Notes under the pieces: generated by a model | Told to the model about the DNA's origin: nothing | The model's input: the letters and a program-made list of their open reading frames with translations, nothing else | The model's database searches: none | Part shown: one piece after another, positions 1 to 62,719 of the stretch | Layout: each line of letters starts with the position of its first letter | Position numbering within the stretch: position 1 is the first letter of the stretch | IMG/VR virus record: IMGVR_UViG_3300007171_000012 | Direction: 5' to 3' (one strand) | DNA length: 62,719 bases | From: an uncultured virus (IMG/VR IMGVR_UViG_3300007171_000012) | Taxonomy: Duplodnaviria > Heunggongvirae > Uroviricota > Caudoviricetes | Translations under genes and position numbers: made by a program

Positions 1-756
1 ATTCGTAAGTTTGCTCCGCAATGCCGTTATTACAATGCTGGCTCTTCTGAGGAGTTTGGAGATGTTGTGACTATGCCTCAATCAGAATCTCATCCTCTTC
101 GTCCGCGTAGCCCTTATGGAGCAGCTAAAGCTTCAGCAAGACATCTTGTAAAAGTTTATAGAGAGTCTTATGGCATATATGCAGTTCAAGGATGGCTCTT
201 TAACCACGAAGGAACTCGCAGAGGAGAAGAATTTGTTACTCGAAAAATCACTAAAGCTGTCGCTCGTATTAAAAAAGCAATAGACGCATCAGAAGCTTAT
301 GATCTCTTAGAACTTGGTAATATTGATTCTACAAGAGATTGGAGTGATGCAGAAGATTTTGTTGATGGTGTTTGGAGAATGTTGAATCAAGATTACTATA
401 GAGAATTTTCTAGATCTTGGAGTCTTGATCCTGATTACAGCAAACAATTGCGTGAATATGTTCTTTCGTCTAATGAAACCCACAGCGTTCGCGAATTTGT
501 TGAATTGGCATTCGCCGCAGCAGGTATCGAAGGCTACTGGCAAGGCACAGGACTAAATGAAATGTTCTTGCATAAAGAAACTGGTAGGTTGTTGATGGCA
601 ATCAATCAAAATTTTTATCGCCCAGCCGAAGTTGACATCCTTTATGGAGATTCTGAAAAAGCTCGCGAAGAACTTGGTTGGTCGCCAAAAACTTCTTTCA
701 AACAATTAGTTGACAAAATGGTAAGGCATGATATGCTAGAGCATGGCCAAGTCTAA
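1..756 (+). CDS. gmd: GDP-mannose 4,6-dehydratase (5'-truncated)
   Basis: Frame open from base 1; AGSSEEFG, PRSPYGAAK (YxxxK), FNHEG.RRGEEFVTRKIT, RDW.DAEDFV, YRPAEVD motifs. Confidence 0.93.
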   Translation: MRKFAPQCRYYNAGSSEEFGDVVTMPQSESHPLRPRSPYGAAKASARHLVKVYRESYGIYAVQGWLFNHEGTRRGEEFVTRKITKAVARIKKAIDASEAYDLLELGNIDSTRDWSDAEDFVDGVWRMLNQDYYREFSRSWSLDPDYSKQLREYVLSSNETHSVREFVELAFAAAGIEGYWQGTGLNEMFLHKETGRLLMAINQNFYRPAEVDILYGDSEKAREELGWSPKTSFKQLVDKMVRHDMLEHGQV

Positions 757-1093
757 GATTAATAAAAAACATATTCTTGCTCGACTCACGCTTGTTCCTC
801 TTAGGGACAAGCGTATGTTTTATATGCGAGAGATGAAATTTTTGAATGATCTTTGTGAGCGGTATTCTTTAGAGTTCATGAATATCGTTTCTTTTGATAG
901 AAAATTTGACTCTTTAGCCTATATAGTTTCTGATAAATTGAAAGAAACAATGGATCAAAAGTTTCGAGCTTTCAATTATTGTATTGATCTTTCTCGTTAT
1001 GAGAGTTATAATCTTGGAGATAAAACTGGCGAAGATATTGAAGTCAAGATGCCAGTGAAAACAATTAAACAATTTTTAAATGAGCAAGACTAA
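743..1093 (+). CDS. hypothetical protein
   Basis: ORF; TTGACA(710)-N16-TATGCT(732) promoter just upstream of ATG. Confidence 0.75.
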   Translation: MAKSKINKKHILARLTLVPLRDKRMFYMREMKFLNDLCERYSLEFMNIVSFDRKFDSLAYIVSDKLKETMDQKFRAFNYCIDLSRYESYNLGDKTGEDIEVKMPVKTIKQFLNEQD

Positions 1094-2213
1094 AGAAAAA
1101 GAAATTCAAAAATCAAGCGATATTCTTAGTTCGTTCTTGAAGCAAAATTCTCAAGATCATTATAATTTCGAACAAGAAATCGACTACAAAGTATCTAGTG
1201 GATCTTTGCAGCTAGATCTTCATTTAGGCGGCGGATTAGGTCCAGGTCTTCACCGATTTTGCGGTATGAATGAGGGAGGCAAAACTAGTTCTGCGCTATC
1301 CTTTATGAAAAACTTTTTGGCAAATATTCCCAAATCAAAAGGTTTTTATATCAAGGCTGAAGGGCGACTTTCTAAAGAAATGCGTGAAAGATCGGGCGTG
1401 AATTTTGTCTTTAATGCCGATGAATGGGTTGAAGGAACTTGCTTTGTATTTGAAAGTAATATTTATGAAACAGTTGTCGATGCTATGCGCCAATTGGTTG
1501 CTAAAAATGATGAAGGCAATGTGTATTTCTTTTTGCTTGATTCTGTGGATGGATTGATTTCTAAGGGAGATCTTGATAAGGGATTTGAGGACTCAAATAA
1601 AGTTGCTGGTGGCGCAGTCATCGCTGCAAATTTTATGAAGAGATTGTCGATTGCTTTAGCAAAGCGCGGGCATTTGGCTATTTTTATTAGTCAAGTTCGC
1701 GCTGATATTAAATTAGATCCATATTCTAAAGCTCCTGTTCGACAAACTTCTGCTACTGGAGGTAATGCTCTTCTTCACTTTGCGAACTTTATTTTAGAAT
1801 TTGAGCCTAGATTCAAGGGCGATCTTATTCTCAAAAATCCTGCTGATAAAGTTATTGATGCTACAAATAACCCTCCAATTGGTCATTACGCGAAAGTTAC
1901 TGTCAAAAAATCTCCTAATGAAAAAACTAATTTGACAATTCCATATCCAATCAAGTATGGTCGAACAAATGGCAATTCTGTTTGGATTGAAAAGGAAGTC
2001 GTTGATCTTTTATTTTTATGGGAGTTCTTGATTAGAAAAAGTGCGTGGATTTCTGCGACAGAAGAATTTGATGAATTGCTACGGGAAAATGGTTTCGATA
2101 AATTCGAAAAGATTCAAGGACAAGATGCATTATTTGCTTATATCGAAAATAACAAACCACTGTGCGATTTCTTAGTTTCATATTTTAAGAAAGCTATTGC
2201 CAATGAAGTTTAA
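1080..2213 (+). CDS. RecA/UvsX-like recombinase
   Basis: SSGSLQLD..LGGG, Walker A GMNEGGKTS, Walker B LLDSV, FISQVR, TGGNAL.H. Confidence 0.88.
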   Translation: MSKTKEKEIQKSSDILSSFLKQNSQDHYNFEQEIDYKVSSGSLQLDLHLGGGLGPGLHRFCGMNEGGKTSSALSFMKNFLANIPKSKGFYIKAEGRLSKEMRERSGVNFVFNADEWVEGTCFVFESNIYETVVDAMRQLVAKNDEGNVYFFLLDSVDGLISKGDLDKGFEDSNKVAGGAVIAANFMKRLSIALAKRGHLAIFISQVRADIKLDPYSKAPVRQTSATGGNALLHFANFILEFEPRFKGDLILKNPADKVIDATNNPPIGHYAKVTVKKSPNEKTNLTIPYPIKYGRTNGNSVWIEKEVVDLLFLWEFLIRKSAWISATEEFDELLRENGFDKFEKIQGQDALFAYIENNKPLCDFLVSYFKKAIANEV

Positions 2214-2610
2214 AACGCTCACTGGATCGACTGCTGAATTAAAAAATGCCAAAAGATTTTTGATTGATTGGAATGGCAAAAGCAGAAGCAAATTCCAATA
2301 TTCCGTCAAAGAGTTTCTTTTCCCATTTTGGAAAACTGACATTGTTTTTGAAGAATTAAAGTTGGTTGGCACAAGAATGTCATTTGACTTTTATAATGCA
2401 AATAAAAAAATTGCAGTAGAAGTTCAAGGCCAACAGCACACTAAATATGTCAAATTCTTTCATGGCAGTCGTTTCAAATATTTAGAACAATTAAAAAGAG
2501 ATGATAAAAAAATGCGCTTTTGCGAAGTCAATGGAATCTCTCTTGTGGAGATATATCCAAATGATTTAGTTTCTACTGAATTGTTCGAAAGTTTTGGGGT
2601 CATTTTATGA
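2203..2610 (+). CDS. PD-(D/E)XK (Vsr/DUF559-like) endonuclease
   Basis: FDFY...IAVEVQG.QH...RD..K..FC motif. Confidence 0.65.
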   Translation: MKFKTLTGSTAELKNAKRFLIDWNGKSRSKFQYSVKEFLFPFWKTDIVFEELKLVGTRMSFDFYNANKKIAVEVQGQQHTKYVKFFHGSRFKYLEQLKRDDKKMRFCEVNGISLVEIYPNDLVSTELFESFGVIL

Positions 2611-2643
2611 TTGACAATTTGAGGTAATTGAATATGATTTGGT

Positions 2644-4152
2644 ATGATCTATAATCTTGAGCTAGAAAAACAACTTCTTGCTGCTCTAATCAAAGAACCT
2701 GAGAGTTATTCCGAAATTTCTAATTTCATTAACTCTCGGGATTTTTATTCTGAAGATTCGAATTTACACAGCACCATTTTTACAATTATTAAACAGTCAA
2801 TTGATGCTGGGGAGCAGATTGACGAAGTTATTATTGCTCAACGTGTAGGATCTTTAGGACTCTCTTTTGAAGATCGAGTTAATCCTGCTGATTATATCCG
2901 TTCTCTAGCTTTGAGAAAAGTTCCCAAGGGCAATCTTTTAAAGACTGCCCGTGAACTGAAAAAATTTACTATTCGCCGCGAAATCTTTGAGTCCGCTCAA
3001 GAAGTGGCGAAGAAGATGAAGTCTATTGGGCCAGAAACTCCTTATTCTCAAATTATCGAGCAGGCCGATAATGTTTATAATTCTCGTATTAATCTGTATG
3101 AGATTGGTAACGATGTTCCTGAGAATATTTATGAGGAAATGGAGGCATTGATCGAAGAAAGAGGAAATAATCCTATCAAAGAATTTGGTATGATGGGGCC
3201 GCACCCAAAGATCAATGAAATTTATGGTTCTCTTCTGCGCCCTGGAAATATTACTGTTGTTGTTGCTCGTTCTGGTGTCGGAAAGACGCAGTGGTGCATG
3301 GATTACAGCACCAAAGTCGCAATCAAATACGACGTTCCAGTTCTACACTTCGACAACGGAGAAATGAGCAAGGAAGAATTGATCATGCGTCAGTGCGCGG
3401 CAATCACTGGAGTTCCCATGCATTTGCTTGAAACTGGAGATTGGCGTAGGGCTGGTCAGGATATTGTGAATAAGGTTCGTGATGCTTGGCCAAAAATCAA
3501 AAAGATGAAATTCTTCTACTATAATGTGGGTGGAATGGATGTCGATTCGATGCTTAAAGTTTTAAGAAGATTTTACTATGGCAAAGTAGGCAGAGGAAAT
3601 AAAATGATTTTCTCATTTGACTATATTAAAACAACTTCAGAAGCCGCTGGCGGCAAAAATGAATGGCAGGTTGTTGGCGAAATGGTCGATAAATTTAAAA
3701 AATGCATTCAAAAAGAAATCTTGCATGAAGGCAATCCTATTATTCCAATGATTACTTCTGTCCAATCAAATAGAAGCGGTATCACTAATAATCGCCAATC
3801 TCAAAATATTATTGATGACGAAAGTATTGTTTCTCTTTCAGATCGAATTACTCAATTTTGTTCTCACATGTTTATTTTGAGAAATAAAACTGCTGATGAA
3901 ATTGAAACAGAGGGTCGTTCATTTGGAACTCATAAATTCATCAACGTCAAAGCTCGACACTTGGGCAAAGATATTGCAGGCGCTGTTGAACCAGTTAGAA
4001 TTGGCGATACACTCAGAAAGAATTTTATCAATTTGGAATTTAAAAACTTCTGCATCACAGAAAGAGGCGATTTGCGAGATATTGCAAGAGCGGCAGAAGG
4101 CAACCTAGACCTAGACGAAAATGACGGAGACGAAATCCCAGACTTCGATTGA
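2644..4152 (+). CDS. dnaB: replicative DNA helicase (DnaB family)
   Basis: DnaB N-terminal domain; Walker A ARSGVGKT, EMS..EL..R, FDYI, QSNR, KARH. Confidence 0.9.
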   Translation: MIYNLELEKQLLAALIKEPESYSEISNFINSRDFYSEDSNLHSTIFTIIKQSIDAGEQIDEVIIAQRVGSLGLSFEDRVNPADYIRSLALRKVPKGNLLKTARELKKFTIRREIFESAQEVAKKMKSIGPETPYSQIIEQADNVYNSRINLYEIGNDVPENIYEEMEALIEERGNNPIKEFGMMGPHPKINEIYGSLLRPGNITVVVARSGVGKTQWCMDYSTKVAIKYDVPVLHFDNGEMSKEELIMRQCAAITGVPMHLLETGDWRRAGQDIVNKVRDAWPKIKKMKFFYYNVGGMDVDSMLKVLRRFYYGKVGRGNKMIFSFDYIKTTSEAAGGKNEWQVVGEMVDKFKKCIQKEILHEGNPIIPMITSVQSNRSGITNNRQSQNIIDDESIVSLSDRITQFCSHMFILRNKTADEIETEGRSFGTHKFINVKARHLGKDIAGAVEPVRIGDTLRKNFINLEFKNFCITERGDLRDIARAAEGNLDLDENDGDEIPDFD

Positions 4153-5197
4153 TCCATCGCAGATTCAATCTGTGCTTGAAACTCTTGGATATAAATTGCT
4201 AGATTTTGGCAATCATTGGCGAACAAGAGCTATTTTTAGGGGAGGGGTAAATAATACATCAATTCAGATTTACAAAAACTCTGGAGTATGGACAGACTTC
4301 TCCTCTGGAAATAAAGCCAGTCCATTTGAAAAATTACTTCAATTAACTCTCGCTTCAGATCAAAATAAATTAAAACAAATTCTGTCTTCTTTGAAGAAGT
4401 CTGACGAATTTGTATATACAAAAAAAGAAACTATCGAAATGGAAGAAATTTATCCAGAATCAATACTTCAGAAGCTTTTCCCAAATTATAATTTTTATAC
4501 AAAAAAGAATATCTCAGAAAAGACTCTCAAGTTTTACAAGACAGGACTCGCGGGCGCGGGAAAAATGTATCGAAGAATGGTATTCCCAATCTATAACGAG
4601 CATAAGCAAATCATTGGTTTTAGTGGTCGAAAAATTGACGAAGGCAATGATCAAGTGCCAAAATGGAAACACCTCGGAAAAAGAAGAAATTGGGTTTATC
4701 CAGCAATGATCCCAAATGATGAGTCTGTGGATTCAATTATTAAGTCTTGCCAAGAAGTAATTCTTGTAGAAAGTATTGGAGATAGCATCGCTTTGCATGA
4801 GCAGGGTATTAAAAACACACTTGTTACATTTGGTATTGGATGCAGTCCAGCAGTTATTTCGTATTTGATTTCCGCTCCAATTAAAAAAATTACTATCGCT
4901 GGTAATAATGATTTTAGATCTGCGGCAAATCATGGATATAACGGAACAATTAAAATCCTAATGGCTCTTAGGAATTATTTTGATTTTGAATCTTTGGAAA
5001 TTAAACTTCCTCCACATCCATACAATGATTTCTTTGAAGCTCATCAGGCTGGCGCAGATCTTAAACAGTGGCATAGTCTTGAGTTGAATCGAAAAGAATA
5101 TATGGAAGATCTCAAACAATACGTTACTAAATACATGACATTCTTTAAACAAAAAGATGTGGAGTCTTTACTAAAAACAATTGCAAATCATGAATGA
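4121..5197 (+). CDS. DNA primase (DnaG-like, TOPRIM)
   Basis: RMVFPI.N....IIGFSGR, VILVES..D; follows the helicase. Confidence 0.82.
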   Translation: MTETKSQTSIDPSQIQSVLETLGYKLLDFGNHWRTRAIFRGGVNNTSIQIYKNSGVWTDFSSGNKASPFEKLLQLTLASDQNKLKQILSSLKKSDEFVYTKKETIEMEEIYPESILQKLFPNYNFYTKKNISEKTLKFYKTGLAGAGKMYRRMVFPIYNEHKQIIGFSGRKIDEGNDQVPKWKHLGKRRNWVYPAMIPNDESVDSIIKSCQEVILVESIGDSIALHEQGIKNTLVTFGIGCSPAVISYLISAPIKKITIAGNNDFRSAANHGYNGTIKILMALRNYFDFESLEIKLPPHPYNDFFEAHQAGADLKQWHSLELNRKEYMEDLKQYVTKYMTFFKQKDVESLLKTIANHE

Positions 5198-6224
5198 ACC
5201 AGAAACCCCATTATCTGCTAGCAGAATAAAAACCGCTCAATCTTGCAGTTGGCTTTACTGGTGCAAATATAAATTGAACTTACCAGATGCTTCAAATGAT
5301 GGAGCAAAAAGAGGTTCTATTTGCCACTTGATTTTTGAACTTCTTGGTGAGACTAAAAGAAAAAAGATCTTTAATAAAATTATTAAAGAGAAAGATGTAT
5401 TTTGCGTTCCATCTATTCAACGACTTATCAAAAAACATGCTAAGAAATTGCAGGTAGATGATGATGAAAATATCGAATTGATCAAAGAAATGACTTTGAA
5501 TGGTTTGATGTATGATTTCTATGGAACTAAAAACGGAAAACCTACTTACTCTCTTTCTGAAAAAGATTTCGAAATTATTGTCTCTACTGATGACAAAAAG
5601 TATAAAATCAAAGGATTTATTGATAAACTATTTCTTTATAAGAAGAATAAATTTGCTTTGATTAGAGATTTTAAGACTAGCAAGCAAAAATTCAAGGGCA
5701 AAGAAATATGTGATAATTTGCAGGATTATATGTATAGCCTAGCAGCTAGACATCTATATCCAGAATACAATAATCGAGTAAGTGAATTTTTATTTCTCAA
5801 ATTTGATTTAAACGATCAAGATCCAGAGTCTGATGGAGTTATTCAAATGCGTCCTATTTCAGAAGATGATTTGGACGGTTTTGAATACCAGTTGTCTGAA
5901 ATTCAACAATATCTTGATAATTTCTCTGAGCAAGATGCTATAAATAATTTTGCAGCAAGTCAGCCATATCCATCTGACAATTCTTTTAGTGGACCTCTTC
6001 AATGCGGATTTGCAAAATCAAAGGGCCAACTCAAAAAAGATGGGACTCCAATGTGGCATTGCCCAATGAAATTTGATTTTACATATTATGCAATTATAAA
6101 TGCAGAAGGTAAACACGTTAAATCTTATTTAAAAGAAGAATTTGATAAATCGCTAATCCCAGAGGGATGTAAAGCCGAAAAACGTCATTACTCAGGTTGT
6201 CCAAAACATCAAAAAAGGTATTGA
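5190..6224 (+). CDS. PD-(D/E)XK exonuclease (RecB/Cas4-like)
   Basis: LSASRI...C, RG...H..FE, KGFID, DFKTSK, Q...Y, C-terminal Cys residues. Confidence 0.8.
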   Translation: MNEPETPLSASRIKTAQSCSWLYWCKYKLNLPDASNDGAKRGSICHLIFELLGETKRKKIFNKIIKEKDVFCVPSIQRLIKKHAKKLQVDDDENIELIKEMTLNGLMYDFYGTKNGKPTYSLSEKDFEIIVSTDDKKYKIKGFIDKLFLYKKNKFALIRDFKTSKQKFKGKEICDNLQDYMYSLAARHLYPEYNNRVSEFLFLKFDLNDQDPESDGVIQMRPISEDDLDGFEYQLSEIQQYLDNFSEQDAINNFAASQPYPSDNSFSGPLQCGFAKSKGQLKKDGTPMWHCPMKFDFTYYAIINAEGKHVKSYLKEEFDKSLIPEGCKAEKRHYSGCPKHQKRY

Positions 6225-6256
6225 CATCGGGTGTATATACATTACTCTAGTAATGT

Positions 6257-6997
6257 ATGATTCCCATTTTTAAATCAACCTATTCAATAGGAAAAAGTAT
6301 TTTAACTCTGGATCATCCCGACAAGGTTCGTGATGATGGTCCAGATAGTATTTTTTCTATTGCCAAGGATAATAATTTATCGACTATTTATTTGGTCGAA
6401 GATTCGATGGTCGGCTTTTTTGATGCATTTAAAAAATGTCAAGAGCTGGGCATTCAGCTTATTTTTGGCTATAGATTTACTTGCTGTAATAATTATGAGA
6501 ATAATGATTCGAATCATAAGCTTATTGCATTTGCTAAAAATGATCAAGGGTGCAAAGATCTGAATCGCTTTTACAGCTTTGTTAATACTCAGCATGACGG
6601 CAGAATAAGCGATGAAGATTTAGTTAAAATGTGGACCGAAAATATGCTATTGGCAGTTCCATTTTATGATTCTTTTATTTTTAATAATCACTTTTGTTTA
6701 GGCAATTGCATTCCAGATTTCAAATCAATTCCTGTTTTATATTTTATTGAAAGAAATAATCTTCCATTCGATAATATGATCGAAAAAGCAGTTAGAGAAT
6801 ACGCTTCTAATCATTCTGTTTATATACCTGAATTGGTAAAATCTATTTATTATCGCTACAAATCAGATGTAGAAGCTTTCCAAACATACAAGATTCTTTG
6901 TAATCGCAGCTTTGGAAGACAGGCTACTCTTTCTTCTCCAAACCTTAACCATTTCGGCAGCGACGAATTCTGCTGGGAGTCCTTTCAAGAACAATGA
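6257..6997 (+). CDS. stand-alone PHP domain of DNA polymerase III alpha
   Basis: STYSI..S, LVEDSMVGF, GIQLIFG, LIAFAKNDQG..DL resemble the DnaE N-terminal PHP domain. Confidence 0.75.
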   Translation: MIPIFKSTYSIGKSILTLDHPDKVRDDGPDSIFSIAKDNNLSTIYLVEDSMVGFFDAFKKCQELGIQLIFGYRFTCCNNYENNDSNHKLIAFAKNDQGCKDLNRFYSFVNTQHDGRISDEDLVKMWTENMLLAVPFYDSFIFNNHFCLGNCIPDFKSIPVLYFIERNNLPFDNMIEKAVREYASNHSVYIPELVKSIYYRYKSDVEAFQTYKILCNRSFGRQATLSSPNLNHFGSDEFCWESFQEQ

Positions 6998-7626
6998 AAT
7001 CAGAACTTTTAAGATTTAAAAATAGGCAAAAATATTTGATTTTTGACACTGAAACAGAAGGTCTGAATTTGGTCAAGTCTCGCCCTTGGCAGATCGCTTG
7101 GATTGTTGCCGAAGGAAAAAATATCGTGTCTAAAAATGACCGATACATCCAATGGGACAATATTAAAGTATCTGAAGGTGCCGCAAAAATTACTGGATTT
7201 ACAGAGCAAGAATACGAGCGCAGAGCAGAAGATCCAAAAATTGTTTGGAATGATTTTTCAAAGTATCTTTTTGATCCAGAATATATCATTATTGGGCAAA
7301 ACCTTTTGGGTTTTGATGTTTACATGATAAATGTATGGATGAAGGCGATGGGTCTGCAAAGCGATTATTCTTATATTGATCGAATCATCGACACCAAATC
7401 TATTGCAACAGCTATCTTCAAAAATATTCTACCAGAAAAAGAAAACTTTTCATCTTGGCAATATAAGTTATTGAACCATAAAGAAAAGGGGTTAAAAACA
7501 TCTCAGCTAACGCTATTAAAACACTATGGAATTCCTCACGATCCTAATAAATTGCACGATGCTCTTTATGATATTGAAATGAATTTCCAAATTTTCTTAA
7601 AGCAGATTTATGACATTGAATTATGA
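6994..7626 (+). CDS. DEDDh 3'-5' exonuclease (DnaQ-like)
   Basis: FDTETEG, GQN..GFD, HDALYD motifs. Confidence 0.88.
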   Translation: MKSELLRFKNRQKYLIFDTETEGLNLVKSRPWQIAWIVAEGKNIVSKNDRYIQWDNIKVSEGAAKITGFTEQEYERRAEDPKIVWNDFSKYLFDPEYIIIGQNLLGFDVYMINVWMKAMGLQSDYSYIDRIIDTKSIATAIFKNILPEKENFSSWQYKLLNHKEKGLKTSQLTLLKHYGIPHDPNKLHDALYDIEMNFQIFLKQIYDIEL

Positions 7627-10181
7627 ATAATTTTTTCGAACCATACGATTCACCATTCCCAGCGGGCGTTAAACTGCCAAGCATCAAAATTGAAAAAAAG
7701 TATTATGATTTATTGGAGTGTTCTCCAGAAGTCAGCAACTTTCTATTCTTGCGTAAGCTTTGCTTCAAAGGAGTGAAGGATCGAGGAATTGATAAGCTTG
7801 CGAATAAACAAGAATATTATCAGCGACTAACGATGGAGCTTTCTATTTTTGAAGAACTTGGATTTGTTGATTATGTTCTTCTGAATTGGGATGTCCTAAA
7901 TTTTTGTCATGAAGCTGGTATTCCTACTGGAGCAGGTCGAGGATCTGCGGCAGGTTCTTTAGTTCTATATGTTATTGGAGTAACTAATATTGATCCAATT
8001 AAATACGATCTATTCTTTGAACGTTTTGTTTCTAAGAGTCGAGCAAAGAAAATTATTAAAAATGGAGAAGAATTCTTGGATGGATCTCTTGCTCCTGATG
8101 TTGACAATGACATTAGCTATGATCGCCGCCAAGAAGTTATCGAATATATTAATCAAAAATATCAAGGTAAGACTTCTAAAATTCTAACTTTGAATACCTT
8201 GAGCAGCAAGTTATGCATTAAAGAATGCGGCAAAATTGTCGCTGAAATGCCAGAATCTGCTGTTAATGAAATCAGTGATACAATTCCAAAAAAATTCGGC
8301 AAGGTAGCAAAGTTAGAGGCCGCTTATTCAGAGAGCGAGGCTTTCAAGGCTTTTGCAAATAAGAATAAAAGAGTTTATAGCATCGCCAAAAAGATTGAGG
8401 GCTTGAATAAAAATACTGGAGTTCATCCTTCTGGTATTGCAATCAGCTTTTATGAGCTAGAAGACATTATGCCAATTCAAAAAACAGGCGACGACTCTGT
8501 TGTTTCTGGTTATGACATGAATAATGTTTCAGAATTGACGGTCAAGTTTGATATTCTTGGATTGAGAACTCTTTCTGTGGTGCATGATGTTTGCAAGCAA
8601 TTGAATATAAAAGTGAGCGACATTGATTGCGATCACCCATCTATTTATGCTGCTCTTCAAGTTCTGAAGGCTCCTAGCGGGCTTTTTCAGATCGAAGCTG
8701 ACACCAACTTCAGAGTAGCGCAGAAGGTGGCTCCTAAGAACCTAGAGCAGCTATCTGCGGTTGTGGCTATCGCCAGACCAGGTGCGCTCGATTTCATGGA
8801 TCGTTATGCTGATTATGCTCGGAATGGAGAATTCCAATCTGTTCATCCATTTTTTGATGATGTGCTTGGCTACACAGGAGGAATTCCTTTGTATCAGGAG
8901 CAGTTGATGAAAATGGCAGTAAAGGTCGGATTTAGTCTTGATGAATCTGAACAACTTAGAAGAATCGTCGGCAAAAAGAAAGTCGAGCAGATGGGAGAGT
9001 GGAAAAATAAAATTGCAGAAAAAATCTCCGCAAATAATCTTGATCCAGCTATCGGTGAAGTGCTATGGAAAGTCGCAGAAGATTCAGCAAACTATTCTTT
9101 CAATAAATCGCATAGCATTTCTTATGCTTATCTTGCAGCGATTACAGTTTATTTAAAATTTAATTATCCTCAAGAGTTCTTTCTTAGTCTTTTGAAGTTT
9201 GCTCAGTATGAGCCAAACCCTCATGAAGAAATCAACAAAATCACTCAGGAATTAAGCCATTTTGATATTCAACTTTTGCCGCCAGATTTGAGCAAATCTG
9301 AAATCGACTTTAAAATCGAAGGTAAGAATATTAGATATGGACTCAATACTATCAAAGGTGTTTCGACTAAAATTCTAGAATCCCTTTTAGAATTTAGAGA
9401 AAATGAATTCGAAAACAAATATGAAGTATTTCTTGCTGCAAAGCAAGCGGGCGTAAATATTGGAGTTTTGTCTGCTCTTATTCAAGCTGGAGTGCTTGAT
9501 GGATTCGTTAAAAATGATCGTTGCCGTTTGGTTCTTGAAGCTCAGACGTTCAATATTTTGACTGACCGCGAAAAAAGAAATTTCGTAGCGATTGGCAAGC
9601 AATACAATTACGATATTCTTGAGTCAATTAGCGCGTGTGTAAAAGAAGGTTTGATTGGCGATGATAATAAAAAGATCTTTTCCGAAAAGCGTTTCGCTAC
9701 ATTTAAACAAAAATATTCTCCTTATAAAGAGATCTATGAAAAAAATCGTAAACATTTGAAGTTTGCTAATTGGCATTTCGAATCTAAGCTTTTGGGCTAT
9801 AGTTATTCGCAAAATATCCGAGAGATTTTTAAGTCAGAAATGGGAGGATTCCTTTCTTCTTCTCACGAAATTCAATCTCAAGAAAATAATAGCACAGTTA
9901 GATTTGTTGGAACGGTGAATGATGTAATCGCCAGAACGAGCGCCAGTGGAAATAAATACGCTAGAATTGAAGCTTCTGATGAAAGTGGAAATTTGACAGC
10001 TTTAATGCTTGATTCTGCGCGAGATCCACGCTATACCAATTATATCAAATCTGGGAAAGTGATGCCAAAAAAAGGCGGGATTGTAATTTTTAGCGGCAAA
10101 AAAAATAATGACATTGTTATTATTGAAAAAATGTCGCTACTTGAAGACAAAATTTACATGAAGCTCTCAGAAGTAAAATAA
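7623..10181 (+). CDS. dnaE: DNA polymerase III alpha (C family) catalytic subunit lacking PHP
   Basis: GRGSAAGSLV, FERF, PDVDND, HPSG, KFDILGL, YQEQ.M, YSFNKSHS..Y, C-terminal OB fold. Confidence 0.93.
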   Translation: MNNFFEPYDSPFPAGVKLPSIKIEKKYYDLLECSPEVSNFLFLRKLCFKGVKDRGIDKLANKQEYYQRLTMELSIFEELGFVDYVLLNWDVLNFCHEAGIPTGAGRGSAAGSLVLYVIGVTNIDPIKYDLFFERFVSKSRAKKIIKNGEEFLDGSLAPDVDNDISYDRRQEVIEYINQKYQGKTSKILTLNTLSSKLCIKECGKIVAEMPESAVNEISDTIPKKFGKVAKLEAAYSESEAFKAFANKNKRVYSIAKKIEGLNKNTGVHPSGIAISFYELEDIMPIQKTGDDSVVSGYDMNNVSELTVKFDILGLRTLSVVHDVCKQLNIKVSDIDCDHPSIYAALQVLKAPSGLFQIEADTNFRVAQKVAPKNLEQLSAVVAIARPGALDFMDRYADYARNGEFQSVHPFFDDVLGYTGGIPLYQEQLMKMAVKVGFSLDESEQLRRIVGKKKVEQMGEWKNKIAEKISANNLDPAIGEVLWKVAEDSANYSFNKSHSISYAYLAAITVYLKFNYPQEFFLSLLKFAQYEPNPHEEINKITQELSHFDIQLLPPDLSKSEIDFKIEGKNIRYGLNTIKGVSTKILESLLEFRENEFENKYEVFLAAKQAGVNIGVLSALIQAGVLDGFVKNDRCRLVLEAQTFNILTDREKRNFVAIGKQYNYDILESISACVKEGLIGDDNKKIFSEKRFATFKQKYSPYKEIYEKNRKHLKFANWHFESKLLGYSYSQNIREIFKSEMGGFLSSSHEIQSQENNSTVRFVGTVNDVIARTSASGNKYARIEASDESGNLTALMLDSARDPRYTNYIKSGKVMPKKGGIVIFSGKKNNDIVIIEKMSLLEDKIYMKLSEVK

Positions 10182-10196
10182 CTTGTGTAAAATATT

Positions 10197-12464
10197 ATGA
10201 TGGACGTTGATAAAATCAAATTTACATCCAGTGCCAGCAGGTCAATGGATCAACTAAAGCCTTTTGTGGAAACAAAGGGTCACAATATAGCCAATTCAAT
10301 TCACGTTTTTTATCTTTGCTTTGCTAATGCTAACTCTGCATTTCTGGAATTTATTCAATCCAGAGGCATTGAATTAGAAGCAAAGACAATCGAAACTTTA
10401 CTGAATAGGTTTGCTTCTAAAAACCCAGATCAATTCATCGGCGCGACTGCTCCTTATAGAATTTGCGAATCAATTAATTCTTTGATCAGAAAATCTTTTA
10501 AAGTCGCTAATAAATATGAACATTCGTATGTTGGAACCGAACATTTAATTTATTCATTCTTAGAAGAGGACCAAAATTTCTCCGAGCTTCTTTTGAAAAA
10601 TGATATTGATACTGAGCATTTAAAACTATCTGCCTTAGCATTTATTTCTGGAGAAGACGGCTCTTTTGATTTTGGGCCAGATTTCTACGATGATGAGTAT
10701 GAAGATGATGAAGAAGATGATCCTTCGACTTCTTATTTGGAAAAGTATTGCGCCCTGTTTAATCAGACAGCAAATACAGAATCATTTCCACGAATCTCTG
10801 GGAGAGATAAAGAAATCTCCTTGATTGAAGAGGTTCTTTGCAGGAAGACTAAAAGCAATTGTATTTTAATTGGAGAAGCTGGAACTGGCAAGACAAGTAT
10901 TGTCGAAGGTCTTGCTCAATTAATCGAACAAAAAGATTATAACGGGCCTCTAGCAGATAAGAAGATCTTCGCTTTAGATTTGGGATCTCTTGTTGCTGGC
11001 ACAAAATATAGAGGACAGTTTGAAGAGCGCTTTTCTAAATTGCTCACAGAATTGAAGAATAGAAAAGATGGTATTCTTTTTATTGACGAAATCCACACAA
11101 TTATTGGCACTGGCAGTCGCGAAGGATCGCAAGATTTGGCGAATATGCTAAAACCTGCATTAGCTCGCGGAGAAATTATGTGTATTGGAGCTACAACTTC
11201 TACAGAGTATAAAAAATACTTTGAAAAGGATGCTGCGCTCGCTCGCCGTTTTCATGTTGTCAATGTCGATGAGCCAGAGTTGGAGTATGTGTTAAAAATG
11301 CTGAAAACTTCTTTGCCTAGTTATGAACAGCATCACAACGTTTCCTTTCCTAACAAAATCGCTAATGTTGCAGCAAAGATGTGTCAGGTATATTTGCCAA
11401 ACCAAAGATTCCCAGATAAACTATTTGATGTAATTGATCAAGCTGCTTCAAAAGCGAGAATTCGTTCTTCTGGAAATAAAGTAAAAGTTACTATTGATGA
11501 TGTTTGCGAAGTGATCGCTGATAAAATTAATGTAGATGTCAAAACAATTAAAGAATCTCAAAATAAAACATTTGCAGAATTTGAAGAAAATATCAATAAA
11601 AACATCTTTGGCCAAGAATCTAATATTTCAAAAATTTATGATATTCTCTCTTGCGCAAAAGCTGGGTTCCAAAATAAAAATAAACCAATTTCAAGCTTCT
11701 TTTTTGTTGGACCAACTAGCGTTGGAAAAACATTTGCGGCAAAACAGATTGCGAAAGAATTCTACGGTAACGAAAAGAGCTTTCTGCAATTGAACATGAG
11801 CGAATATCAAGAACAAACATCAATATCTCGACTTATTGGCGCAAGTGCTGGATATGTTGGTTATGAAGATGGAGGCTTATTGACTGAATTTGTTCGAAAA
11901 AATCCAAACAGCTTGATTCTTTTTGATGAAGCTGAAAAGTGCAATCCTAATGTTTTGAATTTGTTGTTGCAGATTTTGGACGAAGCAAAGATTAATGATA
12001 ATTTGAATCGTTCTATTGATTTCTCTCGCTGCATTATTGTTCTTACAAGTAATATTGGAGCGGATACAAGTTCTAAAAAACAAATGGGATTTGTTCCAGA
12101 GCAAACTACAGAAGAAGAAAATTACGAAAGATCCGTCAAAAAAATGCTACCTCCCGAATTAATTTCTCGTATTGATGAGGTGGTAGTGTTTAAAAATCTT
12201 GATAAAAAATCTGTTGCGAAAATCTTTGATGCGAAGCTTTCTGAAGTTGTTGAAAATCTGAATCAAAAGGGTATTTCTGTAAATTTTGAATTTACTGGAG
12301 AAGATTTATTTGATTTGCATAAAAACTCAGAAGAACACGCTCGCCAAGTAAAGAAAATCGTTCGCCAAAAGCTTGAGGTTCCTTTGTCAAAATTTATTAT
12401 TAATAATCCTAAGAAGAAAAATATCTCTGCAAAAATTCTTGACGGCGAACTGAATCTATGCTAA
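10197..12464 (+). CDS. Clp/Hsp100 AAA+ ATPase (ClpA/ClpC-like)
   Basis: Clp-N (YVGTEHL); two AAA modules (GEAGTGKT, FIDEIH, KDAALARRF; GPTSVGKT, GYVGYEDGG.LTE, LFDEAEK). Confidence 0.92.
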   Translation: MMDVDKIKFTSSASRSMDQLKPFVETKGHNIANSIHVFYLCFANANSAFLEFIQSRGIELEAKTIETLLNRFASKNPDQFIGATAPYRICESINSLIRKSFKVANKYEHSYVGTEHLIYSFLEEDQNFSELLLKNDIDTEHLKLSALAFISGEDGSFDFGPDFYDDEYEDDEEDDPSTSYLEKYCALFNQTANTESFPRISGRDKEISLIEEVLCRKTKSNCILIGEAGTGKTSIVEGLAQLIEQKDYNGPLADKKIFALDLGSLVAGTKYRGQFEERFSKLLTELKNRKDGILFIDEIHTIIGTGSREGSQDLANMLKPALARGEIMCIGATTSTEYKKYFEKDAALARRFHVVNVDEPELEYVLKMLKTSLPSYEQHHNVSFPNKIANVAAKMCQVYLPNQRFPDKLFDVIDQAASKARIRSSGNKVKVTIDDVCEVIADKINVDVKTIKESQNKTFAEFEENINKNIFGQESNISKIYDILSCAKAGFQNKNKPISSFFFVGPTSVGKTFAAKQIAKEFYGNEKSFLQLNMSEYQEQTSISRLIGASAGYVGYEDGGLLTEFVRKNPNSLILFDEAEKCNPNVLNLLLQILDEAKINDNLNRSIDFSRCIIVLTSNIGADTSSKKQMGFVPEQTTEEENYERSVKKMLPPELISRIDEVVVFKNLDKKSVAKIFDAKLSEVVENLNQKGISVNFEFTGEDLFDLHKNSEEHARQVKKIVRQKLEVPLSKFIINNPKKKNISAKILDGELNLC

Positions 12465-12475
12465 TATACCTGCAT

Positions 12476-12706
12476 ATGAGTAAGAAAAATCAAAACAAGA
12501 ATCAGGCTAATATCGTTGGTGCAATGAAGGGCAGTAAGGGTCGCTTCTTTGGTCTAACCACCAAGTCTGGAGATGTCATTAACGCTCAATTTGTCAATGA
12601 AACTCCAAGCACTGTTGTTATCTATGATAGAAATCGTTTTCTCCATCGTAGATTGAACAAGACTAGTCTCAAGAGCTTCTCAATGGGAAGTCTTCAGTTG
12701 GGCTAA
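12476..12706 (+). CDS. small basic hypothetical protein
   Basis: ORF preceded by a TTGACG/TAATAT promoter and followed by a terminator. Confidence 0.7.
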   Translation: MSKKNQNKNQANIVGAMKGSKGRFFGLTTKSGDVINAQFVNETPSTVVIYDRNRFLHRRLNKTSLKSFSMGSLQLG

Positions 12707-12724
12707 GATAATCATCTATCCTTG

Positions 12725-12755
12725 AAAACCTCAGTCGAAAGACTGGGGTTTTTTT
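12725..12755 (+). terminator. intrinsic terminator
   Basis: AAAACCTCAGTC-GAAA-GACTGGGGTTTT followed by a T tract. Confidence 0.85.
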
Positions 12756-12767
12756 GTATTATAAAAT

Positions 12768-13829
12768 ATGAATTTTGAATCAATTTATAAGTCTAGACCC
12801 TTTCTTTTTGAAGCTCAACAAGATGATGTTGGCGGCGGCGAAGAAATTGTTGCTCATTTAATCCAGAATTCCGAAATCAAGGAGTTTGATTCTATTGAAT
12901 TTTTATCTTCTAATTATGAATACGACTGCTATTTAGTGGTCAAGAACAACATCGGATACTGTGTTAAATACAGTTTCGATCCCAACAATACTTCATTAAA
13001 AAATGAAGCGCAAGCATTACAGCAGCCATCTCTAGCGCATCCAAAAATCTTTGATTGTCAGAAAATTAAATTCGGTGATATTCTTCATTATTCGATAATA
13101 TCATTTGAATTTGCGGAGAACGTTAAAGACTTTGGACTCGCAAGTTTGATAGAAAACTGGGATGTTTTTTTTAATTGCTACGCTAGAATAAAAGACAAAA
13201 ATGCTGATCATTCATTTTTCGAATATTTGAATTCTTTTTATGCATCTACAGAATTAAACAACTTTCCTGAAGATGCATTGGCAGCAGTGAAGGACTACTA
13301 CGACTTTGATGCTTTAAAAGACCTGCTTGCCTCAGTAAAATACGAAATCAATAGTTTGTCTAAACCTTCTTTAGTGAAGAAGGATGAATTTTGTCATGGT
13401 AGATTACAGCCTTCAAATATCTTGACTCGTAATGGAATGTTCAAGATGATTGACTTTGTAGATTGCTACGCAGGCAATCAATTCTTAGATTTAGCAAGGC
13501 TGTCTATTTATTTAGGATTAGATTCAAATAAAGAGAAAGAAATGTTATCATCATTTTTAAAATTGCGATCCGAATCTTTGACAAAAGAAATTTGGCAAGA
13601 ATACAGATCATGTTATGATGTTATGATTCGGCTCGTATTTATAGAATTGATTGTTTCTTATTTAAAAGAAGTTTATATCTTTTCTTCATTTAGACCCGCA
13701 AAAATACTTTCTATTATTGAGGTGTTCTCAAAAAACAGCGCATCATTCTTTAGAATGCCAGCTATTGGTAAATACCATGAATTCGTTTACAATATGATGT
13801 TAGAGCCTTTGATTGGCAAAGAATCATGA
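12768..13829 (+). CDS. APH/choline-kinase-like phosphotransferase fold protein
   Basis: CHGRLQPSNIL...MIDF.D...DLA; Brenner-motif Asp replaced by Arg. Confidence 0.65.
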   Translation: MNFESIYKSRPFLFEAQQDDVGGGEEIVAHLIQNSEIKEFDSIEFLSSNYEYDCYLVVKNNIGYCVKYSFDPNNTSLKNEAQALQQPSLAHPKIFDCQKIKFGDILHYSIISFEFAENVKDFGLASLIENWDVFFNCYARIKDKNADHSFFEYLNSFYASTELNNFPEDALAAVKDYYDFDALKDLLASVKYEINSLSKPSLVKKDEFCHGRLQPSNILTRNGMFKMIDFVDCYAGNQFLDLARLSIYLGLDSNKEKEMLSSFLKLRSESLTKEIWQEYRSCYDVMIRLVFIELIVSYLKEVYIFSSFRPAKILSIIEVFSKNSASFFRMPAIGKYHEFVYNMMLEPLIGKES

Positions 13830-13982
13830 TTGTAATTTCACAACGATCTTTTCAACTTCTTCTATTTCTAAATTTAATCTATCGAAAGATTCGATGTCTC
13901 CTCTCATATATGCAGAATTTTTTTCATTTTGCAGGGATGAGATTTTATTTTTAAGAAGATCTATTAATGTCTGAATATTCAT
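13824..13982 (-). CDS. small coiled-coil hypothetical protein (52 aa)
   Basis: MNIQTLIDLLKNKISSLQNEK...; read manually, directly downstream of the 1027-aa ORF. Confidence 0.6.
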   Translation of the reverse strand: MNIQTLIDLLKNKISSLQNEKNSAYMRGDIESFDRLNLEIEEVEKIVVKLQS

Positions 13983-13983
13983 A

Positions 13984-16900
13984 TTAGGTAAAAATTAATG
14001 TTCTCCAAAATTCTTGAGAACTGTGTCTTGGTAAATAAAGATATTTCAAGCCATCATCAGTTGTAATGATTTCGATTCTATTTCCAATTAAAGCGGTTCC
14101 CATACCATATGGAACAGTAGCAAATGGAACAATTTGATTTTTTACAATATCATAATAATAAATACGACCAGTAGAATCTTTTTGAAGATAAATTCGATCT
14201 ACATCATCATAAGTGAACATTGACCCAGTGGAGAATGTTTCTGTCATTGGGAAATATGTAATAAATTCATTTATTTCACTTGCCAAATCATATCTCATAA
14301 GGTTCGGGCTACCGCCTCTCCAGAAATATAAATACTTATTATTTAGAGAGGAATCTGATGTATTTGTGATACATTTAATGCTGATTCCTGTTGAAGAAGC
14401 TGGCATTGTTAATATAGAGTAATGGGTATTTTGATCAGGAGCGTTACCAACAAGAGCAAAAGTAAGAGTATTGGCTGTATTGGCGGTAATAGCTGCTTCA
14501 GTAGCTAATGTTGTTGCCCCGACAAATCTAACTCTTTTTCCAACTAATGTATTAGTTGGCCAGTTTTGAGAAGAGTCAACTAATGTTGTAGTTGATCCGC
14601 TCGATGCAATTCCATAATTTTCCATGATTATGTATTGAGTCGTCGTATCAGGAGTAAATCCTTGTGCTAAAAAGTTTAATGTTGTTGCGCTATTAGACGT
14701 AATGGCAAATTCACTTCCTGCACCAGTTCCACTAATGATTCTAACTTTTCTGCCATTAACAAGAGTCGCAGTTCCAGTAGCATCATTTGCTACGTAAGAT
14801 TTGCTTATAGTGAATACAGTTGATGAAGTTACAGATGTCACTGCATAAGTTCCATTATAATTTGTAGTTCCTGCTATAGTAATATTTTGCCCAACATTTA
14901 GGTTATGAGTTCCTGTTACAGTAACTGTAGTTAATCCTGTTCCACCATTTGCAAAAGAAGATATTGTTAATGCTGATTGAGTTGGCAGGTTAGACCAATA
15001 ATTTATTGGCCAGTTTTTACTAGAATCGGTTAATGAAGTTGTAGTTCCAGATGTAGCAAATCCAGAAGTGCCATTGCCAATTTTAGCTCCAATTGATTGC
15101 TCAATGCCAAATGCTTTTGAGTCTAAAATAACATATCGCATTTGTCCATTAATTGGGACAGTTCCACTTACCAGCGTCAATGTATTTGATGTGTTTGATA
15201 AAATACGTCTTGCTGTTGTGGTTGCGCCGCCATTTCCCGATGATGGAGTCAAGCATAATTGAAGAATTTTACCAGCATGCTCATTTGTTACCCAGTTTTT
15301 ACTAATATCAACTAATGCTGTGGCCGATTGCGATAATGCAACTGTCGGAGAATTAGAACTTGTGATTGCATATTGAAAAGTTAATGAGCTTCCTATACCA
15401 ATAATTGTTTTTGATCCATTAAACTCTGATTGAGTTATACCAGCTATTGTAATAGTATCTCCTATTTTAAAATTATGAACTGCACCAGTTGTAACTGTTG
15501 TAATATCGCTTATAGATAAAATTTCTAACGTGCATCCAGTTCCACCGCTAGGGCTTACAGTTGTAGCTTTACCAGTTCCAGTAGTATAACTTTGACCAGC
15601 AGTTTCTAATGCAACTGATAATACAGCGCCATTTGCAGGATTAACTGATGTTACTCTCGCTGTTCCAGATGATCCACCTGTAGTAATTGTTAAAATTTGA
15701 TCAACTAAATAACCAGTTCCGCCTGCTGTTGGCGTGCTATTTAATGAAGCAATACCACCAGTTGTTTTGGCTATAGAACTGATACCAATTGGTTCTAATC
15801 CAGACTGTGTTGCGCTAGCTGATCTTGGAACTCCGAAATCAAATTGCTTGGATGAGGACGCTTGATCTGTTTCAATACTATATTGATACATTGTTGATCT
15901 GGAATCTCCAATAATCATTAATTTGTCGCAATCTCGATAAACAGCGTAAGTAGATGTGTTATCTGGCGCAACACTCCAATCTCTTGTCAAATAAAATGTT
16001 GTAGCAGTATTAGCTAATATTGTTCTTACTTGTCCGATTCCAGTTCCTCCAGTGATTCTTAATTGAAAATTATTGTATTTCAATGGAGTTAATGATGCAG
16101 ATGTATTTATTAAAGTTCTTGCAGATCCTCCTGTTGCTGTTCCAGAAATTAAAGATCCTCCTTCTTCAGTAAATTTTTCAAATGATACGTCAGTTGACAA
16201 TGCAGTTGGAAGCACCACTGATTGAGAGCTTTTAATATACCACATATCAGCTAATATATCATAATATTGAAGTGCATAAGAAGTAGTTCCTAACACTGTT
16301 ATACACCAGATCCCTCCACTTAAAATAACAAATTGGGAAGTTGAATCAGGCTGAACTGACCAATTAGTATCTACAGTTACTATATTAGATTCAATTTGAT
16401 AAAAACTTGTCCCCGCTGCGGTAGAAGTTGCTAAAACTCCACCCCACCATGTATTTAAAGTATGAAAAGCTGGATCTGATAAAGTAAGCGTGTTATTATT
16501 ATTCCATAATACACTTCTAATTTGGGTAGCACCGCCACCAAAATCAACTCTGGCTTGATAATCTCGATATTGATTTATTTTCCATTGTTTAATATATGGA
16601 GAAGCGGTCGCATCAATTATCTGCGAAGTAGAAGCCGCTGTTGTCATACCTCTATCTTTTACAATTGGCGCAGAAACTGATGTAATAGTTCTTTCTTGTC
16701 CAGCGCCAGTTCCAGAAATAATTCTTATTTTTTTGCCGATCGCGGCATTGTTATTGAAACATGCTAATTCTATAGTATTAGCTGCTCCTCCATTTGAAAT
16801 AGCTCTTCCATAATGCCCTACAGATGGAGAGTAACCTAATTCTAATAATACTGATGGACCAATAACTGGACTTGCTAATTGCTGCCATGAATCTCCAATT

Positions 16901-17067
16901 GTATCATATTTATAAAAAGTGCTTCCAACTAAATAATAAATACTTTTATCGCTATCTAAAGTTGATTTGGTTAAAGCCGAAATCGCACTAACTGCGGTAG
17001 GTAAAGGACGAAGCCATTCAAAAATTGGCAAGTCAACTTGTTTTTTGAGATTATTTGTTACACTCAT
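13984..17067 (-). CDS. virion structural/fibre protein with beta-propeller-like ends and internal Thr/Gly/Ser repeats
   Basis: Repeated ATSG.TT.L.DSS.NW and RIISGTGAG units; Kelch-like YY..G..FY.YD...D.W segments. Confidence 0.6.
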   Translation of the reverse strand: MSVTNNLKKQVDLPIFEWLRPLPTAVSAISALTKSTLDSDKSIYYLVGSTFYKYDTIGDSWQQLASPVIGPSVLLELGYSPSVGHYGRAISNGGAANTIELACFNNNAAIGKKIRIISGTGAGQERTITSVSAPIVKDRGMTTAASTSQIIDATASPYIKQWKINQYRDYQARVDFGGGATQIRSVLWNNNNTLTLSDPAFHTLNTWWGGVLATSTAAGTSFYQIESNIVTVDTNWSVQPDSTSQFVILSGGIWCITVLGTTSYALQYYDILADMWYIKSSQSVVLPTALSTDVSFEKFTEEGGSLISGTATGGSARTLINTSASLTPLKYNNFQLRITGGTGIGQVRTILANTATTFYLTRDWSVAPDNTSTYAVYRDCDKLMIIGDSRSTMYQYSIETDQASSSKQFDFGVPRSASATQSGLEPIGISSIAKTTGGIASLNSTPTAGGTGYLVDQILTITTGGSSGTARVTSVNPANGAVLSVALETAGQSYTTGTGKATTVSPSGGTGCTLEILSISDITTVTTGAVHNFKIGDTITIAGITQSEFNGSKTIIGIGSSLTFQYAITSSNSPTVALSQSATALVDISKNWVTNEHAGKILQLCLTPSSGNGGATTTARRILSNTSNTLTLVSGTVPINGQMRYVILDSKAFGIEQSIGAKIGNGTSGFATSGTTTSLTDSSKNWPINYWSNLPTQSALTISSFANGGTGLTTVTVTGTHNLNVGQNITIAGTTNYNGTYAVTSVTSSTVFTISKSYVANDATGTATLVNGRKVRIISGTGAGSEFAITSNSATTLNFLAQGFTPDTTTQYIIMENYGIASSGSTTTLVDSSQNWPTNTLVGKRVRFVGATTLATEAAITANTANTLTFALVGNAPDQNTHYSILTMPASSTGISIKCITNTSDSSLNNKYLYFWRGGSPNLMRYDLASEINEFITYFPMTETFSTGSMFTYDDVDRIYLQKDSTGRIYYYDIVKNQIVPFATVPYGMGTALIGNRIEIITTDDGLKYLYLPRHSSQEFWRTLIFT

Positions 17068-17070
17068 ATA

Positions 17071-17628
17071 TTAAGAAAAAGATAAATTTGATCTGATGGC
17101 TTGTTGATAATTAAGGCGGGAGGTATCTACATATTTCCAAAATTCAGGTATAGCGATATATGAAGTTACCGCATTTCCGTTTGTTATGTAAATAGCATTG
17201 CTTGTAGAATCGACAGGTCTAACTACACTTGATGTAGATGTTGTTACCGTCCCTTCAACAATTACACGCTGTCTTTGGTTTGTATCAACTACTGATAATG
17301 ATTCGCTCATTTTTAGTAAACGGCGCATCAAAATATTTTGCTCTTGCAAAGCGCTCAAAGTCTCTTCTGTAGCAGCATTAATTTCCGTATCATCATAATA
17401 AATTTGTAATGAATCAGTATCAGACATACTTGATGTATCAAAATTCAAATCTAATACATTGCCAGATACAGTCGCGCCTAAAGGTGGCGAAGCGAAATTA
17501 TAAATGATGATATTATCGGTTGTATTGGTAATCAATAATACGCTAGATAAATTTATAGACAAATAATCAACAAATGTGATTTGTCCATTGGCTGAATTAA
17601 ATTGATAATTTGTAATTAATTTTTTCAT
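17071..17628 (-). CDS. putative virion protein
   Basis: ORF in minus-strand structural operon. Confidence 0.55.
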   Translation of the reverse strand: MKKLITNYQFNSANGQITFVDYLSINLSSVLLITNTTDNIIIYNFASPPLGATVSGNVLDLNFDTSSMSDTDSLQIYYDDTEINAATEETLSALQEQNILMRRLLKMSESLSVVDTNQRQRVIVEGTVTTSTSSVVRPVDSTSNAIYITNGNAVTSYIAIPEFWKYVDTSRLNYQQAIRSNLSFS

Positions 17629-17631
17629 TTT

Positions 17632-19638
17632 TTATCCGAGCGCTATCGCGTAAGCTATTGCTTTTACACTTAAATCATCAAGTTGGTTTTGCAAATTTCC
17701 ACTTATTCCTGAAACATAATTTATTGTGGCATAAGAGCCTGTTGCATTGTTTAGATCTGATATTTGATTTTGTAAATAACCGCTGACGCCAGTTACATAA
17801 TTTGATAAACCAGAAACATCTTCAGTATTAATTTGTCTAGCTATCCATGCTCCACTTGCAGAATTATAAATTAAAGAATCTTTGTTTTGTGCATTTTTTG
17901 CATATACGTTGTGCAATTCTTCTATTTCAAATCCATTTTGGACTTTAATATACACTTTTCCATTGTTGCTACTAGAGCGAAGCACTATCCCCAAATAAAC
18001 TAAGTGATTATTTCCATAAGGCTTATTTCCAGTTCCATAGATGATATTGCCCCCTGTTCCAAGCCACATTGGATCTCCAGCCGCGCCAGAGCTTGTATTA
18101 AAGCCTTCTAGTGTTCCTTCTGTAATAATATAGCCAAATTCGTTAATTGCTAAATCTTGAGCCAATAATCCAATTGTTTTTGATGAAGTTCTTTCTCCAG
18201 TATTGGAAGCTAAAGAAATCAAAGGATTTGCTCCATTTGCCCCATTGATATAAACAGGTTGGCCTTTGTAAATTGTTTGACCTTGATCATTTTTGCCATA
18301 CAAATGAATTATATCTACAGGATCTCCACTAATTAAAACTGGAATATCAGTTACAGTCGGTCTTGTCTGGAAATCTTTTAAACCGCTAATATCTTGATTA
18401 CCAGTCGTATAAACGATGTCAGGTATTCCAGTTATAAATCCAGATGGATTACTAGCGGGATAAAATGCTCCAGTTTGCGAAGAAGTGATAAAATCGCCAG
18501 TTTGATTTTTTAAAACATAAGATCCAGTTTGAGAGGCAAGGTTATTGATTTGCAATTGCAAACTTCCGCTTATACCAGTAGTATAAGAGATTGTGCTATA
18601 ATTTGACAAATCAACACCTGTTATAAATCCAGATGGATTAGAGCGCGGATAAAACGCTCCAGTTTGATCTACTGTAATAAAGTTACCAGTCTGAGAAGCT
18701 AAAACATATGAGCCTGTTTGGCCATTCAAACTATTAATTTGAATTTGCAAAGAGCCGCTCGCGCCAGTAACATAAGCTTTAGTAGCATAAGAAGACAAAT
18801 CAACGCCCGTTATGAATCCAGAGGGATTAGATGCAGCGTAAAATCCACCTGTTTGACTTGTGGTAATGAAATTGCCCGTTTCAGATGGACGAACAACTTG
18901 ACCTGTGACATATGCTGATAAATCCATTCCAGTAATAAAGCCAGAAGGATTAGATGCTGCATAAAAATCGCCAGTTTGACTTATAGTAACAAAGTTCCCT
19001 GTTTGAGATGGTCGCACTACATCACCTGTAATGTATCCAGACAAATCAACTCCAGTGATAAAACCCGATGGATTGGAAGATGGATAAAAATCACCAGTCT
19101 GACTTGCAGTGACAAAGCTGCCTGTTTCAGATGGACGAACTACTGCTCCTGTTACATAATTAGACAAATCAACCCCAGTGATGAATCCGCTTGGATTTGA
19201 GCGTGGATAAAATGCTCCAGTCTGACTTGTGGTAATGAAATTTCCTGTCTGAGATGGGCGCACAACGTCGCCTGTGACGTATCCAGACAGATCTACGCCA
19301 GTGATGAACCCAGAAGGGTTAGAGAGCGGGTAAAAAGCTCCTGTTTGGCTTGTAGTGATGAAGTTGCCAGTTTCAGATGGACGAACTACACTACCAGTAA
19401 CCAAATTAAAATACTGCCCAGAAGAAAGGTGATAATATTGTCCCGATTGCCCGCCATTCAATCCGCCAAGCAAATTATGTAAAAGCTCATCACTTGCGCC
19501 AGATTGGTGAGTGACTGAGTGATTAATAACCCCTTGATTTAAAGTCAAAGGATTTAAATTAATGTTTTCACCAGTATCATTAATACCGAGATTGATAGGC
19601 GCTTCTTGAATTACATTTATGACAATTTGATCGCTCAT
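17632..19638 (-). CDS. repeat-containing virion/fibre protein
   Basis: 41-aa tandem repeats; C-terminal AIAYAIALG. Confidence 0.6.
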   Translation of the reverse strand: MSDQIVINVIQEAPINLGINDTGENINLNPLTLNQGVINHSVTHQSGASDELLHNLLGGLNGGQSGQYYHLSSGQYFNLVTGSVVRPSETGNFITTSQTGAFYPLSNPSGFITGVDLSGYVTGDVVRPSQTGNFITTSQTGAFYPRSNPSGFITGVDLSNYVTGAVVRPSETGSFVTASQTGDFYPSSNPSGFITGVDLSGYITGDVVRPSQTGNFVTISQTGDFYAASNPSGFITGMDLSAYVTGQVVRPSETGNFITTSQTGGFYAASNPSGFITGVDLSSYATKAYVTGASGSLQIQINSLNGQTGSYVLASQTGNFITVDQTGAFYPRSNPSGFITGVDLSNYSTISYTTGISGSLQLQINNLASQTGSYVLKNQTGDFITSSQTGAFYPASNPSGFITGIPDIVYTTGNQDISGLKDFQTRPTVTDIPVLISGDPVDIIHLYGKNDQGQTIYKGQPVYINGANGANPLISLASNTGERTSSKTIGLLAQDLAINEFGYIITEGTLEGFNTSSGAAGDPMWLGTGGNIIYGTGNKPYGNNHLVYLGIVLRSSSNNGKVYIKVQNGFEIEELHNVYAKNAQNKDSLIYNSASGAWIARQINTEDVSGLSNYVTGVSGYLQNQISDLNNATGSYATINYVSGISGNLQNQLDDLSVKAIAYAIALG
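18787..19401 (-). repeat. five tandem 123-bp (41-aa) coding repeats, with two degenerate copies extending to ~18420
   Basis: Unit VTGxVVRPSxTGNFITTSQTGAFYPxSNPSGFITGVDLSxY. Confidence 0.9.
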
Positions 19639-19973
19639 GTATTTTTGGTGATATTTTTAGTTAAATAAACAGGTCCATACATAAGTCTATCTGGGCATTC
19701 ATTTTCTTTATCCGCGAATAAATCCCAGCTACAAGGAGCTAAATCAATAGCTTCTGTTTGAGAGCCATTTAAACTGATTTTGGCTATACCGCTTGGAATG
19801 CTCAAAATTTCTGCTGTGAATACAGCTTGCAATTCGTTATCAAAATCTCTTCTGATTTGACCTGTAAGTGAAACTCCACTTAAATTATAAACTGATCCAT
19901 TTTTTTGGATAGTCAATGTCAAATTAAAACACGATCTTTGTTCAATACTTATGCCTGTATATGCCGCACTCAT
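19635..19973 (-). CDS. small virion protein (Ig/BppU-like)
   Basis: YNLSG..LTGQIRR...G...ISL...QT......WDL pattern; GTGTAA motif upstream. Confidence 0.55.
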   Translation of the reverse strand: MSAAYTGISIEQRSCFNLTLTIQKNGSVYNLSGVSLTGQIRRDFDNELQAVFTAEILSIPSGIAKISLNGSQTEAIDLAPCSWDLFADKENECPDRLMYGPVYLTKNITKNT

Positions 19974-20032
19974 CAAACAATATTACACTTAAAAAACAAT
20001 AGAAAATCAATAAATTATAATTAGAATCAACC

Positions 20033-20518
20033 ATGATTCAACTCTACAAACCGAATTCTAAAAACACTGGCTGCGCGTTTTCATTTAACGTTGGCAGAAC
20101 TGGAAAAGAAAAAGAGCCTTGTGTATATATCAATGCTATTATGCAGCACTCTTGGAATGAAAAGACCAAGAATGGCTCTTTTGCAGAAAACGCAAAAAAT
20201 CCAGAAAAGACAATTATCGTTAAATTGAACGAATTTGAACTTGGTGGATTTATTTATGCTATTGAAAACTATCTTGAATATAGTGCATTTCATACTTTTG
20301 AAGACAATAAGACTACCATCTCATTTAAGCCTTATACCAAACAAAATGGCACAAAGGCGTTTTCTTTAACTGTAACTAAAAACTCTGCCGCAAAATTTGG
20401 CATCGGCATGGAAATGGGTGAAGCTTATGCTGTAAGAGAGTTTTTCAAAGGAATGCTTGGAAAAACTTTTGATTTCAGAGCGGTAAATAGTTACAATTCA
20501 GCAAAGCCGAATGAATAA
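20033..20518 (+). CDS. hypothetical protein (possible ssDNA-binding, Whirly/PC4-like)
   Basis: ORF; the fold guess is from residue pattern only. Confidence 0.5.
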   Translation: MIQLYKPNSKNTGCAFSFNVGRTGKEKEPCVYINAIMQHSWNEKTKNGSFAENAKNPEKTIIVKLNEFELGGFIYAIENYLEYSAFHTFEDNKTTISFKPYTKQNGTKAFSLTVTKNSAAKFGIGMEMGEAYAVREFFKGMLGKTFDFRAVNSYNSAKPNE

Positions 20519-22397
20519 AAAAACGATACTCATACATAGTAATTTTTGCAAAGCCTTTACTGGATTTGGCAAGCACAAGAAAAATATCTTGCGCTACTTG
20601 TTTAAAACTGGTAAATACAATATTGTAGAATTGGCTAATGGTCGCCACTGGCAAGATCCAGAAATGGAAAGAATGCCTTGGAAGTGTGTTGGGTCTTTAC
20701 CAGATGCTGCCACTTTTATGCAGATCAAAGATCCTAATCAACAAAGAGCCGCTGGATATGGCGCATTGATGATCGACAAAGCAATCAAAGAATTTAAGCC
20801 AGATGTTTATATTGGTATTGAAGATATTTGGGCCTTTGATGGATTTTATCAAAAACCTTGGTGGAACAAAATCAATACAATGATTTGGACAACATTAGAC
20901 AGTCTTCCTATTCTTCAGTCTGCTATTGATGCAGCGCCAAAAGTCAAAAATTATTATGTGTGGGCGTCATTCGCTGAAAAAGCGATGAATAACATGGGTT
21001 ATGATCATGTTAAGACGTTGCGTGGAAGTCTCGACGTAAATCAGTTCTATAGATTCGATGATGATAAAAGAGAGTCTTTGAGAAAGAGATTCGGGCTTTC
21101 TAATGAGTTTATTATTGGATTTGTTTTTAGGAATCAGCTTAGAAAAAGTGTGCCAAATATGTTGGATGGCTTTAAGCTTTTTAAAAACGAAGTTCCAGAA
21201 GCTAAACTTTTGCTTCATACTCATTGGTCAGAAGGATGGGATATTCCAAAGCTTATAGAAGAGAAAGGTATCAATCCAAACGATATTCTTACTACATACT
21301 TTTGCTCAAAATGCAAACAATATGAAATAAGACCTTTCTCTGGCCAAGAACAAGATTGCAAATTCTGCGGATCTAAAAAAACCGTAAATACAACAAACAT
21401 TAACCAAGGAGTCAATGAGAAACAACTTAATCAAATCTACAATCTTATGGATGTCTATTGTCACCCTTTCACTAGCGGAGGTCAAGAAATCCCCATCCAA
21501 GAAGCTAAACTTGCAGAGCTTATCACACTTGTCACAAATTATTCCTGTGGAGTAGATTACTGTGATGATGAAAGCGGTGCATTGCCGCTTGATTGGGCGG
21601 AATATAGAGAACCTGGAACTCAGTTTATTAAAGCATCTACTGACCCAACAAGTATTTTTAAACAATTGATGAAAGTTTATCAAATGTCTTCTATTGAAAA
21701 AGCTGCGTGGGGTTTAAAAGCTCGCCAATTTGTAATTGATAAATGCTCGATTGAAGCTATTGGTAAACAGCTAGAAGAAATCATTGATTCAATGCCAACA
21801 GTCGATTACGATTTTTCGATGGAGCCTAAAAAATTAAATGCATTTTATGAGCCTATTATGACATTGAGCAATCAAGATTTTATTATTGATTTGCATAAAA
21901 ATATGCTGTATGAATCTATTGACAAAAATAGCACGATCACCAAGCATTGGCTTTCTGAAATGTCAAAAGGGCTGTCTAAAGAACAGTTTTTTAATCACAT
22001 CAAAAATATTTGTTTGAATTCGCAATTAAATAAGCCTGTCGAATTTGAAGATGTTTTAGATAAAGAGGATAAAGGAAAAAGAATCGCTATAGTTGTTCCA
22101 GAGTCGGCTACAGATGTATTGATGATTAATTCTTTGGTTAAAAATTTAAAAAAAGAATACCCTAATCATAATATCTATATTATTACCAAGCCTCAATACT
22201 TTGAATTGATTGAAGACAATTTATATATTCATAAGTGCATTGCTTATTCTGAATCAATTGATAGCCCCGCTATTTTAGAGGGCATTCATGATCATGAGGG
22301 ATATTTTGATTTGGCATTTTTCCCGACAGTCGCAACTCAAAAGAATGTTACTTATATCCACAACGGAAAAGACAAAATTCAATTTAATTTACAATGA
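20511..22397 (+). CDS. GT-B glycosyltransferase (GT4-like) with Zn-ribbon insert
   Basis: TGFG, RNQLRKS.P, YNLMDVYCHP..SGGQEIP.QEA; CxxC...CxxC. Confidence 0.8.
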   Translation: MNKKTILIHSNFCKAFTGFGKHKKNILRYLFKTGKYNIVELANGRHWQDPEMERMPWKCVGSLPDAATFMQIKDPNQQRAAGYGALMIDKAIKEFKPDVYIGIEDIWAFDGFYQKPWWNKINTMIWTTLDSLPILQSAIDAAPKVKNYYVWASFAEKAMNNMGYDHVKTLRGSLDVNQFYRFDDDKRESLRKRFGLSNEFIIGFVFRNQLRKSVPNMLDGFKLFKNEVPEAKLLLHTHWSEGWDIPKLIEEKGINPNDILTTYFCSKCKQYEIRPFSGQEQDCKFCGSKKTVNTTNINQGVNEKQLNQIYNLMDVYCHPFTSGGQEIPIQEAKLAELITLVTNYSCGVDYCDDESGALPLDWAEYREPGTQFIKASTDPTSIFKQLMKVYQMSSIEKAAWGLKARQFVIDKCSIEAIGKQLEEIIDSMPTVDYDFSMEPKKLNAFYEPIMTLSNQDFIIDLHKNMLYESIDKNSTITKHWLSEMSKGLSKEQFFNHIKNICLNSQLNKPVEFEDVLDKEDKGKRIAIVVPESATDVLMINSLVKNLKKEYPNHNIYIITKPQYFELIEDNLYIHKCIAYSESIDSPAILEGIHDHEGYFDLAFFPTVATQKNVTYIHNGKDKIQFNLQ

Positions 22398-23560
22398 GCC
22401 ATTTAATCGAAGAATACGCAAAAAATCTTGGAGTAAAAATTTCTAAACCAATGGTGTCAAAACATTTTTGGCCTTTGATTTATGATAATTATATCACTAT
22501 TTGTTTAGAAGATCAATCTCCATCAAAAAGCTATAAATATTACGAAATCGTAATAGATATGATCAGGGGATTTTTAAATAAACAGGATATCAAAATACTC
22601 CAAATAGGATCTTCTAAAAGCCCAAAATTAAATAATGTAGATGCAAGAATTTTGGATTTGAATTTTAAAAATGCAGCATATATCATTTCAAAATCAAAAC
22701 TTCATATTGGCGTAGATAACATTTTCTCTCATTATGCAAGCTCTATTGATATCCCGTTAGTTAATATTTTCGGAAATGTTTACGCTAATGTCTCAAAAGG
22801 TTATTGGAGTAAAAAATCTATAAATATTGAAGCTCCATGGAAAGTAAAGCCAAGTTTAAATGCGGCAGATTCTAATGATTCCATCAATAAAATCAAACCC
22901 GAAACAATTGCTTCTGCAATACTAAAACAGCTTTCTATTCACGCAGAGATTCCTTTGGAAACAAAATTCATTGGAGATTACTACTCTAATAAAGTCACAG
23001 AATTGATTCCAAATTTTTTTCAGCCTATTGAAGAATTAAAAAATCAAATTGTGTTTATTCGATTGGATTATGAATATGATTCGAATTGTTTTTCCAACTG
23101 GTGCAATTTCTTGAATACTTACTCGATTTTTTCGAAGCAACTCCTTCCTTTGCAGTTTTGCCGTTCATTTGCCAATAAAATTAAAAGTATTTCTTTTATT
23201 GTCTCTGAGGATTCTCCTGTGTCAGAAGAATATTTAGAACAATTGTCGTCTTTGAATATATCAGTTACTTTATTAGTGGAAAATGAATCAGATCTTCCAA
23301 AAATCAGAGAAAAGTTTTTTGATCATTCTGTGCATTTATATTTTAAATCAAATAAAAATATGTTGCCTGAAGATTGTAAAGATTTTTCTAAGCTATACTT
23401 TAATTCTTCAAAGATTATTTTTGCAAACGGCAAAACATACCCTAGCAAATATCACTGGCAGCAAAGAAAGAATCTTATTGACAAAAACTTCAATTTAGAA
23501 GATAATGAGTTGCTCTTAGAAGAGCTAAATCATTTTTATATTTATGCAAGAACAAAATAA
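22394..23560 (+). CDS. glycosyltransferase-like (GT9-like) protein
   Basis: ILQIGS, AYII.KSKLHIGVD...SHYA......V.IFG. Confidence 0.6.
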   Translation: MSHLIEEYAKNLGVKISKPMVSKHFWPLIYDNYITICLEDQSPSKSYKYYEIVIDMIRGFLNKQDIKILQIGSSKSPKLNNVDARILDLNFKNAAYIISKSKLHIGVDNIFSHYASSIDIPLVNIFGNVYANVSKGYWSKKSINIEAPWKVKPSLNAADSNDSINKIKPETIASAILKQLSIHAEIPLETKFIGDYYSNKVTELIPNFFQPIEELKNQIVFIRLDYEYDSNCFSNWCNFLNTYSIFSKQLLPLQFCRSFANKIKSISFIVSEDSPVSEEYLEQLSSLNISVTLLVENESDLPKIREKFFDHSVHLYFKSNKNMLPEDCKDFSKLYFNSSKIIFANGKTYPSKYHWQQRKNLIDKNFNLEDNELLLEELNHFYIYARTK

Positions 23561-24371
23561 TAAAGTGGATTCTTTAGTCGCTTATCCTCAAAGACCAATG
23601 GATAAATATAAGCGCAATTCATATGGGTTAATTGATTCAGTATCGTATGTTTTTAACGACGACGGCTCAATTAATTGGAGGGCTATGATCAAGCCAGAGT
23701 TTCTTTATGCGAATAAAGATTGGTTTGAAATTCGCAAGAAGGCTGTTCCAGATTCTATTGAAGGACTCGATGATAAGCAATTGCTTATTATGTTGGGTGG
23801 ACTCAAGGAGTTGGCCAAATTGAGAGGATTTCTTTCTGTCAATTACGATATTTCTCATCCTTCGCCTTCTTATGTCGTCGCGAAATGTGAAATTCAATGG
23901 GCGAAAAACTACGAAACAAATAATGAAGAATTGATTTATCAGGATGTCGGTAATGCTACCGCTGATAATACCGACGACTTTTGCATTAAATTCCTCGAAA
24001 CTATCGCATGCAATAGAGCATTTGTTCGCTGCGTTAGAAACTTTTTAAATATTCATATTGTGGGAGCCGACGAAATCGACAAATCAAAAAACAGAGTGGC
24101 AGATATTGGAGATTTGATTGTCTCTAATGCTCTTCCAATTAGTGCGCAAGGAACCCTTGAAAAAGCCGTCAACGAGAAGTTGAAGCTGCTATCCTTTGAA
24201 GAGTTCAAGGCATTTCTTAGAACGCTTTGGAAGAAAGCTAATGATGAACAAGACAAGCCTGTGCTGGAGCTTCTTGAAGAAGCAAAGAATTGGAAAGAGT
24301 TCAAAGACATTTCGGCAAAAACCTCTCGCGTTTTGCTCAAGATAGTGAATGAACATCAAAAGAATAACTAA
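23544..24371 (+). CDS. hypothetical protein, possible Rad52-like single-strand annealing protein
   Basis: GL.ELA..RG...ETIA.NRAFVRCVRNFLNI...G.DEI. Confidence 0.5.
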   Translation: MQEQNNKVDSLVAYPQRPMDKYKRNSYGLIDSVSYVFNDDGSINWRAMIKPEFLYANKDWFEIRKKAVPDSIEGLDDKQLLIMLGGLKELAKLRGFLSVNYDISHPSPSYVVAKCEIQWAKNYETNNEELIYQDVGNATADNTDDFCIKFLETIACNRAFVRCVRNFLNIHIVGADEIDKSKNRVADIGDLIVSNALPISAQGTLEKAVNEKLKLLSFEEFKAFLRTLWKKANDEQDKPVLELLEEAKNWKEFKDISAKTSRVLLKIVNEHQKNN

Positions 24372-24807
24372 TCCAATCGAATTCAATGAATTGATTGACG
24401 ATTTAGATTCTCTTTTTGAATACGAGAATCAAAGCCAAGGCCACAAATTGTTAAAGCATAACGCGGAAACAATTAAAGCGGCCTTTGGCCATCCTTCTAT
24501 ATTAGCTTGGGACTTATTTGTTTGGGCTAACAAGGAAGATGGAAAATTTGATTCTTGCATTATGTTTTTTAATGAGAAAAGCGTTAAGTTTGGAGAGCTT
24601 ATATTTTCTGAATATTTATGGCTATCTAAAAATCCAAAAGTTGGATATGCCTTATTCAGACAGGCAGTAAGCTTTGCTAAAAAAAATGGCTTCAAATTTA
24701 TCAGCATGTCCACTGTCAAGTCTCATCCAAAACATGAAAAAGTAAAATCATTTTATGAGAAAATCGGTTTATTAGAAGACTGCATTACATATATAGGAAA
24801 ATTATGA
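24349..24807 (+). CDS. GNAT-family acetyltransferase-like protein
   Basis: G.ALF..A..FAK..G......V..FYEKIG. Confidence 0.6.
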   Translation: MNIKRITNPIEFNELIDDLDSLFEYENQSQGHKLLKHNAETIKAAFGHPSILAWDLFVWANKEDGKFDSCIMFFNEKSVKFGELIFSEYLWLSKNPKVGYALFRQAVSFAKKNGFKFISMSTVKSHPKHEKVKSFYEKIGLLEDCITYIGKL

Positions 24808-24965
24808 ACAACAAAACTGCAAAAAAAATCCGCAAAATTATCCCTCCTACCGACAAAATTAGTCGCCGTAATTACCGAAGAGCCAAAAAGGTTTATAGCA
24901 GGCTGTCCAAAGACGCAAAGCCAGTATTCCTAGAATCTCTCAAGAAAATTATGGAATTAAATTGA
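24804..24965 (+). CDS. small basic hypothetical protein (53 aa)
   Basis: ATGA overlap with upstream gene; MNNKTAKKIRK...RRNYRRAKK. Confidence 0.55.
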   Translation: MNNKTAKKIRKIIPPTDKISRRNYRRAKKVYSRLSKDAKPVFLESLKKIMELN

Positions 24966-26087
24966 TGTTTTATATATCTTGTATAGCCCAGTAGGATCAA
25001 CTCCTGCCACTTTCAAGACGTAATACAATCCAGATTGGTCAACTGAGTAAGTCAGTTGGCCAATATTGTTTATATCGTTCTGAACAAAAGTATTGCCCGT
25101 TTCATTCAAAACTAATTTCAATTCTGAAGAAGTAAAATCGGAACCTTGTTGAACTTCGACTGTGTAAGCTAGCGTATGATATAATCCACTTTCAATAAAA
25201 TCAATTGGATAAGCACTTGATCCAATAATTTGTCCAGTTTTATAATCCAAATTCATTGATTCAAGGCCATCGAATAGTTCAAATTGATTACTAGAAACTA
25301 TAGATGTTTGTATAGCGGGATTTTCTTTCGCAAATATTTTTGGGCCAAAGGACAAAGCTTTGCCAGATCCTAATGATGAATATGGAACAATTTTGAAATA
25401 ATATGGAGTATCATAATTAAGGCCAAACGGTTTAATTCTTAAGGACAAAAGATTATCAAAATTCTGAATATTCTGGGAATATAAAAAATCAATATTTGTT
25501 TTTGGAGGAATAGATGCATCTTCATACAGAATAATGTTATCTCCAGTAGAAGCGTAAATATCATATCTTTCAAAATTTACATATTTAAAATTATTATCGA
25601 ATTTTAAGTCAACAACAATCTCGTCAAATACTTGAGTAGCAGATGAATCTGACCCAGAAGGCTCTTGTCCATCAGATACAACACATTCTGGCTCATTTAT
25701 AGAAGGAACATTTCCATAAACATAAAATTCTCCAGTAAATATTTTATTATCTAAAAAATTAGATATTTTTAAACGCACTCCAAAATCTTTGGTATAAGCT
25801 CCAAAAACACTTCTATTCGTTGTTTCTGAAAAATAAAAAGATCTACTTGTTCCACCAGAAAGATAATTTGGGAATACTAAATTGCCGCTTATATCTAAAA
25901 TATCAAAAGATAAATTATTAATCAAAGGATTTTCAATGAGTTGTTGATCATTTTCTACGGCATTAAGCTGGTGATCTAATAAAGAAAATGATAATGTTAC
26001 ATCTTTTTCAAGATGCACTCCACTACCAGAAAACACATTATTAAGATCGCCAGTATTTAGATTGAAATAGGTATCAAATTCATACAT
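24957..26087 (-). CDS. putative tail-associated protein
   Basis: Follows the tail tip J gene; FN3-like segment. Confidence 0.55.
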   Translation of the reverse strand: MYEFDTYFNLNTGDLNNVFSGSGVHLEKDVTLSFSLLDHQLNAVENDQQLIENPLINNLSFDILDISGNLVFPNYLSGGTSRSFYFSETTNRSVFGAYTKDFGVRLKISNFLDNKIFTGEFYVYGNVPSINEPECVVSDGQEPSGSDSSATQVFDEIVVDLKFDNNFKYVNFERYDIYASTGDNIILYEDASIPPKTNIDFLYSQNIQNFDNLLSLRIKPFGLNYDTPYYFKIVPYSSLGSGKALSFGPKIFAKENPAIQTSIVSSNQFELFDGLESMNLDYKTGQIIGSSAYPIDFIESGLYHTLAYTVEVQQGSDFTSSELKLVLNETGNTFVQNDINNIGQLTYSVDQSGLYYVLKVAGVDPTGLYKIYKTSI

Positions 26088-26090
26088 AAT

Positions 26091-29000
26091 TTAAATAATT
26101 GAAAAGTTAGAAACAATAGGTTTGTCAATTGAAGTTAATTGACCAGAGTAAGCTACAAAAGCGCCTGTTTCTTTTGGAATAGAATTCAAATAATAGCTTC
26201 CGTCGCCTAAGCTAATTAGGTTTAATTTCCATTGCCCTAATGAAGAAAGACCTGTTAGCAAATAATTACTTGTCGATGAGTTGACTATATCAGAATAATA
26301 TTCACTCGAAATAGTATTATAAAATTTAATTTGAGTTCCAGTTAATCCAATTGGATTCTCCCACGATGCAGTCAATGAGAATCCAGTTGAAGTTAAATTG
26401 GTTCCTGAAAAAGATAAAATATTTGGAGCGGCTAATTCTTTTACTTCGACATTGTTGATGATCGTTGGGGATGAAGAATAAGTATTAGGAAGAAAATCTT
26501 CGGCAATAAAGTTTTCAATTTCTTCAAACTTTCCTGTATTATATTTGCTAGCGACTACAGTATATTCGTTTTGATTTTGTTCGCGGATTGAAATTATCTT
26601 ATAGATTTGATCGGTTGCATTTTTTCTTTCTAATCTATATGGACTTCCGAGAGCAATTTTAGAAACTAAATTTGCATTAATATCATTTTGGTCAATATAC
26701 ACTTTCGAGCCAAAATCTAAATTGGTATAGCCAGTAAGCGCAAATTTGGTAATTTGAGAATGATTCAACTGTTCAATTTCTGATGAAAGCGCCCCTTTGT
26801 AACCTTCGCTCTGATCAAATTTGAAAGAGCCTGAAATAGAGCCTGAAGGCGCTGATCTGTAATTTCCAACTGATGAATAAACAAACCCAGTAGAGAATAA
26901 AGACGATTCATCGACTACATTAAAAATATCTAACATTCCAGTTTGGGTAATAATTTTATCATACAGTGTATTATTTTGATAGATTTTCCCAGTTGAGAAA
27001 ATAAATCCAGTGGCTCCTGTTGAATAGTAGCAATACAGATTTTGATTATTAGAATAGTTTTTGCCAGTATATATAGGATATTGAATTCCAGAAGGATAAT
27101 CTACATTGATTATTTTATCCGCATATCCAGAAAAGTAGTATCTTCCTGTCAAATAATTATAGCTTGAATTGATTAATCCAGTTGTGATGTCAAAATAATC
27201 AGTTCTATTTCTTTGAATATTGCTTAAATCATTTAGTTCTTTATTTGTTGAATATCCAGTTGGCGTATATACAGTAATTGTATTATCAAAAGATCCTGAT
27301 ATGAATGAATTATCAATAGTTAAATATTTTTGCGGCAAATTAATATCTAGAATTCGACCATAATTTACTTGTCTTGTCTTCAATTCATCTTCTACTATGA
27401 TTAGATCACCAGGTCGGCACAATAAAGATTCCAAACCAGCTAAAAACTCAATCGTTTGATTTTCTTTAATGGTTTGATAAATGATATGCTGGCCTATTCT
27501 GCGGGCCATAGCTCTTGATGTAACTCCTAAAGTATTTATTGTTGTTTTGAATATTCCTCTTTTTCTAATATCTGATTCATCTTGGACGTATTCAATTTTA
27601 CTTTGATAGTTATCAAATCTATCTAAATATGCCACTTCTACAGTATTAAACTGCTGATCTCTGCGCATATTGGTATAATTGAACGCTCCATCTTTTACAT
27701 TGCTATTTGTAAAAATAGCAATAGGAGTTCTTGGTCTATCATCTAAAAAGTGAATTTCTGAGTTACTGAAAAATACTATTCCTCTGAAAAGACTAGCTAC
27801 GACATTAATAGCATCAAATATTTTAGTTTGTTCTCTGAAAATGATATTGCATGAATATCGAGGCTCTAATCCTCCTACTCCATCAGAGACTCCAACAAAA
27901 AATCCGTCATCGTCAACTGCATCACAAAAACGAGCAATTTTATAAAGCTCCCATTTATTAATTTGTGAAGCGTCTATATAAGAGCCTAAACCGTATCTTT
28001 TGCTTGTCAAGAGATCGTATATGATCCATGCAGGATTATCTGTCCAGCCTTCTTTAAATTGACCGTCCCAATCTCCTTCGTAAATTTTACTATCTCCATT
28101 ATAATCTGTTGATTTAGAAATATACCTTTTATCTGAACCGTCGATATTTAATGGATTGTAGTTTTTGGGTATTTGAATTTTCTTTAATCTACAGTCGTAA
28201 CTTCTTTCTGGAACGGATGAAAAAGATCTGGCGTCAATTTTTACTCCTACTAATGAAGAAAAAGGATATGATAAATCATTTTGAATAATTTCGGTAACTT
28301 TATTCAAATAAACTTCCTTGTTGATTAAGATAGAGTTTGTTTCTGCGGATAGTTTAGTTACTTTTAAATATCTTTTAGTAGAAGTAGAGTTTTCGCCTTC
28401 TTGAAGAGCGGGCAATTTAAATAAAACGTCTTCTCCGATTTCTTGCAAAGCATTATTGGAAGAATCGAATTCTTTTACTGTTGATTTTAAATCAGATGAT
28501 ATTTTAGAATCTGGACATCCTAAATCAATTAACATTTGCCCTTCTACCAAAGCCAAAATCGAAAATACTCTAATTGTTTTAGTGGTTTCATCAATTTGTC
28601 CATTAGTAATCTTTCCATATTCAACTTTAATATTGACAATAGATGGTATTTTTGATCCTGCTTTAACAGGTTTATTGTCAGAGGTAAAGGAAGCTGGTTT
28701 GTCAATTTCAACTGTATCACTCAGCGCCGAAAGGCCAAGCGTTAAATAAACAGCGTTAACATTTGGATTTTCAATAGTATGAGTTACCGCTGTTGCATCT
28801 TCATCAATAGAGTTTTTAGCATTCCAATCAGAGTAGTCTTGATTTTGAGTTCCTCCTTGTTTGCCTAATAAAATAGCCCTAGTATCAAGAGAGCCTTCTG
28901 CTTCTGAGTTGATTGCGTCTGCAAGCGGTATATTTAAATTAGCCTTGCTTGTATCTCCAGCTTTTAAATCAGTGATTCTTTGCACTTGAAACGCTGTTTT

Positions 29001-30317
29001 AAATGGGCCTAACAATTTAGTGTTATAATCATGATCTACAAAAATATTTTTGAAATGTTCAAGAGGTTCTTGCTGCTCGTCTCCATCTTTAAATTCACAA
29101 GAAATATTCAAGAAATTGTATTTACTTGTTTTTGACGAACTATTTGGCTCTATTCCTTTGTATAAGTTTAAATTTGTTCCTGATTTAGCAAATGGTATAG
29201 TGTTGTCTAGATATATTTTATAATATTGCTCGCTAGGATCGCTAGGATTTATGTAATAACTTGAATACGCATTCAACTTGAATACCAAACATCCAAATAT
29301 TTGATTTTTATAATTTTTAGTTGCCAAATCAACATATGGAACTAGAAATTCTTGTATATTGGAAGATGCAAATGATTTTTCAAAATCTCCTAAGTTAAAA
29401 AAAGTATTACTTAATTTTTTATCGTTCGCAGTTTCCGCTGCATATGAAGATGCCTGCCCCCAATTAACTGTTTTCTTATTGGATGAAGAACCTAGTTTAA
29501 TAACTAAGAATACATCATTTTTCGATTTCCAATTAAATGAGCTGTCGCGAGAATTAAAATATTGTGATTTGAAATTTTCTAAATTTACTTGAGCTTTAGA
29601 ACAAATATCTCTTTGTAAAATATTATTTACGGAAGAATTTATTTCTGTAGATAATTCTGAAGAAAACTGATTTAGTATTGTTCCCGAAGCAAATAAAGAG
29701 TCTTTTCTATAGTGTATCTCTACAGGAACATTAACATCTGTCGATGAAAAATAAGACAATTTAGATAGATTGTTTTTATCTCCTATCCATTGCCATCCTT
29801 TACCGCTAAGGCCGATACTTTTTTCGGTTAAAGAAGAATAAAAATAATTATTACTTCCTTTTTGAACATATTTAGACATCAGCAAGTTAGATTGCTGCGC
29901 TCTCAAATTCATTTTAGGAGTCCATCCATTAGGAGGTGAAAATTGATAATATTTATACGACTCTTTATCAGTATCGTAAAATCTAGACCCTAATTGATTC
30001 AGTAAGCTATCAATATTAATATCAAAAATTTTGTCTGTATTTGGCGGCTGTTCAGAATTTTTATCCGTTACTTGGATTGGAGTATTGTCTAAATAAACGC
30101 CTTGTAAAACACTTTTGCCAGCACCTAAAACTTGTCCATTTTGATTAACTAATCCTTCAATAGGTCCATCTGAAATCAAATCAACAATTTCTACTACGCT
30201 ATAAGAATTAAGAACTTGAAAATTACCAATTTCAGGTGGTCTTAAAACTGCTGGTTGTGGTTTTGGCTTGCTTTTGCCACCACCTTGTAAGATTTTTTTA
30301 TTAAATATGTGTTTCAT
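26091..30317 (-). CDS. tail tip protein J (lambda gpJ/TipJ-like)
   Basis: DLISDGPIEGLV, LSYP.S......DA..F, WDG.FK..WTDNPAWI.YD, EPRYSCN, RPGD.I.V.D. Confidence 0.9.
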   Translation of the reverse strand: MKHIFNKKILQGGGKSKPKPQPAVLRPPEIGNFQVLNSYSVVEIVDLISDGPIEGLVNQNGQVLGAGKSVLQGVYLDNTPIQVTDKNSEQPPNTDKIFDINIDSLLNQLGSRFYDTDKESYKYYQFSPPNGWTPKMNLRAQQSNLLMSKYVQKGSNNYFYSSLTEKSIGLSGKGWQWIGDKNNLSKLSYFSSTDVNVPVEIHYRKDSLFASGTILNQFSSELSTEINSSVNNILQRDICSKAQVNLENFKSQYFNSRDSSFNWKSKNDVFLVIKLGSSSNKKTVNWGQASSYAAETANDKKLSNTFFNLGDFEKSFASSNIQEFLVPYVDLATKNYKNQIFGCLVFKLNAYSSYYINPSDPSEQYYKIYLDNTIPFAKSGTNLNLYKGIEPNSSSKTSKYNFLNISCEFKDGDEQQEPLEHFKNIFVDHDYNTKLLGPFKTAFQVQRITDLKAGDTSKANLNIPLADAINSEAEGSLDTRAILLGKQGGTQNQDYSDWNAKNSIDEDATAVTHTIENPNVNAVYLTLGLSALSDTVEIDKPASFTSDNKPVKAGSKIPSIVNIKVEYGKITNGQIDETTKTIRVFSILALVEGQMLIDLGCPDSKISSDLKSTVKEFDSSNNALQEIGEDVLFKLPALQEGENSTSTKRYLKVTKLSAETNSILINKEVYLNKVTEIIQNDLSYPFSSLVGVKIDARSFSSVPERSYDCRLKKIQIPKNYNPLNIDGSDKRYISKSTDYNGDSKIYEGDWDGQFKEGWTDNPAWIIYDLLTSKRYGLGSYIDASQINKWELYKIARFCDAVDDDGFFVGVSDGVGGLEPRYSCNIIFREQTKIFDAINVVASLFRGIVFFSNSEIHFLDDRPRTPIAIFTNSNVKDGAFNYTNMRRDQQFNTVEVAYLDRFDNYQSKIEYVQDESDIRKRGIFKTTINTLGVTSRAMARRIGQHIIYQTIKENQTIEFLAGLESLLCRPGDLIIVEDELKTRQVNYGRILDINLPQKYLTIDNSFISGSFDNTITVYTPTGYSTNKELNDLSNIQRNRTDYFDITTGLINSSYNYLTGRYYFSGYADKIINVDYPSGIQYPIYTGKNYSNNQNLYCYYSTGATGFIFSTGKIYQNNTLYDKIITQTGMLDIFNVVDESSLFSTGFVYSSVGNYRSAPSGSISGSFKFDQSEGYKGALSSEIEQLNHSQITKFALTGYTNLDFGSKVYIDQNDINANLVSKIALGSPYRLERKNATDQIYKIISIREQNQNEYTVVASKYNTGKFEEIENFIAEDFLPNTYSSSPTIINNVEVKELAAPNILSFSGTNLTSTGFSLTASWENPIGLTGTQIKFYNTISSEYYSDIVNSSTSNYLLTGLSSLGQWKLNLISLGDGSYYLNSIPKETGAFVAYSGQLTSIDKPIVSNFSII

Positions 30318-30970
30318 GAACCCTTGGTATTTGTTATTAATGCTGCTTTATTATTCTTGGAGCCGACGAGAGCATCTTTTGTATCGTATCTTTGAGGATA
30401 AGATTTTATTGTGGTTTGGATTACATTTGATCCCGCTCGTAATCTTCCATATCCAACTGGAACAGGACTTCCTTGTTCTGCTAAATTGGCTTTTGAGCTT
30501 ATTAAAAACGATTGTTTAGCTCCGCTAATAGTTGCTTCTGTAGGTTTATTATCAGGCTTTGGAGCAAGCATCATTTGGAGGGCCATGCTTATCATCATCA
30601 TCCCAAGGCTAGAAACAAAACTAGCAGCCGTTCCAAGTGAAAATCCTAAAATAGCTCCAGTAGTTCCTGCGTAAGCTAATCCTGTGCCGACTACCGCTAA
30701 AGCCACCGCGCCACTTCCACAAATAATAGGAACTAAATCTATTTGTTCGGGGCTATTGCATACGTCCAATTGTTCGATATGCTCCATTTTTTCGCCATTA
30801 ACTAAAATACCATAATGTATTCCTTGTTCAGATAATTCGTTCATTCTTTTTCTAAATGAATTAAATTTGGAACTAATAGCCTCCAAAATTTCTTTTGGCT
30901 TTTTAATTTCAAAAAACATAGAGTTTTGAAATTCTTGAGCAAGAATGCCATGTAAATTAACTAATGTCAT
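30314..30970 (-). CDS. tail assembly protein I (lambda gpI-like)
   Basis: V.LHG.L, I.LVP.I.GSG, hydrophobic stretch, QG.PVPVGYGRL..GS.VI. Confidence 0.85.
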   Translation of the reverse strand: MTLVNLHGILAQEFQNSMFFEIKKPKEILEAISSKFNSFRKRMNELSEQGIHYGILVNGEKMEHIEQLDVCNSPEQIDLVPIICGSGAVALAVVGTGLAYAGTTGAILGFSLGTAASFVSSLGMMMISMALQMMLAPKPDNKPTEATISGAKQSFLISSKANLAEQGSPVPVGYGRLRAGSNVIQTTIKSYPQRYDTKDALVGSKNNKAALITNTKGS

Positions 30971-31377
30971 AAAATCTTATCCTTTATCCTTGTTAATATC
31001 TTTACATCATAATCTTTGTTTTTAGGATCATAAACATAAAATTTGCGAGAATTAATTGAAAAAATAATAAATGATAGGCATGCAGCTTCGGACATTTTAA
31101 TATCAAATTCAGATGGATTTTCATCACCTACAACATGACTATGAAAAACTCCCAATAAAGAATATTGATTTTTGAATTTTAAATAATTCGCTGGATTGAT
31201 AACAAAAAAAGAACGAGGGTCAGAAGATTCATTTTTTTCAATAGTCGCTATAAAATTTTCCTGCTTTTTATCAAACCCGATGAATCCACAAATTTCATTA
31301 TTGAAATTGCGCATAGAATGATTGATGATGAAATCTTTTATTTCACCAATAGATTTAGATACGATTTTATCTTCCAT
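30967..31377 (-). CDS. JAB/Mov34-domain tail assembly protein (gpK-like, no NlpC domain)
   Basis: EICGF...FHSH....ENPSEFD; lies between L and I. Confidence 0.8.
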   Translation of the reverse strand: MEDKIVSKSIGEIKDFIINHSMRNFNNEICGFIGFDKKQENFIATIEKNESSDPRSFFVINPANYLKFKNQYSLLGVFHSHVVGDENPSEFDIKMSEAACLSFIIFSINSRKFYVYDPKNKDYDVKILTRIKDKIL

Positions 31378-33703
31378 ATTTTTCAGTTCCAGGAAATCCT
31401 CCAAAAGGCAAATAAGAAAAAGAGCTTCTTGGAGAATCTGCTCCAGTATTATTGTTTTGATAATAAATAACTGTATCTAAAACATCCATACTATTTGTAT
31501 ATGATCCGCTCAATGTTAAAGTCTTAGAGGAGTTATTTGATCCAGTAACTTTATATGGAGAGGTATTTGATAAGTCCATATCCCACCAAGCATACAATCC
31601 GCTTTTATGTCTATCAAATAATTCGCTGTATTTTCTAGGTTTTAATCCAATATTAGCGGCATTTGTAAAATCACTTGCATCATCTTTTCTTTCAAAGAAC
31701 GCGCTTCGATCATAAGCCAAACTCCCAGTCCATATTGCAGTCGATCCAAAAACTATATTACTAGTTACTTTTAGATTTGATTCTGGTGTTCCATCGTTTA
31801 AACTTGGAGTAGAAAGAGATTCGGAAAATTGCCAGTCATTAATGCCAAATTTTAAATCACTCATTCCATTATCGAATGAAGAATTTTTAAAAACAAAGAA
31901 TTCTCCCGAAACAATTGATCCTTTGATTTTCCCACTAGGAGGCGCAAGAGAAAAAGTTCTTATTTGGTCTGCGCCAGATAAAGAAATAAATCCGTTTGTA
32001 AATGATGTTGGTTGTGACCCAGTAGAAGTTCCGCCCGAACAAATAATATGAAATGGAGCCATATTTTGAGCAGACCATTTTATTGATAGTTGTTTTGGAG
32101 TTACAGCATATCCTGTTGCTAAAAATGTTCCAGTTAGGCTAGCTGTAGCAAAATTTAAAACTAATTCTTGATTTGACCCAGCCCCAGAAACATATAAATT
32201 GATACCGCTGTATTGGCAATTTGATTTGACATTATGCAATACATTGAATGGCTGTTTTGATTTCGAAATGCCACTTGGAAATTGAATCCAACTAGAGATT
32301 TGCCAATAATCTTTTGAGCAAATATTATCACTTAAAAAGTTATCACTATATAGTCCAAGGCCAGTAGGTTCAAATACACAAATTTCTGATAATCCTGGAT
32401 AATATCCATTGCATCCACTACCACTAATTTTGATCGAAGTTACAGTTCTAGGAGCAAATCCAGAAGTAATTTTAGAACCATCAGTAGGAATGCCTGATAG
32501 AACACCAGACGCGACAAGATTCAATCCACTATAAAATGAAATATAAGCAGCGTTAAAGTTTGTAGAAGTTTCTGATCTATCATACAAATCAATTCTATTG
32601 ATAGTTTTAGCAGAACTCCATTCTAAATTTATCCAAGGATCGGGAGCAGCAATGCTATCGCTAGCCCAATAATAGGAGCCTCCAGTTTTGCAATTGATTG
32701 CATTAGATGGCAAATATTCGTCCGATAAGTAGCTAGATGCAGTTGCCGACGCTAAAGGGGCAATATTATTGTATCCATTAAATCCATTCTTATGAGCGAA
32801 GCTTAAATAGTTATTAGAAATAGATTGGGGAGTTACATTAGCTGTCCATATAAAAGAATTCTGAAATCTTTTTTTACAGCCATCAAGTTTTTTATTGCAC
32901 CCATCTCGCATCCAATATGTTTCATTAGCACCAGGTTGATTCTGATTTGATGAAATATGACCTGTTTGAGATACATACCAAATTTTTACTGGAGAATTAT
33001 CTACAATAATTTTAGGATTTTCGATATAAGTTAAATCTCCACTATTAAATGATTTGCCAGTTTGCCATTTTTGCGTTTGGTGCCATAATCCGCTGTAATT
33101 TATTTTTCTTCCATCTTCGGTTTCGATTGGAGGGCCAGCGTATCGGCATCCATTGCCGCGATAATACCATGAACAATAGCGAGATAAAATTAAGCGATTA
33201 TTAATATCGAAATTGTCTAAATCGAGTGGTGATGTTAATTCTAGCTCAACAAATACTTTATTTTCCGCCGTCTTCTGACTTACAACAAAAGTATCATTGC
33301 TGATTTCGGCTGTTGAATCTGCTTGACCCCAAGGATTACCTCCGTCGAAGTTTACATCGTCTAAATATTTAACAAAAGTTCTTTTGCGTATAATTTTCGC
33401 AAATTGCAAATCATGATTGTTTAATAATAAATCAGTCATGAAATAATCCTTATTAGAGATTCTAATTTTTGGGCGAGCCATTTGGCCATTGGCGTTCACC
33501 TCAAAACCTTCAGATTCGACTGGAACAGGCAAATATTCAATTCCTTGCCATTTTACGCTTTTAGAAAAAATAGATCCGCCATGAAATGCAATATAAACGC
33601 CTTCTTTATCAACAGTATTGAAATATAGCAAAAATAATTCTATAATAGCTGTAGGCTGTAAGTCTAATAAGCTTGCGGCAATCTTGTCTTGTCCTTGTCC
33701 CAT
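31367..33703 (-). CDS. minor tail protein L (lambda gpL-like) with large internal insertion
   Basis: WQG.EY.P.P...EGFE, C.W.YRG.GC.Y, C.K...GC..RF, terminal LPFGGFPG. Confidence 0.85.
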   Translation of the reverse strand: MGQGQDKIAASLLDLQPTAIIELFLLYFNTVDKEGVYIAFHGGSIFSKSVKWQGIEYLPVPVESEGFEVNANGQMARPKIRISNKDYFMTDLLLNNHDLQFAKIIRKRTFVKYLDDVNFDGGNPWGQADSTAEISNDTFVVSQKTAENKVFVELELTSPLDLDNFDINNRLILSRYCSWYYRGNGCRYAGPPIETEDGRKINYSGLWHQTQKWQTGKSFNSGDLTYIENPKIIVDNSPVKIWYVSQTGHISSNQNQPGANETYWMRDGCNKKLDGCKKRFQNSFIWTANVTPQSISNNYLSFAHKNGFNGYNNIAPLASATASSYLSDEYLPSNAINCKTGGSYYWASDSIAAPDPWINLEWSSAKTINRIDLYDRSETSTNFNAAYISFYSGLNLVASGVLSGIPTDGSKITSGFAPRTVTSIKISGSGCNGYYPGLSEICVFEPTGLGLYSDNFLSDNICSKDYWQISSWIQFPSGISKSKQPFNVLHNVKSNCQYSGINLYVSGAGSNQELVLNFATASLTGTFLATGYAVTPKQLSIKWSAQNMAPFHIICSGGTSTGSQPTSFTNGFISLSGADQIRTFSLAPPSGKIKGSIVSGEFFVFKNSSFDNGMSDLKFGINDWQFSESLSTPSLNDGTPESNLKVTSNIVFGSTAIWTGSLAYDRSAFFERKDDASDFTNAANIGLKPRKYSELFDRHKSGLYAWWDMDLSNTSPYKVTGSNNSSKTLTLSGSYTNSMDVLDTVIYYQNNNTGADSPRSSFSYLPFGGFPGTEKYGR

Positions 33704-33731
33704 GTTTTATTTTACACCATATTATAATTAA

Positions 33732-34187
33732 ATGCCTATGCAGTTTCAACGAATAAACCAAGCGACTGATCAAATAAAACAAAAGATCATATCTTATTGC
33801 ATCAAATCTAAACCTTATGATTTTTGTCATTTACCGTCTCGCATAACCTCAATAATTAAAATCAAAGAATATATTGAATTTTTATTCAAGATTTGCGAAG
33901 TGTATTTAGGAACTGTCGCAGGTCAAATAAAGCTATTTGTTGCTGTCAAAAGAGATAATCAAAATGCAGAAATAGAATTCATTTTTGGCGACCATTTTGG
34001 ATTCCTCGAAAACTTTAAAAAGTTTCGTTTTTTCTTTTGCAGTTTACACCCCGAAATACGAACATTTCGCGCTCAAATAACCAGAAAGCATAAATTAAAA
34101 CATTTTATGAACTTTTTGAGCAAAAAAGACCGAAATATGCAAATTATTCTTGACAATCAAGAAATTGTTGTATTATGGAATACATAA
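33732..34187 (+). CDS. hypothetical protein
   Basis: ORF divergent from the tail operon. Confidence 0.55.
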   Translation: MPMQFQRINQATDQIKQKIISYCIKSKPYDFCHLPSRITSIIKIKEYIEFLFKICEVYLGTVAGQIKLFVAVKRDNQNAEIEFIFGDHFGFLENFKKFRFFFCSLHPEIRTFRAQITRKHKLKHFMNFLSKKDRNMQIILDNQEIVVLWNT

Positions 34188-34702
34188 TGGCTTATAGAAA
34201 TAAATATGACACAACAGGATCTTCGTTCGCTTTAGGACAAAATGCAGAGTCTAGCTTCGTTGCTGCTATTCAAAAAGGCGGATCGAAAATTACGGAGTCA
34301 TCTAAGCAAGATCAATTCAAACACATTGACTTCTACATTGAGACTTTCGACAATCTAAAGTTCTCTGTAGAGGTTAAGTCTCGAAAGAAGGTGAAACGTA
34401 AAGATGATAAGGTTAATGATGACTTGATCTGGATCGAATTCAAGAATGTCGCGGGCAAAAGAGGTTGGCTTTATGGAGCCGCAGATCTAATTGCATTTGA
34501 GCGTGAAAATGATTTCGTTATGGTTAATCGAAAATCATTGGCGAGACTTTGCGAAAAGCTTTGTGATTTGACAAAGTTAAATACTGATGTTTCTATGCCT
34601 CTATACACTGGCTATCAACGCAGAGGAAGACTTGACATGTTATCTTTGATTAAGATGTCTGATATTTTAGACAACATCAGATATACATTAATCAAAAAAT
34701 GA
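34187..34702 (+). CDS. PD-(D/E)XK nuclease-like protein
   Basis: HIDF......VEVKSRK...WIEF.N..G..GWL.G.AD. Confidence 0.6.
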   Translation: MAYRNKYDTTGSSFALGQNAESSFVAAIQKGGSKITESSKQDQFKHIDFYIETFDNLKFSVEVKSRKKVKRKDDKVNDDLIWIEFKNVAGKRGWLYGAADLIAFERENDFVMVNRKSLARLCEKLCDLTKLNTDVSMPLYTGYQRRGRLDMLSLIKMSDILDNIRYTLIKK

Positions 34703-35358
34703 ACGAGTTTCTTATCCCACCTTTACAGCAAAGGTGGGTCTTTCATTTAATTTTCATTCGCATTCCTAAAAATGCAAGCACCTCTGTTTATCAGCATTTG
34801 GGGGCTTTCAATTTAGTTAATAAATATAGTTCTTTGTTTCATAAGAACCTGAATAAGCCTTTGTATAAAGGATGGTTTGATCCTACTCATGCCAAACCTG
34901 CTGAGATTGCAAATATTCTTCCTGTTAGATGTTCTGACTATCATTCTTTTGCTATTGTTAGAAATCCTTGGGATCGTTTTGTGTCTATGTATTCCTTTGG
35001 CAATAAAATGCAATTATGGAAACTATTTGGTTTAAAAGAAGAACCTTCATTTGAGCGCTTTTGCGAAATTACAAAAGAAAAATTTGAAAATAAAGCCAGC
35101 GATTTTTTTCCAGTGCAAGATCAAACTGAATGGTTGCGGGGACCATTTGAACCAAAACAAATTTTACGATTTGAAAATCTTCAAATATCTTTTGAACAGA
35201 TGTTGAAAGATTTGGCGGTGCAGCATATTCCTGCTCAATTGCCTCATATCAATTCTAGCAAACACGATTACTATAAACAATATTACAATGACAAATCGCG
35301 AAAACTTGTCGAGCAAATATTTTATCGTGATATTGAAAAATTTAAATATACTTTTTAA
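34699..35358 (+). CDS. sulfotransferase family 2 protein
   Basis: FIRIPKNASTS, FAIVRNPWDRFVSMY, LRFENL, H.N.S...Y..YY. Confidence 0.85.
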   Translation: MNEFLIPPLQQRWVFHLIFIRIPKNASTSVYQHLGAFNLVNKYSSLFHKNLNKPLYKGWFDPTHAKPAEIANILPVRCSDYHSFAIVRNPWDRFVSMYSFGNKMQLWKLFGLKEEPSFERFCEITKEKFENKASDFFPVQDQTEWLRGPFEPKQILRFENLQISFEQMLKDLAVQHIPAQLPHINSSKHDYYKQYYNDKSRKLVEQIFYRDIEKFKYTF

Positions 35359-35366
35359 TATATAAA

Positions 35367-35603
35367 ATGAAAGCAAAAATCATTGGCATCAGCGAAAACT
35401 TTACTCATTTTTCTTTGTCTCAATCAATCGACATTTCGATTAAACATTTAGAGCAGAAAATTCACGAACTTTTTATTGACGAGAAAAAACATATTATCGA
35501 AATCTCTGAAACTTTTTTTGTAAATAATAAAACAATCATCATCAAAGGTTTGATCAGCGATAACGTAAACGTAGGCAAAATTGCAATTGAAATTAATTTT
35601 TAA
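35367..35603 (+). CDS. hypothetical protein
   Basis: ORF in operon. Confidence 0.55.
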   Translation: MKAKIIGISENFTHFSLSQSIDISIKHLEQKIHELFIDEKKHIIEISETFFVNNKTIIIKGLISDNVNVGKIAIEINF

Positions 35604-35719
35604 TTTAGAAGATTTTTTCTCTTGACATTTTTACTGATTCTGAGTATTCTGAATTCGTCACGATCAAAGAGCAACTGCTCACCGATCAATTAAACAAAAA
35701 AAAATAAATAACAAAAAAC

Positions 35720-35914
35720 ATGAAGCAAAAGGCTAGGTATCGGGTTTATGACTCTCGCGGCAATTATCAGCAGTCTTACAGTAATGAACTGTCAGGCGGT
35801 TTTGGTTGGGCCAAAGATTGCGCAAAGCGAACCAATGGTTACGTTGTCGAGCATCTGCTCGAAAATGATAAGGAGATTTCTTCCGAAATCGTATTTGATC
35901 TTCGAAATAAGTGA
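35720..35914 (+). CDS. hypothetical protein
   Basis: ORF downstream of a TTGACA/TATTCT promoter. Confidence 0.6.
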   Translation: MKQKARYRVYDSRGNYQQSYSNELSGGFGWAKDCAKRTNGYVVEHLLENDKEISSEIVFDLRNK

Positions 35915-36195
35915 TGCCATTAGTAAAGATTGACCCGAATGATATTTTTCGGTATGTAGTTGGAAATACTACTATTGATCCTATTGAGGCTCAAATCAAT
36001 AAGCGTTACGAAGTTTTTGATGAGTTTATATACGATCACGAATCCAAAACTAAAATTAACCAGTCGAAAGATTTCGTAAATTTTTCAAAGAAGATTTCTA
36101 ATCTTCGTAAAATGTCTGAATCTTTAGCTCGGCAATTTATTGTTGATCGTTGTGAAGAACTTTCAAAAATGAAGATTGATGTTGATTTGGGTTGA
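35914..36195 (+). CDS. hypothetical protein
   Basis: Translationally coupled ORF. Confidence 0.6.
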   Translation: MPLVKIDPNDIFRYVVGNTTIDPIEAQINKRYEVFDEFIYDHESKTKINQSKDFVNFSKKISNLRKMSESLARQFIVDRCEELSKMKIDVDLG

Positions 36196-36995
36196 TGAAT
36201 AAAAAAGTGGCTTTCATTGCTTTGACAAATTCTTCTTTTAATAAAGAAAATTTGATGGAGCGCTTCTTTTCTAAAGAGCATTCTGATAAATATAATCTTT
36301 ATATTCATAATAAAAATCCTATTCTCAGCGATTTTTTCAAAAAGTTTGAGATACCAAGTGAATACAAAGTCGAAACCCAATGGGGCAAATATTCTTTAGT
36401 GTTGGCTACCGTCAGGCTTTTAATGTTTGCTTTACAAAATCCAGAAAATGAAAAATTTGTTTTAATCAGTGAAAGCCACTGTCCTCTTTACGGAATGCAG
36501 AAAATGCATTCTATTATTTTTGATCGCTATCCTATTTTGTCTTTTAGCAATCAACCCAAGGAAGAATCTTGGTCTTTATCTAGGCTTGATGCTCTTATAA
36601 AAGATAAGGGCAGAAATCCATTCGATAAATCTCACGCCAAATTTGTTTCTCAGTGGTTCGTTTGTGATAGAAAATCGGCAGAAGTTTTTGTAAAAAACGA
36701 AATCAAATTTCGCAAATTTTTTAATCTTGATAAATTATGTTTCCCCGATGAAATTTATTTTCATTTGATGGCTCGGCATTTTAATTTGCCAGTTCAGTAT
36801 AAAAATAATTGCCATTTTAATTGGTATTTAAAATCATCAAAATATTTGGTAAATTCTGGGCATCGAGAAAAGCCAAAAACATATTGCAAAATAACCAATC
36901 GAACAATTGACGTTTTTCGCGAAAAAAGTGATTGCATCTTTTTTAGAAAGATCTATAATGGCACCATCTTGGACGAAGAATATCTATTGCAATGA
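36195..36995 (+). CDS. GT14 (core-2/I-branching beta-1,6-GlcNAc transferase-like) protein
   Basis: KVAF, LYIH, T.WG.YSLV.A...L...AL......FVLISE...PL, SQW, PDE.YF. Confidence 0.8.
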   Translation: MNKKVAFIALTNSSFNKENLMERFFSKEHSDKYNLYIHNKNPILSDFFKKFEIPSEYKVETQWGKYSLVLATVRLLMFALQNPENEKFVLISESHCPLYGMQKMHSIIFDRYPILSFSNQPKEESWSLSRLDALIKDKGRNPFDKSHAKFVSQWFVCDRKSAEVFVKNEIKFRKFFNLDKLCFPDEIYFHLMARHFNLPVQYKNNCHFNWYLKSSKYLVNSGHREKPKTYCKITNRTIDVFREKSDCIFFRKIYNGTILDEEYLLQ

Positions 36996-37642
36996 TTGTC
37001 AAACCAATTTCAAAAAAAATCGCAAACGCAGTTGTATCAAATAAACATTATTCTAGGAGGCTTGGAATCTTTTGGGAAGGATTTGGTCTTTATAAAGATG
37101 ATGTTTTAATTGGAGTTTGTTGTTTTGGTCAGCCCTCTGCGGCAATTCAAAAACACGCTTTTAAAAATAGAGATTTCCGTCTTTACGAGTTGACTCGTCT
37201 TGTTGTTGATTCTGGTCATAAGAACGCAGCTTCTTTTTTGATTTCTCAATCTTTCAAACTTCTTTCTGCAAAGCCCTGCGCAATTGTAAGCTATGCAGAT
37301 TCGGCTCATGGTCATTCTGGCGTTGTCTATCAAGCAACAAATTGGATATATACAGGCGCTACTTTATCGCATGACAAACTTTATGTTGTCGATGGCATTC
37401 CTACCCACCCAATTACTCTTCGTGATAAATTGGGCATAACAAATCCTGCTCAATGGGCAACTCAAAACGGCATTGAACGAATCTCTCCAAAACCAAAGCA
37501 TAGATACTTTTATTTTCTTGGCAATAAAAAAGAGCAAAAGATCATGAAATCTGCGCTTGCATATTCTCAAATTTCTGATTATCCAAAATCAGAGAAAACT
37601 CTCTATGACGCAGGAGATAAAAACTGCGCAGAATACCTATGA
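36992..37642 (+). CDS. Mom-like DNA base modification protein (GNAT fold)
   Basis: HYS, GV..FG.P, ELTRL, NAAS..IS, SYAD...GH.G.VYQATNW.YTG, KHRY. Confidence 0.78.
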   Translation: MIVKPISKKIANAVVSNKHYSRRLGIFWEGFGLYKDDVLIGVCCFGQPSAAIQKHAFKNRDFRLYELTRLVVDSGHKNAASFLISQSFKLLSAKPCAIVSYADSAHGHSGVVYQATNWIYTGATLSHDKLYVVDGIPTHPITLRDKLGITNPAQWATQNGIERISPKPKHRYFYFLGNKKEQKIMKSALAYSQISDYPKSEKTLYDAGDKNCAEYL

Positions 37643-38175
37643 ACATATTAAAAGGAACTAAAACATATTTGATCGGTCCAATGCAATACGGCGATGGTCG
37701 ATTGTGGCGTGAAGATATTGCTGATTTCTTGAAAAATATTGGCGTAACGTATTTTGATCCTTATAAAAAACCATTTATTAATGCTCCAGAAGAAGACGAG
37801 AACATTCATGACCGAATGTTTGAATTGATGAAAAGTGGAGAATACGATGAAGTCGCTCAACATTTTAAGCAAGTTAGATCCTTTGATTTGTCAATGGTTG
37901 ATCGCAGCGATTTTATTATTTGCTATTTAAATCCAAAAATTCCAACTTATGGAACCGTCGAAGAACTTTCTTGGGCTGTTCGCATGAAAAGGCCAGTTTT
38001 TATTGTTGTCGAGGGCGGCAAAGTGAATACGCCTCTTTGGGTATTAGGAATGTTGCCTCATAAATACATTTACGATTCTTTTGAAGAAGTAAAAAAAGTC
38101 TTGACAAATATTGATTCTGGTATTAAATCAATTGACTCCGATAGATGGAGATTATTTAAACAAGAACTGCGATGA
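37639..38175 (+). CDS. nucleoside 2-deoxyribosyltransferase-like protein
   Basis: TYL.GPM....WR, FDP, DL..VDRSD, GT.EEL.WA....PV. Confidence 0.75.
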   Translation: MNILKGTKTYLIGPMQYGDGRLWREDIADFLKNIGVTYFDPYKKPFINAPEEDENIHDRMFELMKSGEYDEVAQHFKQVRSFDLSMVDRSDFIICYLNPKIPTYGTVEELSWAVRMKRPVFIVVEGGKVNTPLWVLGMLPHKYIYDSFEEVKKVLTNIDSGIKSIDSDRWRLFKQELR

Positions 38176-38738
38176 ATATTGTAACTTCAGATCATAAAAC
38201 AACTTTGCTTTTAAATAATGCTTGGCAGCCAATCAATACGGTTACTGCTAGAACCGCATTTACCCATCTTCTGAAGGGCCATGCAACCGCGTTGGATAAA
38301 AATGGAGCATTGTTTCATACTCTAAATTCATGGAATTCATCCGCAGAATTTTACGATGACCAGCCAGTGCTGCGAAGTGCTAAAGCTTGTTGGCCAATTC
38401 CAACAATTATCGTTGTTACGAGCAAGTTTTTTCGCCGTCCTAAAAAGAAGAAATTGAGTCTTTTTGATCTTGCGAAAATTCACGGCTATGTTTGTCAGTA
38501 TTGTCTTACCAAAACTCCTTTGTCTGATTTGACAATTGATCATGTTAAGCCAAAAAGCAAAGGTGGCACAGATGATCACGAAAATCGTGTTCTCGCTTGT
38601 CGCCCTTGCAATACCAAGAAAAGTTCTCACTCTCCTTGGTTTGACGTAAACGGGAAAATTCCTACGGCTCCAGCAATTCCAGCTTTAATGCTGAATGCTC
38701 CAAAGATTCGAAAGGAATGGGAAGGGTTTATACATTAA
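38172..38738 (+). CDS. HNH endonuclease (McrA-like)
   Basis: CQYC...LTIDHV.PKSKGG....N.V.AC..CN.KK. Confidence 0.88.
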   Translation: MNIVTSDHKTTLLLNNAWQPINTVTARTAFTHLLKGHATALDKNGALFHTLNSWNSSAEFYDDQPVLRSAKACWPIPTIIVVTSKFFRRPKKKKLSLFDLAKIHGYVCQYCLTKTPLSDLTIDHVKPKSKGGTDDHENRVLACRPCNTKKSSHSPWFDVNGKIPTAPAIPALMLNAPKIRKEWEGFIH

Positions 38739-38796
38739 TTGAAAAAAAATTGGAAAAAATACATCCAATATTTATAATTTGGTGTAAGAACTTTAA

Positions 38797-38862
38797 ATGA
38801 GATATTTTATTCCATCAACAAAAACCGTGTCACTCGCAAATCGCGAGTGGAATGCGGCATGA
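38797..38862 (+). CDS. putative 21-aa leader peptide MRYFIPSTKTVSLANREWNAA
   Basis: GTGTAA motif 9 nt upstream; stop codon lies in a sequence complementary to the terminator 5' arm. Confidence 0.55.
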   Translation: MRYFIPSTKTVSLANREWNAA

Positions 38863-38892
38863 CGTTGGGGTAAAAAGATCATTGACCTTCCC

Positions 38893-38922
38893 AACCCAGC
38901 CGTCAAAAGCTGGGTTTTTTTT
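38893..38922 (+). terminator. intrinsic terminator of putative attenuator
   Basis: AACCCAGC-cgtcaaaa-GCTGGGTT followed by a T tract. Confidence 0.85.
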
Positions 38923-38951
38923 GTAAAAAAAAAGTTTCTCAAAAAAAGACG

Positions 38952-38979
38952 TTGACAAATTCAGAACGTCTGGTATAGT
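38952..38979 (+). promoter_or_regulatory. sigma70-type promoter for the RNA island
   Basis: TTGACA-N16-TATAGT. Confidence 0.75.
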
Positions 38980-39132
38980 CAAAACATCAACGGCAGCGAG
39001 CGCCTGAAGCCGCTAAAGTCCGAGAGGGAGATTAGGGTGAAACAAACCTACTAAATACAAAAAATCTAAAAGAGGAGTGATCAGTCCCTCTGTGAACGTT
39101 TTTAAGTAAGCGTAACTGATCATTTTTCAAAT

Positions 39133-39209
39133 GCTCTCATCGTCTAGTCGGGCAGGACACATGACTTTCAATCATGAAACGCAGGGTTCGATTCCCGCTG
39201 GGAGTGCCA
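39133..39209 (+). tRNA. tRNA-Glu(TTC)
   Basis: Cloverleaf; CATGA-cttTCaa-TCATG anticodon arm; CCA. Confidence 0.92.
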
Positions 39210-39355
39210 ATTTAGAATATCTAAAAATTCCTCATTGACAATGAGTTGAGTTTGTGATAGGATATTCTATACAGTTTGGAGCTTGCAAGCCCCAACTAAG
39301 TCTGCAAAGACGCAGAGACAGCTATTTATACCTGTCAGCTTGCTAAATTTTCAAT

Positions 39356-39432
39356 CGTGGGTAGGACAAGATGGTTAGTCAGGAGTCTCATAAGCTCTCT
39401 TCTGGGGGATTCAAGCGCCCCACCCGCAACCA
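39356..39432 (+). tRNA. tRNA-Met(CAT), initiator-like
   Basis: C1xA72 mismatch, ctcataa loop, atypical T loop, CCA. Confidence 0.8.
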
Positions 39433-39435
39433 ATT

Positions 39436-39514
39436 TTTGAGTGCTGTTAGATAAGGGATACTTCTTCAACTATTACTTGAAACCAATAAACCCCTTGTCG
39501 CTTGTTGCCTCAAA
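39436..39514 (+). ncRNA. Y RNA-like #1 (short, no tRNA-like module)
   Basis: TTTGAGTGC...TTGCCTCAAA bulged stem, GATACTTC motif; paralog of 51026-51094. Confidence 0.65.
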
Positions 39515-39525
39515 TGATTTTCAAT

Positions 39526-39602
39526 TGGCGGGCATGCAGTAGTGGTGCTGCGCGAGTCTCATAAGCTCGATTGTCTGGGTTCGACTCCCAGCCCTCCTAC
39601 CA
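39526..39602 (+). tRNA. tRNA-CAT (Met or Ile2)
   Basis: CGAG arm with ctcataa loop, GGTTCGACTCC, CCA; mismatched acceptor stem. Confidence 0.8.
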
Positions 39603-39683
39603 ATTTATTGTTAGTGTAAACATAACCATGAAGATCAGGGTTTCGGTCGCCTGATGTAAAAGAAAAGACCGTGCAATTTCAAA

Positions 39684-39753
39684 CGCTCGTTGGAGCCTGT
39701 GCATGTCGCGATCACGGGTAGCCTACAGGTGAAAAACCAAAGGCGAGCGACCA
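39684..39753 (+). ncRNA. orphan CCA-ended hairpin RNA
   Basis: CGCTCGT/GCGAGCG-ACCA acceptor-like stem with CCTGT/ACAGG inner stem; no cloverleaf. Confidence 0.45.
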
Positions 39754-39756
39754 ATT

Positions 39757-39856
39757 TATAAACAAAAAGATCCAGCTTCCGCAGGGCTGGTCGTGGAAGG
39801 CCCGCCTATCTAACAGGGCTGATAGCTTAAATGTCGTTAAAAGCGTTTTGTTTGTA
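39757..39856 (+). ncRNA. structured RNA resembling the 23S rRNA H88 (E-site) region
   Basis: Closing stem TATAAACAAAA/TTTTGTTTGTA; ordered motifs GATCC...GTGGAAGG...GCTTAA...TAAAAG. Confidence 0.45.
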
Positions 39857-39897
39857 GTTTTATTTGATTTTTTATTAAAACGGTGTAATATACTGTT

Positions 39898-40272
39898 GTG
39901 AATACAAAACAAAAAGGAAATATTGGGCTTGGAGTTGCAATTGCATATTTTACTAATCGTTTATTAACAGTTTCTATTCCAATTAACGATTCCCAACCTT
40001 ATGATTTAGTTGTCGAATTTGAAGATAAAAGTCTTCAAAAAATTCAAGTAAAAACAACATCATTTGTTTCTCAATATGGCATACCCTCGGTTGGATTGCG
40101 ATCTACTGGTGGAAATCAAAGTAGAAACTATGCGAAATACTTTGACAAAAATTCTTGCGATTATATTTTCGTTTATGTTTTAAATACAAATAATAGTTAT
40201 TTAATACCTAGTTGCGAATGCAATAAAAATACTATTAACTTGGGAACTAAATTTGAAAAATTTAAAATTTAA
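39898..40272 (+). CDS. free-standing PD-(D/E)XK homing-type endonuclease
   Basis: KG..G...AIA.F.....VS.P..D...YDLVV......KIQVKT; GTGTAA upstream. Confidence 0.8.
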   Translation: MNTKQKGNIGLGVAIAYFTNRLLTVSIPINDSQPYDLVVEFEDKSLQKIQVKTTSFVSQYGIPSVGLRSTGGNQSRNYAKYFDKNSCDYIFVYVLNTNNSYLIPSCECNKNTINLGTKFEKFKI

Positions 40273-40273
40273 A

Positions 40274-40365
40274 GGGTTCTAACAATAAGAATAGCTGGTG
40301 CTGTTAGGAAGCTGTAACCTTCCTCCCATTAGGGCAAGGAGTTCGATTCTGCCTAGAACCCACCA
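40274..40365 (+). tRNA. tRNA-Tyr(GTA), atypical D and T arms
   Basis: GGGTTCT/AGAACCC-ACCA, GGAAG-ctgtaac-CTTCC, variable arm. Confidence 0.75.
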
Positions 40366-40374
40366 ATTTTTTAT

Positions 40375-40466
40375 GGAAGTGTGGCAGAGCGGTCAATTGC
40401 ACTATCTTGGAAAGATAGAGGTCGCCAAATGGTGGCCCGTAGGTTCAAATCCTACCGCTTCCGCCA
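40375..40466 (+). tRNA. tRNA-Ser(GGA)
   Basis: Type II cloverleaf, G73, CCA. Confidence 0.93.
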
Positions 40467-40477
40467 ATTTTTTTAAT

Positions 40478-40555
40478 GGGGCTGTATCGGAACTGCCTTC
40501 TAAGCAGTGGCACCGTAAGGGAACGATGCAGGTTCGAATCCTGCCAGCCCCGCCA
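40478..40555 (+). tRNA. tRNA-Arg(TCT)-like lacking the D arm, with long variable region
   Basis: GGGGCTG/CAGCCCC-GCCA; only TATCGGA before ACTGC-cttctaa-GCAGT; canonical T arm. Confidence 0.7.
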
Positions 40556-40556
40556 T

Positions 40557-40916
40557 TTATTTTTCAAAAAAATGCCTTGTTCTATGACACATGCAACAAA
40601 GCAAAGCGCATTTATTTACTTCTTCAATACAACTTGATAAAGAAATCTTTCTCATTCTTTCCCAAACCATATCTTTTTGTTTCGGATCTTTGTGGTGGAA
40701 ATCGAAAAGATAATAATTTTGATTTGTCGCAACCAATTTACAATCTTCGCATTCAGATCCCTTATGGTCGATCATGTCGAGTTTGCGCTGAATCCAGCGG
40801 TCGCGGCAGTAGTTATTAAAACATTTTTTACAAAGAGAATTAGTTCGATTTTCTTTTCCTTTGCTGTAGAAGCAATTATCTGATTTTTCTTCTTTACAAG
40901 TGCTACAAATTTTCAT
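40557..40916 (-). CDS. HNH endonuclease (free-standing)
   Basis: CxxC...CxxC, G..C..C, FDFHH.DP..K, KCALLC..CHR.RH. Confidence 0.85.
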   Translation of the reverse strand: MKICSTCKEEKSDNCFYSKGKENRTNSLCKKCFNNYCRDRWIQRKLDMIDHKGSECEDCKLVATNQNYYLFDFHHKDPKQKDMVWERMRKISLSSCIEEVNKCALLCCMCHRTRHFFEK

Positions 40917-40961
40917 ATAAGTATTTACACTTGCTTAGTAGCAAAAAGACTAATTTTTTAT

Positions 40962-41051
40962 GGGTGTGTGGTCGAGTGGTTTATGGCGTCGGTCTTGAAA
41001 ACCGAAGGTGGTGAAAGCTGCCCGTGGGTTCAAATCCTACCGCACCCGCCA
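40962..41051 (+). tRNA. tRNA-Ser(TGA)
   Basis: Type II cloverleaf, CCA. Confidence 0.93.
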
Positions 41052-41060
41052 ATTTTCAAT

Positions 41061-41137
41061 CCCTGTCTGGTGTAAGTGGTCTGCACGATTCGCTGAAGAC
41101 GAGTAGGATGCCTGATCGAAACGGGCGACAGGGGCCA
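41061..41137 (+). tRNA. tRNA-Phe(GAA)
   Basis: ATTCG-ctgaaga-CGAGT; T loop ATCGAAA; CCA. Confidence 0.85.
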
Positions 41138-41245
41138 ATTTTTCAATTGACATTCATCTGAAAAGAGCCTATAGTGAACGCAACAGTAAGTCACATGCTT
41201 CGGCAGACTATGATAGCGGGCAAATCACATGTGATGAATATCAAA

Positions 41246-41320
41246 CGGGGTGAAGCTTTAATGGTGAAGCAGCAGGCTTTTAACTTGCAGAACTGGGATC
41301 GTTACCCAGCGCCCTGACCA
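41246..41320 (+). tRNA. tRNA-Lys(TTT)
   Basis: GCAGG-cttttaa-CTTGC; T loop ATCGTTA; CCA. Confidence 0.88.
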
Positions 41321-41328
41321 ATTTTTAT

Positions 41329-41405
41329 GCAACAAAAGCCACAGCGGACGGGCATCTGACTCTTACTCAGCTATCGTGTGGGTTCAACTCCCACTTGTTG
41401 CACCA
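41329..41405 (+). tRNA. tRNA-Lys(CTT)
   Basis: CTGA-ctcttac-TCAG; CCA. Confidence 0.82.
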
Positions 41406-41413
41406 TTTTCAAA

Positions 41414-41489
41414 TCCCAAGTAGCACAGCGGTAGTTGCGACTGGCTGTTAACCAGTATGTCGGTGGTTCGATCCCACCCTTGGGAGCCA
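41414..41489 (+). tRNA. tRNA-Asn(GTT)
   Basis: Canonical cloverleaf, CCA. Confidence 0.93.
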
Positions 41490-41496
41490 ATTTAAT

Positions 41497-41577
41497 TGTG
41501 GGAAGCGAATTATAGCACGATCAACAATTTCTCTTGCAAGAATGATCGGAGTGGTGAAAGTCCCTGTCTCACAGCCA
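41497..41577 (+). ncRNA. degenerate tRNA-like CCA-ended RNA
   Basis: TGTGGGA/TCTCACA-GCCA; extended CGATCA/TGATCG arm; no canonical D or T loops. Confidence 0.5.
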
Positions 41578-41585
41578 ATTTTTAC

Positions 41586-41659
41586 GGTCCATAAGCATTA
41601 TGGCGATGCACCCTCCTTGTAAGTGGGAGATGTCAGTTCGATTCTGACATGGGCCTCCA
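41586..41659 (+). tRNA. tRNA-Thr(TGT)
   Basis: Cloverleaf, cttgtaa loop, CCA. Confidence 0.9.
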
Positions 41660-41671
41660 TTTTTAAAAGAT

Positions 41672-41809
41672 TTATAGTGGTGACATGAGTTGGTTACTTC
41701 TATTCTAAAGACGAGGCGCAGGTTCGAATCCTGCCGCAACTGCCCATAGGTGAGAGCGTAGCTCAGTGGTTAGAGCGCGAAAAATACCAAATCAGAACAT
41801 TCCCTATAA
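41672..41809 (+). ncRNA. YrlA-type Y RNA #2 (permuted tRNA-like module)
   Basis: TTATAGTGG...TTCCCTATAA stem, GTTACTTC motif; T arm GCAGGTTCGAATCCTGC precedes D arm TAGCTCAGTGGTTAGAGC. Confidence 0.8.
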
Positions 41810-41813
41810 TAAT

Positions 41814-41888
41814 TGGACTATAGCTCAGAGGCAGAGCGCACGCCCGATAAGCGTGAAGTCGAGATTTCGAAATTCTCTAGTCCAACCA
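41814..41888 (+). tRNA. tRNA-Ile(GAT)
   Basis: CACGC-ccgataa-GCGTG (C33); CCA. Confidence 0.88.
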
Positions 41889-41947
41889 ATTTTTTCTTGA
41901 CAGTCACCAAAACGCCTCTTAATATGCGAACCAGTTTGGTGCTTAAT

Positions 41948-42022
41948 AGGCGCGTAGCTGAGTGGTTGTAGCACCTCCTTGATAAGGTGGAGACGCAGGT
42001 TCAATCCCTGCCGCGCCTACCA
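41948..42022 (+). tRNA. tRNA-Ile(GAT)
   Basis: Cloverleaf, ttgataa loop, CCA. Confidence 0.88.
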
Positions 42023-42039
42023 AATTTTCAAAAAACAGG

Positions 42040-42067
42040 TTGACAAAATCAGAAATATCTGCATAAT
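42040..42067 (+). promoter_or_regulatory. sigma70-type promoter of the large ncRNA
   Basis: TTGACA-N16-CATAAT. Confidence 0.7.
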
Positions 42068-42074
42068 CAATCAC

Positions 42075-43030
42075 ATCGCCGCGACGAACTAAGAGTTCTT
42101 CAAAGCGATCTTGGGAAAACAAAGAGTTTCCTTCGTAAAAAGTTCTTTAATATCATAAAAAATTTGCCCGCTTGGGGGCATTACAGGATAATCCAGAAGC
42201 GATTCTGGGAAAGGGATAAGGTTCCTACACCGCCCACTAATTTAGTTCGCTAAGTTAGCCCACCAAGCAAGCCGAGAGATACGACAATATAAGCCATTAA
42301 AACTTATGTTGTTGAAGCCTACGGGTCGAAGAGAGTAAAACAGTGAGGTCAACGATGTAGCTGGTTCTGAAAGGAAAACTCAAATGGGTCTGAAAGCATG
42401 AATCTCAAAGGGTAGTCATAAGTCAGAGTAGAGATACAAAGGCGAATGGCATGCTGAGAGGTTGCCTGAGAGTCAAATCGAGGGTAGTCTTGACTGCGAT
42501 GAAAAAGTAGCGATACTGATTCTAGTTGATGTGTTGTATTCTTGATTTTGAGAGATTTTGAGAGCAGCGTGGTTGCGCACATTGACGTAGGTTTCCATTT
42601 ATTTTGCTGGTTCGAGTCCAGCCTCCCCCGCCATCAGAGCATCCAGCTTATGCTTTGACGGGGGGAGTAGCCAAATGGGTAAAGGCAGTTGCATATTAAA
42701 CAACGTATAAATATTAAAAGCAAAAGACGTAACCCCGAACGCTCGAAAATCGACTAAGACAGAAGCGAAAGCAATTCTGTGCGAACCTTGGCTCGCAAAG
42801 CACAAGGCGTTTGATCAGAGAAGGAAATCTTGCAGGACGGCCATCCTCCGAGGTTCTAGAAATGATCGAGTAGAGTAAACGGTAAATCGCAAATGCCAGC
42901 GATTCATAAAATGGCGTCGATGACTGGATACTATCGAGAGGTAGTGGATAAGTAAGGAAATAGTGGCTTGGAATGCTGCTTAATAATCTTATGAAAGACT
43001 GGTCGCCCTAGCCTGTAATCTCAGGGCTTA
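42075..43030 (+). ncRNA. large (~950 nt) structured ncRNA, probably GOLLD-class
   Basis: No credible ORF, purine-rich with many hairpins, own promoter, inside a phage tRNA array, embedded tRNA-like module; class recalled from memory, not searched. Confidence 0.6.
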
Positions 43031-43095
43031 GATAACAATTTTCGATTGACTTCCCGCGCCTCTGATGCAAGCGTAATTCGGGAAGTGTTTTTAAA

Positions 43096-43170
43096 GCGTG
43101 TATCGTATAATGGTTATTATACAACGTTGCCAACGTTGATATGTCAGTTCGATTCTGACTACACGCACCA
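43096..43170 (+). tRNA. tRNA-Gly(GCC)
   Basis: CAACG-ttgccaa-CGTTG; CCA. Confidence 0.92.
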
Positions 43171-43180
43171 ATTTTCATAT

Positions 43181-43278
43181 CGTGCAGTTGCCTAGCTTGG
43201 TAAGGAGCCTGACTTGGAATCAGGTAGCGGGGACAAGAGTGTTTACCGTCGTGGGTTCGAATCCCACCTGCGCGACCA
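43181..43278 (+). tRNA. tRNA-Pro(TGG) with long variable arm
   Basis: CCTGA-cttggaa-TCAGG, ~26-nt variable region, canonical T arm, CCA. Confidence 0.8.
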
Positions 43279-43286
43279 ATTTTAAA

Positions 43287-43364
43287 TAGGTATTAGCGTA
43301 ACTTGGCTATCGCGCTACATTTGGGATGTAGAGATTATGGGTTCAAATCCCATATACCTAACCA
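43287..43364 (+). tRNA. tRNA-Pro(TGG)
   Basis: CTACA-tttggga-TGTAG; CCA. Confidence 0.9.
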
Positions 43365-43371
43365 ATTTATT

Positions 43372-43451
43372 TGCCTCGGCATCGGATGCTTGGTGATCCA
43401 CGCGCTAATCGCGGAAATGTTAATGCGGTTCGAATCCGCAGCTAGGCACCA
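43372..43451 (+). ncRNA. tRNA-like RNA with non-canonical anticodon arm
   Basis: D arm GGAT/ATCC, CGCG-ctaat-CGCG, perfect T arm TGCGGTTCGAATCCGCA, CCA. Confidence 0.6.
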
Positions 43452-43465
43452 GATTTCAAAAAAAC

Positions 43466-43540
43466 GGCCTGATCATATAACGGTTATTATGCACCCTTGG
43501 TATGGGTGATACTGGAGTTCGACTCTCCATCGGGCCTCCA
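43466..43540 (+). tRNA. tRNA-Thr(GGT)
   Basis: CACCC-ttggtat-GGGTG; CCA. Confidence 0.9.
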
Positions 43541-43553
43541 AACAATTTTCAAT

Positions 43554-43628
43554 GGGCGGTTAGTATAACGGAAGAATACTTGAATACGAATCAAGAGACG
43601 GCGGGTTCAATTCCCCCACTGCCTACCA
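43554..43628 (+). tRNA. tRNA-Arg(ACG)
   Basis: CTTGA-atacgaa-TCAAG; CCA. Confidence 0.85.
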
Positions 43629-43645
43629 GTTTTAATAAATTTTAA

Positions 43646-43720
43646 GGTCCATTAGTGTAAAGGAAGCATCACTAGATTGTCAATCTTGAGGAAGGGGATC
43701 GTTCCCCCTATGGACCGCCA
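43646..43720 (+). tRNA. tRNA-Asp(GTC)
   Basis: ttgtcaa loop, G73, T loop ATCGTTC, CCA. Confidence 0.87.
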
Positions 43721-43810
43721 ATTTCGCCGTAAAGCACAAGAGGTTAGTAACGCGCCTGATTACTGATTATGATGCGAGAGATCGGGCTTAGGGTTCTCAC
43801 GGCAATATAT

Positions 43811-43886
43811 GGGCGCACATGTTCCTTGGGGGCGATTGTCACTTGCAATGACGATGTGGCGAGTTCAATTCTCGTTGTGTCCACCA
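43811..43886 (+). tRNA. tRNA-Ala(TGC)
   Basis: G3:U70, cttgcaa loop, CCA; weak D arm. Confidence 0.82.
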
Positions 43887-44093
43887 TTTTTTTTACTTTA
43901 AAAAGCCGTGTTGGAGTGGCAACCAACTAGCCATAGGTGAATAAAATAGGCGAAGAGTAGCGGGTTGTTCCGCAAAACACTGTGGGTAATCCCCGCGATA
44001 GCAGTAGCGTTATTGGTGAATATATGGGAGTTTTTTGTTTGACAAAACGTAGATCATATGCTCTACTCTTCGGAGTAACCAACTGTCTAATTT

Positions 44094-44168
44094 GGGGCTA
44101 TGGCGCAATGGTAGCGCAGATCCTTTGCAAGGATAAGGTTGAGAGTTCGAATCTCTCTAGCTCCACCA
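44094..44168 (+). tRNA. tRNA-Ala(TGC)
   Basis: GGGGCTA/TAGCTCC-ACCA, canonical cloverleaf. Confidence 0.93.
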
Positions 44169-44177
44169 AATTTTCAA

Positions 44178-44302
44178 TGCGGTCTAGTCAAAATAAAACC
44201 GAATTAAAAGGCATTAAATCTCGGAATGCCCAAGAAGAAGGAGATTACGGGGTAATTCGGAGTCCCCAGCAAAGGCGTAAGTGACGATTCGCCACCGCAC
44301 CA
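44178..44302 (+). ncRNA. CCA-ended RNA with two predicted pseudoknots
   Basis: TGCGGT/ACCGCA-CCA; GGCATT/AATGCC with AATCTC/GAGATT; GGGG/CCCC with CCGAATTA/TAATTCGG. Confidence 0.6.
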
Positions 44303-44311
44303 ATTTCAAAC

Positions 44312-44385
44312 ATGCCGTTCGTCTAATGGTAAGACTACTGCCTCCAAAACAGAAAACGCGGGTTCGATTCCTGCACGGTATGCCA
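44312..44385 (+). tRNA. tRNA-Trp(CCA)
   Basis: ctccaaa loop, G73, CCA. Confidence 0.87.
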
Positions 44386-44393
44386 ATTTTTAT

Positions 44394-44469
44394 CGCGTCG
44401 TGGGGAGAATGGCTATCTCACTGCCTGCAAAGCAGATTCATGCTGGTTCAAGTCCAGTCGGCGCGTCCA
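44394..44469 (+). tRNA. tRNA-Cys(GCA)
   Basis: CTGC-ctgcaaa-GCAG, U73, CCA. Confidence 0.88.
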
Positions 44470-44507
44470 ATTTCTATTACTCATGAAATTCGTGTAATAA
44501 TGAGTAT

Positions 44508-44927
44508 ATGTCAAAAAAAGACTTAAAAGAAAAAAAATGCAAGAATTGTGGAGAGGTGAAATCTACTAAAGACTTCTATCCTCAAAAAGCTTATAATAAT
44601 GGTATAGTTTATGATACTTGGGATTGCTATTGCAAATCTTGTAGATTAGAAACTTCAGCCGAGCGAAGAAGGGCTTTAAAAAGAAAAGCTATAGAATATC
44701 TTGGTGGAAAATGCGCTGATTGTGGAGAATCAAGAGATATTCCATCTATTTATGATTTTCACCATTTAGATCCTAGCAAAAAAGATTTTTCAATTGGCAA
44801 ACAAGCAAAAAAATTTGATTCTGTGAAGAAAGAACTCGACAAATGTGTTCTTCTTTGTGCAAACTGTCACAGGATAAGACATTCTCAAAATCAAAAGGAG
44901 GTTGGCTTAGAAGCAGCCACGGATTGA
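44508..44927 (+). CDS. HNH endonuclease (free-standing)
   Basis: GGKCADCG...YDFHHLDPS.KDF...KCVLLCANCHR.RH. Confidence 0.87.
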   Translation: MSKKDLKEKKCKNCGEVKSTKDFYPQKAYNNGIVYDTWDCYCKSCRLETSAERRRALKRKAIEYLGGKCADCGESRDIPSIYDFHHLDPSKKDFSIGKQAKKFDSVKKELDKCVLLCANCHRIRHSQNQKEVGLEAATD

Positions 44928-45119
44928 GAATCCTCACGATTTATCGTGACCTTTAAAGAGTAGGACGAAGCACCCAATCCGTGCGAAATGCTAAATAATG
45001 TCGGGCCGTAAAGTGGCATATATTAGTGATGTGCTGTGGGGAAAATGTGGATAGTGATAAGGCACCCCCGAAACGGTAAGGCATATTCTCCTTTTGGCGT
45101 AGTAGCACACTTTTGATTT
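44888..45119 (+). ncRNA. mimic of the 23S rRNA GTPase-associated centre (H43/H44, L11 site) with two insertions
   Basis: AGGAGGTTGGCTTAGAAGCAGCCAC[ins]CCTTTAAAGAGT[ins]GCGTAGTAGCACAC, closed by AAATCAAAAG/CTTTTGATTT. Confidence 0.8.
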
Positions 45120-45123
45120 ATTT

Positions 45124-45585
45124 TTAATTTTGGGCTACGCTGCGACAAAGCTGAATAAATTCATCTGGCAACAGATTATGTTTGGCTTTATTCACGGCGG
45201 AAGTTGTCAAGACTAAGTTATCTAGATTTGAAGATCCTCCTCGGCTCTTTGGAATCTTATGGTCTAGTGAATAAGAAGAGGGAATAGATAAATTTATTGG
45301 TTGACTTGTAAAGTAACATGTCGGATTATCTCCGATATGCTCCAACAAATCAGCTAAAGAAAAGTCAATCGTGTTGCCGTATTTTTTGAAAGCTGTCATT
45401 TTACTTAATAAGTGCTGATTATGATAGCTATCTTTAAACCACGCTCTCTGTTTGGTTTTTCGTTCAGGGTTTAAATGATAGATAACAGTATAATAAGAAC
45501 ATCCTATTATTTCGGAGATTTCTTTATGATTGTGACCGAGATTTTTAAGTCTTTGCATTTCTGATAAATCGTATTTTAAATCCAT
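45124..45585 (-). CDS. HNH endonuclease with N-terminal HTH
   Basis: EISEIIGCS..TV.YHL; SLDHKIPKSRGG....DNL......N.AK. Confidence 0.82.
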   Translation of the reverse strand: MDLKYDLSEMQRLKNLGHNHKEISEIIGCSYYTVIYHLNPERKTKQRAWFKDSYHNQHLLSKMTAFKKYGNTIDFSLADLLEHIGDNPTCYFTSQPINLSIPSSYSLDHKIPKSRGGSSNLDNLVLTTSAVNKAKHNLLPDEFIQLCRSVAQN

Positions 45586-45629
45586 AAAAGTAATTACACT
45601 TGTTGTAATGAAAATAGAAATTTTACAAA

Positions 45630-45704
45630 GGGGAATTAGCTGAGTGGTAAAGCAACTCGTTTACACCGAGGAGATCAGCGGTTCGAATCCGTTATTCCCT
45701 ACCA
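45630..45704 (+). tRNA. tRNA-Val(TAC)
   Basis: CTCG-tttacac-CGAG; CCA. Confidence 0.92.
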
Positions 45705-45712
45705 ATTTTCAT

Positions 45713-45790
45713 GCGTCTGTAGCCCAACTGGCAGCAGGCAATAGATTAAGGGTCTATACAGTGTGGGTTCGAATCCCACCAGACGCACCA
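45713..45790 (+). tRNA. tRNA-Leu(AAG), short variable loop
   Basis: ATAGA-ttaaggg-TCTAT; CCA. Confidence 0.82.
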
Positions 45791-45804
45791 ATCTACAAAT
45801 TCAA

Positions 45805-46029
45805 ATGGCAAATAAAAACACATTAATAACCACCTCATGGTGTGGACCGTGCAAAATAATCAAAGACTTTTTAGCGAAAAATCCAAAAGATATTATTTTG
45901 ATTGACGCAGATGAAAATCAAGAGTATTGTAAAGACAATAACGTAAGAACAGTTCCAACTTTAATTGCGGATGATAAGCGCTTGACTGGCGCAAAAGATA
46001 TTATTGATTACCTTTTAACTCTCTCTTAA
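45805..46029 (+). CDS. thioredoxin/glutaredoxin-like protein
   Basis: WCGPC, VRTVPTL. Confidence 0.85.
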   Translation: MANKNTLITTSWCGPCKIIKDFLAKNPKDIILIDADENQEYCKDNNVRTVPTLIADDKRLTGAKDIIDYLLTLS

Positions 46030-46045
46030 AGAGAAACTTTTCATG

Positions 46046-46165
46046 AAATAGGATCAACTTTGACGGAGTAATTAACCGTGAGTGTTTGGATAGACAACGG
46101 AAGATGTAAGGTTCGATTCCCAACAGGCTCTGGTGAGTATGCATTTTCTAGGAACGGCGTGAAAT
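46046..46165 (+). ncRNA. orphan structured RNA with a T-loop motif
   Basis: GATCA/TGATC closing stem, internal GGTTCGATTCC, 3' T tract. Confidence 0.4.
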
Positions 46166-46199
46166 CCCAGACTGATCTGATTTTTTTGTATTTTATAAT

Positions 46200-46277
46200 G
46201 GCTGCGTAGTCCAACTGGTAGGAGACGTTTGACTTAGAATCAAAACAGTGTCGGTTCGAATCCGACCGCAGCTACCA
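46200..46277 (+). tRNA. tRNA-Leu(TAG), short variable loop
   Basis: TTTGA-cttagaa-TCAAA; CCA. Confidence 0.9.
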
Positions 46278-46319
46278 TTTTTCGCTTGCTTTGTAAATTA
46301 TTTTTGGCATGATCAAAGC

Positions 46320-46667
46320 ATGACGACAATCAAGGATTCAAATGGCGTTGAGTTAACTTATGATGAAACAATCAATGTTGGTGATATTGTTACCGCTTAT
46401 CACAGTGGGTATCATAAAATTACAGAGATAACCCCACGCTACGAAATAGGCGGCAGTCCTCGCGTTCCATTATTTACATATGTTCTTGTTGCTAAAGCTG
46501 ATGGCACGCTTGCAAAAAGAAGCTCTATTACTAAAGAATGTGATGCGAGCTTTTGCCGCCATGTTAAACAAGAACTAGCAAAAACTATCACTAAAAAAAA
46601 GGAAGAACTCGCTCGTCTTGAATCTCTTCAAATTATCTTCGAAAATAATAATGGCTCGTTACGCTAA
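46320..46667 (+). CDS. hypothetical protein
   Basis: ORF with ATG at 46320; 3' end overlaps a tRNA-Leu. Confidence 0.6.
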   Translation: MTTIKDSNGVELTYDETINVGDIVTAYHSGYHKITEITPRYEIGGSPRVPLFTYVLVAKADGTLAKRSSITKECDASFCRHVKQELAKTITKKKEELARLESLQIIFENNNGSLR

Positions 46668-46729
46668 TTGGCAGTGCGGCAATACTCAAAATATTGTGGT
46701 TTTCAGTTCGAATCTGAAACGAGCTACCA
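46653..46729 (+). tRNA. tRNA-Leu(CAA), short variable loop
   Basis: CAATA-ctcaaaa-TATTG; CCA. Confidence 0.87.
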
Positions 46730-46742
46730 TTTAAAATAAAAA

Positions 46743-46772
46743 AAAGACCGTCTTGTAAAAGGCGGTCTTTTT
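46743..46772. terminator. bidirectional intrinsic terminator
   Basis: AAAGACCGTC-ttgtaaaa-GGCGGTCTTT flanked by A and T tracts between convergent genes. Confidence 0.8.
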
Positions 46773-46792
46773 ATATAGATTGATTGTCAATA

Positions 46793-47200
46793 TCAGTTTA
46801 AAGTCAAAAGATACTTGGTCTTATTAAGAGAGCCAAGAATTTCATCCCTAATATTTAAAAGATCAGTATTGGAAAAATAACGCTCCCAAGATTGAAGCAC
46901 TGAAATATTATCATTTAAAAACGAAACGAATGCCGCAGAATCAAGGTTGACGAAACCCATTCCAGCACCGCTGAAATCGAAGCGTCCATAAGCTCCTTGG
47001 TAAGTTTCCACAAACTCGTCAATAGACTCGCTCAAAGCGCTGTAAAGCTCGCCAAAAGCATGATGCTGGGCAAATGAGTAAGTTTGCCAATGGAAAATTT
47101 TAAATTGAATCTGTAATTGAATCAACTTGGAAACAATTCCAGATTGACCCATTGCGGCGATAGACTCAGAAAAGTCTAGTTCAAGTGATTTTTTATTCAT
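46793..47200 (-). CDS. ferritin/Dps-like four-helix bundle protein
   Basis: KIFHWQT.S.A.H.AF.ELY......D.FVE..QG.YGR; N.RDEIL..LNK.KYLLTL. Confidence 0.75.
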   Translation of the reverse strand: MNKKSLELDFSESIAAMGQSGIVSKLIQLQIQFKIFHWQTYSFAQHHAFGELYSALSESIDEFVETYQGAYGRFDFSGAGMGFVNLDSAAFVSFLNDNISVLQSWERYFSNTDLLNIRDEILGSLNKTKYLLTLN

Positions 47201-47283
47201 AAAATATGTTACACTTTTTTCTGTCAAATTCTACAGATTTGTATTGACTATGACGCAAAATGGTGTAGAATGATTTCATAAAC

Positions 47284-47361
47284 GGCTCCATAGCCCAACT
47301 GGCAGCAGGCAACAGACTTAAAATCTGTAAAGTGTGGGTTCGAATCCCACTGGAGCTACCA
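47284..47361 (+). tRNA. tRNA-Leu(TAA), short variable loop
   Basis: ACAGA-cttaaaa-TCTGT; CCA. Confidence 0.9.
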
Positions 47362-47379
47362 ACTTTCATTATAATTAAA

Positions 47380-47452
47380 AGGGGTGTAGCAGAACGGTTA
47401 ATGCGGGCCTCTCATAAAGGTTAGATAATGGGTTCAACTCCCATCGCCCCTA
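47380..47452 (+). tRNA. tRNA-CAT (Met or Ile2), no encoded CCA
   Basis: AGGGGTG/CGCCCCT, ctcataa loop; 3' end overlaps the HNH stop codon. Confidence 0.85.
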
Positions 47453-47986
47453 TTTCATATTTTTATCTGGATTATGAATTTCAAAATGGCAATTAGCGCA
47501 TAGTAATTTACATTTTCTAAATTCTTTTAAAATTGATTCCCAATTTGTATTGGAGAGAATTCTTGAGTCTAATGAAAAAGATTTGTTTTGTGGGTCATTA
47601 TGATGAAATTGCAGGGCAGAAGAATTTTTTTTGTAACCGCAATTGGAGCATTTTCCTCCAGCCATTTTTATTAATTCTAATTTTCTACTAAGTGCTTTGT
47701 TTTTTTGACGTTCATTTGTATTAGGCTGGCTATAATAAGTATTTTTTGATTTACACTCAATTGAGCAATAAAACTTTTGTTGACCAATTAATTGTTTTGA
47801 GCAGCACTTGCAGCTTCTTCCATTTAATAATGTTTTTAAATCTTTTGCTTGAGGAGGATTGTTGGTATTTAACCCCAATTTTCTCAACCAATATCTAATA
47901 GTTGTTTGAGAACAATCCATTTCTTTTGCTATTTGGTAAGTAGATAAATTTTTTGAAATTAAATCTTGCAATTTTTCATAGTTCAT
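47450..47986 (-). CDS. HNH endonuclease with N-terminal HTH
   Basis: STYQIAKEM.CSQTTIRYWL; GGKCSNCG...LQFHH.DP..K...KCKLLCANCH.E.H. Confidence 0.87.
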   Translation of the reverse strand: MNYEKLQDLISKNLSTYQIAKEMDCSQTTIRYWLRKLGLNTNNPPQAKDLKTLLNGRSCKCCSKQLIGQQKFYCSIECKSKNTYYSQPNTNERQKNKALSRKLELIKMAGGKCSNCGYKKNSSALQFHHNDPQNKSFSLDSRILSNTNWESILKEFRKCKLLCANCHFEIHNPDKNMK

Positions 47987-48032
47987 ATATATTATTACAC
48001 AATTCATAACAACTTGTGAACTATTAAATAAT

Positions 48033-48136
48033 GGGAGTGTTGCTAATGTTGGCCATAGGGCGAAACTTATAATCTCGTAGAGCAACGGCTAGATAAGCCG
48101 TTAGTAACGTGGGTTCGATTCCCACCACTCCTACCA
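48033..48136 (+). tRNA. tRNA-Ile(TAT) with very long variable arm
   Basis: GGGAGTG/CACTCCT-ACCA, cttataa loop, AACGGCT/AGCCGTT variable stem. Confidence 0.75.
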
Positions 48137-48148
48137 CTTTCAAACATC

Positions 48149-48397
48149 ATGGAAATACATGCAACGCAACATTTAAAAGTTCAAATTTCAGATCAAGAGC
48201 AGAAAAGAATTGTTCTGGAGTATTTTTATTCTAAATTTAAATGGAAAAAAGATTATTTTATTAAAAATGGTCAAGTGATGGAAGATGTAGAATATTCTAC
48301 TTCTCATCGTTGGACAGATGAAGAATTTGTGCGGGAAGCTCAAGAAGATGATTATTTCGTGGCTGGAATCATCAAATTGATTAATAAATTGCCTTGA
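48149..48397 (+). CDS. hypothetical protein
   Basis: ORF. Confidence 0.6.
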   Translation: MEIHATQHLKVQISDQEQKRIVLEYFYSKFKWKKDYFIKNGQVMEDVEYSTSHRWTDEEFVREAQEDDYFVAGIIKLINKLP

Positions 48398-48427
48398 TTT
48401 ATTCGAGATTAACATTACTATCATTTG

Positions 48428-49075
48428 ATGAAATTCAATTTTCTTAAAGATTGTGGTGAGAATTTTTGCAAGTTCTTTGATTGGACTGTTGATTATCTCT
48501 GTCAACATAAAAAGAAAATTGTAATCGCCAATAGCCGAAACATAGATCTCGGAGATTCTAAATGTTCAGGATGGTGCGACGGAGAAACAATTACCGTCGC
48601 CAAAAAAAATCCATTATTTGAGCAGGTTTATTGTCATGAATTTTCTCACATGACTCAATGCATCGAAAAGCATGCCGTCTGGAAAGATGAATATGAGTTT
48701 TGGAAGCATTTAGACAAGCAAAATCTTTGCCCCAAAAATTGGGCGGCAGTAATGGAGGTTATAGCTTTAGAACATGATTGCGAAAAGAGATCTTTAGCGT
48801 TTGGTAAAAAATGGAAACTTTTCGATACCGAAAAGTATGCGCAGCAAGCTAATCTTTATTTGTTTTATTATCAATACGTTTATTTAAAACAAAAATGGAT
48901 CGACTCGACCTCCATCTATCATCCAATTCTCTTGGGGAAAATGCCCAAAAAGATTGCTCCTCTTTCGTCTTTTAATTCAATTAATATGCCTCTGATGGCA
49001 TTATTTGACGAATGCCTTGAAAAAAAGGGAAAATTCTACAAAAAAGGCTTTACATGGAATAAATTGAAGCTATAA
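48428..49075 (+). CDS. HExxH metallopeptidase-like protein
   Basis: HEFSH...ALE.DCE. Confidence 0.55.
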   Translation: MKFNFLKDCGENFCKFFDWTVDYLCQHKKKIVIANSRNIDLGDSKCSGWCDGETITVAKKNPLFEQVYCHEFSHMTQCIEKHAVWKDEYEFWKHLDKQNLCPKNWAAVMEVIALEHDCEKRSLAFGKKWKLFDTEKYAQQANLYLFYYQYVYLKQKWIDSTSIYHPILLGKMPKKIAPLSSFNSINMPLMALFDECLEKKGKFYKKGFTWNKLKL

Positions 49076-49082
49076 TAAGTGC

Positions 49083-49595
49083 ATGAGCGTTTACGTCATT
49101 GGCGATCCACATCTTGGACATCAAAACATTGCTAAATATCGCAAGTTTGTATCTTCTTCGGAAGATAATACTCGCCTCATCCAAGAAGATTGGACTAAGC
49201 GCATCAACAAAAATGATGTCGTTTATGTTCTTGGCGATGCAGCATTCGATTCCCATTCTTTAGCTTTGTTTGGCAATTTGAAGGGTCGTAAGATTTTGAT
49301 TAAAGGCAATCATGATGACTTGGTTGACACGCGCGATCAATTGAATGTTTTCGAAGAAATTCACGGAATCATCAAATACAAAGGAATGTGGCTCAGTCAT
49401 TGCCCGATTCATCCTGATGAATTGCGCAAGTGCAAACTGAACGTTCACGGTCATGTTCATATGCATACAATCATGAAAGGTTGGGGGCCGTGGCGTAAAG
49501 AAGATCCTCGTTATGTGAATACTTGTGTTGATGTGGTTTACCCTAAATTTGGGACTTGTTTTTTAACACTTGATTATTTGAAGAGTTTGGTGTAA
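49083..49595 (+). CDS. calcineurin-like metallophosphoesterase
   Basis: D.HLGH, LGD, GNHD, SH.P, HGHVH. Confidence 0.9.
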   Translation: MSVYVIGDPHLGHQNIAKYRKFVSSSEDNTRLIQEDWTKRINKNDVVYVLGDAAFDSHSLALFGNLKGRKILIKGNHDDLVDTRDQLNVFEEIHGIIKYKGMWLSHCPIHPDELRKCKLNVHGHVHMHTIMKGWGPWRKEDPRYVNTCVDVVYPKFGTCFLTLDYLKSLV

Positions 49596-49603
49596 TATAA
49601 AAT

Positions 49604-50233
49604 ATGCCAATTCCATCTCCTAAAAATAAATCAGAAAATTACTTCGCATCGCGAGGATACAAAATTAAAGGAGAAAAAGAGTGCGAAAATTGCGGTGAAA
49701 AAATATTAATCTATTTGAATAGAGATTTAGAAAGAAAAAGATTTTGTTCTCGGACTTGCATGGGAATTAAAAATGCAGAAATTAATAATTTTATACCCCC
49801 AATACCGACAAAAGAAAGTCGCGAAAAAGCAGGCATTAGTTTGTCTCGAAAAATGGCCGAAGGTTTAATTCCTAAACCTCCAAAAGCAACCAAAGAATCC
49901 CGACAAAAAGGCGGATTAAAAATCAGAGGAGAAAACCATCCTAATTGGATTCAAGATCGTTCTAAAGTAAAAATAGGAAGATATGAAAGTCAATCACGAT
50001 CAGGACCATATTCTGCATGGCGTAAAGACGTTTTTGAAAGAGATCAATATACATGTCAATTTTGTGAACAAAAAGGTGGAAAATTGAATGCTCATCATAT
50101 AAAGCCATGGTCTAAATATCCTGATTTGCGTTTTAATTTAGAAAATGGCTTGACATTATGTGTAATTTGTCATAAGAAAGAACATAAAAATGCCTCCAAT
50201 TCCCACTCCAAAAAACAAAGAAAAAAGAAATGA
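49604..50233 (+). CDS. HNH endonuclease
   Basis: RGENHPNW, WRK.VFERD.YTCQ.C, LNAHHIKPW..YP.LRF...NG.TLC..CH...H. Confidence 0.88.
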   Translation: MPIPSPKNKSENYFASRGYKIKGEKECENCGEKILIYLNRDLERKRFCSRTCMGIKNAEINNFIPPIPTKESREKAGISLSRKMAEGLIPKPPKATKESRQKGGLKIRGENHPNWIQDRSKVKIGRYESQSRSGPYSAWRKDVFERDQYTCQFCEQKGGKLNAHHIKPWSKYPDLRFNLENGLTLCVICHKKEHKNASNSHSKKQRKKK

Positions 50234-50387
50234 ATTTGTAAGTCGCTGCGTATCGCAGATTTCTTCAGAATACAAAGATAATAAGCAAGCAGTAGCAATT
50301 TGCTACAATCAATTCAAAGAAGCAAAAGCATCAGCAGATGGTGTCGTAGATCTCGGTAATGATGAAATGCTTATTTTAAAAGATTAA
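50190..50387 (+). CDS. small conserved phage protein (PIP.P...E....FVSRC...QAVAICY)
   Basis: ORF with a motif common in phage small proteins. Confidence 0.65.
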   Translation: MPPIPTPKNKEKRNEFVSRCVSQISSEYKDNKQAVAICYNQFKEAKASADGVVDLGNDEMLILKD

Positions 50388-50388
50388 T

Positions 50389-50782
50389 GGGCCGCTTCTG
50401 GTTTCGACTTGATAAGTGAAATATTAACTAGCATGTAGGAGTTGATCGGATGGCTCCTTAAAAATCCGCTCAAAAAAACAAACGGCAAAAACAAAGTTGT
50501 CACCTTCCGTAAGTCTGCAAAAGTTGCCCGCAAGGCTTCTCTCGCTGCTGCGTAAGTATCACGCTCAGAAGAACGCTCGCTCTTTTCTGAGTATCAAATC
50601 GAGCAAAAACTGGGTTTGTTAATTTTTTCAGTTTAAAAATTAACTGGTGGAGGACAAAGTAGGAACTACCAAGAACCGAATGTCCCTGAGAGTGATTCAC
50701 TTTGACGAATCAAATATAAGCATGTTTGAAGGTTAATACAAATTTGTTGAGGACAGGAGTTCGACTCTCCTGCGGTCCACCA
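50389..50782 (+). ncRNA. ssrA: tmRNA
   Basis: GGGCCGC/GCGGTCC-ACCA (G3:U70), GGTTTCGAC, GCATG repeats, PK1, T arm; tag 50484-50555 GKNKVVTFRKSAKVARKASLAAA*. Confidence 0.93.
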
Positions 50783-50787
50783 ATTTT

Positions 50788-50897
50788 GGGCATGACATGG
50801 TGTAGGTGAGGGTTCGATTCCCTCTCGGTCCACTCGACGGGCTGAATGGTAGTAGTGCGGCGGCACTCTTTGGGTTCGATTCCCAACATGTCCACCA
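50788..50897 (+). ncRNA. CCA-ended RNA with two T arms and an Ala-type acceptor stem
   Basis: GGGCATG/CATGTCC-ACCA; GAGGG-TTCGATT-CCCTC and TTGGG-TTCGATT-CCCAA. Confidence 0.7.
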
Positions 50898-50903
50898 ATT
50901 AAT

Positions 50904-50970
50904 GGGGGAAAGATCGACATGCATTCAGGATCGTAGCCTGAAACGGTCGCTGCGAGTCTGGAACCCACCA
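50904..50970 (+). ncRNA. orphan small CCA-ended RNA
   Basis: GGG...CCC-ACCA; TTCAGG/CCTGAA hairpin. Confidence 0.35.
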
Positions 50971-51025
50971 AATTTTCTCAAAAACCGATTGACTTTCGCC
51001 AGAATATCGGCATAATAGATACAGA

Positions 51026-51094
51026 TTTGAGTGCTGAATGAAACGGTTACTTCATTACTCGGAAAAACCACCGTTTCAACTGTGTTGCCTCAAA
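51026..51094 (+). ncRNA. Y RNA-like #3 (short)
   Basis: TTTGAGTGC...TTGCCTCAAA, TGAAACGG/CCGTTTCA, GTTACTTC; promoter TTGACT-N16-CATAAT upstream. Confidence 0.7.
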
Positions 51095-51099
51095 CTTTT

Positions 51100-51228
51100 T
51101 GTATCATTCCAGCTTTCGCAATGAGGGTGCAGAAAAGACTCGTAGTATGCTTGAGAGGCTTCGGCCTATGACCTTGTTGAAGGTGTTGGAAGTATGCAAG
51201 CGACCTGATCGAAGGTTGGAATGATATA
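51100..51228 (+). ncRNA. orphan structured RNA within the Y-RNA cluster
   Basis: ~19-bp closing stem TGTATCATTCCAGCTTTCG/CGAAGGTTGGAATGATATA; internal GGC-TTCG-GCC. Confidence 0.55.
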
Positions 51229-51236
51229 AAAAACTT

Positions 51237-51372
51237 TTTCAGTGGCGATTTTAAACGGCTACTTCTTTATTATGGTAAATAAAAGGTCTTGGTTCGAATC
51301 CAAGCTGGGCGTAGATGCCTTGTGGTGTAATGGTAGCATCAAAAACTATCCGTTTTTACCTATTCCCTGAAA
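51237..51372 (+). ncRNA. YrlA-type Y RNA #4
   Basis: TTTCAGTGG...TTCCCTGAAA, GCTACTTC; T arm CTTGGTTCGAATCCAAG precedes D arm TGGTGTAATGGTAGCAT. Confidence 0.8.
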
Positions 51373-51382
51373 TTCTTCTCTT

Positions 51383-51496
51383 TAGGTGGCGCAAATTGCA
51401 GTTACTTCATAATCCCACGGGCGGTTCGGTTCGATTCCGAGTATGGTGTAATGGTAGCACTCCTGTTCAAAAAGCCTGTAATTAATTATTCCCCTA
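51383..51496 (+). ncRNA. YrlA-type Y RNA #5 (minimal acceptor-like stem)
   Basis: TAGGTGG...TTCCCCTA, GTTACTTC, TCGGTTCGATTCCGA then TGGTGTAATGGTAGCAC. Confidence 0.75.
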
Positions 51497-51690
51497 TTTT
51501 TTCTATGAAACCTTACGGACAAAAACTTTCAAAATCTCGCTTGGGCATTCATGCCAGCGACCATTGCGGTTGTGAAACTTGCAATACTTATAATTGGAAA
51601 AAATCAAAAACAACAGCGCGAAAAACCGCTAAACAAAAAATCTCCGAAGAAATCCTTGACTACGAGGAAAATATAGATACAATTAACGAC

Positions 51691-53001
51691 ATGAAGACCA
51701 ACGTAAAAAATACTCCGAAGCCAATTCGCACTCACGAAGGCGCGGTAGCGAAAAGAATCAAGCCTCTTGAAGAACTTCGACGTTCTGTTATGGCTTGTAT
51801 GTTGTGGGAAAATTCTTTTTATGAATCTGGCGTGACTATCGCAGATCGTATCAAGGATCTCGTAGCAAAAGTTAGTGGCAAAGAAGCAATGGAAATTGCT
51901 ATTGAAGCTCGCGAAAACATGAAGCTCCGTCATACTCCTTTGTATATTGCGCGACTCATGGCTCAAAATCCAAAGCAGCGTGAATATGTTGCTGATACTC
52001 TGTCTCGCATCATCCAGCGTGCAGATGAGCTTTCTGAATTTCTTTCTATTTATTGGAAGGAAGGAAAGTGTCCAATTGCTAATCAAGTCAAGAAGGGTCT
52101 TGCGACTGCTTTCACTAAGTTCGATGAATATGCCTTGGCAAAATACAATCGAGATGGTGCCGTTAAGTTGAAGGATGTTCTTTTCATGGTTCATGCTCGC
52201 CCAAATTCTAAGGCGCAGGAAGATCTTTGGAAGCGTCTGGTTAACGATGAACTCAAGACTCCTGATACTTGGGAAGTTGAACTCTCAGCTTCTAAGGATA
52301 AAAAGGCTTCTTGGACTCGCCTTCTCAATGAGAAGAAGCTTGGAGCTTTGGCTCTTCTTCGAAATCTGCGCAACATGGAACAAGCTGGCGTCAATGAAAA
52401 GTTGATCCGCGAAAGTTTGGTAAACATGAAGACTGATCGTGTTCTTCCTTTCCGTTTTATTTCTGCTGCGCGTAATGCGCCTAAGTATGAAGCTGAACTT
52501 GAAGAGTCCATGCTGAAGAGCTTGGATAAGCACGAAAAGCTTTCTGGCAAGACTATTATCCTTGTTGATATTTCGGTTTCGATGCATAGCAAGGTTTCTG
52601 GCAAGAGCGACATTTCTCGTCTCGATGCTGCATGTGGTGTTGCAATGCTTCTTCGTGAAATTTGCAGCACTGTCGAAGTCCACAGCTTCTCTTATGAAAC
52701 AAAGCTTGTTCCTTCTCGTAGGGGCTTCGCCCTTGCCGAAGCAATCAGCAAGTCTCAGAAGCACCAAGGCACCTATCTTGGTGAATCAGTTAAGAAGATG
52801 AATCTTCGATCTGGTGATCGCCTCATTGTCATCACAGATGAACAATCTGCTGACCGAGTTCCTGATCCCGTTTTTGATAAGGCTTACATGATCAATGTGG
52901 CCTCTTACAGAAATGGTGTAGGCTATGGAAAGTGGACACATGTGGATGGCTGGAGCGAATCTGTGGTTGATTACATTATTGCTCTTGAAAAAGACCAATA
53001 A
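51691..53001 (+). CDS. rsr: Ro60/Rsr TROVE-domain RNA-binding protein
   Basis: THEGA, FYESG, AR....LRH.P, FDEY.LAKY, TWE..LS, ALLRNLRN, VLPFRF; vWA DISVSM...VITDEQ; promoter TTGACT-N16-TACAAT before ATG. Confidence 0.93.
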   Translation: MKTNVKNTPKPIRTHEGAVAKRIKPLEELRRSVMACMLWENSFYESGVTIADRIKDLVAKVSGKEAMEIAIEARENMKLRHTPLYIARLMAQNPKQREYVADTLSRIIQRADELSEFLSIYWKEGKCPIANQVKKGLATAFTKFDEYALAKYNRDGAVKLKDVLFMVHARPNSKAQEDLWKRLVNDELKTPDTWEVELSASKDKKASWTRLLNEKKLGALALLRNLRNMEQAGVNEKLIRESLVNMKTDRVLPFRFISAARNAPKYEAELEESMLKSLDKHEKLSGKTIILVDISVSMHSKVSGKSDISRLDAACGVAMLLREICSTVEVHSFSYETKLVPSRRGFALAEAISKSQKHQGTYLGESVKKMNLRSGDRLIVITDEQSADRVPDPVFDKAYMINVASYRNGVGYGKWTHVDGWSESVVDYIIALEKDQ

Positions 53002-53044
53002 AAAGTGTATAATAAAAGCAGAGGGGTGAAAGCCCCCTAAAATT

Positions 53045-53119
53045 GCGGGATTGGTGTAATGGCTAACATATCTTCCTTCCAAGTAGAGGCTGAGAGTTCG
53101 ATTCTCTCATCCCGCACCA
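53045..53119 (+). tRNA. tRNA-Gly(TCC)
   Basis: cttccaa loop; CCA. Confidence 0.92.
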
Positions 53120-53122
53120 AAT

Positions 53123-53196
53123 TGGTCCATGTTGTAATGGTAGCAAAACTGACTTTGAATCAGCGAGTGGGGGTTCGATTCCCTCTGGACCTGCCA
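53123..53196 (+). tRNA. tRNA-Gln(TTG)
   Basis: CTGA-ctttgaa-TCAG; CCA. Confidence 0.9.
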
Positions 53197-53203
53197 ATTT
53201 TCA

Positions 53204-53279
53204 TCCGAGAGTAACATATTTGGTAATGTCCTAGACTGTGAATCTAGCTAATCAGGTTCGATCCCTGACTCGCGGACCA
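53204..53279 (+). tRNA. tRNA-His(GTG)
   Basis: CTAGA-ctgtgaa-TCTAG; U-1:A73 instead of G-1:C73; CCA. Confidence 0.85.
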
Positions 53280-53285
53280 TTTTAT

Positions 53286-53380
53286 GGAAGGTTGTCAGAG
53301 CGGTCTAACGTATCTCTTTGCTAAAGAGAAGATGTCGTGAATAACGGGGTCCAAGGGTTCGAATCCCTTACCTTCCTCCA
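53286..53380 (+). tRNA. tRNA-Ser(GCT)
   Basis: TCTCT-ttgctaa-AGAGA, long variable arm, CCA. Confidence 0.92.
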
Positions 53381-53421
53381 AATTTTTTGTATTTAAAATC
53401 CATTTTTGTGTAATATGAAGT

Positions 53422-54612
53422 ATGGGTCCAAGACAGCTTCAATCACAAATCCATTCTGATTATTCTAACGTATCAGATACATGGGTGGCGTATAGAACTG
53501 GCATTACAGGTTTATATGCGAGTTCTTCAAGAAAAGATGATTATCCTGATCACTTAATTAGGGAGTATAATAAAAAAATCAAAAATCTAAATCAAGCTAC
53601 AGGCTTGTTTATTTATCCGTTTGATGGCGGATATAGATTTATTGGCACTCAGATTTTACCGCCTGTTGGTATTGATACCATCAGCGGTTTTGCGTTTCCA
53701 AATGAAACGCTTTCTTCTCCTACAGGAGCTTCTTATGCTTGGAGTATTGATGGAACTCTTAGAGGAACGGGATCTACATTCACTCCTACGGTTTATGATA
53801 TTGGTAAAACTATATCTTGTATAGTTGACAATACTGCTTATTTCACTACTGTATGGCACCCAAATCAAATTTCTGCGGTAAAAGCATTTTGGTGGGCTGC
53901 TGCTAATAATAGTGTTTATAAATCAGGAACTTCCAATGTAGCTGTAGATGGAGACGTAGTTGGAAATTTTGTTGGCTTGATTAATTTGGAATCAGGTATT
54001 GCCGCAGGATCACCAGCTTATTATAAAACAGGATTATTGGATACAGCATGTATTCAAATGCCAGATTCAGCTTATTTTAACATTGATCCTCCTCCAGAAG
54101 ATATTCCTTTGAATCAAAAATACTTTAATGTATTTATGGGAGCAAGATCGACTGGGGCAGCAAGCAATAACCATTATTTATTCTCTACTAGCAGCGGCAG
54201 CACTGCGCAAGAAAATATTCTATCTTTCGGACCCTTATACAATAGTAGCCGAAATTATTTTGTGACAGCATCTACTGCTACAGGCGATAATTATACTTAT
54301 ACAGGATCTGCCGCCTCAACAGGATACGTTGTATATAATGCTGTTGCAGCTTATAATGATGGAACTATTGATTTACGAATTAATGGCTCTAGCAACGTAT
54401 CAGGCACTTTGGGCGGCACTGGATTGGCTGCTAATCAAAACAATATCATGTATCTAAACAGAAGCGTCGGAGCATTAGCGAACACTTCTAATCCTAGCGA
54501 TTTAACCGCTGTTATTTTGACGGCAGGAGATACTCCAGTTTCCGCGCAAGATACTAATAGACTCGAAAGATTTATTGGTTTATTGGGAAATGTTAATATT
54601 CCTCTTGTTTGA
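53422..54612 (+). CDS. putative virion protein with Ig-like and LamG/ConA-like domains
   Basis: Beta-rich Gly/Thr/Ser composition; GTGTAA-N8-ATG. Confidence 0.55.
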   Translation: MGPRQLQSQIHSDYSNVSDTWVAYRTGITGLYASSSRKDDYPDHLIREYNKKIKNLNQATGLFIYPFDGGYRFIGTQILPPVGIDTISGFAFPNETLSSPTGASYAWSIDGTLRGTGSTFTPTVYDIGKTISCIVDNTAYFTTVWHPNQISAVKAFWWAAANNSVYKSGTSNVAVDGDVVGNFVGLINLESGIAAGSPAYYKTGLLDTACIQMPDSAYFNIDPPPEDIPLNQKYFNVFMGARSTGAASNNHYLFSTSSGSTAQENILSFGPLYNSSRNYFVTASTATGDNYTYTGSAASTGYVVYNAVAAYNDGTIDLRINGSSNVSGTLGGTGLAANQNNIMYLNRSVGALANTSNPSDLTAVILTAGDTPVSAQDTNRLERFIGLLGNVNIPLV

Positions 54613-54632
54613 TTTTGAGTGTAAATATCCTC

Positions 54633-55394
54633 ATGGAATTTACAGGTAAAAAAGAATTGATAAAAAAAGTTCAAAACTTTTATGGATTAAGCGCAGATGG
54701 AATTGACGGACCTAATACATGGAATGCTATTTTAAAAGGATTAAAGGTGTCTGAGTCCCCAGTCAATCCTCAAATTACTGATGCTGTCACTCAACTTTCT
54801 CCAAAATCTATTGATTTAATTCTGGAATATGAAGTCGGTGGCGGCAAATCTTATTATTCTAAATATCTTAAAAATCCAACTTGGCCAAAAGGCGCAAGCG
54901 GAGTAACAATTGGTATTGGTTATGATCTGGGATACAATGATTTGATTCAATTTTCTAAAGACTGGAAAGATAAAATCAGCCCTGTAGATTTTGCTCGTTT
55001 ATCTCAAATGCTTGGCAAAAAAAGTTCTACAGCGGCAAATGCAGTTAATGATGTCAAAGATATTTTTATTCCTTGGGAAGCTGCATTTGAAGTATTTCAA
55101 CAATCTACTATTCCGCGCTTTATAGATCAAACTCTAAAAGCTTTCCCACAAGCTGATCAATTGCATCCAGATGCTTTTGGCGCACTTGTCAGCATTGTCT
55201 TCAATAGAGGCTCTTCTGTTACTGGAGAAAGCCGTAGAGAGATGTGGAATATTAGAACACTTGTTCCTTCTAAAAATTATAAAGCAATTGCCAATGAAGT
55301 AAGATCAATGAAAAGACTTTGGGTTGGCAAAGGGTTAGATGGACTTTTAAAAAGAAGAGAAGAAGAAGCGAAAATTATTGAATCCTGCGCCTAA
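54633..55394 (+). CDS. endolysin: PG-binding domain plus lysozyme-like (pesticin-type) domain
   Basis: ADGIDGPNTW; LILEYE.G...WP.GASGVTIGIGYDLG; ALVS.VFNRG; GL.KRRE.EA. Confidence 0.87.
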   Translation: MEFTGKKELIKKVQNFYGLSADGIDGPNTWNAILKGLKVSESPVNPQITDAVTQLSPKSIDLILEYEVGGGKSYYSKYLKNPTWPKGASGVTIGIGYDLGYNDLIQFSKDWKDKISPVDFARLSQMLGKKSSTAANAVNDVKDIFIPWEAAFEVFQQSTIPRFIDQTLKAFPQADQLHPDAFGALVSIVFNRGSSVTGESRREMWNIRTLVPSKNYKAIANEVRSMKRLWVGKGLDGLLKRREEEAKIIESCA

Positions 55395-55411
55395 AAAGTG
55401 TAAACAAAAAC

Positions 55412-55729
55412 ATGGAAACAGAAAAGTCTCTTTTCAAAGAATTTATTGAGGGCGGATGGGTAATTCCTTTGATTGGAGCAGTCGCTATGTCGGCGCGATT
55501 GCTATCGTCGGAGCAAAACATGACGATTAAAGAACAGCTTAAAAAAATATTGAGCGCAGCTATTTTAGCTGGAATTTCATGGTTTGTATTAGAACAGATA
55601 GATGTTCCTAGTTTGTATAAAGCAATTACATATGGCGTAATTGGTGTAATTAGTCCAGAAATTATTAACGGCATCGTTAAACTTGGTAAAAAATTTCAAT
55701 CCTCTCCTGAAAAATTTTTAAAAAAATGA
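55412..55729 (+). CDS. putative holin
   Basis: Three hydrophobic segments and basic C terminus; follows the endolysin. Confidence 0.7.
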   Translation: METEKSLFKEFIEGGWVIPLIGAVAMSARLLSSEQNMTIKEQLKKILSAAILAGISWFVLEQIDVPSLYKAITYGVIGVISPEIINGIVKLGKKFQSSPEKFLKK

Positions 55730-55986
55730 AACGAGAAATGTCAATTTTTTTTCTAATGATAATTATATTAGCCTTTTTATTAAGAGGATCTTTTTTAATT
55801 TATCAAATTGAATCAATTGATGAAACTATTCATTTGCATCGTAATTTTTCTCAAGAAAATTTGGATTTATTTTGTAAGCAAATAGAGCATTTTGAGTATT
55901 TTTTGTATTTGTTTGCTGGTTTAATTGTATCTATAGTTAGCCAATTCAGACCTTTTAAAAAAAATAAAAGAATCAAGAGCGCTTAA
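55726..55986 (+). CDS. two-TM membrane protein (lysis cassette)
   Basis: Two hydrophobic segments, basic tail. Confidence 0.55.
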   Translation: MKREMSIFFLMIIILAFLLRGSFLIYQIESIDETIHLHRNFSQENLDLFCKQIEHFEYFLYLFAGLIVSIVSQFRPFKKNKRIKSA

Positions 55987-56004
55987 TTAAGTGTAAAATA
56001 TAAT

Positions 56005-56187
56005 ATGAATACAATTGTTCAACTTCTACAAGCAACTCCTTGGTTTTCGGTTGTAACCGCAACCGTTACTTTAGCTTCTGCTATTGCTGCTGTTACTCCT
56101 ACCCCAAAAGCAGGCAGCACATTATCAAAAGTATATAAGGTTGTCGATTTTCTCGCAATTAATATTGGCAACGCCAAGCAGAAATAA
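56005..56187 (+). CDS. small holin-like membrane protein
   Basis: VT.ASAIAA.TPTP.......YK..D.LA.NIG.AK. Confidence 0.6.
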   Translation: MNTIVQLLQATPWFSVVTATVTLASAIAAVTPTPKAGSTLSKVYKVVDFLAINIGNAKQK

Positions 56188-56225
56188 TCTTGACAAATAA
56201 ACGAAACTAACTATACTGGGTCGCA

Positions 56226-56450
56226 ATGAATAAAACCATTTCGACCCAGTTTTTTTTGGTCCAAGAATCAAGCGATAAAGAAAAAATCGTTTTGCTCGAA
56301 AGCAAATCGAAGAAAAGTGTTTTGGACCTTTATCAAGTAATGTGCGAAAGCAAGCCTAATTCTAAATTTTTGGTCGTGCGTGAAGAAACGCTCACCGAGG
56401 TAATCGCTGAATCTGAAGATCTTCGTCAATCTCTTCTTCCGCTTGGGTGA
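56226..56450 (+). CDS. hypothetical protein
   Basis: TTGACA-N16-TATACT promoter upstream. Confidence 0.65.
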   Translation: MNKTISTQFFLVQESSDKEKIVLLESKSKKSVLDLYQVMCESKPNSKFLVVREETLTEVIAESEDLRQSLLPLG

Positions 56451-56502
56451 ATTTTTCAAAAAAACGTTGACTTTTCTTCAAAATACGCTACAGTGAGCGC
56501 AT

Positions 56503-58434
56503 ATGAAAACCGCAGCTATTGCTTCTCCTCTCATTGCTTCTGAAAATCTCGAAAGCTCGATCATGGGAATGGATTCCGCTGGAATCAGTCAGGCGACTTA
56601 TTTCCTGCGAGATAAAATTTACTCCAATAAAATTCTTGCAGTAGTGCGCGAATATCTGTGCAATGCTATTGATGAGCATAAAAAGCATGGAATCGTAAAA
56701 CCTGTTGAAGTTGGTTTTCGTTCAGAAGGAAATGATCTTGTATTTTTTGTGCGAGATTTTGCTCATGGACTCAGTGGACATGATGTTCGTAATGTTTTTG
56801 GAATGTATTTCCGAAGCACCAAATCAAAGAGTAATGAGCTAATCGGTGGATTCGGTATTGGCTCGAAAGCGGGTCATTGTTACACTGATACTTTTTTTGT
56901 TACTTCGTTCTTTGAAAATCAAAAAACCACTTACACTTGTATGCTGGGGGGCGATTCTGGTGTTCCAGTGGGTCATATTTACGAAATTGGTCAGTGCGAT
57001 ACAACAGAACAAGGATTGGAAATCTCCATGCCAATCAATCGTGCTGATGCTGCTGAGTTTGAAAAAGAGATTGAATTTTTTGTTGCTTTTTCGCCAGCAG
57101 AAATTGAGTTTTACAAATTAGATAAAACTATTTTTAAAAAGAAAGATCCTGCTTTTTCTAAAAGCATTGATGGATTTGGCGTCCGATTGATTGAATGGAT
57201 TGGTCAACTTCCTTCGTCGTCTCATATTGATCGCTATACCATGCATGATCACGCGATTTTGCAGATGGGTGGCGTTTGTTATGGATCTATTGATCTCGAC
57301 GCATCTATTCGCGTCAAACCAAATCATATTCTTGTTGTTGATATTCCTGTTGGAATGATGTCTATTCCTATCAGCCGAGAATCTTTTGAAGATACTCCAA
57401 GCAATAAGAGAATTCACGATCAAATTCGCAAGATTCTTACCGATTTGATAGAAGAAGATTTGGCTCAATTTAAAGCCAAAGATGTATCTCAGGCAGTAAT
57501 AGAGTATCTTGCTGATCCATTTTCGAAATTGAATTATATTGGAGAAGTATTCTCTGCTCCAAAAGCTCGCATTCATAAGGATTATTGGCCATTTTTGAGC
57601 AATATTCGCCAATCGAATATTAATGGCACTTTGCAAAATAAGAAAAATAAAACTGTCGTAGTGGTCATCCCCGACAATTATGCGGAAAAATATTGGCAAC
57701 GAAAGATGCTTGATTTTAGCAAAAGCGTTAATCATAATTATTATTATATTAGTGCCGCATTTGTCAGGACTTATCCTAATACTGATTTGTCCGATCATTT
57801 TGAATTCGTCGCTGTCAAAAAACTCCCTTTCCCAAAAGTCGCGAAAGATAGCAAGAGATATGCAATTTATTCTAATCATGGTAATTGCGGAACTTTCTCG
57901 CCGTTGGAATTGCATAATTATTGGCGCAAGGCAACAAATATGCCAGAAGCGTCAACTACAAAAGAAGCAAGCAAGCAAATCAAAGATTATCTTGATAACG
58001 CTTCTAGCGCTCGCGATTTGCAGCGTTATGTAATCGCTAATCGTAATAATACGTCTAAAAACACCTCGACAATTACTTTTTATACATCTTCTGAAAAATT
58101 CTTGCAGGAAATGTGCAAAGAGCTTGGTTGGCTGGAATATGGAAGCGATGAATATAGAACTTTGCGCGATAGCTTGATCAAAAAAGACAAAGAAAAAGAA
58201 GAAATTAACAATGCAATTGCTAATTCCCGCCGCCGATGGTTGGATATGAATAGCCGCACTCGTCGTTTGATTGAAAAAAATCCTAAAAATGCTTTGCGCA
58301 TCGTTAAGTTTTGGCAGAATGTTCGCCAAGAATCTTCATTCAGAGCAAAAATAATCAAAACTCTTGAGCATGCTGGTTATGTATGTCCTGTATATACGCG
58401 ATCAGAATTTCGCAGAATCTTGAAGATGAAATAA
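56503..58434 (+). CDS. rIIA: rIIA-like protein
   Basis: GHKL ATPase N terminus (IYSNK..AVVREY.CNA.D, VRDF..GLS, STK..SN..IGGFGIGSK); upstream of rIIB. Confidence 0.85.
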   Translation: MKTAAIASPLIASENLESSIMGMDSAGISQATYFLRDKIYSNKILAVVREYLCNAIDEHKKHGIVKPVEVGFRSEGNDLVFFVRDFAHGLSGHDVRNVFGMYFRSTKSKSNELIGGFGIGSKAGHCYTDTFFVTSFFENQKTTYTCMLGGDSGVPVGHIYEIGQCDTTEQGLEISMPINRADAAEFEKEIEFFVAFSPAEIEFYKLDKTIFKKKDPAFSKSIDGFGVRLIEWIGQLPSSSHIDRYTMHDHAILQMGGVCYGSIDLDASIRVKPNHILVVDIPVGMMSIPISRESFEDTPSNKRIHDQIRKILTDLIEEDLAQFKAKDVSQAVIEYLADPFSKLNYIGEVFSAPKARIHKDYWPFLSNIRQSNINGTLQNKKNKTVVVVIPDNYAEKYWQRKMLDFSKSVNHNYYYISAAFVRTYPNTDLSDHFEFVAVKKLPFPKVAKDSKRYAIYSNHGNCGTFSPLELHNYWRKATNMPEASTTKEASKQIKDYLDNASSARDLQRYVIANRNNTSKNTSTITFYTSSEKFLQEMCKELGWLEYGSDEYRTLRDSLIKKDKEKEEINNAIANSRRRWLDMNSRTRRLIEKNPKNALRIVKFWQNVRQESSFRAKIIKTLEHAGYVCPVYTRSEFRRILKMK

Positions 58435-58472
58435 TGATTGACAAAAACAACAATAACTGTAAAATATAAACA

Positions 58473-59459
58473 ATGAAATACATTATCAACAACAACAGTA
58501 TCGTATTTTTTCACGGGCGCAAGCCTATCAAGGTGGAAAAGTCTTCTCCTCAATACATTCGTATTATTCGTGCATTCGACCTTGATCCAGATGAACAAGA
58601 GTCTGCAATTCATGATATTTTGAATGAGAAGGTTGGAGTTTTCGAGCGTGATGGTTTCGTCGTAACTGAAGAAGAAGTTTCTTATCAAGGCGAAACTCTC
58701 CCAAGTGTTCTTGCGGCTAAGATTCGCGCTATTGTCAATGAAGGTCTTCCAATCTCTCTATTCGGAAAATTTTGGGAAAATCTTCAAAAGAATCCTTCTG
58801 CTTCGTCTGTTCGCGAACTTTATGAATTCCTCGCTTACAAGGAACTGCCAATCACTGAAGATGGCTGTTTCCTCGCCTACAAGGGACTCTCAAGCGATTA
58901 TTGGTCTATCTCTGGCAACACCAAGACCAAAGTTACTAAAGGCACTGTAGATGCCTCTGGGCGCATCTTTAACGGTATTGGTGAGGAAATTGAAGTTCGT
59001 CGTTTTGATGTTGACGACAATCGCAATGTTCACTGCTCATTCGGTCTTCATGTCGGTTCACTTGATTACGCGAAGGACTTTGCTCAGGGACGATTGGTTG
59101 TTGTCAAGGTAAATCCGAAAGATGTCGTTAGTGTTCCTACTGACTACTCTTGCCAAAAGTGCCGAGTGTCTGCTTACAAGGTCGTGGATGATTTCGAAAA
59201 GGAAATTGTTGCATCAGTAACTGATGAAAATGCAGTTGAAATTGAATCTGAAGATCGCAAGGAAAATTCCAAGTTCCTTGATCGTATTGACGCTTACCTC
59301 ACAAATAAGGCCAATCAAGGACTTGGTGCTGTTTCTGTGCGCTCTATTCAGAATTCGTTCTCGCCAGAATATCCATCGCGTGTCCGTGTTCTTTCCGCGC
59401 TCTCTGATTTGGGATATTGCTGGGAAGAAAGTGATGAAGGTTATGTAGTTATTCTATAA
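58473..59459 (+). CDS. rIIB: rIIB-like protein
   Basis: F.ENL..NPS......LY.FL....LPITEDG.FLAYK, CS.GLHVG...YA, VKVNP.DVVSVP.DY. Confidence 0.9.
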   Translation: MKYIINNNSIVFFHGRKPIKVEKSSPQYIRIIRAFDLDPDEQESAIHDILNEKVGVFERDGFVVTEEEVSYQGETLPSVLAAKIRAIVNEGLPISLFGKFWENLQKNPSASSVRELYEFLAYKELPITEDGCFLAYKGLSSDYWSISGNTKTKVTKGTVDASGRIFNGIGEEIEVRRFDVDDNRNVHCSFGLHVGSLDYAKDFAQGRLVVVKVNPKDVVSVPTDYSCQKCRVSAYKVVDDFEKEIVASVTDENAVEIESEDRKENSKFLDRIDAYLTNKANQGLGAVSVRSIQNSFSPEYPSRVRVLSALSDLGYCWEESDEGYVVIL

Positions 59460-59476
59460 CTGTTGTTGAGTATAGG

Positions 59477-59509
59477 AAAGGGGAGGGGGAAACTCCTCCC
59501 CTTTTTTTT
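59477..59509 (+). terminator. intrinsic terminator
   Basis: AAAGGGGAGG...CCTCCCCTTT followed by a T tract. Confidence 0.85.
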
Positions 59510-59526
59510 AAAAAAAATATAAAAAA

Positions 59527-59778
59527 ATGGCTTCTCGCAATTCAATTACAGGAGACGAAATTAAATCAAAAACTCTTTCATCAGAAGGTAGGAAAAATCA
59601 TGATCGTATTTTTGCAAAGAAAAGTGCGCATGAATGGTTAAAAGATGAAAGCGTCAGAATGCTCGATCCTGATGGATGGCGTTATGATGATGGCGTGACT
59701 ATGGATACGCTAATTTCTTATAAAGAATTTCAAAAACGACTTGTTCAAAGCACAGTAATGGGGGTGATAAATGACTAA
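59527..59778 (+). CDS. hypothetical protein
   Basis: ORF, MASRNSITGD.I.SK. Confidence 0.65.
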   Translation: MASRNSITGDEIKSKTLSSEGRKNHDRIFAKKSAHEWLKDESVRMLDPDGWRYDDGVTMDTLISYKEFQKRLVQSTVMGVIND

Positions 59779-59980
59779 TAGGCAAAAATATATCATTGAT
59801 TGTGACGATGACGGTCACTGGTATTATTTCCCTCTTGAAATGAGGGACGAATTCCAGAAATGGATTGACATTCAATACGGAGACGATTATGATAATCCCA
59901 TGTATGGAAGTTATCCTGATTGGTTGAAGTGTATCGACGGTCCACATTCAATTACATTTGAAAATCCAGAATTTCGATAA
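59771..59980 (+). CDS. hypothetical protein
   Basis: Coupled ORF, DDDGHWY. Confidence 0.65.
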   Translation: MTNRQKYIIDCDDDGHWYYFPLEMRDEFQKWIDIQYGDDYDNPMYGSYPDWLKCIDGPHSITFENPEFR

Positions 59981-59982
59981 TC

Positions 59983-60180
59983 ATGACATACACAATCACA
60001 ATAGATCTAAGCAAAATTGATGAGCAAGGACCAACATGCTTGCATAAAACATGTTCAGCCTGTCATGGAACTGGACGTAAAGCAGACGGCAGCTATTGTA
60101 TTCATGCATTGAGTTGTCCGTGTCCAAGCTGTAGTCCATTTACTTTAAATCTGAATCGAAAAGTTATTTGTCGTGTCTGA
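59983..60180 (+). CDS. small Cys-rich (Zn-finger-like) protein
   Basis: CLH..C..C.GTG.K.DG..CIH..SCPCP.C. Confidence 0.65.
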   Translation: MTYTITIDLSKIDEQGPTCLHKTCSACHGTGRKADGSYCIHALSCPCPSCSPFTLNLNRKVICRV

Positions 60181-60550
60181 AATTTACCTTACATACGCCG
60201 AAAAGCAAAAATTGCTTGAACTCGGAGCAGATGAATCTTCAATCCATGAAGATATTAGTGAGTTTTCTAGGATGTGTGATCATAAAGATTGCGCTAAACT
60301 CAATCAAGCTGAGTTAACGAAAGAACAGTGTGCTAAACTGATTCCTGAAGGTAACTATTGCTATAATCGTGTCAATGGCGTATTCAAAGTCTGCCCATTT
60401 TGGGACAAGATTGTTGACTTTCCGACACAAGATAACGGATATTGCCATTACCTGAAAAGAGGAGATTGGCAGCGTGGAGGATCGGGCTTACTTTGGGATC
60501 AGTGTAAAGAATGTGGCGTAAATGAATATCAAGAAGACTATGAATCATGA
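60173..60550 (+). CDS. Cys-rich hypothetical protein
   Basis: IP.G.YCY...CPFW...GYC.YL...LLWDQCKECG. Confidence 0.65.
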   Translation: MSEIYLTYAEKQKLLELGADESSIHEDISEFSRMCDHKDCAKLNQAELTKEQCAKLIPEGNYCYNRVNGVFKVCPFWDKIVDFPTQDNGYCHYLKRGDWQRGGSGLLWDQCKECGVNEYQEDYES

Positions 60551-60912
60551 GTAGAGAAATTAAATTTAGAGTTTGGAATGGACATAAATTTCTCGATAAT
60601 AATTTCGCTATTACAAATAAAGGAAGTATTATTGACATAGAAGATTGTTTATGGAACTTTGAAGATGAGAATTGCGTTATTCAACAATACACAGGTCTAA
60701 AAGACAAGAATGAAGTGGAGATTTACGAAGGGGATATTGTGAAAGTTGGCTACGGTGAACATGAAGGGGCATTAGGAAAGGCTAATTTTCAATACGGCTC
60801 TTTCATGTTAACCAGCAAATACGGAGGAAATTTCATGGATACTTATAGATCATGTCTATACGGAGAGGTAATCGGCAACATCTTTGAAAATCCAGAACTA
60901 TTAGAATCATGA
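60547..60912 (+). CDS. YopX family protein
   Basis: REIKFRVW...QYTGLKDKN..EIYEGDIV...EVIGNIFENPELLE. Confidence 0.9.
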   Translation: MSREIKFRVWNGHKFLDNNFAITNKGSIIDIEDCLWNFEDENCVIQQYTGLKDKNEVEIYEGDIVKVGYGEHEGALGKANFQYGSFMLTSKYGGNFMDTYRSCLYGEVIGNIFENPELLES

Positions 60913-61124
60913 AAGCTCAAAAGTATTACGATATTGAATTTTACATGGCACCTCCTATTGACAAATGGAGTAAACTGGCAGGATTCTCCTACATGAGAAA
61001 ATCTTTTGCTGAAGGAGCATGGTCCATGTTAAAAGCTTATTATAATCAAAGATACGAATACCGATTATTGTGTGATGGCCAAGTGATTGATGAAATCGGC
61101 AAACAAACAATCAAAGTAAATTAA
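60909..61124 (+). CDS. hypothetical protein
   Basis: Coupled ORF. Confidence 0.6.
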   Translation: MKAQKYYDIEFYMAPPIDKWSKLAGFSYMRKSFAEGAWSMLKAYYNQRYEYRLLCDGQVIDEIGKQTIKVN

Positions 61125-61203
61125 CAAGTCGGTAGAATTCAAGTTTCTGAATATTTTACCAAAAATTGTTGACAATTGAGTGAATCTTGAGTATTGTCGC
61201 TTT

Positions 61204-62412
61204 ATGCAAACGATTGAAAACATCTCCATCTTTGGCGAACCAATTCAGAACGCCGTTGACCAAATGAAGAATGTTCTTGCTAAGGGTGCGGCTCGCGCTG
61301 CTCTAATGGCAGATCATCACTTGGGCTATAGCGTGCCTGTCGGTGGCGTTGTCGCTTATCGAAACGGTATTTCTCCTTCTGGAGTTGGATTCGATATTGG
61401 ATGTGGCAATAAGGCCGTGCGATTGAATGTTCATTACGGACAAATTGCATCGGATATGGAGCGCATCATGGACGAAGTAGCTAGAAATATTTCGTTCGGT
61501 ATTGGTCGCGTTTCAAAGTCTCGACATATCGCTGGTCAAGAAGATGTTTCAGATCATGCTCTTTTTTCCGATCCTCTTTGGAATGATCTTGATTCTATCA
61601 AGCCTCTAAAGGATATGGCTCGCAATCAGCTTGGGACTGTTGGTTCTGGAAATCATTATGTTGATATTTTTTATGACGAATTGGGTCGCGTGTGGGTGGG
61701 TGTCCACTTTGGATCGCGAGGTCTTGGTCATAAGATTGCATCGCATTATATCAAGGCTGGTGGCGGAACTGATGGAATGTTTGTAGATCCTGTTGTGCTT
61801 GACACCAATTCTGATTTGGGCCGCGAATACATCGCCGCAATGAATCTTGCTGGTCAGTATGCTTACGCTGGTCGCGATTGGGTATGCCGCGAAGTTGCTC
61901 GCATCATTGGCGGGGATATTGTGGACGAAGTTCATAATCATCATAACTTTGCTTGGTATGAAAATCATGGTGGCGAAGATTTGTGGGTTGTTCGCAAGGG
62001 AGCGACTCCAGCTTTTCCTAATCAGCGTGGTTTTGTCGGCGGCACTATGGGAGAAAACTCAGTTATTCTTGAAGGTGCTGAGTCTGAATTTTCTTCTGCT
62101 TCTCTATATTCGACCGTTCACGGTGCAGGTCGCGTTATGTCGCGAAATGAAGCGGCTGGCAAGGTCAAGTGGAAAGGTGGAGTAAAGACTCGCATTTCTG
62201 AAGGAAAGGTTTCTCAGGCAATGATGGATGAATGGGTTAATCGCGCAGGAGTTGTCTTGCGAGGAGCAGGTGTTGACGAATCTCCACATTGCTACAAGCG
62301 TCTGGGGGATGTCTTGCTTGCTCAACATGATACTATTCGCATTCTCCATGTTCTCACTCCTATTGGAGTAGCAATGGCTGGCTCAGAAACCTTTGATCCT
62401 TACAAGGATTAA
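61204..62412 (+). CDS. rtcB: RtcB RNA ligase
   Basis: M.D.H.GY..PVG, VGFDIGCG, GT.GSGNHY, HFGSRG.G, HN, RKGATPA, HGAGR.MSR, DESP..YK. Confidence 0.95.
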   Translation: MQTIENISIFGEPIQNAVDQMKNVLAKGAARAALMADHHLGYSVPVGGVVAYRNGISPSGVGFDIGCGNKAVRLNVHYGQIASDMERIMDEVARNISFGIGRVSKSRHIAGQEDVSDHALFSDPLWNDLDSIKPLKDMARNQLGTVGSGNHYVDIFYDELGRVWVGVHFGSRGLGHKIASHYIKAGGGTDGMFVDPVVLDTNSDLGREYIAAMNLAGQYAYAGRDWVCREVARIIGGDIVDEVHNHHNFAWYENHGGEDLWVVRKGATPAFPNQRGFVGGTMGENSVILEGAESEFSSASLYSTVHGAGRVMSRNEAAGKVKWKGGVKTRISEGKVSQAMMDEWVNRAGVVLRGAGVDESPHCYKRLGDVLLAQHDTIRILHVLTPIGVAMAGSETFDPYKD

Positions 62413-62427
62413 AAATCAATACAATTT

Positions 62428-62470
62428 GCGGCTCTCCTGAAATTTCTTGGGAGAGTCGTAAAATTTTTTA
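62428..62470 (+). terminator. probable terminator
   Basis: GCGGCTCTCC...GGAGAGTCGT hairpin after rtcB. Confidence 0.55.
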
Positions 62471-62485
62471 ATTAAAATTAAAACA

Positions 62486-62719
62486 ATGAAACAACCTTAC
62501 AATTTATTTTTGGATGATATTCGCATGCCAAAAGACGCTTGGATTTATCCAAGACGCAACGAACAGAAACAAATTATTTCTGGTCAATCGCTTGAACAAA
62601 TTTCGGGTATTCCAAACGACAATTGGGAAATTGTGCGTTCCTATGATCAATTTGTGGCGATGATTGAAAAGAATGGAATTCCAGATGTGGTCAGCTTCGA
62701 TCATGACTTATCAGAAGAA
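62486..62719 (+). CDS. cyclic-phosphate processing receiver-domain protein (3'-truncated)
   Basis: Read manually: LFLDDIR.P...W.IVRSY.QF...I...G.P..VSFDHDL. Confidence 0.75.
   Translation, partial: MKQPYNLFLDDIRMPKDAWIYPRRNEQKQIISGQSLEQISGIPNDNWEIVRSYDQFVAMIEKNGIPDVVSFDHDLSEE

Follow-up and report, generated by a model that had tools for sequence, protein, structure and literature searches.

A possible ribosome-mediated attenuator, opened by a GTGTAA gene-start signal, at the border of the tRNA island of an uncultured tailed phage

The leaders of the trp, his, phe and leu operons are ribosome-mediated transcription attenuators of amino-acid operons. Term-seq has added attenuators of antibiotic-resistance genes that contain an upstream ORF and respond to stalled ribosomes (Listeria lmo0919, Bacillus vmlR and bmrB-bmrCD). 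Phage tRNA islands have been discussed as counter-measures to host defences that target tRNAs, and to our knowledge little is known about how the expression of these islands is controlled. In the portions of the literature covered, no leader-peptide attenuator before a phage tRNA cluster was found. Two related observations have been reported: rnTrpL of Sinorhizobium is a small RNA derived from an attenuator (PMC6614838), and the efficiency of a terminator depends on where the ribosome stands relative to it, also where no dedicated antiterminator exists, the distance from stop codon to terminator tuning termination (PMC4824070).

The leader unit described here lies in a stretch of 62,719 nucleotides (the window) from an uncultured large tailed phage, with a GC content of 31-45% and PHROG matches to a DNA polymerase, a Lon-like protease, a J-type tail fibre, RIIA and a DnaB-like helicase. 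Across the leader region, the IMG/VR record G001 does not differ from the window. Public sequencing runs containing the phage are labelled as aquatic, groundwater, freshwater and drinking-water metagenomes, and four of them (X4, X6, X7 and X17) were compared at the leader region. Directly upstream of the leader (36192-38738) lie four overlapping genes co-oriented with it, which encode a Branch-type glycosyltransferase (36192-36995), a Mom-family protein (36992-37642), a nucleoside 2-deoxyribosyltransferase-like (Ndt-like) protein (37639-38175) and a free-standing HNH endonuclease (38172-38738; Pfam HNH, E = 4e-14). The combination of glycosyltransferase, Mom-family and Ndt-like proteins suggests a DNA hypermodification module. 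Downstream, 30 tRNAs covering nearly all amino acids and a tmRNA were called by ARAGORN between 39133 and 53380; Rfam confirmed the tmRNA and gave 28 tRNA matches. Among 60 related loci gathered via the Ndt-like protein, the leader was found in one, L002 (blastn and nhmmer; the next best nhmmer match had E = 0.16), the Ndt-like protein of which is 84% identical to that of the window, with a background DNA identity of 78-81%.

We tentatively read the leader unit as a ribosome-mediated attenuator, that is, a conditional intrinsic terminator, and give this reading somewhat less than an even chance. As in the trp, his, phe and leu attenuators, a short ORF lies close to a promoter, antiterminator and terminator helices are mutually exclusive, and a 1:2 helix is possible in the window; in our simulations, as in those systems, a ribosome at the stop codon would favour termination and one stalled within the ORF would favour read-through. 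Unlike those leaders, the phage leader lacks runs of regulatory codons (its 21 residues are of 15 kinds), precedes tRNAs and ncRNAs rather than biosynthetic enzymes, and is followed by a strong second promoter after the terminator. The Rfam model Trp_leader scored 17.3 bits against a gathering threshold of 41 (E = 0.68), and no Rfam leader or riboswitch family (Trp_leader, T-box and others) reached its gathering threshold in the leader region. With lmo0919, vmlR and bmrB-bmrCD the phage leader would share a leader ORF that lacks amino-acid specificity and a terminator relieved by a general slowing of ribosomes, as proposed here; unlike the phage leader, those systems sense ribosomes with a bound drug and lie ahead of a resistance gene, whereas RNA genes lie downstream in the phage. 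Like rnTrpL (PMC6614838) and Hfq-type sRNAs, the leader is predicted to give a transcript of ~135 nt that runs from a promoter to a U-tailed terminator and has a conserved 5' part, and the terminated RNA could act in trans; unlike them, it had no target in the window and no Rfam family, and its conserved 5' part is a gene-start module. As with ordinary post-stop terminators (PMC4824070), the leader hairpin and U-tract start 30 nt after the stop codon; unlike these, the leader carries a rival helix, equally strong, that overlaps the 5' arm in both lineages and would be superfluous for a plain terminator.

The elements that the initial annotation had named in the leader, that is, a GTGTAA motif, a 21-codon ORF, a hairpin within it, a pairing of its stop region with the terminator, and the terminator itself, were all found; they and the promoters treated below lie on the plus strand. 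GTGTAA (38782-38787), a 9-nt spacer, an ATG and codons 2-7 form a conserved 5' block (38782-38818), which begins 44 nt past the end of the HNH gene. The mini-ORF opened by this ATG (the leader cistron, 38797-38862) has 21 codons, ends in TGA and encodes a peptide with 15 different amino acids (MRYFIPSTKTVSLANREWNAA). Shine-Dalgarno sequences are essentially missing in this phage (median anti-SD duplex of -0.2 kcal/mol, with 8% at -4 or lower, for 50 ORFs of at least 120 aa). Of the 35 GTGTAA sites in the window, 12 have an ATG at +8 and 3 at +9, any other distance occurring at most twice, and 12 of these 15 GTGTAA-N8/9-ATG sites open ORFs of 50 aa or more; the pattern returns in L002 (4 of 8 sites). 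Judged by this positional pattern, GTGTAA-N8/9-ATG is the gene-start signal of the phage lineage, in place of Shine-Dalgarno, and it may work either as an RNA signal akin to an RBS or as a promoter of mRNAs with a short leader or none. A GTGTAA start signal was not described in the portions of the literature covered. About 15 starts are marked in this way (for example, 10185, 33717 on the minus strand, 44492, 49590, 53408, 54619, 55398 and 55991, with further ones on the minus strand at 40930, 45599, 47214 and 48000), and at 49590 the TAA of GTGTAA doubles as the stop codon of the upstream gene.

The GTGTAA-N9-ATG at the start of the mini-ORF is unchanged in L002, and because it matches the gene-start signal of the phage, the ATG looks like a real start and the mini-ORF may be translated. 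A gene-start motif with an ATG at the canonical spacing is expected by chance ~0.002 times in 155 nt, as estimated from the GTGTAA counts. The leader may also have its own promoter: a sigma-70-like pattern match (TTGGAA-17-TATAAT, 10/12) was located at 38750-38778, its -10 hexamer ending 3 nt before GTGTAA, and in L002 the corresponding place is taken by TTGAAA-16-TAGAAT (10/12), the second hexamer of which again ends 3 nt before GTGTAA. No repeated-codon run that could be regulatory was found in MRYFIPSTKTVSLANREWNAA or in the L002 peptide MRYFNPSKTIANLSNTEWDVD, and since the island covers nearly all amino acids, matching the leader codons to the phage tRNAs is uninformative; the earlier reading of the codon-diverse leader as a general sensor of tRNA depletion thus gains no support from codon content.

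Within codons 12-18 of the ORF, a central hairpin of 7 bp (38831-38849) is formed by CACTCGC (38831-38837) and GCGAGTG (38843-38849). Variants in the public runs change two of its pairs from Watson-Crick to G.U (38832 A>G in X4, X7 and X17; 38844 C>T also in X7 and X17), and in L002 the hairpin is register-shifted (CC(U)CUCA/UGAG(U)GG). For the relatives in X7 and X17, about 90% identical in the HNH gene, five of the differences listed, three of them synonymous, fall in the ORF (38825 C>A, 38832 A>G, 38844 C>T, 38851 A>G and 38859 A>G), and for 38860-38920 the listed differences comprise nothing but one inserted T. The X17 contig bridges 38753-39063; as an assembled contig it is no evidence on transcripts.

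Comparison with L002 gave an uneven conservation profile. Identity was 35/36 in 38782-38817, 25/42 in codons 8-21, 15/30 from the stop codon to the terminator, 27/30 in the terminator with its T8, and all but 2 positions in the promoter at 38952 and the next ~90 nt. The whole of 38782-38922 aligned without an indel, with indels on both flanks. Conservation of the leader ORF in related phages, which had been put forward as a check, was found in this single orthologue, which keeps the 21 codons and the position of the stop (TAA for TGA). The peptides are identical at 10/21 positions, compared with 164/188 for the HNH protein. As the 19 nucleotide differences in the ORF are distributed 4/10/5 on codon positions 1/2/3, with 11 of the 14 codons from 8 to 21 changed, mostly at position 2, there is no purifying selection on residues 8-21. 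The stop codon appears to matter, since the frame stays open far beyond it in both the window and L002. In a simulation, the open frame and stop would be kept by chance with a probability of 0.15, and ORF retention alone is weak evidence.

Wider searches returned few other candidates. INPHARED blastn with 38100-39700 matched in the tRNA-Glu part only (17 records), in IMG/VR the L002 contig alone matched exact patterns taken from the hairpin, the 5' block and the downstream ncRNA, a search of JGI metagenomes anchored in the downstream ncRNA gave no further relatives, and a genome-contig scan with the promoter had no match. Several hits were discarded: two matches in JGI metagenomes, both inside a P-type ATPase-like gene, and a 21-mer in a Cloacimonadota MAG from the genome-contig scan were chance matches, L004 was not syntenic, and a weak nhmmer match at 12683-12756 is the terminator of an ordinary 76-codon gene. 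The terminator hairpin pattern was found in two extra IMG/VR contigs, L067 and L068, which are unrelated and GC-rich. The CCCAGCCCTCAAAAGCTGGGTTTT hairpin (20-24 nt, L002 version) occurs there exactly, at 1501-1524 on the minus strand of each contig, far above chance and as an ordinary end-of-gene terminator, in L068 again followed by a TTGACA...TATAGT promoter. Either a host-type terminator held in common or a mobile junction of terminator and promoter could account for this recurrence.

The intrinsic terminator (38893-38922) has a stem of eight pairs, five of them G-C (38893-38900/38909-38916), an 8-nt loop (38901-38908) and a run of eight T (38915-38922). The hairpin at 38893-38916 was the top-ranked site in a scan of 36000-55000. 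With a computed energy of -12.3 kcal/mol, where 24 strictly defined terminators average -16.4, it is a weak terminator by prediction, and its loop is large; the L002 counterpart (7254-7275) has -12.2 kcal/mol. The competing helix pairs UGACGUUGGG (38860-38869, overlapping the stop codon) with CCCAG(C)CGUCA (38895-38905, that is, the terminator 5' arm and five loop bases), and this pairing is the minimum free energy (MFE) structure of the segment from stop to loop, with 10 pairs, one bulged C and -14.0 kcal/mol, compared with -12.3 for the terminator alone. The equivalent helix in L002, GCGGGUAAA:UUUGCCC(A)GC, has -11.5 kcal/mol; GCGGGUAAA lies 5-13 nt past the stop, and UUUGCCC(A)GC takes in the terminator 5' arm. 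A GGG:CCC core is common to both helices, from which the helix extends outward into the loop in the window and inward in L002, and the paired nucleotides partly differ. As to conservation of the antiterminator, the other part of the check, a terminator-sequestering helix recurs in L002, while the exact pairing is lost (UGACG/CGUCA to UAAUC/CCUCA).

The excess stability of this helix was assessed against several backgrounds. Shuffles of the 35 nt upstream matched its energy and arm coverage in 13 of 2000 cases for the window and 4 of 2000 for L002, and natural 35-mers of the window did so in 43 of 3000 and 124 of 3000, respectively; these values were obtained only once the pairing in the window had been spotted, and L002, the only unbiased replicate, shares ancestry with it. 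Among 104 hairpin-plus-T-run sites in the window and the 60 loci, a helix with at least 60% of the arm paired reached -14.0 kcal/mol or lower at 2 sites and -11.5 or lower at 6, in a crude set that also takes in tRNA arms and hairpins of coding sequence and counts the window and L002 sites themselves. The 149-nt leader stretch as a whole folds with z = -3.70 (0 of 200 shuffles as good), compared with only -1.72 in L002. Combining strands from the two lineages gave a mixed result on strand co-adaptation: the chimera of window 5' strand and L002 3' strand (-13.4) was as good as the natives, and the reverse chimera had -7.0. In the full-length MFE structure of the window, a further helix joins region 1 (UUUUAUUCCA, 38805-38814) to region 2 (38866-38875). 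With the 5' arm kept unpaired, the state with this helix had -30.5 kcal/mol in the window versus -32.7 for the antiterminator state; in L002 the helix is weak (-19.4 versus -26.8 kcal/mol). Between the two sequences it shows a single double change (38810 T>A with 38870 G>T) as well as two losses.

The effect of ribosome position was explored in a thermodynamic simulation for the window and L002, in which a ribosome with a 30-nt footprint had its A site set on a given codon. In support of the earlier proposal that a ribosome reaching the UGA blocks the antiterminator, the simulated stop-codon footprint abolished the helix in both the window and L002: with the A site on codon 22, no antiterminator pairs remained, and 8 (window) and 7 (L002) terminator pairs were predicted, the L002 antiterminator helix sitting at the edge of the assumed footprint. 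Stalled translation would favour the antiterminator, as had also been proposed, the simulated masking of codons 6-10 (window) or 3-18 (L002) having this effect. The companion claim that absent translation allows read-through failed for the window, the untranslated RNA of which prefers the 38805-38814:38866-38875 helix together with the terminator; the untranslated L002 RNA prefers the antiterminator. In its untranslated state the window resembles a trp-type attenuator, in which no translation gives termination.

If the leader unit is an attenuator, its RNA would originate from the promoter at 38750-38778 or by read-through from the operon of glycosyltransferase, Mom-like, Ndt-like and HNH genes, and would carry the 21-codon ORF with the phage gene-start signal. 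With a ribosome at the stop codon, the footprint would cover 38860-38869, no antiterminator would form, and the hairpin at 38893-38916 with its U8 would halt RNA polymerase; with a ribosome lagging or stalled in the ORF, 38860-38869 would pair with 38895-38905, the 5' arm would be sequestered and the polymerase would read through. The leader elements, their conservation and the greater than expected stability of the alternative helix are present in two lineages; from them we infer that the ORF is translated, that the two structures switch and that a physiological signal is sensed. Because of the start motif, the length constraint and the recurrence of a helix near the terminating ribosome, translation would matter more than the peptide and the terminator would be conditional. 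The support for an attenuator is thin, coming from one orthologue and from moderate p-values that are partly post hoc.

The target of such a switch is limited by the promoters that follow it. A separate sigma-70 promoter downstream of the terminator had been noted at 38952, and it is indeed present (38952-38979, TTGACA-16-TG-TATAGT, 11/12, with A-tracts before it). A distance of 30 nt separates this island promoter from the terminator; its sequence is 100% identical in L002, and run X7, which covers it, has no change there among the differences listed. Four further 11/12 promoters lie within the island (41147, 42040, 49049 and 52985). With these promoters, the proposed gating of ~14 kb of RNA genes is not supported: since the island has its own and internal promoters, the leader could only tune read-through into the first island segment, and with a strong promoter, fully conserved, as close as 30 nt downstream, the island can be expressed without read-through. 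In the attenuator reading, the first part of the island would be transcribed mainly from the promoter at 38952, with read-through as no more than a supplement.

Several features of the island were recorded apart from the leader. The initial annotation had listed Y RNA genes there, and none of the Y RNA families passed its Rfam gathering threshold anywhere in the window; a 516-aa protein encoded within the island near the tmRNA (51451-53001; PHROG 850 'RNA-binding protein', E = 5e-48) could be a candidate for the Ro-like partner that such a listing implied. Two tRNA matches came from Rfam without an ARAGORN call (40478-40552, 43.4 bits; 48033-48133, 38.5 bits), the second of which, at 101 nt, may contain an insertion or intron. 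Between the promoter at 38952 and tRNA-Glu lies an untranslated stretch (38984-39072) with 2 differences from L002, against a background of ~80%; run X7 has 39043 C>T and 39071 A>C here among the differences listed. The stretch had no credible Rfam match (best E = 5.8) and a weak predicted structure (z = -1.93), and it may be a novel ncRNA or else serve as a 5' leader that RNase P processes off. Its counterpart in L002 directly abuts tRNA-Glu; the window has a specific insertion of ~57 nt before tRNA-Glu (39072-39128), with a long perfect hairpin (GAGGAGTGATCAGT...ACTGATCATTTTTC) that L002 is without, and the loose end of the X17 contig at 39063 continues like L002. A second GTGTAA-N8-ATG follows tRNA-Met (39614-39900); it opens an ORF of 8 codons only (39628-39654), followed by ~230 nt of GC-richer untranslated sequence with no counterpart in L002, and may mark another small RNA of the island.

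Three other explanations of the leader were weighed against the attenuator. A stand-alone short gene with a constitutive terminator, the ~135-nt transcript of which would be a trans-acting small RNA or the mRNA of a 21-residue peptide and the alternative helix of which would be incidental, seems to us somewhat unlikely. It would accord with the promoter-like site at an equal offset in the window and L002, with the stable structure (z = -3.70), with the retained N-terminal MRYF.PS, and with a conservation pattern seen in many sRNAs (5' part 35/36, middle 25/42 and 15/30, terminator 27/30). As an sRNA, however, it showed no target complementarity above chance in the window (2 non-self 11-mers versus 3.7 expected) and no significant Rfam match (best ncS025, 21.6 bits against a gathering threshold of 46), and its 36-nt conserved block exceeds usual seeds and coincides with the gene-start signal and ATG; a functional peptide is opposed by the changes in 11 of the 14 codons from 8 to 21, mostly at position 2. 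In neither form would a stand-alone gene account for a terminator-sequestering helix that is more stable than expected in both lineages. That helix is likewise left unexplained if the hairpin is a plain terminator or insulator that ends the upstream operon (36192-38738) and shields the island promoter, with the mini-ORF as a by-product, and so are the 35/36 conservation of 38782-38817, the gene-start motif with an ATG at canonical spacing (~0.002 expected in 155 nt) and the lack of indels. We judge this explanation unlikely, even though the hairpin comes as the first terminator downstream of the four overlapping genes on its strand, A-tracts and an 11/12 promoter follow it, the same hairpin ends ordinary genes in the unrelated L067 and L068 (in L068 again with a TTGACA...TATAGT promoter), and ORF retention could be chance (0.15).

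The conserved block could also act at the level of DNA, as a 36-bp site of protein binding or cleavage, for example, as the recognition site of the adjacent HNH endonuclease. Homing HNH enzymes are found in the tRNA regions of T5-type phages, the HNH gene (Pfam E = 4e-14) ends 44 nt upstream of the block, and conservation is at the nucleotide level, third codon positions included. The HNH gene is present in both genomes, leaving no empty site for comparison, and the block begins exactly with GTGTAA-N9-ATG, which is common to unrelated genes, and a DNA-level site appears to us very improbable indeed.

For the attenuator, a more far-reaching role can be imagined, which we regard as a long shot: the leader of this T5-like freshwater phage may be a sensor of translation stress that is unspecific as to codon, the antiterminator boosting the supply of replacement tRNAs and the 135-nt leader RNA perhaps acting in trans. 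Anticodon nucleases or other tRNA-depleting defences would then slow ribosomes on the mini-ORF, the antiterminator would form, and transcription of the upstream operon would run into the island of ncRNAs and tRNAs. Even if the switch is not real, the GTGTAA-N8-ATG signal is useful for annotation, and the junction of terminator, A-tract and strong promoter marks the 5' border of the island. If it is real, the leader would, as far as the literature covered shows, be the first case in which the supply of phage tRNAs is tied by feedback to the state of translation.

What the first reader, a model, noticed from the sequence alone, without database searches (positions are those of the whole stretch)
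38797..62719. Integrated phage translation-rescue and RNA-repair system
Seen in one region: ~35 tRNAs for all 20 amino acids, tmRNA, Ro60, five Y-RNA-like genes, RtcB, a calcineurin-like phosphoesterase, a cyclic-phosphate receiver-domain gene next to rtcB, a GOLLD-like RNA, rRNA- and tRNA-mimics and rIIA/rIIB. Known: Rsr, YrlA and RtcB are co-encoded in bacterial RNA-repair operons; RtcB joins 2',3'-cyclic phosphate or 3'-P ends to 5'-OH ends such as those left by anticodon nucleases. Inference: a layered replace/repair/rescue/decoy counter-defence against host translation shut-off.
Basis: partly seen in the sequence, partly recalled or inferred. Interest (0 to 1): 0.8.

Follow-up and report, generated by a model that had tools for sequence, protein, structure and literature searches.

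The report
Phage tRNA island with RNA-repair genes
An uncultured phage packs a nearly complete set of tRNA genes next to a ribosome-rescue RNA, a Ro60 ring protein with five partner RNAs and an RNA-joining enzyme; all the parts are known kinds, and together they probably keep protein synthesis running during infection.

Summary
I found 30 canonical tRNAs for 19 amino acids (no convincing Tyr), plus two non-canonical tRNA-like genes. I also found a tmRNA and a GOLLD RNA (138 bits, just under Rfam's cut-off of 150). Ro60 and exactly five Y-RNA-like genes are present; the latter were detected with a covariance model built only from other phages. RtcB, a truncated cREC gene, a metallophosphoesterase and rIIA/rIIB are confirmed. 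No rRNA mimic was found.

The "one integrated system" reading is only partly supported. In the closest relative (L140), RtcB, the phosphoesterase cassette, tmRNA, Y RNAs and Ro60 lie within about 5.6 kb inside the tRNA array. Across wider phage diversity the modules mostly occur alone:
- RtcB in 0 of 17 viral Ro60 loci.
- Ro60 in 4 of 80 RtcB loci.
- tmRNA in 0 of 97 viral loci.
- No GOLLD in the one relative that covers its position.

Strain variants differ mainly by presence or absence of homing-endonuclease genes.

The idea that phage tRNAs, RNA ligases, cREC and TROVE proteins jointly counter attacks on translation is already in print (Iyer et al. 2021). This is a rich new member of a known kind. 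One lineage-specific extra stands out: an alanine-type tRNA-like RNA right after the tmRNA.

The parts
39133..47452 (+). Main tRNA array: 26 canonical tRNA genes, interspersed with homing-endonuclease genes and non-coding RNAs
   Evidence: ARAGORN; Rfam
53045..53380 (+). Second tRNA cluster (Gly-UCC, Gln, His, Ser-GCU) directly after Ro60; conserved in L102, L103 and L105
39438..39515 (+). Y RNA 1, a stem-only form. Its positional counterpart in L002/L105 still carries the tRNA-like domain
   Evidence: R1 38.9 bits, E 3e-8, filters off
41674..41810 (+). Y RNA 2, YrlA-type (closing stem, then T-arm, acceptor-like hairpin, D-arm), 9.7 kb upstream of Ro60
   Evidence: R1 81.4 bits; Rfam YrlA 24.4 bits, below cut-off
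51028..51095 (+). Y RNA 3, a stem-only form, 12 bases after a promoter-like site at 50989-51016
   Evidence: R1 33.4 bits; conserved in L002
51239..51373 (+). Y RNA 4, YrlA-type
   Evidence: R1 66.3 bits; conserved in L002
51383..51499 (+). Y RNA 5, YrlA-type without the acceptor-like hairpin; it ends just before the Ro60 start codon
   Evidence: R1 67.0 bits
51505..53001 (+). Ro60 (TROVE plus vWA with a DxSxS metal site). Homology to other Ro60 proteins starts at 51691
50389..50782 (+). tmRNA with a tag ending ...ASLAAA; present in L102 and L140
50788..50897 (+). Alanine-type tRNA-like RNA: 7-bp acceptor stem with G3:U70, A73, CCA, two T-arm-like hairpins. Found only in this lineage
42524..43027 (+). 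GOLLD-like RNA (conserved 3' domain). The transcript probably starts after the promoter-like site at 42040-42067
42582..42712 (+). Permuted tRNA-like module in the GOLLD linker: T-arm, acceptor 3' strand plus G-CCA, loop, acceptor 5' strand, D-arm
   Evidence: R1 24.5 bits, partial match; Rfam YrlA 21.7 bits and tmRNA_permuted 19.2 bits, both below cut-off
40478..40552 (+). Non-canonical tRNA-like gene. Its 7-base loop reads UCU, making it a candidate tRNA-Arg for AGA, the commonest Arg codon here
   Evidence: Rfam tRNA 43.4 bits; conserved in L002
48033..48136 (+). Long tRNA-like gene (acceptor stem, T-arm, CCA, extra hairpin). It differs from the L140 copy at 1 base, while the flanks are about 73% identical
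48149..49595 (+). Three-gene cassette: orf82, orf216 (HExxH motif) and a metallophosphoesterase. It lies next to RtcB in L022 and near it in L140
61180..62412 (+). RtcB RNA ligase with conserved catalytic motifs; promoter-like site at 61169-61197
62425..62462 (+). Terminator-like hairpin (16 pairs plus a T run) between RtcB and cREC
62486..62719 (+). cREC (cyclic-phosphate-processing receiver) gene; only the N-terminal 78 residues lie in the window
56503..59459 (+). rIIA and rIIB. These are neighbours, and no evidence links them to the RNA genes
49604..50233 (+). HNH homing-endonuclease gene, absent from strain variants in 4 of 4 runs. Other such genes: 38172-38738, 39898-40272 (PD-(D/E)XK), 44508-44927, 45124-45585 (-) and 47450-48085 (-)

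Best explanation
The region is the accessory 'RNA island' of an uncultured, low-GC, long-tailed phage. It is a set of separate modules of known kinds that all act on the host's translation apparatus. In this lineage they are genetically linked around the tRNA array, but they are not one obligate machine.

Modules:
1. A near-complete tRNA set (27 anticodons, 19 amino acids) that can read about 84-94% of the phage's own codons. It supplies or replaces tRNAs.
2. A tmRNA that frees stalled ribosomes using the host's SmpB, followed by an alanine-type tRNA-like RNA.
3. Ro60 with five Y RNAs. This ribonucleoprotein most likely binds damaged or misfolded RNAs and recruits host PNPase.
4. RtcB, which seals 2',3'-cyclic-phosphate/5'-OH breaks. 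Its likely helpers are cREC and a metallophosphoesterase cassette.
5. A GOLLD RNA of unknown role.

Homing endonucleases move in and out of the array and reshuffle the modules.

Shown here: presence, family membership, conserved catalytic and structural motifs, covariation, synteny and strain-level indels.
Inferred: expression early from host-type promoters, and the joint purpose of keeping translation going when tRNAs, rRNA or ribosomes are attacked or run down.
For: Presence and family membership.

Y RNAs:
- The consensus structure has 27 pairs, 24 of them with compensatory changes.
- The model was built without the window, yet finds five genes in it.
- It also finds matches beside Ro60 in 17 of 17 viral Ro60 loci, 7 of which were not used for the model, and in 4 of 4 Ro60-bearing RtcB loci.

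Linkage within the lineage:
- L140 has RtcB, the cassette, tmRNA, the tRNA-like RNA, Y RNAs and Ro60 in about 5.6 kb.
- L102 has tmRNA, Y RNAs, Ro60 and tRNAs.
- In L022, RtcB follows 18 tRNAs and precedes cassette homologues at 38%, 50% and 57% identity.

RNA-repair neighbours of RtcB in 80 viral loci:
- A second, ATP-dependent RNA ligase in 14 flanking ORFs, a metallophosphoesterase in 3, TROVE in 3, and a PNKP phosphatase in 1.

Other support:
- Codon cover is 84.3% with strict wobble and 93.8% with U34 four-box reading, over 13,660 codons.
- Promoter-like sites number 55 against 36.9 +/- 5.8 expected in 38700-54000.
- Strain variants lose endonuclease genes but keep the RNA genes.

Published support:
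- Phage phiLo Ro60 binds two upstream Y-like RNAs and host PNPase (PMC12135203, passages).
- Phage tRNAs evade tRNA-cleaving defences (PMC11464382 and PMC11555353, search listing and abstract starts only).
Against: - No expression data: no RNA run was on record for this stretch.
- The host is unknown, so it cannot be asked whether it carries tRNA or rRNA nucleases.
- Outside the lineage the modules are mostly unlinked: RtcB in 0 of 17 Ro60 loci, Ro60 in 4 of 80 RtcB loci, and tmRNA in 0 of 97 viral loci.
- In the window itself RtcB lies 8.2 kb from Ro60 behind about 15 unrelated genes (lysis, rII, small ORFs) and has its own promoter-like site.
- A terminator-like hairpin separates RtcB from cREC.
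- The tRNA set lacks Tyr, which accounts for 4.6% of codons, so it is not self-sufficient.
- The loci counted include duplicates of the same phage, which I did not remove.
- The counts are not corrected for relatedness.
Confidence: 0.6

Rival explanations
1. One reading: one integrated, layered counter-defence system. The parts (replace = tRNAs, repair = RtcB/cREC/phosphoesterase/Ro60-Y, rescue = tmRNA, decoy = tRNA mimics and GOLLD) were selected to work together against host nucleases such as PrrC, VapC or PARIS.
For: - The arrangement in L140 is compact.
- RtcB or Ro60 is embedded in tRNA arrays in L022, L035, L055 and L097.
- Neighbourhoods persist despite reshuffling.
- The published concept covers phage RNA repair plus tRNAs (PMC7824862) and rescue-then-repair by PrfH and RtcB (PMC9304027, abstract start only).
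Against: - Each module occurs alone in most phages examined.
- tmRNA and GOLLD are missing from L002/L105, which otherwise shares the array.
- Several promoter-like and terminator-like sites argue for separate transcription units.
- rIIA/rIIB and the lysis genes in between are unrelated.
- The decoy role is pure conjecture.
- No functional test exists.
Confidence: 0.2
2. Accretion at a hot spot, with no shared purpose. tRNA arrays attract homing endonucleases and RNA genes that use the same early promoters and processing enzymes. On this view the tRNAs mainly serve codon supply as host tRNAs decay, and the other genes are passengers.
For: - At least six homing-endonuclease-type genes lie in or beside the array.
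- Near-identical strains show precise presence or absence of them (49607-50195 missing in 4 of 4 runs, 44474-44951 in 3, 46278-46649 in 2).
- RtcB occupies a different site in L140 than in the window.
- The near-complete anticodon set fits general supply better than rescue of a few targeted tRNAs.
Against: - The passengers are not random. RtcB neighbours are enriched for RNA-end-processing enzymes.
- Ro60 always comes with Y RNAs.
- The same RNA-care genes stay within the array across rearrangements in the lineage.
Confidence: 0.2
3. For the Ro60/Y RNA module alone: it is offensive, not reparative. The ribonucleoprotein captures host PNPase to redirect RNA decay, for instance against host RNAs or CRISPR RNA maturation, and is not a partner of RtcB.
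For: - The closest solved homologue is phage phiLo Ro60 (9KOP/9L5Y, E 5e-26). It forms a complex with Y-like RNAs and host PNPase, and its authors propose that it hijacks PNPase (PMC12135203, passages).
- RtcB is absent from 17 of 17 viral Ro60 loci.
Against: - Ro60 lies immediately beside RtcB in L035, L073 and L097.
- The two are co-encoded in the Salmonella rsr-yrlBA-rtcBA operon (PMC7790460, abstract start only).
Confidence: 0.25

Closest known systems
RNA-repair and tRNA repertoire of jumbo phages (Iyer, Anantharaman, Krishnan, Burroughs, Aravind 2021, PMC7824862; passages read)
   Same: Phage tRNAs as substitutes for cleaved host tRNAs, supplemented by RtcB or ATP-grasp ligases, cREC linked to RNA ligases, phosphoesterases, and a TROVE protein with a tRNA-like partner.
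   Different: Here the parts are concentrated in one island of a phage with lambda-like tail genes and a DnaE-type polymerase. They are joined by a tmRNA, a GOLLD RNA and five Y RNAs. No ATP-dependent RNA ligase or polynucleotide kinase was found in the window.
Salmonella rsr-yrlBA-rtcBA RNA repair operon (PMC7790460, abstract start; Chen et al. 2014, PMC4201824, passages)
   Same: Ro60, YrlA-type tRNA-mimicking Y RNAs and RtcB are encoded together.
   Different: In the window Ro60 and RtcB are 8.2 kb apart. There is no RtcA or RtcR. There are five Y RNAs instead of two, and two of them lie about 10-12 kb from Ro60 inside the tRNA array.
Thermus phage phiLo Ro60 with Yrl1/Yrl2 (PMC12135203; PDB 9KOP, 9L5Y)
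   Same: The closest solved homologue (E 5e-26). Y-like RNA genes lie directly upstream of the phage Ro60 gene.
   Different: In the passages read, phiLo is described with two Y-like RNAs and without a tRNA array, tmRNA or RtcB ('rtcb' occurs 0 times in that paper).
Subcluster C1 mycobacteriophages (e.g. Momo: 34 tRNAs and one tmRNA, PMC4472892, abstract in listing; Ro60 and YrlA in mycobacteriophages, PMC4201824)
   Same: Large tRNA sets together with a tmRNA in a phage. Ro60 and Y RNAs are known from mycobacteriophages.
   Different: An unrelated, high-GC myovirus lineage. I did not examine these genomes, so the layout of their genes was not compared.
GOLLD RNA (Rfam RF02032; cryo-EM nanocage, preprint 10.1101/2024.12.08.627333, passages)
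   Same: A full-length match to the conserved 3' domain. It lies in a phage tRNA island and has a tRNA-like element in the linker, as reported for some GOLLD RNAs.
   Different: The score is 138.2, below the gathering score of 150. The linker element is permuted (T-arm before D-arm with a closed acceptor stem) rather than an ordinary tRNA.
Single phage tRNAs or T4 Pnk/Rnl1 that defeat tRNA-cleaving defences (PARIS: PMC11464382; retron and others: PMC11555353; listings and abstract starts only)
   Same: Replacement or repair of cleaved tRNAs as a phage counter-measure.
   Different: Those cases are tested experimentally and involve one or a few tRNAs or an ATP-dependent ligase. Here nothing is tested and the ligase is RtcB.

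Membership tests
tmRNA (RF00023) | Match to the family model above the curated score, with a tag reading frame | tested here: met
   113.2 bits against 47. ARAGORN finds a tag peptide ending ASLAAA plus stop. Homologues with a similar tag are in L102 and L140.
GOLLD (RF02032) | Match to the family model at or above the gathering score | tested here: not met
   138.2 bits against 150, but full length (1-416) with E 7e-37. Homology is very likely, although the formal threshold is missed.
GOLLD (RF02032) | Location in a phage or prophage, often near tRNA islands | tested here: met
   It lies between tRNA-Ile (ends 42022) and tRNA-Gly (43096). The context is as described in the preprint passages.
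YrlA-type Y RNA (RF02553; Chen et al. 2014) | Match to the Rfam model at the gathering score | tested here: not met
   The best window match is 24.4 bits against 69. No YrlA match reached the cut-off in 9 phage Ro60 loci either, so the Rfam model does not reach this phage branch.
YrlA-type Y RNA (RF02553; Chen et al. 2014) | A stem closing the 5' and 3' ends, plus a tRNA-like domain in the order T-arm, acceptor-like hairpin, D-arm | tested here: met
   The consensus of 15 relatives has 27 pairs, 24 with compensatory changes. Three window genes match the whole model at 66-81 bits; two match only the closing stem at 33-39 bits.
YrlA-type Y RNA (RF02553; Chen et al. 2014) | Encoded within about 4 kb of Ro60 on the same strand | tested here: inconclusive
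   Met for 3 of 5 genes (51028, 51239, 51383). Not met for 39438 and 41674, which lie about 12.0 and 9.7 kb upstream on the same strand.
YrlA-type Y RNA (RF02553; Chen et al. 2014) | Binding to Ro60 | not testable with these tools
   Needs a gel-shift or co-purification experiment.
Ro60 / TROVE | TROVE domain above the curated score, and a vWA domain with a metal-ion site | tested here: met
   TROVE 66.2 bits against 23. The DxSxS motif aligns with that of phiLo Ro60. The vWA_Ro60 profile alone is weak (17.9 bits against 27.7).
RtcB | RtcB domain above the curated score, with conserved metal-binding and nucleophile histidine motifs | tested here: met
   218 bits against 27. The motifs around the Asp/Cys, three His and the HGAGR histidine align with P. 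horikoshii RtcB 4DWR/1UC2. The roles of these residues are recalled, not taken from a call.
cREC (PF20274) | cREC receiver domain above the curated score | tested here: inconclusive
   44.7 bits against 27, but covering only profile positions 1-43 of 88 because the window ends at residue 78.
rsr-yrlBA-rtcBA type operon | Ro60, Y RNAs and RtcB in one operon with RtcA under RtcR | tested here: not met
   Ro60 and RtcB are 8.2 kb apart and separated by many genes. No RtcA or RtcR domain was found among the ORFs scanned.
rIIA / rIIB | Match to the phage rIIA and rIIB protein families | tested here: met
   PHROG 612 E 6e-57 and PHROG 609 E 1e-50. Homologues of both are also present in L103.

The most novel reading that the evidence does not exclude
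In this phage lineage the following travel together as one mobile cassette inside the tRNA array (all within about 5.6 kb in L140): RtcB, an HExxH-protein/metallophosphoesterase pair, a tmRNA, several Y RNAs, Ro60, and a so-far undescribed alanine-type tRNA-like RNA. That RNA has G3:U70, A73, a T-arm and an extra internal T-arm-like hairpin, and sits directly after the tmRNA. On this reading the cassette is a dedicated unit for maintaining the translation apparatus. The tRNA-like RNA would be a new RNA class that is charged with alanine or competes for alanyl-tRNA synthetase or SmpB. The GOLLD RNA would carry a permuted tRNA-like handle that links it to the same machinery.
Probability: 0.2. 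Interest if true: 0.7.

Novelty: new member of a known kind. Interest (0 to 1): 0.45.

Why it matters
tRNA- and rRNA-cleaving defences are now recognised as common bacterial immunity, and single phage tRNAs are proven escape tools. This island is one of the fullest natural collections of translation-maintenance genes in a single phage region. Its close relatives show which parts stay together: tRNAs, Y RNAs and Ro60, often with tmRNA, RtcB and the phosphoesterase cassette. GOLLD, cREC and the endonucleases come and go.

That makes it a good template for module-by-module tests of phage RNA repair. It also offers a natural setting in which to ask what Ro60/Y RNPs, GOLLD and phage tmRNAs do during infection. 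It does not reveal a new principle.

Tried and rejected
- Whole genome of the window: none is held, so the rest of cREC and of the phage could not be read.
- Near-identical DNA in the phage collection: none. The polymerase is at most 32% identical to that of any deposited phage.
- rRNA mimic: no rRNA family at E <= 1. The claim is rejected as unsupported.
- tRNA-Tyr: not found at default or relaxed ARAGORN settings, nor by Rfam. Only a degenerate remnant exists.
- Identity of the two odd tRNA-like genes: ARAGORN's relaxed folds were inconsistent. I kept only 'candidate Arg-UCU' for 40478-40552, read from its loop sequence.
- RNA runs: no RNA holder listed, so expression could not be examined.
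- Exact 18-base search for the alanine-type tRNA-like RNA in viral contigs found only the contig of L002. A covariance model of it found only its four source sequences among 92 sources; everything else scored 32 bits or less, on tRNAs.
- Possible tmRNA remnant in L002/L105 (a T-arm plus CCA end in the place of the tmRNA): inconclusive.
- Folding energies of 15 spacers: z about -3 for 39210-39355 and 46278-46652; the rest were unremarkable. 51500-51690 turned out to be the coding N-terminus of Ro60.
- Protein atlas leads: orf396 is LamG-like and orf216 is SprT/ImmA-like. These are leads only. I made no structure prediction and no complex prediction.
- Earlier findings by place and by sequence: nothing.

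Full report
WHAT THE WINDOW IS

The 62.7-kb window is phage DNA of about 35% G+C. Upstream of the finding lie these genes:
- a UvsX-like recombinase, a DnaB-type helicase, a primase and a DnaE-type polymerase;
- a ClpA/B-like AAA+ protein;
- lambda-like tail genes (J, I, K, L types);
- glycosyl- and sulfotransferases, a Mom-like protein and a nucleoside deoxyribosyltransferase.

No deposited phage is close. There was no megablast match, and the polymerase is at most 32% identical to any deposited sequence. No whole genome is held for the window.

CHECK OF THE OBSERVATION

ARAGORN finds 30 tRNA genes and one tmRNA, all on the + strand. The tRNAs carry 27 different anticodons for 19 amino acids; tyrosine is missing.

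Rfam at its curated thresholds adds two tRNA-like genes that ARAGORN does not call, at 40478-40552 and 48033-48133. Only at relaxed thresholds do the calls rise to 38, including overlapping and opposite-strand ones. A Tyr(GUA)-like anticodon arm with a CCA-ending tail sits at 40285-40368, just after a PD-(D/E)XK endonuclease gene.

The protein claims hold:
- TROVE/Ro60.
- RtcB at 218 bits.
- The N-terminal 78 residues of a cREC protein, cut by the window end.
- A 170-residue metallophosphoesterase.
- rIIA and rIIB.

RtcB keeps the motifs that align with the metal-binding and nucleophile residues of P. horikoshii RtcB (residue roles recalled). Ro60 keeps the DxSxS site of its vWA domain. Its closest solved relative is the Ro60 of Thermus phage phiLo.

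The GOLLD match is full length with E 7e-37, but at 138.2 bits it misses Rfam's gathering score of 150. No rRNA family matched at E <= 1, so the 'rRNA mimic' is unsupported.

THE FIVE Y RNAs

Rfam's YrlA model gives only a 24-bit hint at 41717-41776. It reached its cut-off in none of nine phage Ro60 loci.

I scanned for T-arm-like hairpins outside tRNAs. This showed a recurring layout upstream of Ro60 genes in 17 viral contigs fetched with the Ro60 protein:
- a 5' motif of the GNCGAA type followed by GNTACTTC;
- then a T-arm, a hairpin and a D-arm;
- then a 3' strand that pairs back to the 5' end.

This is the order that Chen et al. 2014 describe for YrlA (PMC4201824, passages).

An alignment of 15 such sequences, none from the window, gives a consensus of 27 pairs, 24 of them with compensatory changes. 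The covariance model built from it (R1) finds exactly five full-model matches in the window:
- 41674-41810 at 81.4 bits.
- 51383-51499 at 67.0 bits.
- 51239-51373 at 66.3 bits.
- 39438-39515 at 38.9 bits.
- 51028-51095 at 33.4 bits.

Three have the tRNA-like domain and two are stem-only forms.

The same model finds matches beside Ro60 in several further sets:
- 17 of 17 viral Ro60 loci, 7 of which were not used to build it.
- Microcystis phage Mvi-JY20.
- 4 of 4 Ro60-bearing RtcB loci.
- Many metagenome contigs.

A few matches at 29-40 bits lie in loci without a detected Ro60 (L050, L052, L057, L090, L086, L072, L058, L059). Some of these may be tandem tRNAs.

Two of the window's five genes lie about 10-12 kb from Ro60 inside the tRNA array, beyond the 4-kb rule used in the 2014 survey.

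The ORF listed as 51451-53001 overlaps Y RNA 5. In L102 and L140 the reading frame starts at the ATG that corresponds to 51505. Homology to other Ro60 proteins starts at 51691.

tRNA MIMICS

Three further elements are real and conserved.

(a) 50788-50897, five bases after the tmRNA:
- It has a 7-bp acceptor stem with a G3:U70 pair, A73 and CCA, a terminal T-arm, and an internal T-arm-like hairpin followed by two more hairpins.
- In an alignment with L105, L102 and L140, 98.1% of pair cells are standard pairs, against at most 56% when partners are slid.
- Three pairs show compensatory changes, and G3:U70 is kept in 4 of 4 sequences. This rests on four sequences, so it is a small sample.
- G3:U70 with A73 is the established identity set for alanyl-tRNA synthetase and is shared by tmRNA. 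That is established knowledge, not a call.
- A model of the element finds nothing else among 92 sources.

(b) 48033-48136 differs from the L140 copy at one base, while the surrounding stretch is about 73% identical.

(c) 40478-40552 is conserved in L002/L105. It has a regular 7-base loop reading UCU. AGA is the commonest arginine codon in the phage (193 of 475 Arg codons), and no canonical tRNA in the island reads it.

In addition, the GOLLD linker (42582-42712) holds a permuted tRNA-like module. It consists of a T-arm, a 7-base acceptor 3' strand followed by G-CCA, a loop, the matching 5' strand and a D-arm. tRNAs in the GOLLD linker are mentioned in the cryo-EM preprint. A permuted one is not mentioned in the passages I read.

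DO THE PARTS BELONG TOGETHER?

Wide view:
- Of 17 viral Ro60 loci with up to 10 kb of flank, none has RtcB, one (L002) has five or more tRNAs, and none has a tmRNA.
- Of 80 viral RtcB loci, 31 have at least one tRNA, 6 have five or more, 4 have Ro60 and none has a tmRNA.
- Of the ORFs flanking RtcB (67 downstream, 74 upstream), 14 are ATP-dependent RNA ligases, 3 are metallophosphoesterases, 3 are TROVE proteins, 1 is a PNKP-type phosphatase and 0 are cREC.
- Duplicated contigs were not removed from these counts.

So RtcB does keep RNA-end-processing company, and Ro60 always keeps Y RNAs. The full combination, however, is rare.

Where RtcB meets large arrays it sits right in them: L022 has 18 tRNAs, L035 has 26, L055 has 24 and L097 has 32. 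In L035 and L097 it is directly next to Ro60 and Y RNAs.

Close view, from the metagenome scan with Ro60:
- L140: Ro60 N-terminus 92-93% identical. Its order is two tRNA-Leu, RtcB (66% identical), three tRNA-Leu, the 48033-type tRNA-like gene, orf82, orf216, the phosphoesterase (84%), tmRNA, the alanine-type tRNA-like RNA, two Y RNAs, then Ro60. All of this lies within about 5.6 kb.
- L102: phosphoesterase end, tmRNA, Y RNAs, Ro60 and the four downstream tRNAs.
- L103: Ro60, the four tRNAs, then the same genes as the window down to rIIA, rIIB and beyond.
- L105/L002: 22 tRNAs in the same order, six Y-type matches and Ro60, but no tmRNA and no GOLLD.
- L022: RtcB is followed within 1.4-2.8 kb by homologues of orf82, orf216 and the phosphoesterase.

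In this lineage the RNA-care genes therefore stay in or beside the array while their order changes. tmRNA, GOLLD and cREC are the variable members.

WHY THE ORDER CHANGES

The array holds HNH and PD-(D/E)XK endonuclease genes. Contigs of four DNA runs carry near-identical variants that show the following differences:
- They lack exactly the HNH gene at 49607-50195 (4 of 4 runs).
- They lack the HNH gene at 44474-44951 (3 runs).
- They lack the 372-base spacer at 46278-46649 (2 runs). This is the site where L140 has RtcB.
- They lack 47455-48132 (2 runs).
- They replace the PD-(D/E)XK region (1 run).

The RNA genes are kept. A 2026 paper reports that a homing endonuclease in the T-even tRNA region helps amplify anti-defence loci (PMC13096335, abstract start in listing only).

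HOW IT PROBABLY WORKS

Promoter-like sites of the host sigma-70 type are enriched in 38700-54000 (55 against 36.9 +/- 5.8 expected) but not in 54000-62719 (27 against 25.6 +/- 5.7). Strong ones precede these features:
- the first tRNA;
- the GOLLD region;
- Y RNA 3;
- the tRNA cluster after Ro60;
- RtcB.

A 16-pair terminator-like hairpin separates RtcB from cREC. I infer several early transcription units rather than one operon.

The phage tRNAs can read 84.3% of 13,660 phage codons by strict wobble. The figure is 93.8% if U34 tRNAs read whole four-codon boxes and one CAU tRNA is an Ile2 tRNA. The gaps are Tyr at 4.6% and AGA/AGG at 1.6%.

The most likely reading is a consortium of modules that keep translation going, with these roles:
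- tRNA supply or replacement.
- Ribosome rescue by tmRNA with host SmpB; no SmpB domain was seen among the ORFs scanned.
- RNA surveillance by Ro60/Y RNP, probably through host PNPase as shown for phiLo (PMC12135203).
- Break sealing by RtcB with end-processing helpers.

Whether the threat is host defence nucleases or general decay of the host machinery cannot be told from sequence.

COMPARISON WITH WHAT IS KNOWN

- Iyer et al. 2021 already describe, for jumbo phages, tRNAs that substitute for cleaved host tRNAs. They also describe RtcB and ATP-grasp ligases, cREC linked to RNA ligases, phosphoesterases, and a TROVE protein with a tRNA-like partner, under 'RNA repair/ribosome rescue'.
- Chen et al. 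2014 found YrlA genes in 22 phages.
- C1 mycobacteriophages have about 34 tRNAs plus a tmRNA.
- GOLLD is known from phage tRNA islands.

The finding is therefore a rich new member of a known kind. What I did not find in the papers searched is the alanine-type tRNA-like RNA after the tmRNA, the permuted tRNA-like module in a GOLLD linker, or the compact L140-type cassette. Supplementary tables of Chen et al. and Iyer et al. were not opened and may list similar loci.

EARLIER NOTES OF THIS SCAN

One search returned earlier notes on alanine-type and tRNA-shaped Y RNAs beside Ro60, and on tRNA/Y RNA/Ro60 operons in other genomes. These are unchecked leads. They fit the theme but were not tested here.

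VERDICT

- Interest is moderate.

Noticed in passing
window 50788-50897: A tRNA-like RNA five bases after the tmRNA, with the alanine identity marks (G3:U70, A73, CCA) and an extra internal T-arm-like hairpin. It is conserved with compensatory changes in L105, L102 and L140, and found nowhere else among 92 sources.
   Followed up: yes
window 42582-42712: The linker of the GOLLD RNA holds a permuted tRNA-like module: a T-arm, then an acceptor 3' strand with G-CCA, a loop, the acceptor 5' strand and a D-arm. It resembles the tRNA-like half of YrlA and permuted tmRNA genes.
   Followed up: partly
window 48033-48136; L140 5181-5290: A 104-base tRNA-like gene with an extra hairpin. It is almost identical (1 difference) to the L140 copy, although the flanking genes are only 46-84% identical in protein. 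Its anticodon could not be assigned.
   Followed up: partly
window 46278-46652: A spacer between two tRNA-Leu genes that folds better than shuffles (z -3.1, + strand). It is precisely absent from strain variants in 2 runs, and it marks the site where L140 carries RtcB.
   Followed up: partly
window 10197-12464: A phage-encoded ClpA/ClpB-like double AAA+ protein (Clp_N, AAA, AAA_2 and ClpB_D2-small domains). This is interesting beside a phage tmRNA, whose tags normally send proteins to Clp proteases.
   Followed up: no
window 48425-49075: orf216 has an HExxH motif and atlas leads to SprT/ImmA-like metallopeptidases. It always travels with orf82 and the metallophosphoesterase (window, L140, L022).
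   Followed up: partly
window 38172-38738, 39898-40272, 44508-44927, 45124-45585, 47450-48085, 49604-50233: Six homing-endonuclease-type genes in or beside the tRNA array. Several are precisely present or absent among near-identical strains in public runs.
   Followed up: yes
window 34699-38175: A run of modification-type genes just before the island: a sulfotransferase, a core-2/I-branching-type glycosyltransferase, a Mom-like protein and a nucleoside 2-deoxyribosyltransferase. This may be a DNA hypermodification pathway.
   Followed up: no
L002 8597-8630 (= L105 8591-8624): Where the window has its tmRNA, this relative has only a T-arm plus an acceptor 3' strand and CCA, behind an opposite-strand ORF. 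It may be a tmRNA or tRNA remnant.
   Followed up: partly
window 51505-51690: The Ro60 of this lineage has a variable N-terminal extension of about 48-62 residues that other Ro60 proteins lack. The window's copy has a 12-residue insert carrying a cysteine cluster.
   Followed up: partly

What the first reader, a model, noticed from the sequence alone, without database searches (positions are those of the whole stretch)
42606..42704. Circularly permuted tRNA module embedded in the giant ncRNA
Seen order: T arm GCTGG-TTCGAGT-CCAGC, 3' acceptor strand CTCCCCC-GCCA, a hairpin TCAGAGCAT/ATGCTTTGA, 5' acceptor strand GGGGGAG, D arm TAGCCAAATGGGTAAAGGCA, then a possible GTTG/CAAC arm. Unlike YrlA modules it retains an internal NCCA and a pre-tRNA-like 5' junction. 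Inference: RNase P and 3' processing could remove the hairpin and give a two-piece, potentially aminoacylatable giant RNA, as in permuted tmRNA; alternatively it is a tRNA-elbow decoy displayed on the RNA.
Basis: partly seen in the sequence, partly recalled or inferred. Interest (0 to 1): 0.75.

Follow-up and report, generated by a model that had tools for sequence, protein, structure and literature searches.

The report
Back-to-front tRNA inside phage GOLLD RNA
A freshwater phage's giant cage-forming GOLLD RNA carries, in the hinge between its two halves, a complete tRNA encoded in back-to-front order; the same arrangement is conserved in seven other GOLLD RNAs, so the tRNA looks like a working part of the giant RNA and not a passenger.

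Summary
Window 42606-42704 holds every part of a tRNA in the order T arm, 3' acceptor strand, GCCA, 27-nt spacer with a hairpin, 5' acceptor strand, D arm, anticodon arm. The break lies in the variable loop.

Evidence that it is a permuted tRNA:
- ARAGORN calls no tRNA in the native order.
- It calls one in 4 of 4 and 7 of 7 in-silico re-closures, and in 0 of 200 controls.
- The module lies in the inter-domain linker of a GOLLD RNA (RF02032, 138.2 bits, E 3.6e-38). In 12 of 78 other GOLLD loci that site holds an ordinary tRNA.

Targeted scans found seven more distinct GOLLD RNAs with the same permuted tRNA:
- 95% of cells pair, and 15 of 21 pairs change on both sides.
- NCCA follows the acceptor strand in 7 of 8.
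- The spacers are unconserved, 5-27 nt long.

Reading, inferred and not shown: RNase P and 3' trimming cut out the spacer. GOLLD then becomes two chains clasped by a tethered tRNA with a free CCA end, as in M. smegmatis YrlA and two-piece tmRNA.

Against this, one homologue has no CCA, a 95% relative has ACA, and no RNA ends were seen.

It is not a member of YrlA or tmRNA. I found no paper describing it. This scan noted the same kind once before on other DNA (e1-6153614).

The parts
42040..42067 (+). sigma-70-like promoter candidate just after tRNA-Ile and ahead of the GOLLD 5' domain
   Evidence: 11 of 12 consensus matches with a 16-nt spacer. 4 sites were found in the region against 2.2 expected. 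A consensus match only.
42070..42523 (+). GOLLD 5' (variable) domain; boundaries inferred
   Evidence: It lies between tRNA-Ile (ends 42022) and the start of the Rfam match. Contigs of two RNA libraries cover 42176-42590, which does not prove transcription.
42524..43027 (+). GOLLD RNA: last 5'-side hairpin, linker and conserved 3' domain (full Rfam model 1-416)
   Evidence: RF02032 138.2 bits (gathering score 150), E 3.6e-38. The near-identical record G001 gives the same score.
42586..42605 (+). A/U-rich single-stranded linker entering the tRNA at the variable-loop position
   Evidence: Unaligned linker of the GOLLD model. A closing helix with 42705-42716 is not better than chance.
42606..42622 (+). 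T arm (5-bp stem, loop TTCGAGT)
   Evidence: 100% of cells paired in 7 homologues, and 3 of 5 pairs change on both sides.
42623..42629 (+). 3' strand of the acceptor stem
   Evidence: Pairs 7 of 7 with 42661-42667. All 7 pairs change on both sides among homologues, with 100% of cells paired.
42630..42633 (+). discriminator G73 and CCA
   Evidence: NCCA stands at this place in 7 of 8 distinct GOLLD modules. The 95% relative in run X6 reads A for C at 42631.
42634..42660 (+). spacer between the CCA and the mature 5' end, with a 9-pair hairpin (42634-42658); the predicted excised piece
   Evidence: The hairpin is in the MFE and centroid folds. The spacer is not conserved: 5, 6, 8, 9, 13 and 18 nt without a hairpin in the other CCA-bearing modules.
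42661..42667 (+). 5' strand of the acceptor stem; the predicted RNase P site is between 42660 and 42661
   Evidence: Cleavage is inferred from the 7-bp acceptor/T-arm stack and the M. smegmatis YrlA precedent. It was not observed.
42668..42687 (+). U8, A9, D arm (42670-42686, GG in its loop) and residue 26
   Evidence: In the D stem 2 of 4 pairs change on both sides; the fourth pair is mostly unpaired, as is common at tRNA positions 13-22.
42688..42704 (+). anticodon arm (5-pair stem with one C.A, 7-nt loop, anticodon ATT)
   Evidence: 97% of cells paired and 3 of 5 pairs change on both sides. U at loop place 2 and a purine at place 6 in 7 of 7 aligned modules.
42705..42716 (+). A/U-rich linker leaving the tRNA towards the conserved start of the GOLLD 3' domain

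Best explanation
Shown. Window 42606-42704 is a complete, evolutionarily conserved tRNA whose gene order is circularly permuted at the variable loop. The GOLLD chain enters at the T arm, runs through the 3' acceptor strand and NCCA, a spacer, the 5' acceptor strand and the D arm, and leaves after the anticodon arm. It occupies the single-stranded linker between the GOLLD 5' and 3' domains. That is the site where other GOLLD RNAs carry an ordinary tRNA, and published cryo-EM work places this linker inside the 12-14-mer cage.

Inferred.
- The junction between CCA and the 5' acceptor strand is built like the junction between two neighbouring tRNA genes of the same phages.
- Host RNase P should therefore cut at 42660|42661, and 3' trimming should stop at the CCA (42633), removing the spacer.
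- Because of the permutation this would not release a tRNA. It would turn GOLLD into two chains. The 5' domain would end in T arm, acceptor strand and CCA. The 3' domain would begin with acceptor strand, D arm and anticodon arm.
- The two chains would be clasped by the 7-bp acceptor stem and the D/T-loop elbow.
- The tethered tRNA would have its CCA end, elbow and anticodon loop all free.

Functional consequence, inferred. The tRNA acts in cis as a part of GOLLD, as a handle or bait for tRNA-binding machinery. It is not a tRNA gene hitch-hiking for expression.
For: (1) Permuted cloverleaf.
- ARAGORN of 8 modules as tRNA after in-silico re-closure and 0 of 8 in native order.
- For the window: 4 of 4 closures, against 0 of 200 controls.

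(2) Conservation. Eight distinct GOLLD RNAs carry the module: the window, L267, L279, L295, L334, L354, L390 and L257.
- RF02032 scores are 134-199 bits.
- Model R1 scores 7 of them at 82-105 bits and L257 at 61 bits.
- Tandem-tRNA junctions and YrlA-like modules score 46 bits or less.

(3) Covariation on 7 aligned modules.
- 95.2% of cells pair.
- 15 of 21 pairs change on both sides.
- 0 of 500 shuffles reach the observed values.
- Slid controls pair at 46-57%.

(4) Same site as ordinary embedded tRNAs. 12 of 78 other GOLLD loci have one ending just before the 3' domain. Published passages say the same.

(5) Processing signals.
- The acceptor stem is 7 bp in 8 of 8.
- NCCA is present in 7 of 8, although no search pattern required it.
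- Spacers are unconserved in length and sequence, 5-27 nt.
- The phages' own tRNAs encode CCA followed by short A/T-rich spacers: window 29 of 32, L267 7 of 7, L279 2 of 3.

(6) Precedent. M. smegmatis YrlA, a permuted tRNA-like RNA with a 7-bp acceptor stem, is cut by RNase P in vitro and in vivo. Its 5' half then carries CCA (PMC4201824, passages).

(7) In the 95% relative (run X6), the 3 substitutions and 1 deletion inside the module all fall in unpaired places.
Against: - No RNA end was observed. The RNA-library contigs laid (X13, X16) stop before the module, and contigs cannot show ends.
- L354 has no CCA and closes its acceptor stem with a 6-nt loop. The X6 relative reads ACA for CCA. 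An encoded CCA is therefore dispensable in 2 lineages.
- The window's spacer holds a stable hairpin that the other seven lack.
- Published work places the linker inside the cage and proposes that embedded tRNAs are shielded from maturation (PMC12990946).
- A pseudo-tRNA inside a mycobacterial GOLLD was not detected as a separate RNA (PMC6582537).
- The window's anticodon (ATT) and its C.A pair would be odd for a decoding tRNA.
- The covariation count was made on an alignment fitted to the model's structure. Three of the eight modules were found with a pattern that fixed the T-loop sequence.
Confidence: 0.5

Rival explanations
1. Uncleaved tRNA mimic. The module folds as a tRNA but stays covalently closed. 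It is displayed on, or inside, the GOLLD cage as a decoy or docking site, for example for anticodon nucleases, modification enzymes, the CCA-adding enzyme, EF-Tu or ribosomes. The NCCA and spacer would be inherited from its origin, a junction between two tandem tRNA copies.
For: - L354 keeps all four arms but has a 6-nt closing loop without CCA.
- The X6 relative has ACA.
- The window's spacer is a stable hairpin.
- The anticodon-loop architecture (U at place 2, purine at place 6) holds in 7 of 7, with anticodons that differ in nearly every module (ATT, CTT, GAT, AAG, TAG, ACG, TGA twice).
- Published views hold that the linker points into the cage and that embedded tRNAs are kept from maturation.
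- The embedded pseudo-tRNA was not detected separately in M. aubagnense.
Against: - NCCA is kept in 7 of 8 modules whose acceptor stems have changed at all 7 pairs. That is hard to explain without selection.
- Closed tRNA mimics of phages next to TROVE genes mostly use tight 4-7-nt loops: 6 of 7 lack NCCA.
- A folded 7-bp acceptor plus T arm is the main RNase P determinant (stated in PMC4201824).
Confidence: 0.32
2. Precursor of a free tRNA. The flanking linkers are cut and the ends ligated, for instance by the phage's RtcB, to close the variable loop. RNase P and 3' trimming then open the acceptor end. This is how permuted tRNA genes of the red alga Cyanidioschyzon merolae are matured (recalled, not read here).
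For: - The window encodes RtcB (61180-62412, PF01139, E 3.2e-64).
- All eight modules give full cloverleaves with sense anticodons when re-closed.
Against: - The complete 123.6-kb record that holds L295 has no RtcB (0 of 3 records searched).
- No conserved helix or motif joins the two flanks.
- The window's anticodon ATT with a C.A pair is not a plausible decoder.
- A free tRNA would be far simpler to encode in normal order, as in 12 of 78 other GOLLD linkers.
Confidence: 0.05
3. A YrlA-type Y RNA module that recruits the phage's Ro60 (TROVE) protein to GOLLD.
For: - T arm, acceptor, D arm order as in YrlA, with a weak RF02553 match (21.7 bits).
- The window encodes a TROVE protein (51451-53001, PF05731, E 1e-17).
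- The T arm of the YrlA-like module in L123 is identical in sequence to this one.
Against: - The score is far below the gathering score of 69.
- The permutation point differs and there is no long stem leading to a Ro60-binding helix.
- The module lies 8.7 kb from the TROVE gene, which has YrlA-like modules of its own directly upstream.
- 0 of 5 records of TROVE-bearing relatives have a GOLLD.
- 0 of 3 records with permuted GOLLD modules have TROVE, one of them complete.
Confidence: 0.05
4. Decaying remnant of two tandem tRNA genes, or a chance look-alike, with no function.
For: - Tandem identical tRNAs give the same local pattern and were the false-positive class of my scans (L236, L454, L064).
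- No close paralogue among the window's 32 tRNAs.
Against: - Conserved in 8 distinct GOLLD RNAs at the same site, with compensatory changes in all four stems.
- 0 of 200 controls.
- Changes in the 95% relative avoid the stems.
Confidence: 0.03

Closest known systems
Ordinary tRNAs embedded in the GOLLD inter-domain linker (Weinberg 2009 as cited in PMC6582537; tRNA-Phe in J13/15 of Mycolicibacterium GOLLD, PMC12990946; bioRxiv 10.1101/2024.12.08.627333)
   Same: Same host RNA and same insertion site. 12 of 78 GOLLD loci here have a tRNA ending just before the 3' domain. The cultured Phaeobacter phage MD18 has tRNA-Arg there. In a tree of 3' domains, 7 of 8 permuted and 12 of 12 ordinary-tRNA GOLLDs share one weakly supported half and are interleaved.
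   Different: - Gene order is permuted, so trimming cannot release the tRNA and GOLLD attaches at the variable loop, not at the acceptor ends.
- NCCA is encoded here, whereas most of the ordinary embedded tRNAs sampled lack it.
- The permuted modules resemble one another (49-86% in the 5' part, 58-92% in the 3' part) more than they resemble the ordinary embedded tRNAs (36-59% and 40-71%).
YrlA, the tRNA-like bacterial and phage Y RNA (Rfam RF02553; Chen et al. 2014, PMC4201824), especially M. smegmatis YrlA
   Same: - T arm, acceptor, D arm order.
- A 7-bp acceptor stem.
- In M. smegmatis, RNase P cleavage and a CCA end, giving a two-piece RNA that stays together.
- Common in phages; YrlA-like modules lie beside this window's own TROVE gene.
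   Different: - Permuted at the anticodon loop, with a long stem to the Ro60-binding site. Here the break is in the variable loop and the anticodon hairpin is intact.
- The host RNA is GOLLD, not a Y RNA.
- No link to Ro60.
- Score 21.7 against a gathering score of 69.
Two-piece tmRNA from circularly permuted ssrA genes (Rfam RF04321, RF01850, RF01849)
   Same: The gene order is acceptor piece ending in CCA, then an excised spacer, then a piece starting with the 5' acceptor strand. The two chains are held by the tRNA-like domain. The models match only the junction.
   Different: - No tag reading frame or pseudoknots.
- G3-C70, not G3.U70.
- Full D and anticodon arms.
- Scores 19-24 bits against gathering scores of 47-84.
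- ARAGORN calls no permuted tmRNA here.
Circularly permuted tRNA genes of Cyanidioschyzon merolae (recalled, not read here)
   Same: The 3' part of the tRNA is encoded upstream of the 5' part, joined through the acceptor ends.
   Different: Those yield free tRNAs through a circular intermediate made by the eukaryotic/archaeal splicing machinery. Here the flanks are the two halves of a 1-kb structured RNA, and no joint signal was found.

Membership tests
GOLLD RNA (RF02032) | Covariance-model score at or above Rfam's gathering score (150 bits) | tested here: inconclusive
   138.2 bits, E 3.6e-38, full model 1-416. Six of the seven homologous carriers score 150.4-198.8; L257 scores 134.2.
GOLLD RNA (RF02032) | Conserved 3'-domain motifs, and a place in a phage tRNA array | tested here: met
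   The window matches the 3'-domain pattern used. 30 tRNAs and a tmRNA lie around it.
GOLLD RNA (RF02032) | Assembly into a 10-14-mer cage | not testable with these tools
   Known from cryo-EM of other members.
tRNA (RF00005 / ARAGORN) | Contiguous cloverleaf in 5'-to-3' order | tested here: not met
   No call at 42606-42704 by ARAGORN or Rfam. Native order gave 0 of 8.
tRNA (RF00005 / ARAGORN) | All four arms with the conserved T-loop, GG in the D loop, U8, U33, R37 and NCCA | tested here: met
   Re-closed in silico, 8 of 8 are called tRNA. Covariation; loops.
tRNA (RF00005 / ARAGORN) | Decoding function or aminoacylation | not testable with these tools
   Anticodon ATT and a C.A pair in the window. 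Anticodons differ among homologues.
YrlA (RF02553) | Score at or above the gathering score (69 bits) | tested here: not met
   21.7 bits.
YrlA (RF02553) | T arm, closed acceptor stem, D arm, enclosed by the anticodon-stem equivalent that leads to the Ro60-binding helix | tested here: not met
   The order of arms is shared. Here, though, the anticodon arm is a local hairpin and the flanks form no helix better than chance.
YrlA (RF02553) | Encoded beside a Ro60 (TROVE) gene | tested here: not met
   The module is 8.7 kb from the TROVE gene. 0 of 3 records with permuted GOLLD modules have TROVE.
Two-piece (permuted) tmRNA (RF04321, RF01850) | Gathering score, tag reading frame, and G3.U70 | tested here: not met
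   19.2 against 47 and 24.1 against 84 bits, at the junction only. ARAGORN calls only the standard tmRNA at 50389-50782. The third acceptor pair is G-C.
Two-piece (permuted) tmRNA (RF04321, RF01850) | Spacer between CCA and the 5' acceptor strand is excised, leaving two chains | not testable with these tools
   The arrangement is present in the sequence. No ends were observed.
Permuted tRNA genes (C. merolae type) | Circular intermediate and ligation of the outer ends to give a free tRNA | tested here: inconclusive
   No conserved joint helix. RtcB is present in the window but absent from a complete carrier genome.

The most novel reading that the evidence does not exclude
GOLLD cages are tRNA-presenting machines. 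In this subgroup RNase P opens the permuted tRNA, so each protomer of the 12-14-mer carries a non-releasable tRNA with a free CCA end. That end is repaired or charged by host enzymes. The result would be a multivalent tethered (aminoacyl-)tRNA particle that engages ribosomes, EF-Tu or tRNA-targeting defence nucleases during infection. The permutation would be the device that lets the tRNA be fully matured without leaving GOLLD.
Probability: 0.12. Interest if true: 0.9.

Novelty: new variant of a known kind. Interest (0 to 1): 0.72.

Why it matters
GOLLD is one of the largest bacterial and phage RNAs. It is now known to form cages, and it still has no known function. Ordinary tRNAs in its linker could be passengers that merely share a transcript. 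A permuted tRNA cannot be released by normal processing. It is nevertheless conserved with compensatory changes, an intact anticodon-loop architecture and, in 7 of 8 cases, an NCCA.

That argues that the tRNA shape itself is a working part of GOLLD. It also gives concrete, cheap tests: RNase P cleavage at one predicted bond, two predicted RNA sizes, and a CCA end.

If the cut occurs, this would be a third natural class of two-piece RNAs made from permuted tRNA-like genes, after two-piece tmRNA and M. smegmatis YrlA, and the first inside a cage-forming RNA.

Tried and rejected
- **Exact 25-nt pattern of the module in viral contigs.** 0 hits.
- **blastn of the window's GOLLD against GenBank phages.** No match. 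blastn against the 119 other GOLLD loci gave only 2 short hits.
- **Relatives through the TROVE protein.** 17 loci were found, most with classical YrlA-like modules, none with a GOLLD within 10 kb. 0 of 5 whole records have one.
- **Pattern 'T loop, 80-110 nt, AGCAAAAG'.** 118 loci, unspecific: 1 with a GOLLD 3' motif and no new permuted module.
- **Genome-contig scan.** 56 loci, 0 GOLLD and 0 permuted modules.
- **Pattern from the conserved hairpin plus T loop.** 4 loci: 3 re-finds and 1 chance hit in a repeat-rich coding region.
- **Closing helix between the two flanks (a 'variable arm').** By eye it looked covarying. Per sequence, 19-97% of shuffles do as well. Rejected as unsupported.
- **Origin from one of the window's own tRNAs.** No close paralogue among 32.
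- **Link to phage RtcB or Ro60.** 0 of 3 carrier records, one of them complete; two further loci are not held.
- **RNA evidence.** Contigs of RNA libraries X13 and X16 cover 42176-42590 only, and none covers the module or the 3' domain. Contigs cannot show ends and DNA may be present in such libraries, so nothing is concluded.
- **Cultured phages.** Six queries (window, L279, L295, L267, L354, L257). Only roseobacter phages have related GOLLDs, either with an ordinary tRNA-Arg (MD18, DSS3_MAL1) or, in DSS3P8, the one other record I examined, with no R1 match and no tRNA call in the linker. No cultured carrier of the permuted form was found.
- **L316.** It looked like a long-spacer variant but has no GOLLD match at E 1e-4. 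Dropped.
- It would have parsed the eight modules by hand and did not run. The pair counts were made with the alignment and model tools instead.
- **Papers not seen.** Morgado 2020 (PMC7549688) is not held. Weinberg 2009 and its supplements were not seen and might show such inserts.
Full report
**1. What is there.**

The window is part of a phage genome. The nearest held record is a 93-kb IMG/VR contig sharing 98% of sampled words. The genes are phage tail, helicase and HNH endonuclease genes. Bases 39133-53380 hold an array of 30 tRNA genes and a standard tmRNA, all on the + strand.

The 1.07-kb gap between tRNA-Ile (ends 42022) and tRNA-Gly (starts 43096) has no convincing reading frame. It matches the GOLLD covariance model over its full length at 42524-43027:
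- 138.2 bits and E 3.6e-38.
- This is below Rfam's gathering score of 150.

**2. The observation.**

The sequence shows, in this order:
- T arm 42606-42622
- 3' acceptor strand 42623-42629
- G-CCA 42630-42633
- a 27-nt spacer with a 9-pair hairpin
- 5' acceptor strand 42661-42667
- U8 and A9
- D arm 42670-86
- residue 26
- an anticodon arm 42688-42704

Evidence that this is a permuted tRNA:
- ARAGORN and Rfam's tRNA model call nothing here.
- When a script re-joined the 5' part to the 3' part through the natural flanking bases, ARAGORN called a tRNA with anticodon ATT in 4 of 4 and 7 of 7 closures.
- It called none in 200 controls with a shuffled 5' part.
- T arm, acceptor stem and inner hairpin are in the MFE and centroid folds, both of the module and of the whole RNA.
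- Folding energy alone is unremarkable (z -1.67).

Weak Rfam matches are to the junction region of permuted tmRNAs (19-24 bits) and to YrlA (21.7 bits). All are far below their gathering scores. The break of the permutation lies in the variable loop.

**3. The site is the known tRNA site of GOLLD.**

Published passages:
- A Mycolicibacterium GOLLD holds tRNA-Phe in the single-stranded J13/15 (PMC12990946).
- A mycobacterial GOLLD holds a pseudo-tRNA that was not detected as a separate RNA (PMC6582537).

A pattern scan for a GOLLD 3'-domain motif gave 119 viral loci, and flanks were fetched for 80 of them. Of the 78 loci other than this phage's own record with at least 900 bases upstream, 12 have an ordinary tRNA:
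- Eleven were found by ARAGORN, eleven by a T-arm scan; the union is 12.
- Each ends just before the 3' domain, 242-324 nt upstream of the motif.
- The window's module spans 338-240 nt upstream, the same place.
- None of the 78 had a permuted layout.

**4. The permuted form recurs and is conserved.**

I scanned for a T loop 305-335 nt upstream of the 3'-domain motif. That distance excludes the ordinary embedded tRNAs.

| Collection | Loci returned |
|---|---|
| viral contigs | 51 |
| metagenome contigs | 104 |
| genome contigs | 56 |

Most hits were chance combinations with ordinary tRNAs. Seven further distinct sequences are GOLLD RNAs with the same back-to-front tRNA in the linker:

| Sequence | RF02032 bits |
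|---|---|
| L267 (= L301 = L086) | 198.8 |
| L279 (= L368) | 188.5 |
| L295 (= L357) | 150.4 |
| L334 (= L355) | 192 |
| L354 | 188 |
| L390 (= L401) | 187.3 |
| L257 (= L296) | 134.2 |

L257's module lies outside the scanned distance and was found only by my model. None came from the 56 genome-contig loci.

A covariance model (R1) separates these modules from the false-positive classes:
- 82-105 bits for seven modules, and 61 bits for L257.
- 46 bits or less for tandem-tRNA junctions and YrlA-like modules.

Pair counts on the seven modules aligned to the model:
- 95.2% of 146 cells form standard pairs.
- 15 of 21 pairs show changes on both sides, including all 7 acceptor pairs.
- 0 of 500 shuffles reach any of the measures.
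- Sliding the partners by 1-3 columns gives 46-57% paired.
- Caveat: the alignment is fitted to the structure, and seven sequences are few.

ARAGORN calls all 8 re-closed modules as tRNA and none in native order. The anticodons are ATT, CTT, GAT, AAG, TAG, ACG, TGA and TGA. The 7-nt anticodon loop has U at its second place and a purine at its sixth in 7 of 7 aligned modules.

The T loop reads TTCGAGT in 8 of 8. For three of them (L334, L354, L390) the search pattern fixed it.

**5. The junction.**

Directly after the 3' acceptor strand, 7 of 8 modules have N-CCA. No pattern asked for it. It is followed by a spacer of 27 (window), 8, 9, 13, 6, 5 or 18 nt with no conserved sequence. Only the window's spacer folds into a hairpin.

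The exception, L354, closes the acceptor stem with a 6-nt loop and has no CCA.

The phages' ordinary tRNA genes encode CCA followed by short A/T-rich spacers:
- Window: 29 of 32.
- L267: 7 of 7. L279: 2 of 3.

So the junction looks like the boundary between two neighbouring tRNA genes. That also suggests an origin by tandem duplication and loss of the outer parts.

For comparison, seven YrlA-like modules lie within about 1 kb upstream of TROVE genes in six related phage loci. Six are closed by 4-7-nt loops without NCCA, and one (L124) has CCCA plus 8 nt.

**6. A close relative.**

One search found 20 public runs holding parts of the stretch. They are labelled aquatic, wastewater, soil, drinking-water, freshwater, groundwater, outdoor and sediment metagenomes. 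Four runs were laid:
- **X6 (DNA).** A contig covers the whole 1061 bases with 47 substitutions and 5 indels. Inside the module the listed differences are 42616 G>A (T loop), 42631 C>A (CCA becomes ACA), 42644 C>T (hairpin loop) and one G fewer in the D loop. All stems are intact. Forty of the 47 substitutions are listed, and the list ends at 42799, so I take the unlisted ones to lie further on.
- **X5.** A contig is identical over 42550-42794.
- **X13 and X16 (RNA libraries).** Contigs cover only 42176-42590. Nothing can be concluded about transcription or ends.

**7. What it most likely does.**

Shown: a conserved, complete tRNA fold attached to GOLLD through its variable loop, at the linker between the two domains.

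Inferred:
- RNase P recognises the 12-bp acceptor/T-arm stack and cuts at 42660|42661.
- 3' trimming stops at CCA.
- GOLLD becomes two chains clasped by the tRNA.

The precedent is M. smegmatis YrlA. It has a 7-bp acceptor stem, is cut by RNase P in vitro and in vivo, and then carries CCA on its 5' half, with both halves remaining in the Ro60 particle (PMC4201824, passages).

The permutation matters. For an ordinary embedded tRNA, the same enzymes would release the tRNA and sever GOLLD. Here the tRNA stays, with its CCA end, elbow and anticodon loop free.

I give this 0.5. The main rival (0.32) is that the module stays closed and acts as a displayed tRNA mimic. Supporting that rival:
- L354 and the ACA variant.
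- The window's hairpin.
- The published idea that the cage shields linker tRNAs.

Either way the tRNA acts in cis. That is the firmest functional inference.

**8. Rivals with little support.**
- **Ro60 recruitment.** The TROVE gene (51451-53001) has its own YrlA-like modules directly upstream. 0 of 5 TROVE-relative records have GOLLD. 0 of 3 carrier records have TROVE, one of them complete.
- **Cut-and-ligate maturation to a free tRNA by RtcB.** RtcB is in the window but in 0 of 3 carrier records. No joint helix was found.
- **Remnant or chance.** Refuted by the conservation.

**9. Evolution.**

A maximum-likelihood tree was built from 116 GOLLD 3' domains:
- 7 of 8 permuted and 12 of 12 ordinary-tRNA GOLLDs fall in one half of the tree, with weak support (65/87).
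- They are interleaved there, and well-supported branches force at least 4 changes.
- The window sits on a long branch whose place is unsure.
- Rows from short loci are labelled 'none' only because their linker was not fetched.

The permuted modules are more like each other than like the ordinary embedded tRNAs. This fits one origin of the permuted cassette followed by exchange between GOLLDs. It does not prove it.

**10. Known or new.**

Four full-text searches found no paper that links GOLLD with a permuted tRNA or with YrlA-type modules:
- GOLLD + tRNA
- GOLLD + permuted
- GOLLD + YrlA
- 'permuted tRNA' + bacteriophage

The hits for 'permuted' refer to group II introns.

Weinberg 2009 and Morgado 2020 were not available to me, and their supplements might show such inserts.

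This scan's own notes record the same kind of thing once before, in a salt-lake phage (e1-6153614). They also record a freshwater phage GOLLD 'with a built-in tRNA-like piece' (e1-6029458). No sequence look-alike of my module is in those notes. They are unchecked notes, not independent evidence.

I class the finding as a new variant of known kinds: tRNA in the GOLLD linker, and permuted tRNA-like modules of the YrlA and two-piece tmRNA type.

**11. Cultured systems.**

Six blastn queries against GenBank phages found no carrier of the permuted form. Related GOLLDs occur in roseobacter phages:
- Phaeobacter phage MD18 and DSS3_MAL1 have an ordinary tRNA-Arg in the linker.
- DSS3P8, the one other record I examined, has no R1 match and no tRNA call in its linker; vB_RpoS-V10 matched only the hairpin upstream of the linker and was not looked at further.
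- In MD18 and DSS3P8 a permuted alpha-type tmRNA follows GOLLD.

Noticed in passing
window 51276-51470: Two YrlA-like tRNA mimics (T arm followed by D arm) lie directly upstream of the TROVE/Ro60 gene. The first has a short closed acceptor stem; the second has none. The second overlaps the ATG at 51451, so the true start of the Ro60 gene is probably further downstream (the PHROG match starts at residue 82). Model R1 gives 22.5 bits at 51276-51372.
   Followed up: partly
window 50788-50897: Right after the standard tmRNA lies a 110-nt tRNA-like RNA. Its 7-bp acceptor stem ends in ACCA and it has two T arms in between. It matches the tmRNA model at 20.7 bits through the two ends only. Its nature is unknown.
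   Followed up: no
window 51451-53001 and 61180-62412: The phage encodes a Ro60 (TROVE, E 1e-17) and an RtcB RNA ligase (E 3.2e-64) near its tRNA array, tmRNA and GOLLD. Together they form an RNA-repair and quality-control gene set like the bacterial rsr-yrlA-rtcB loci.
   Followed up: partly
window 42040-42067: A near-consensus sigma-70-type promoter (11 of 12) lies between tRNA-Ile and the GOLLD 5' domain. GOLLD may have its own start inside the tRNA array.
   Followed up: no
window 43181-43278 and 48033-48133: Two over-long tRNA genes. One is a 98-nt tRNA-Pro with a long extra arm. The other is a 101-nt tRNA seen only by Rfam (38.5 bits), with an insertion.
   Followed up: no
L124 5343-5404: A YrlA-like module just upstream of a phage TROVE gene has CCCA plus an 8-nt spacer between its acceptor strands. 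It is the only 1 of 7 such modules with an NCCA, so CCA-bearing permuted modules also occur outside GOLLD.
   Followed up: no
L021 and L045 (linker tRNAs, about 320-246 nt upstream of the 3' motif): Among the ordinary tRNAs embedded in GOLLD linkers, two have stop-codon anticodons (TCA and CTA). They are possible suppressor tRNAs carried inside GOLLD.
   Followed up: no
L471 1600-2015 (Phaeobacter phage MD18) and L472 1830-2216 (Roseobacter phage DSS3P8): In these cultured roseobacter phages a circularly permuted, alpha-proteobacterial-type tmRNA gene (107-119 bits) follows GOLLD within about 200 nt.
   Followed up: no
window 43050-43086: A weak match to the abiF RNA motif (25.1 bits, gathering score 37) lies between the GOLLD 3' end and tRNA-Gly.
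   Followed up: no
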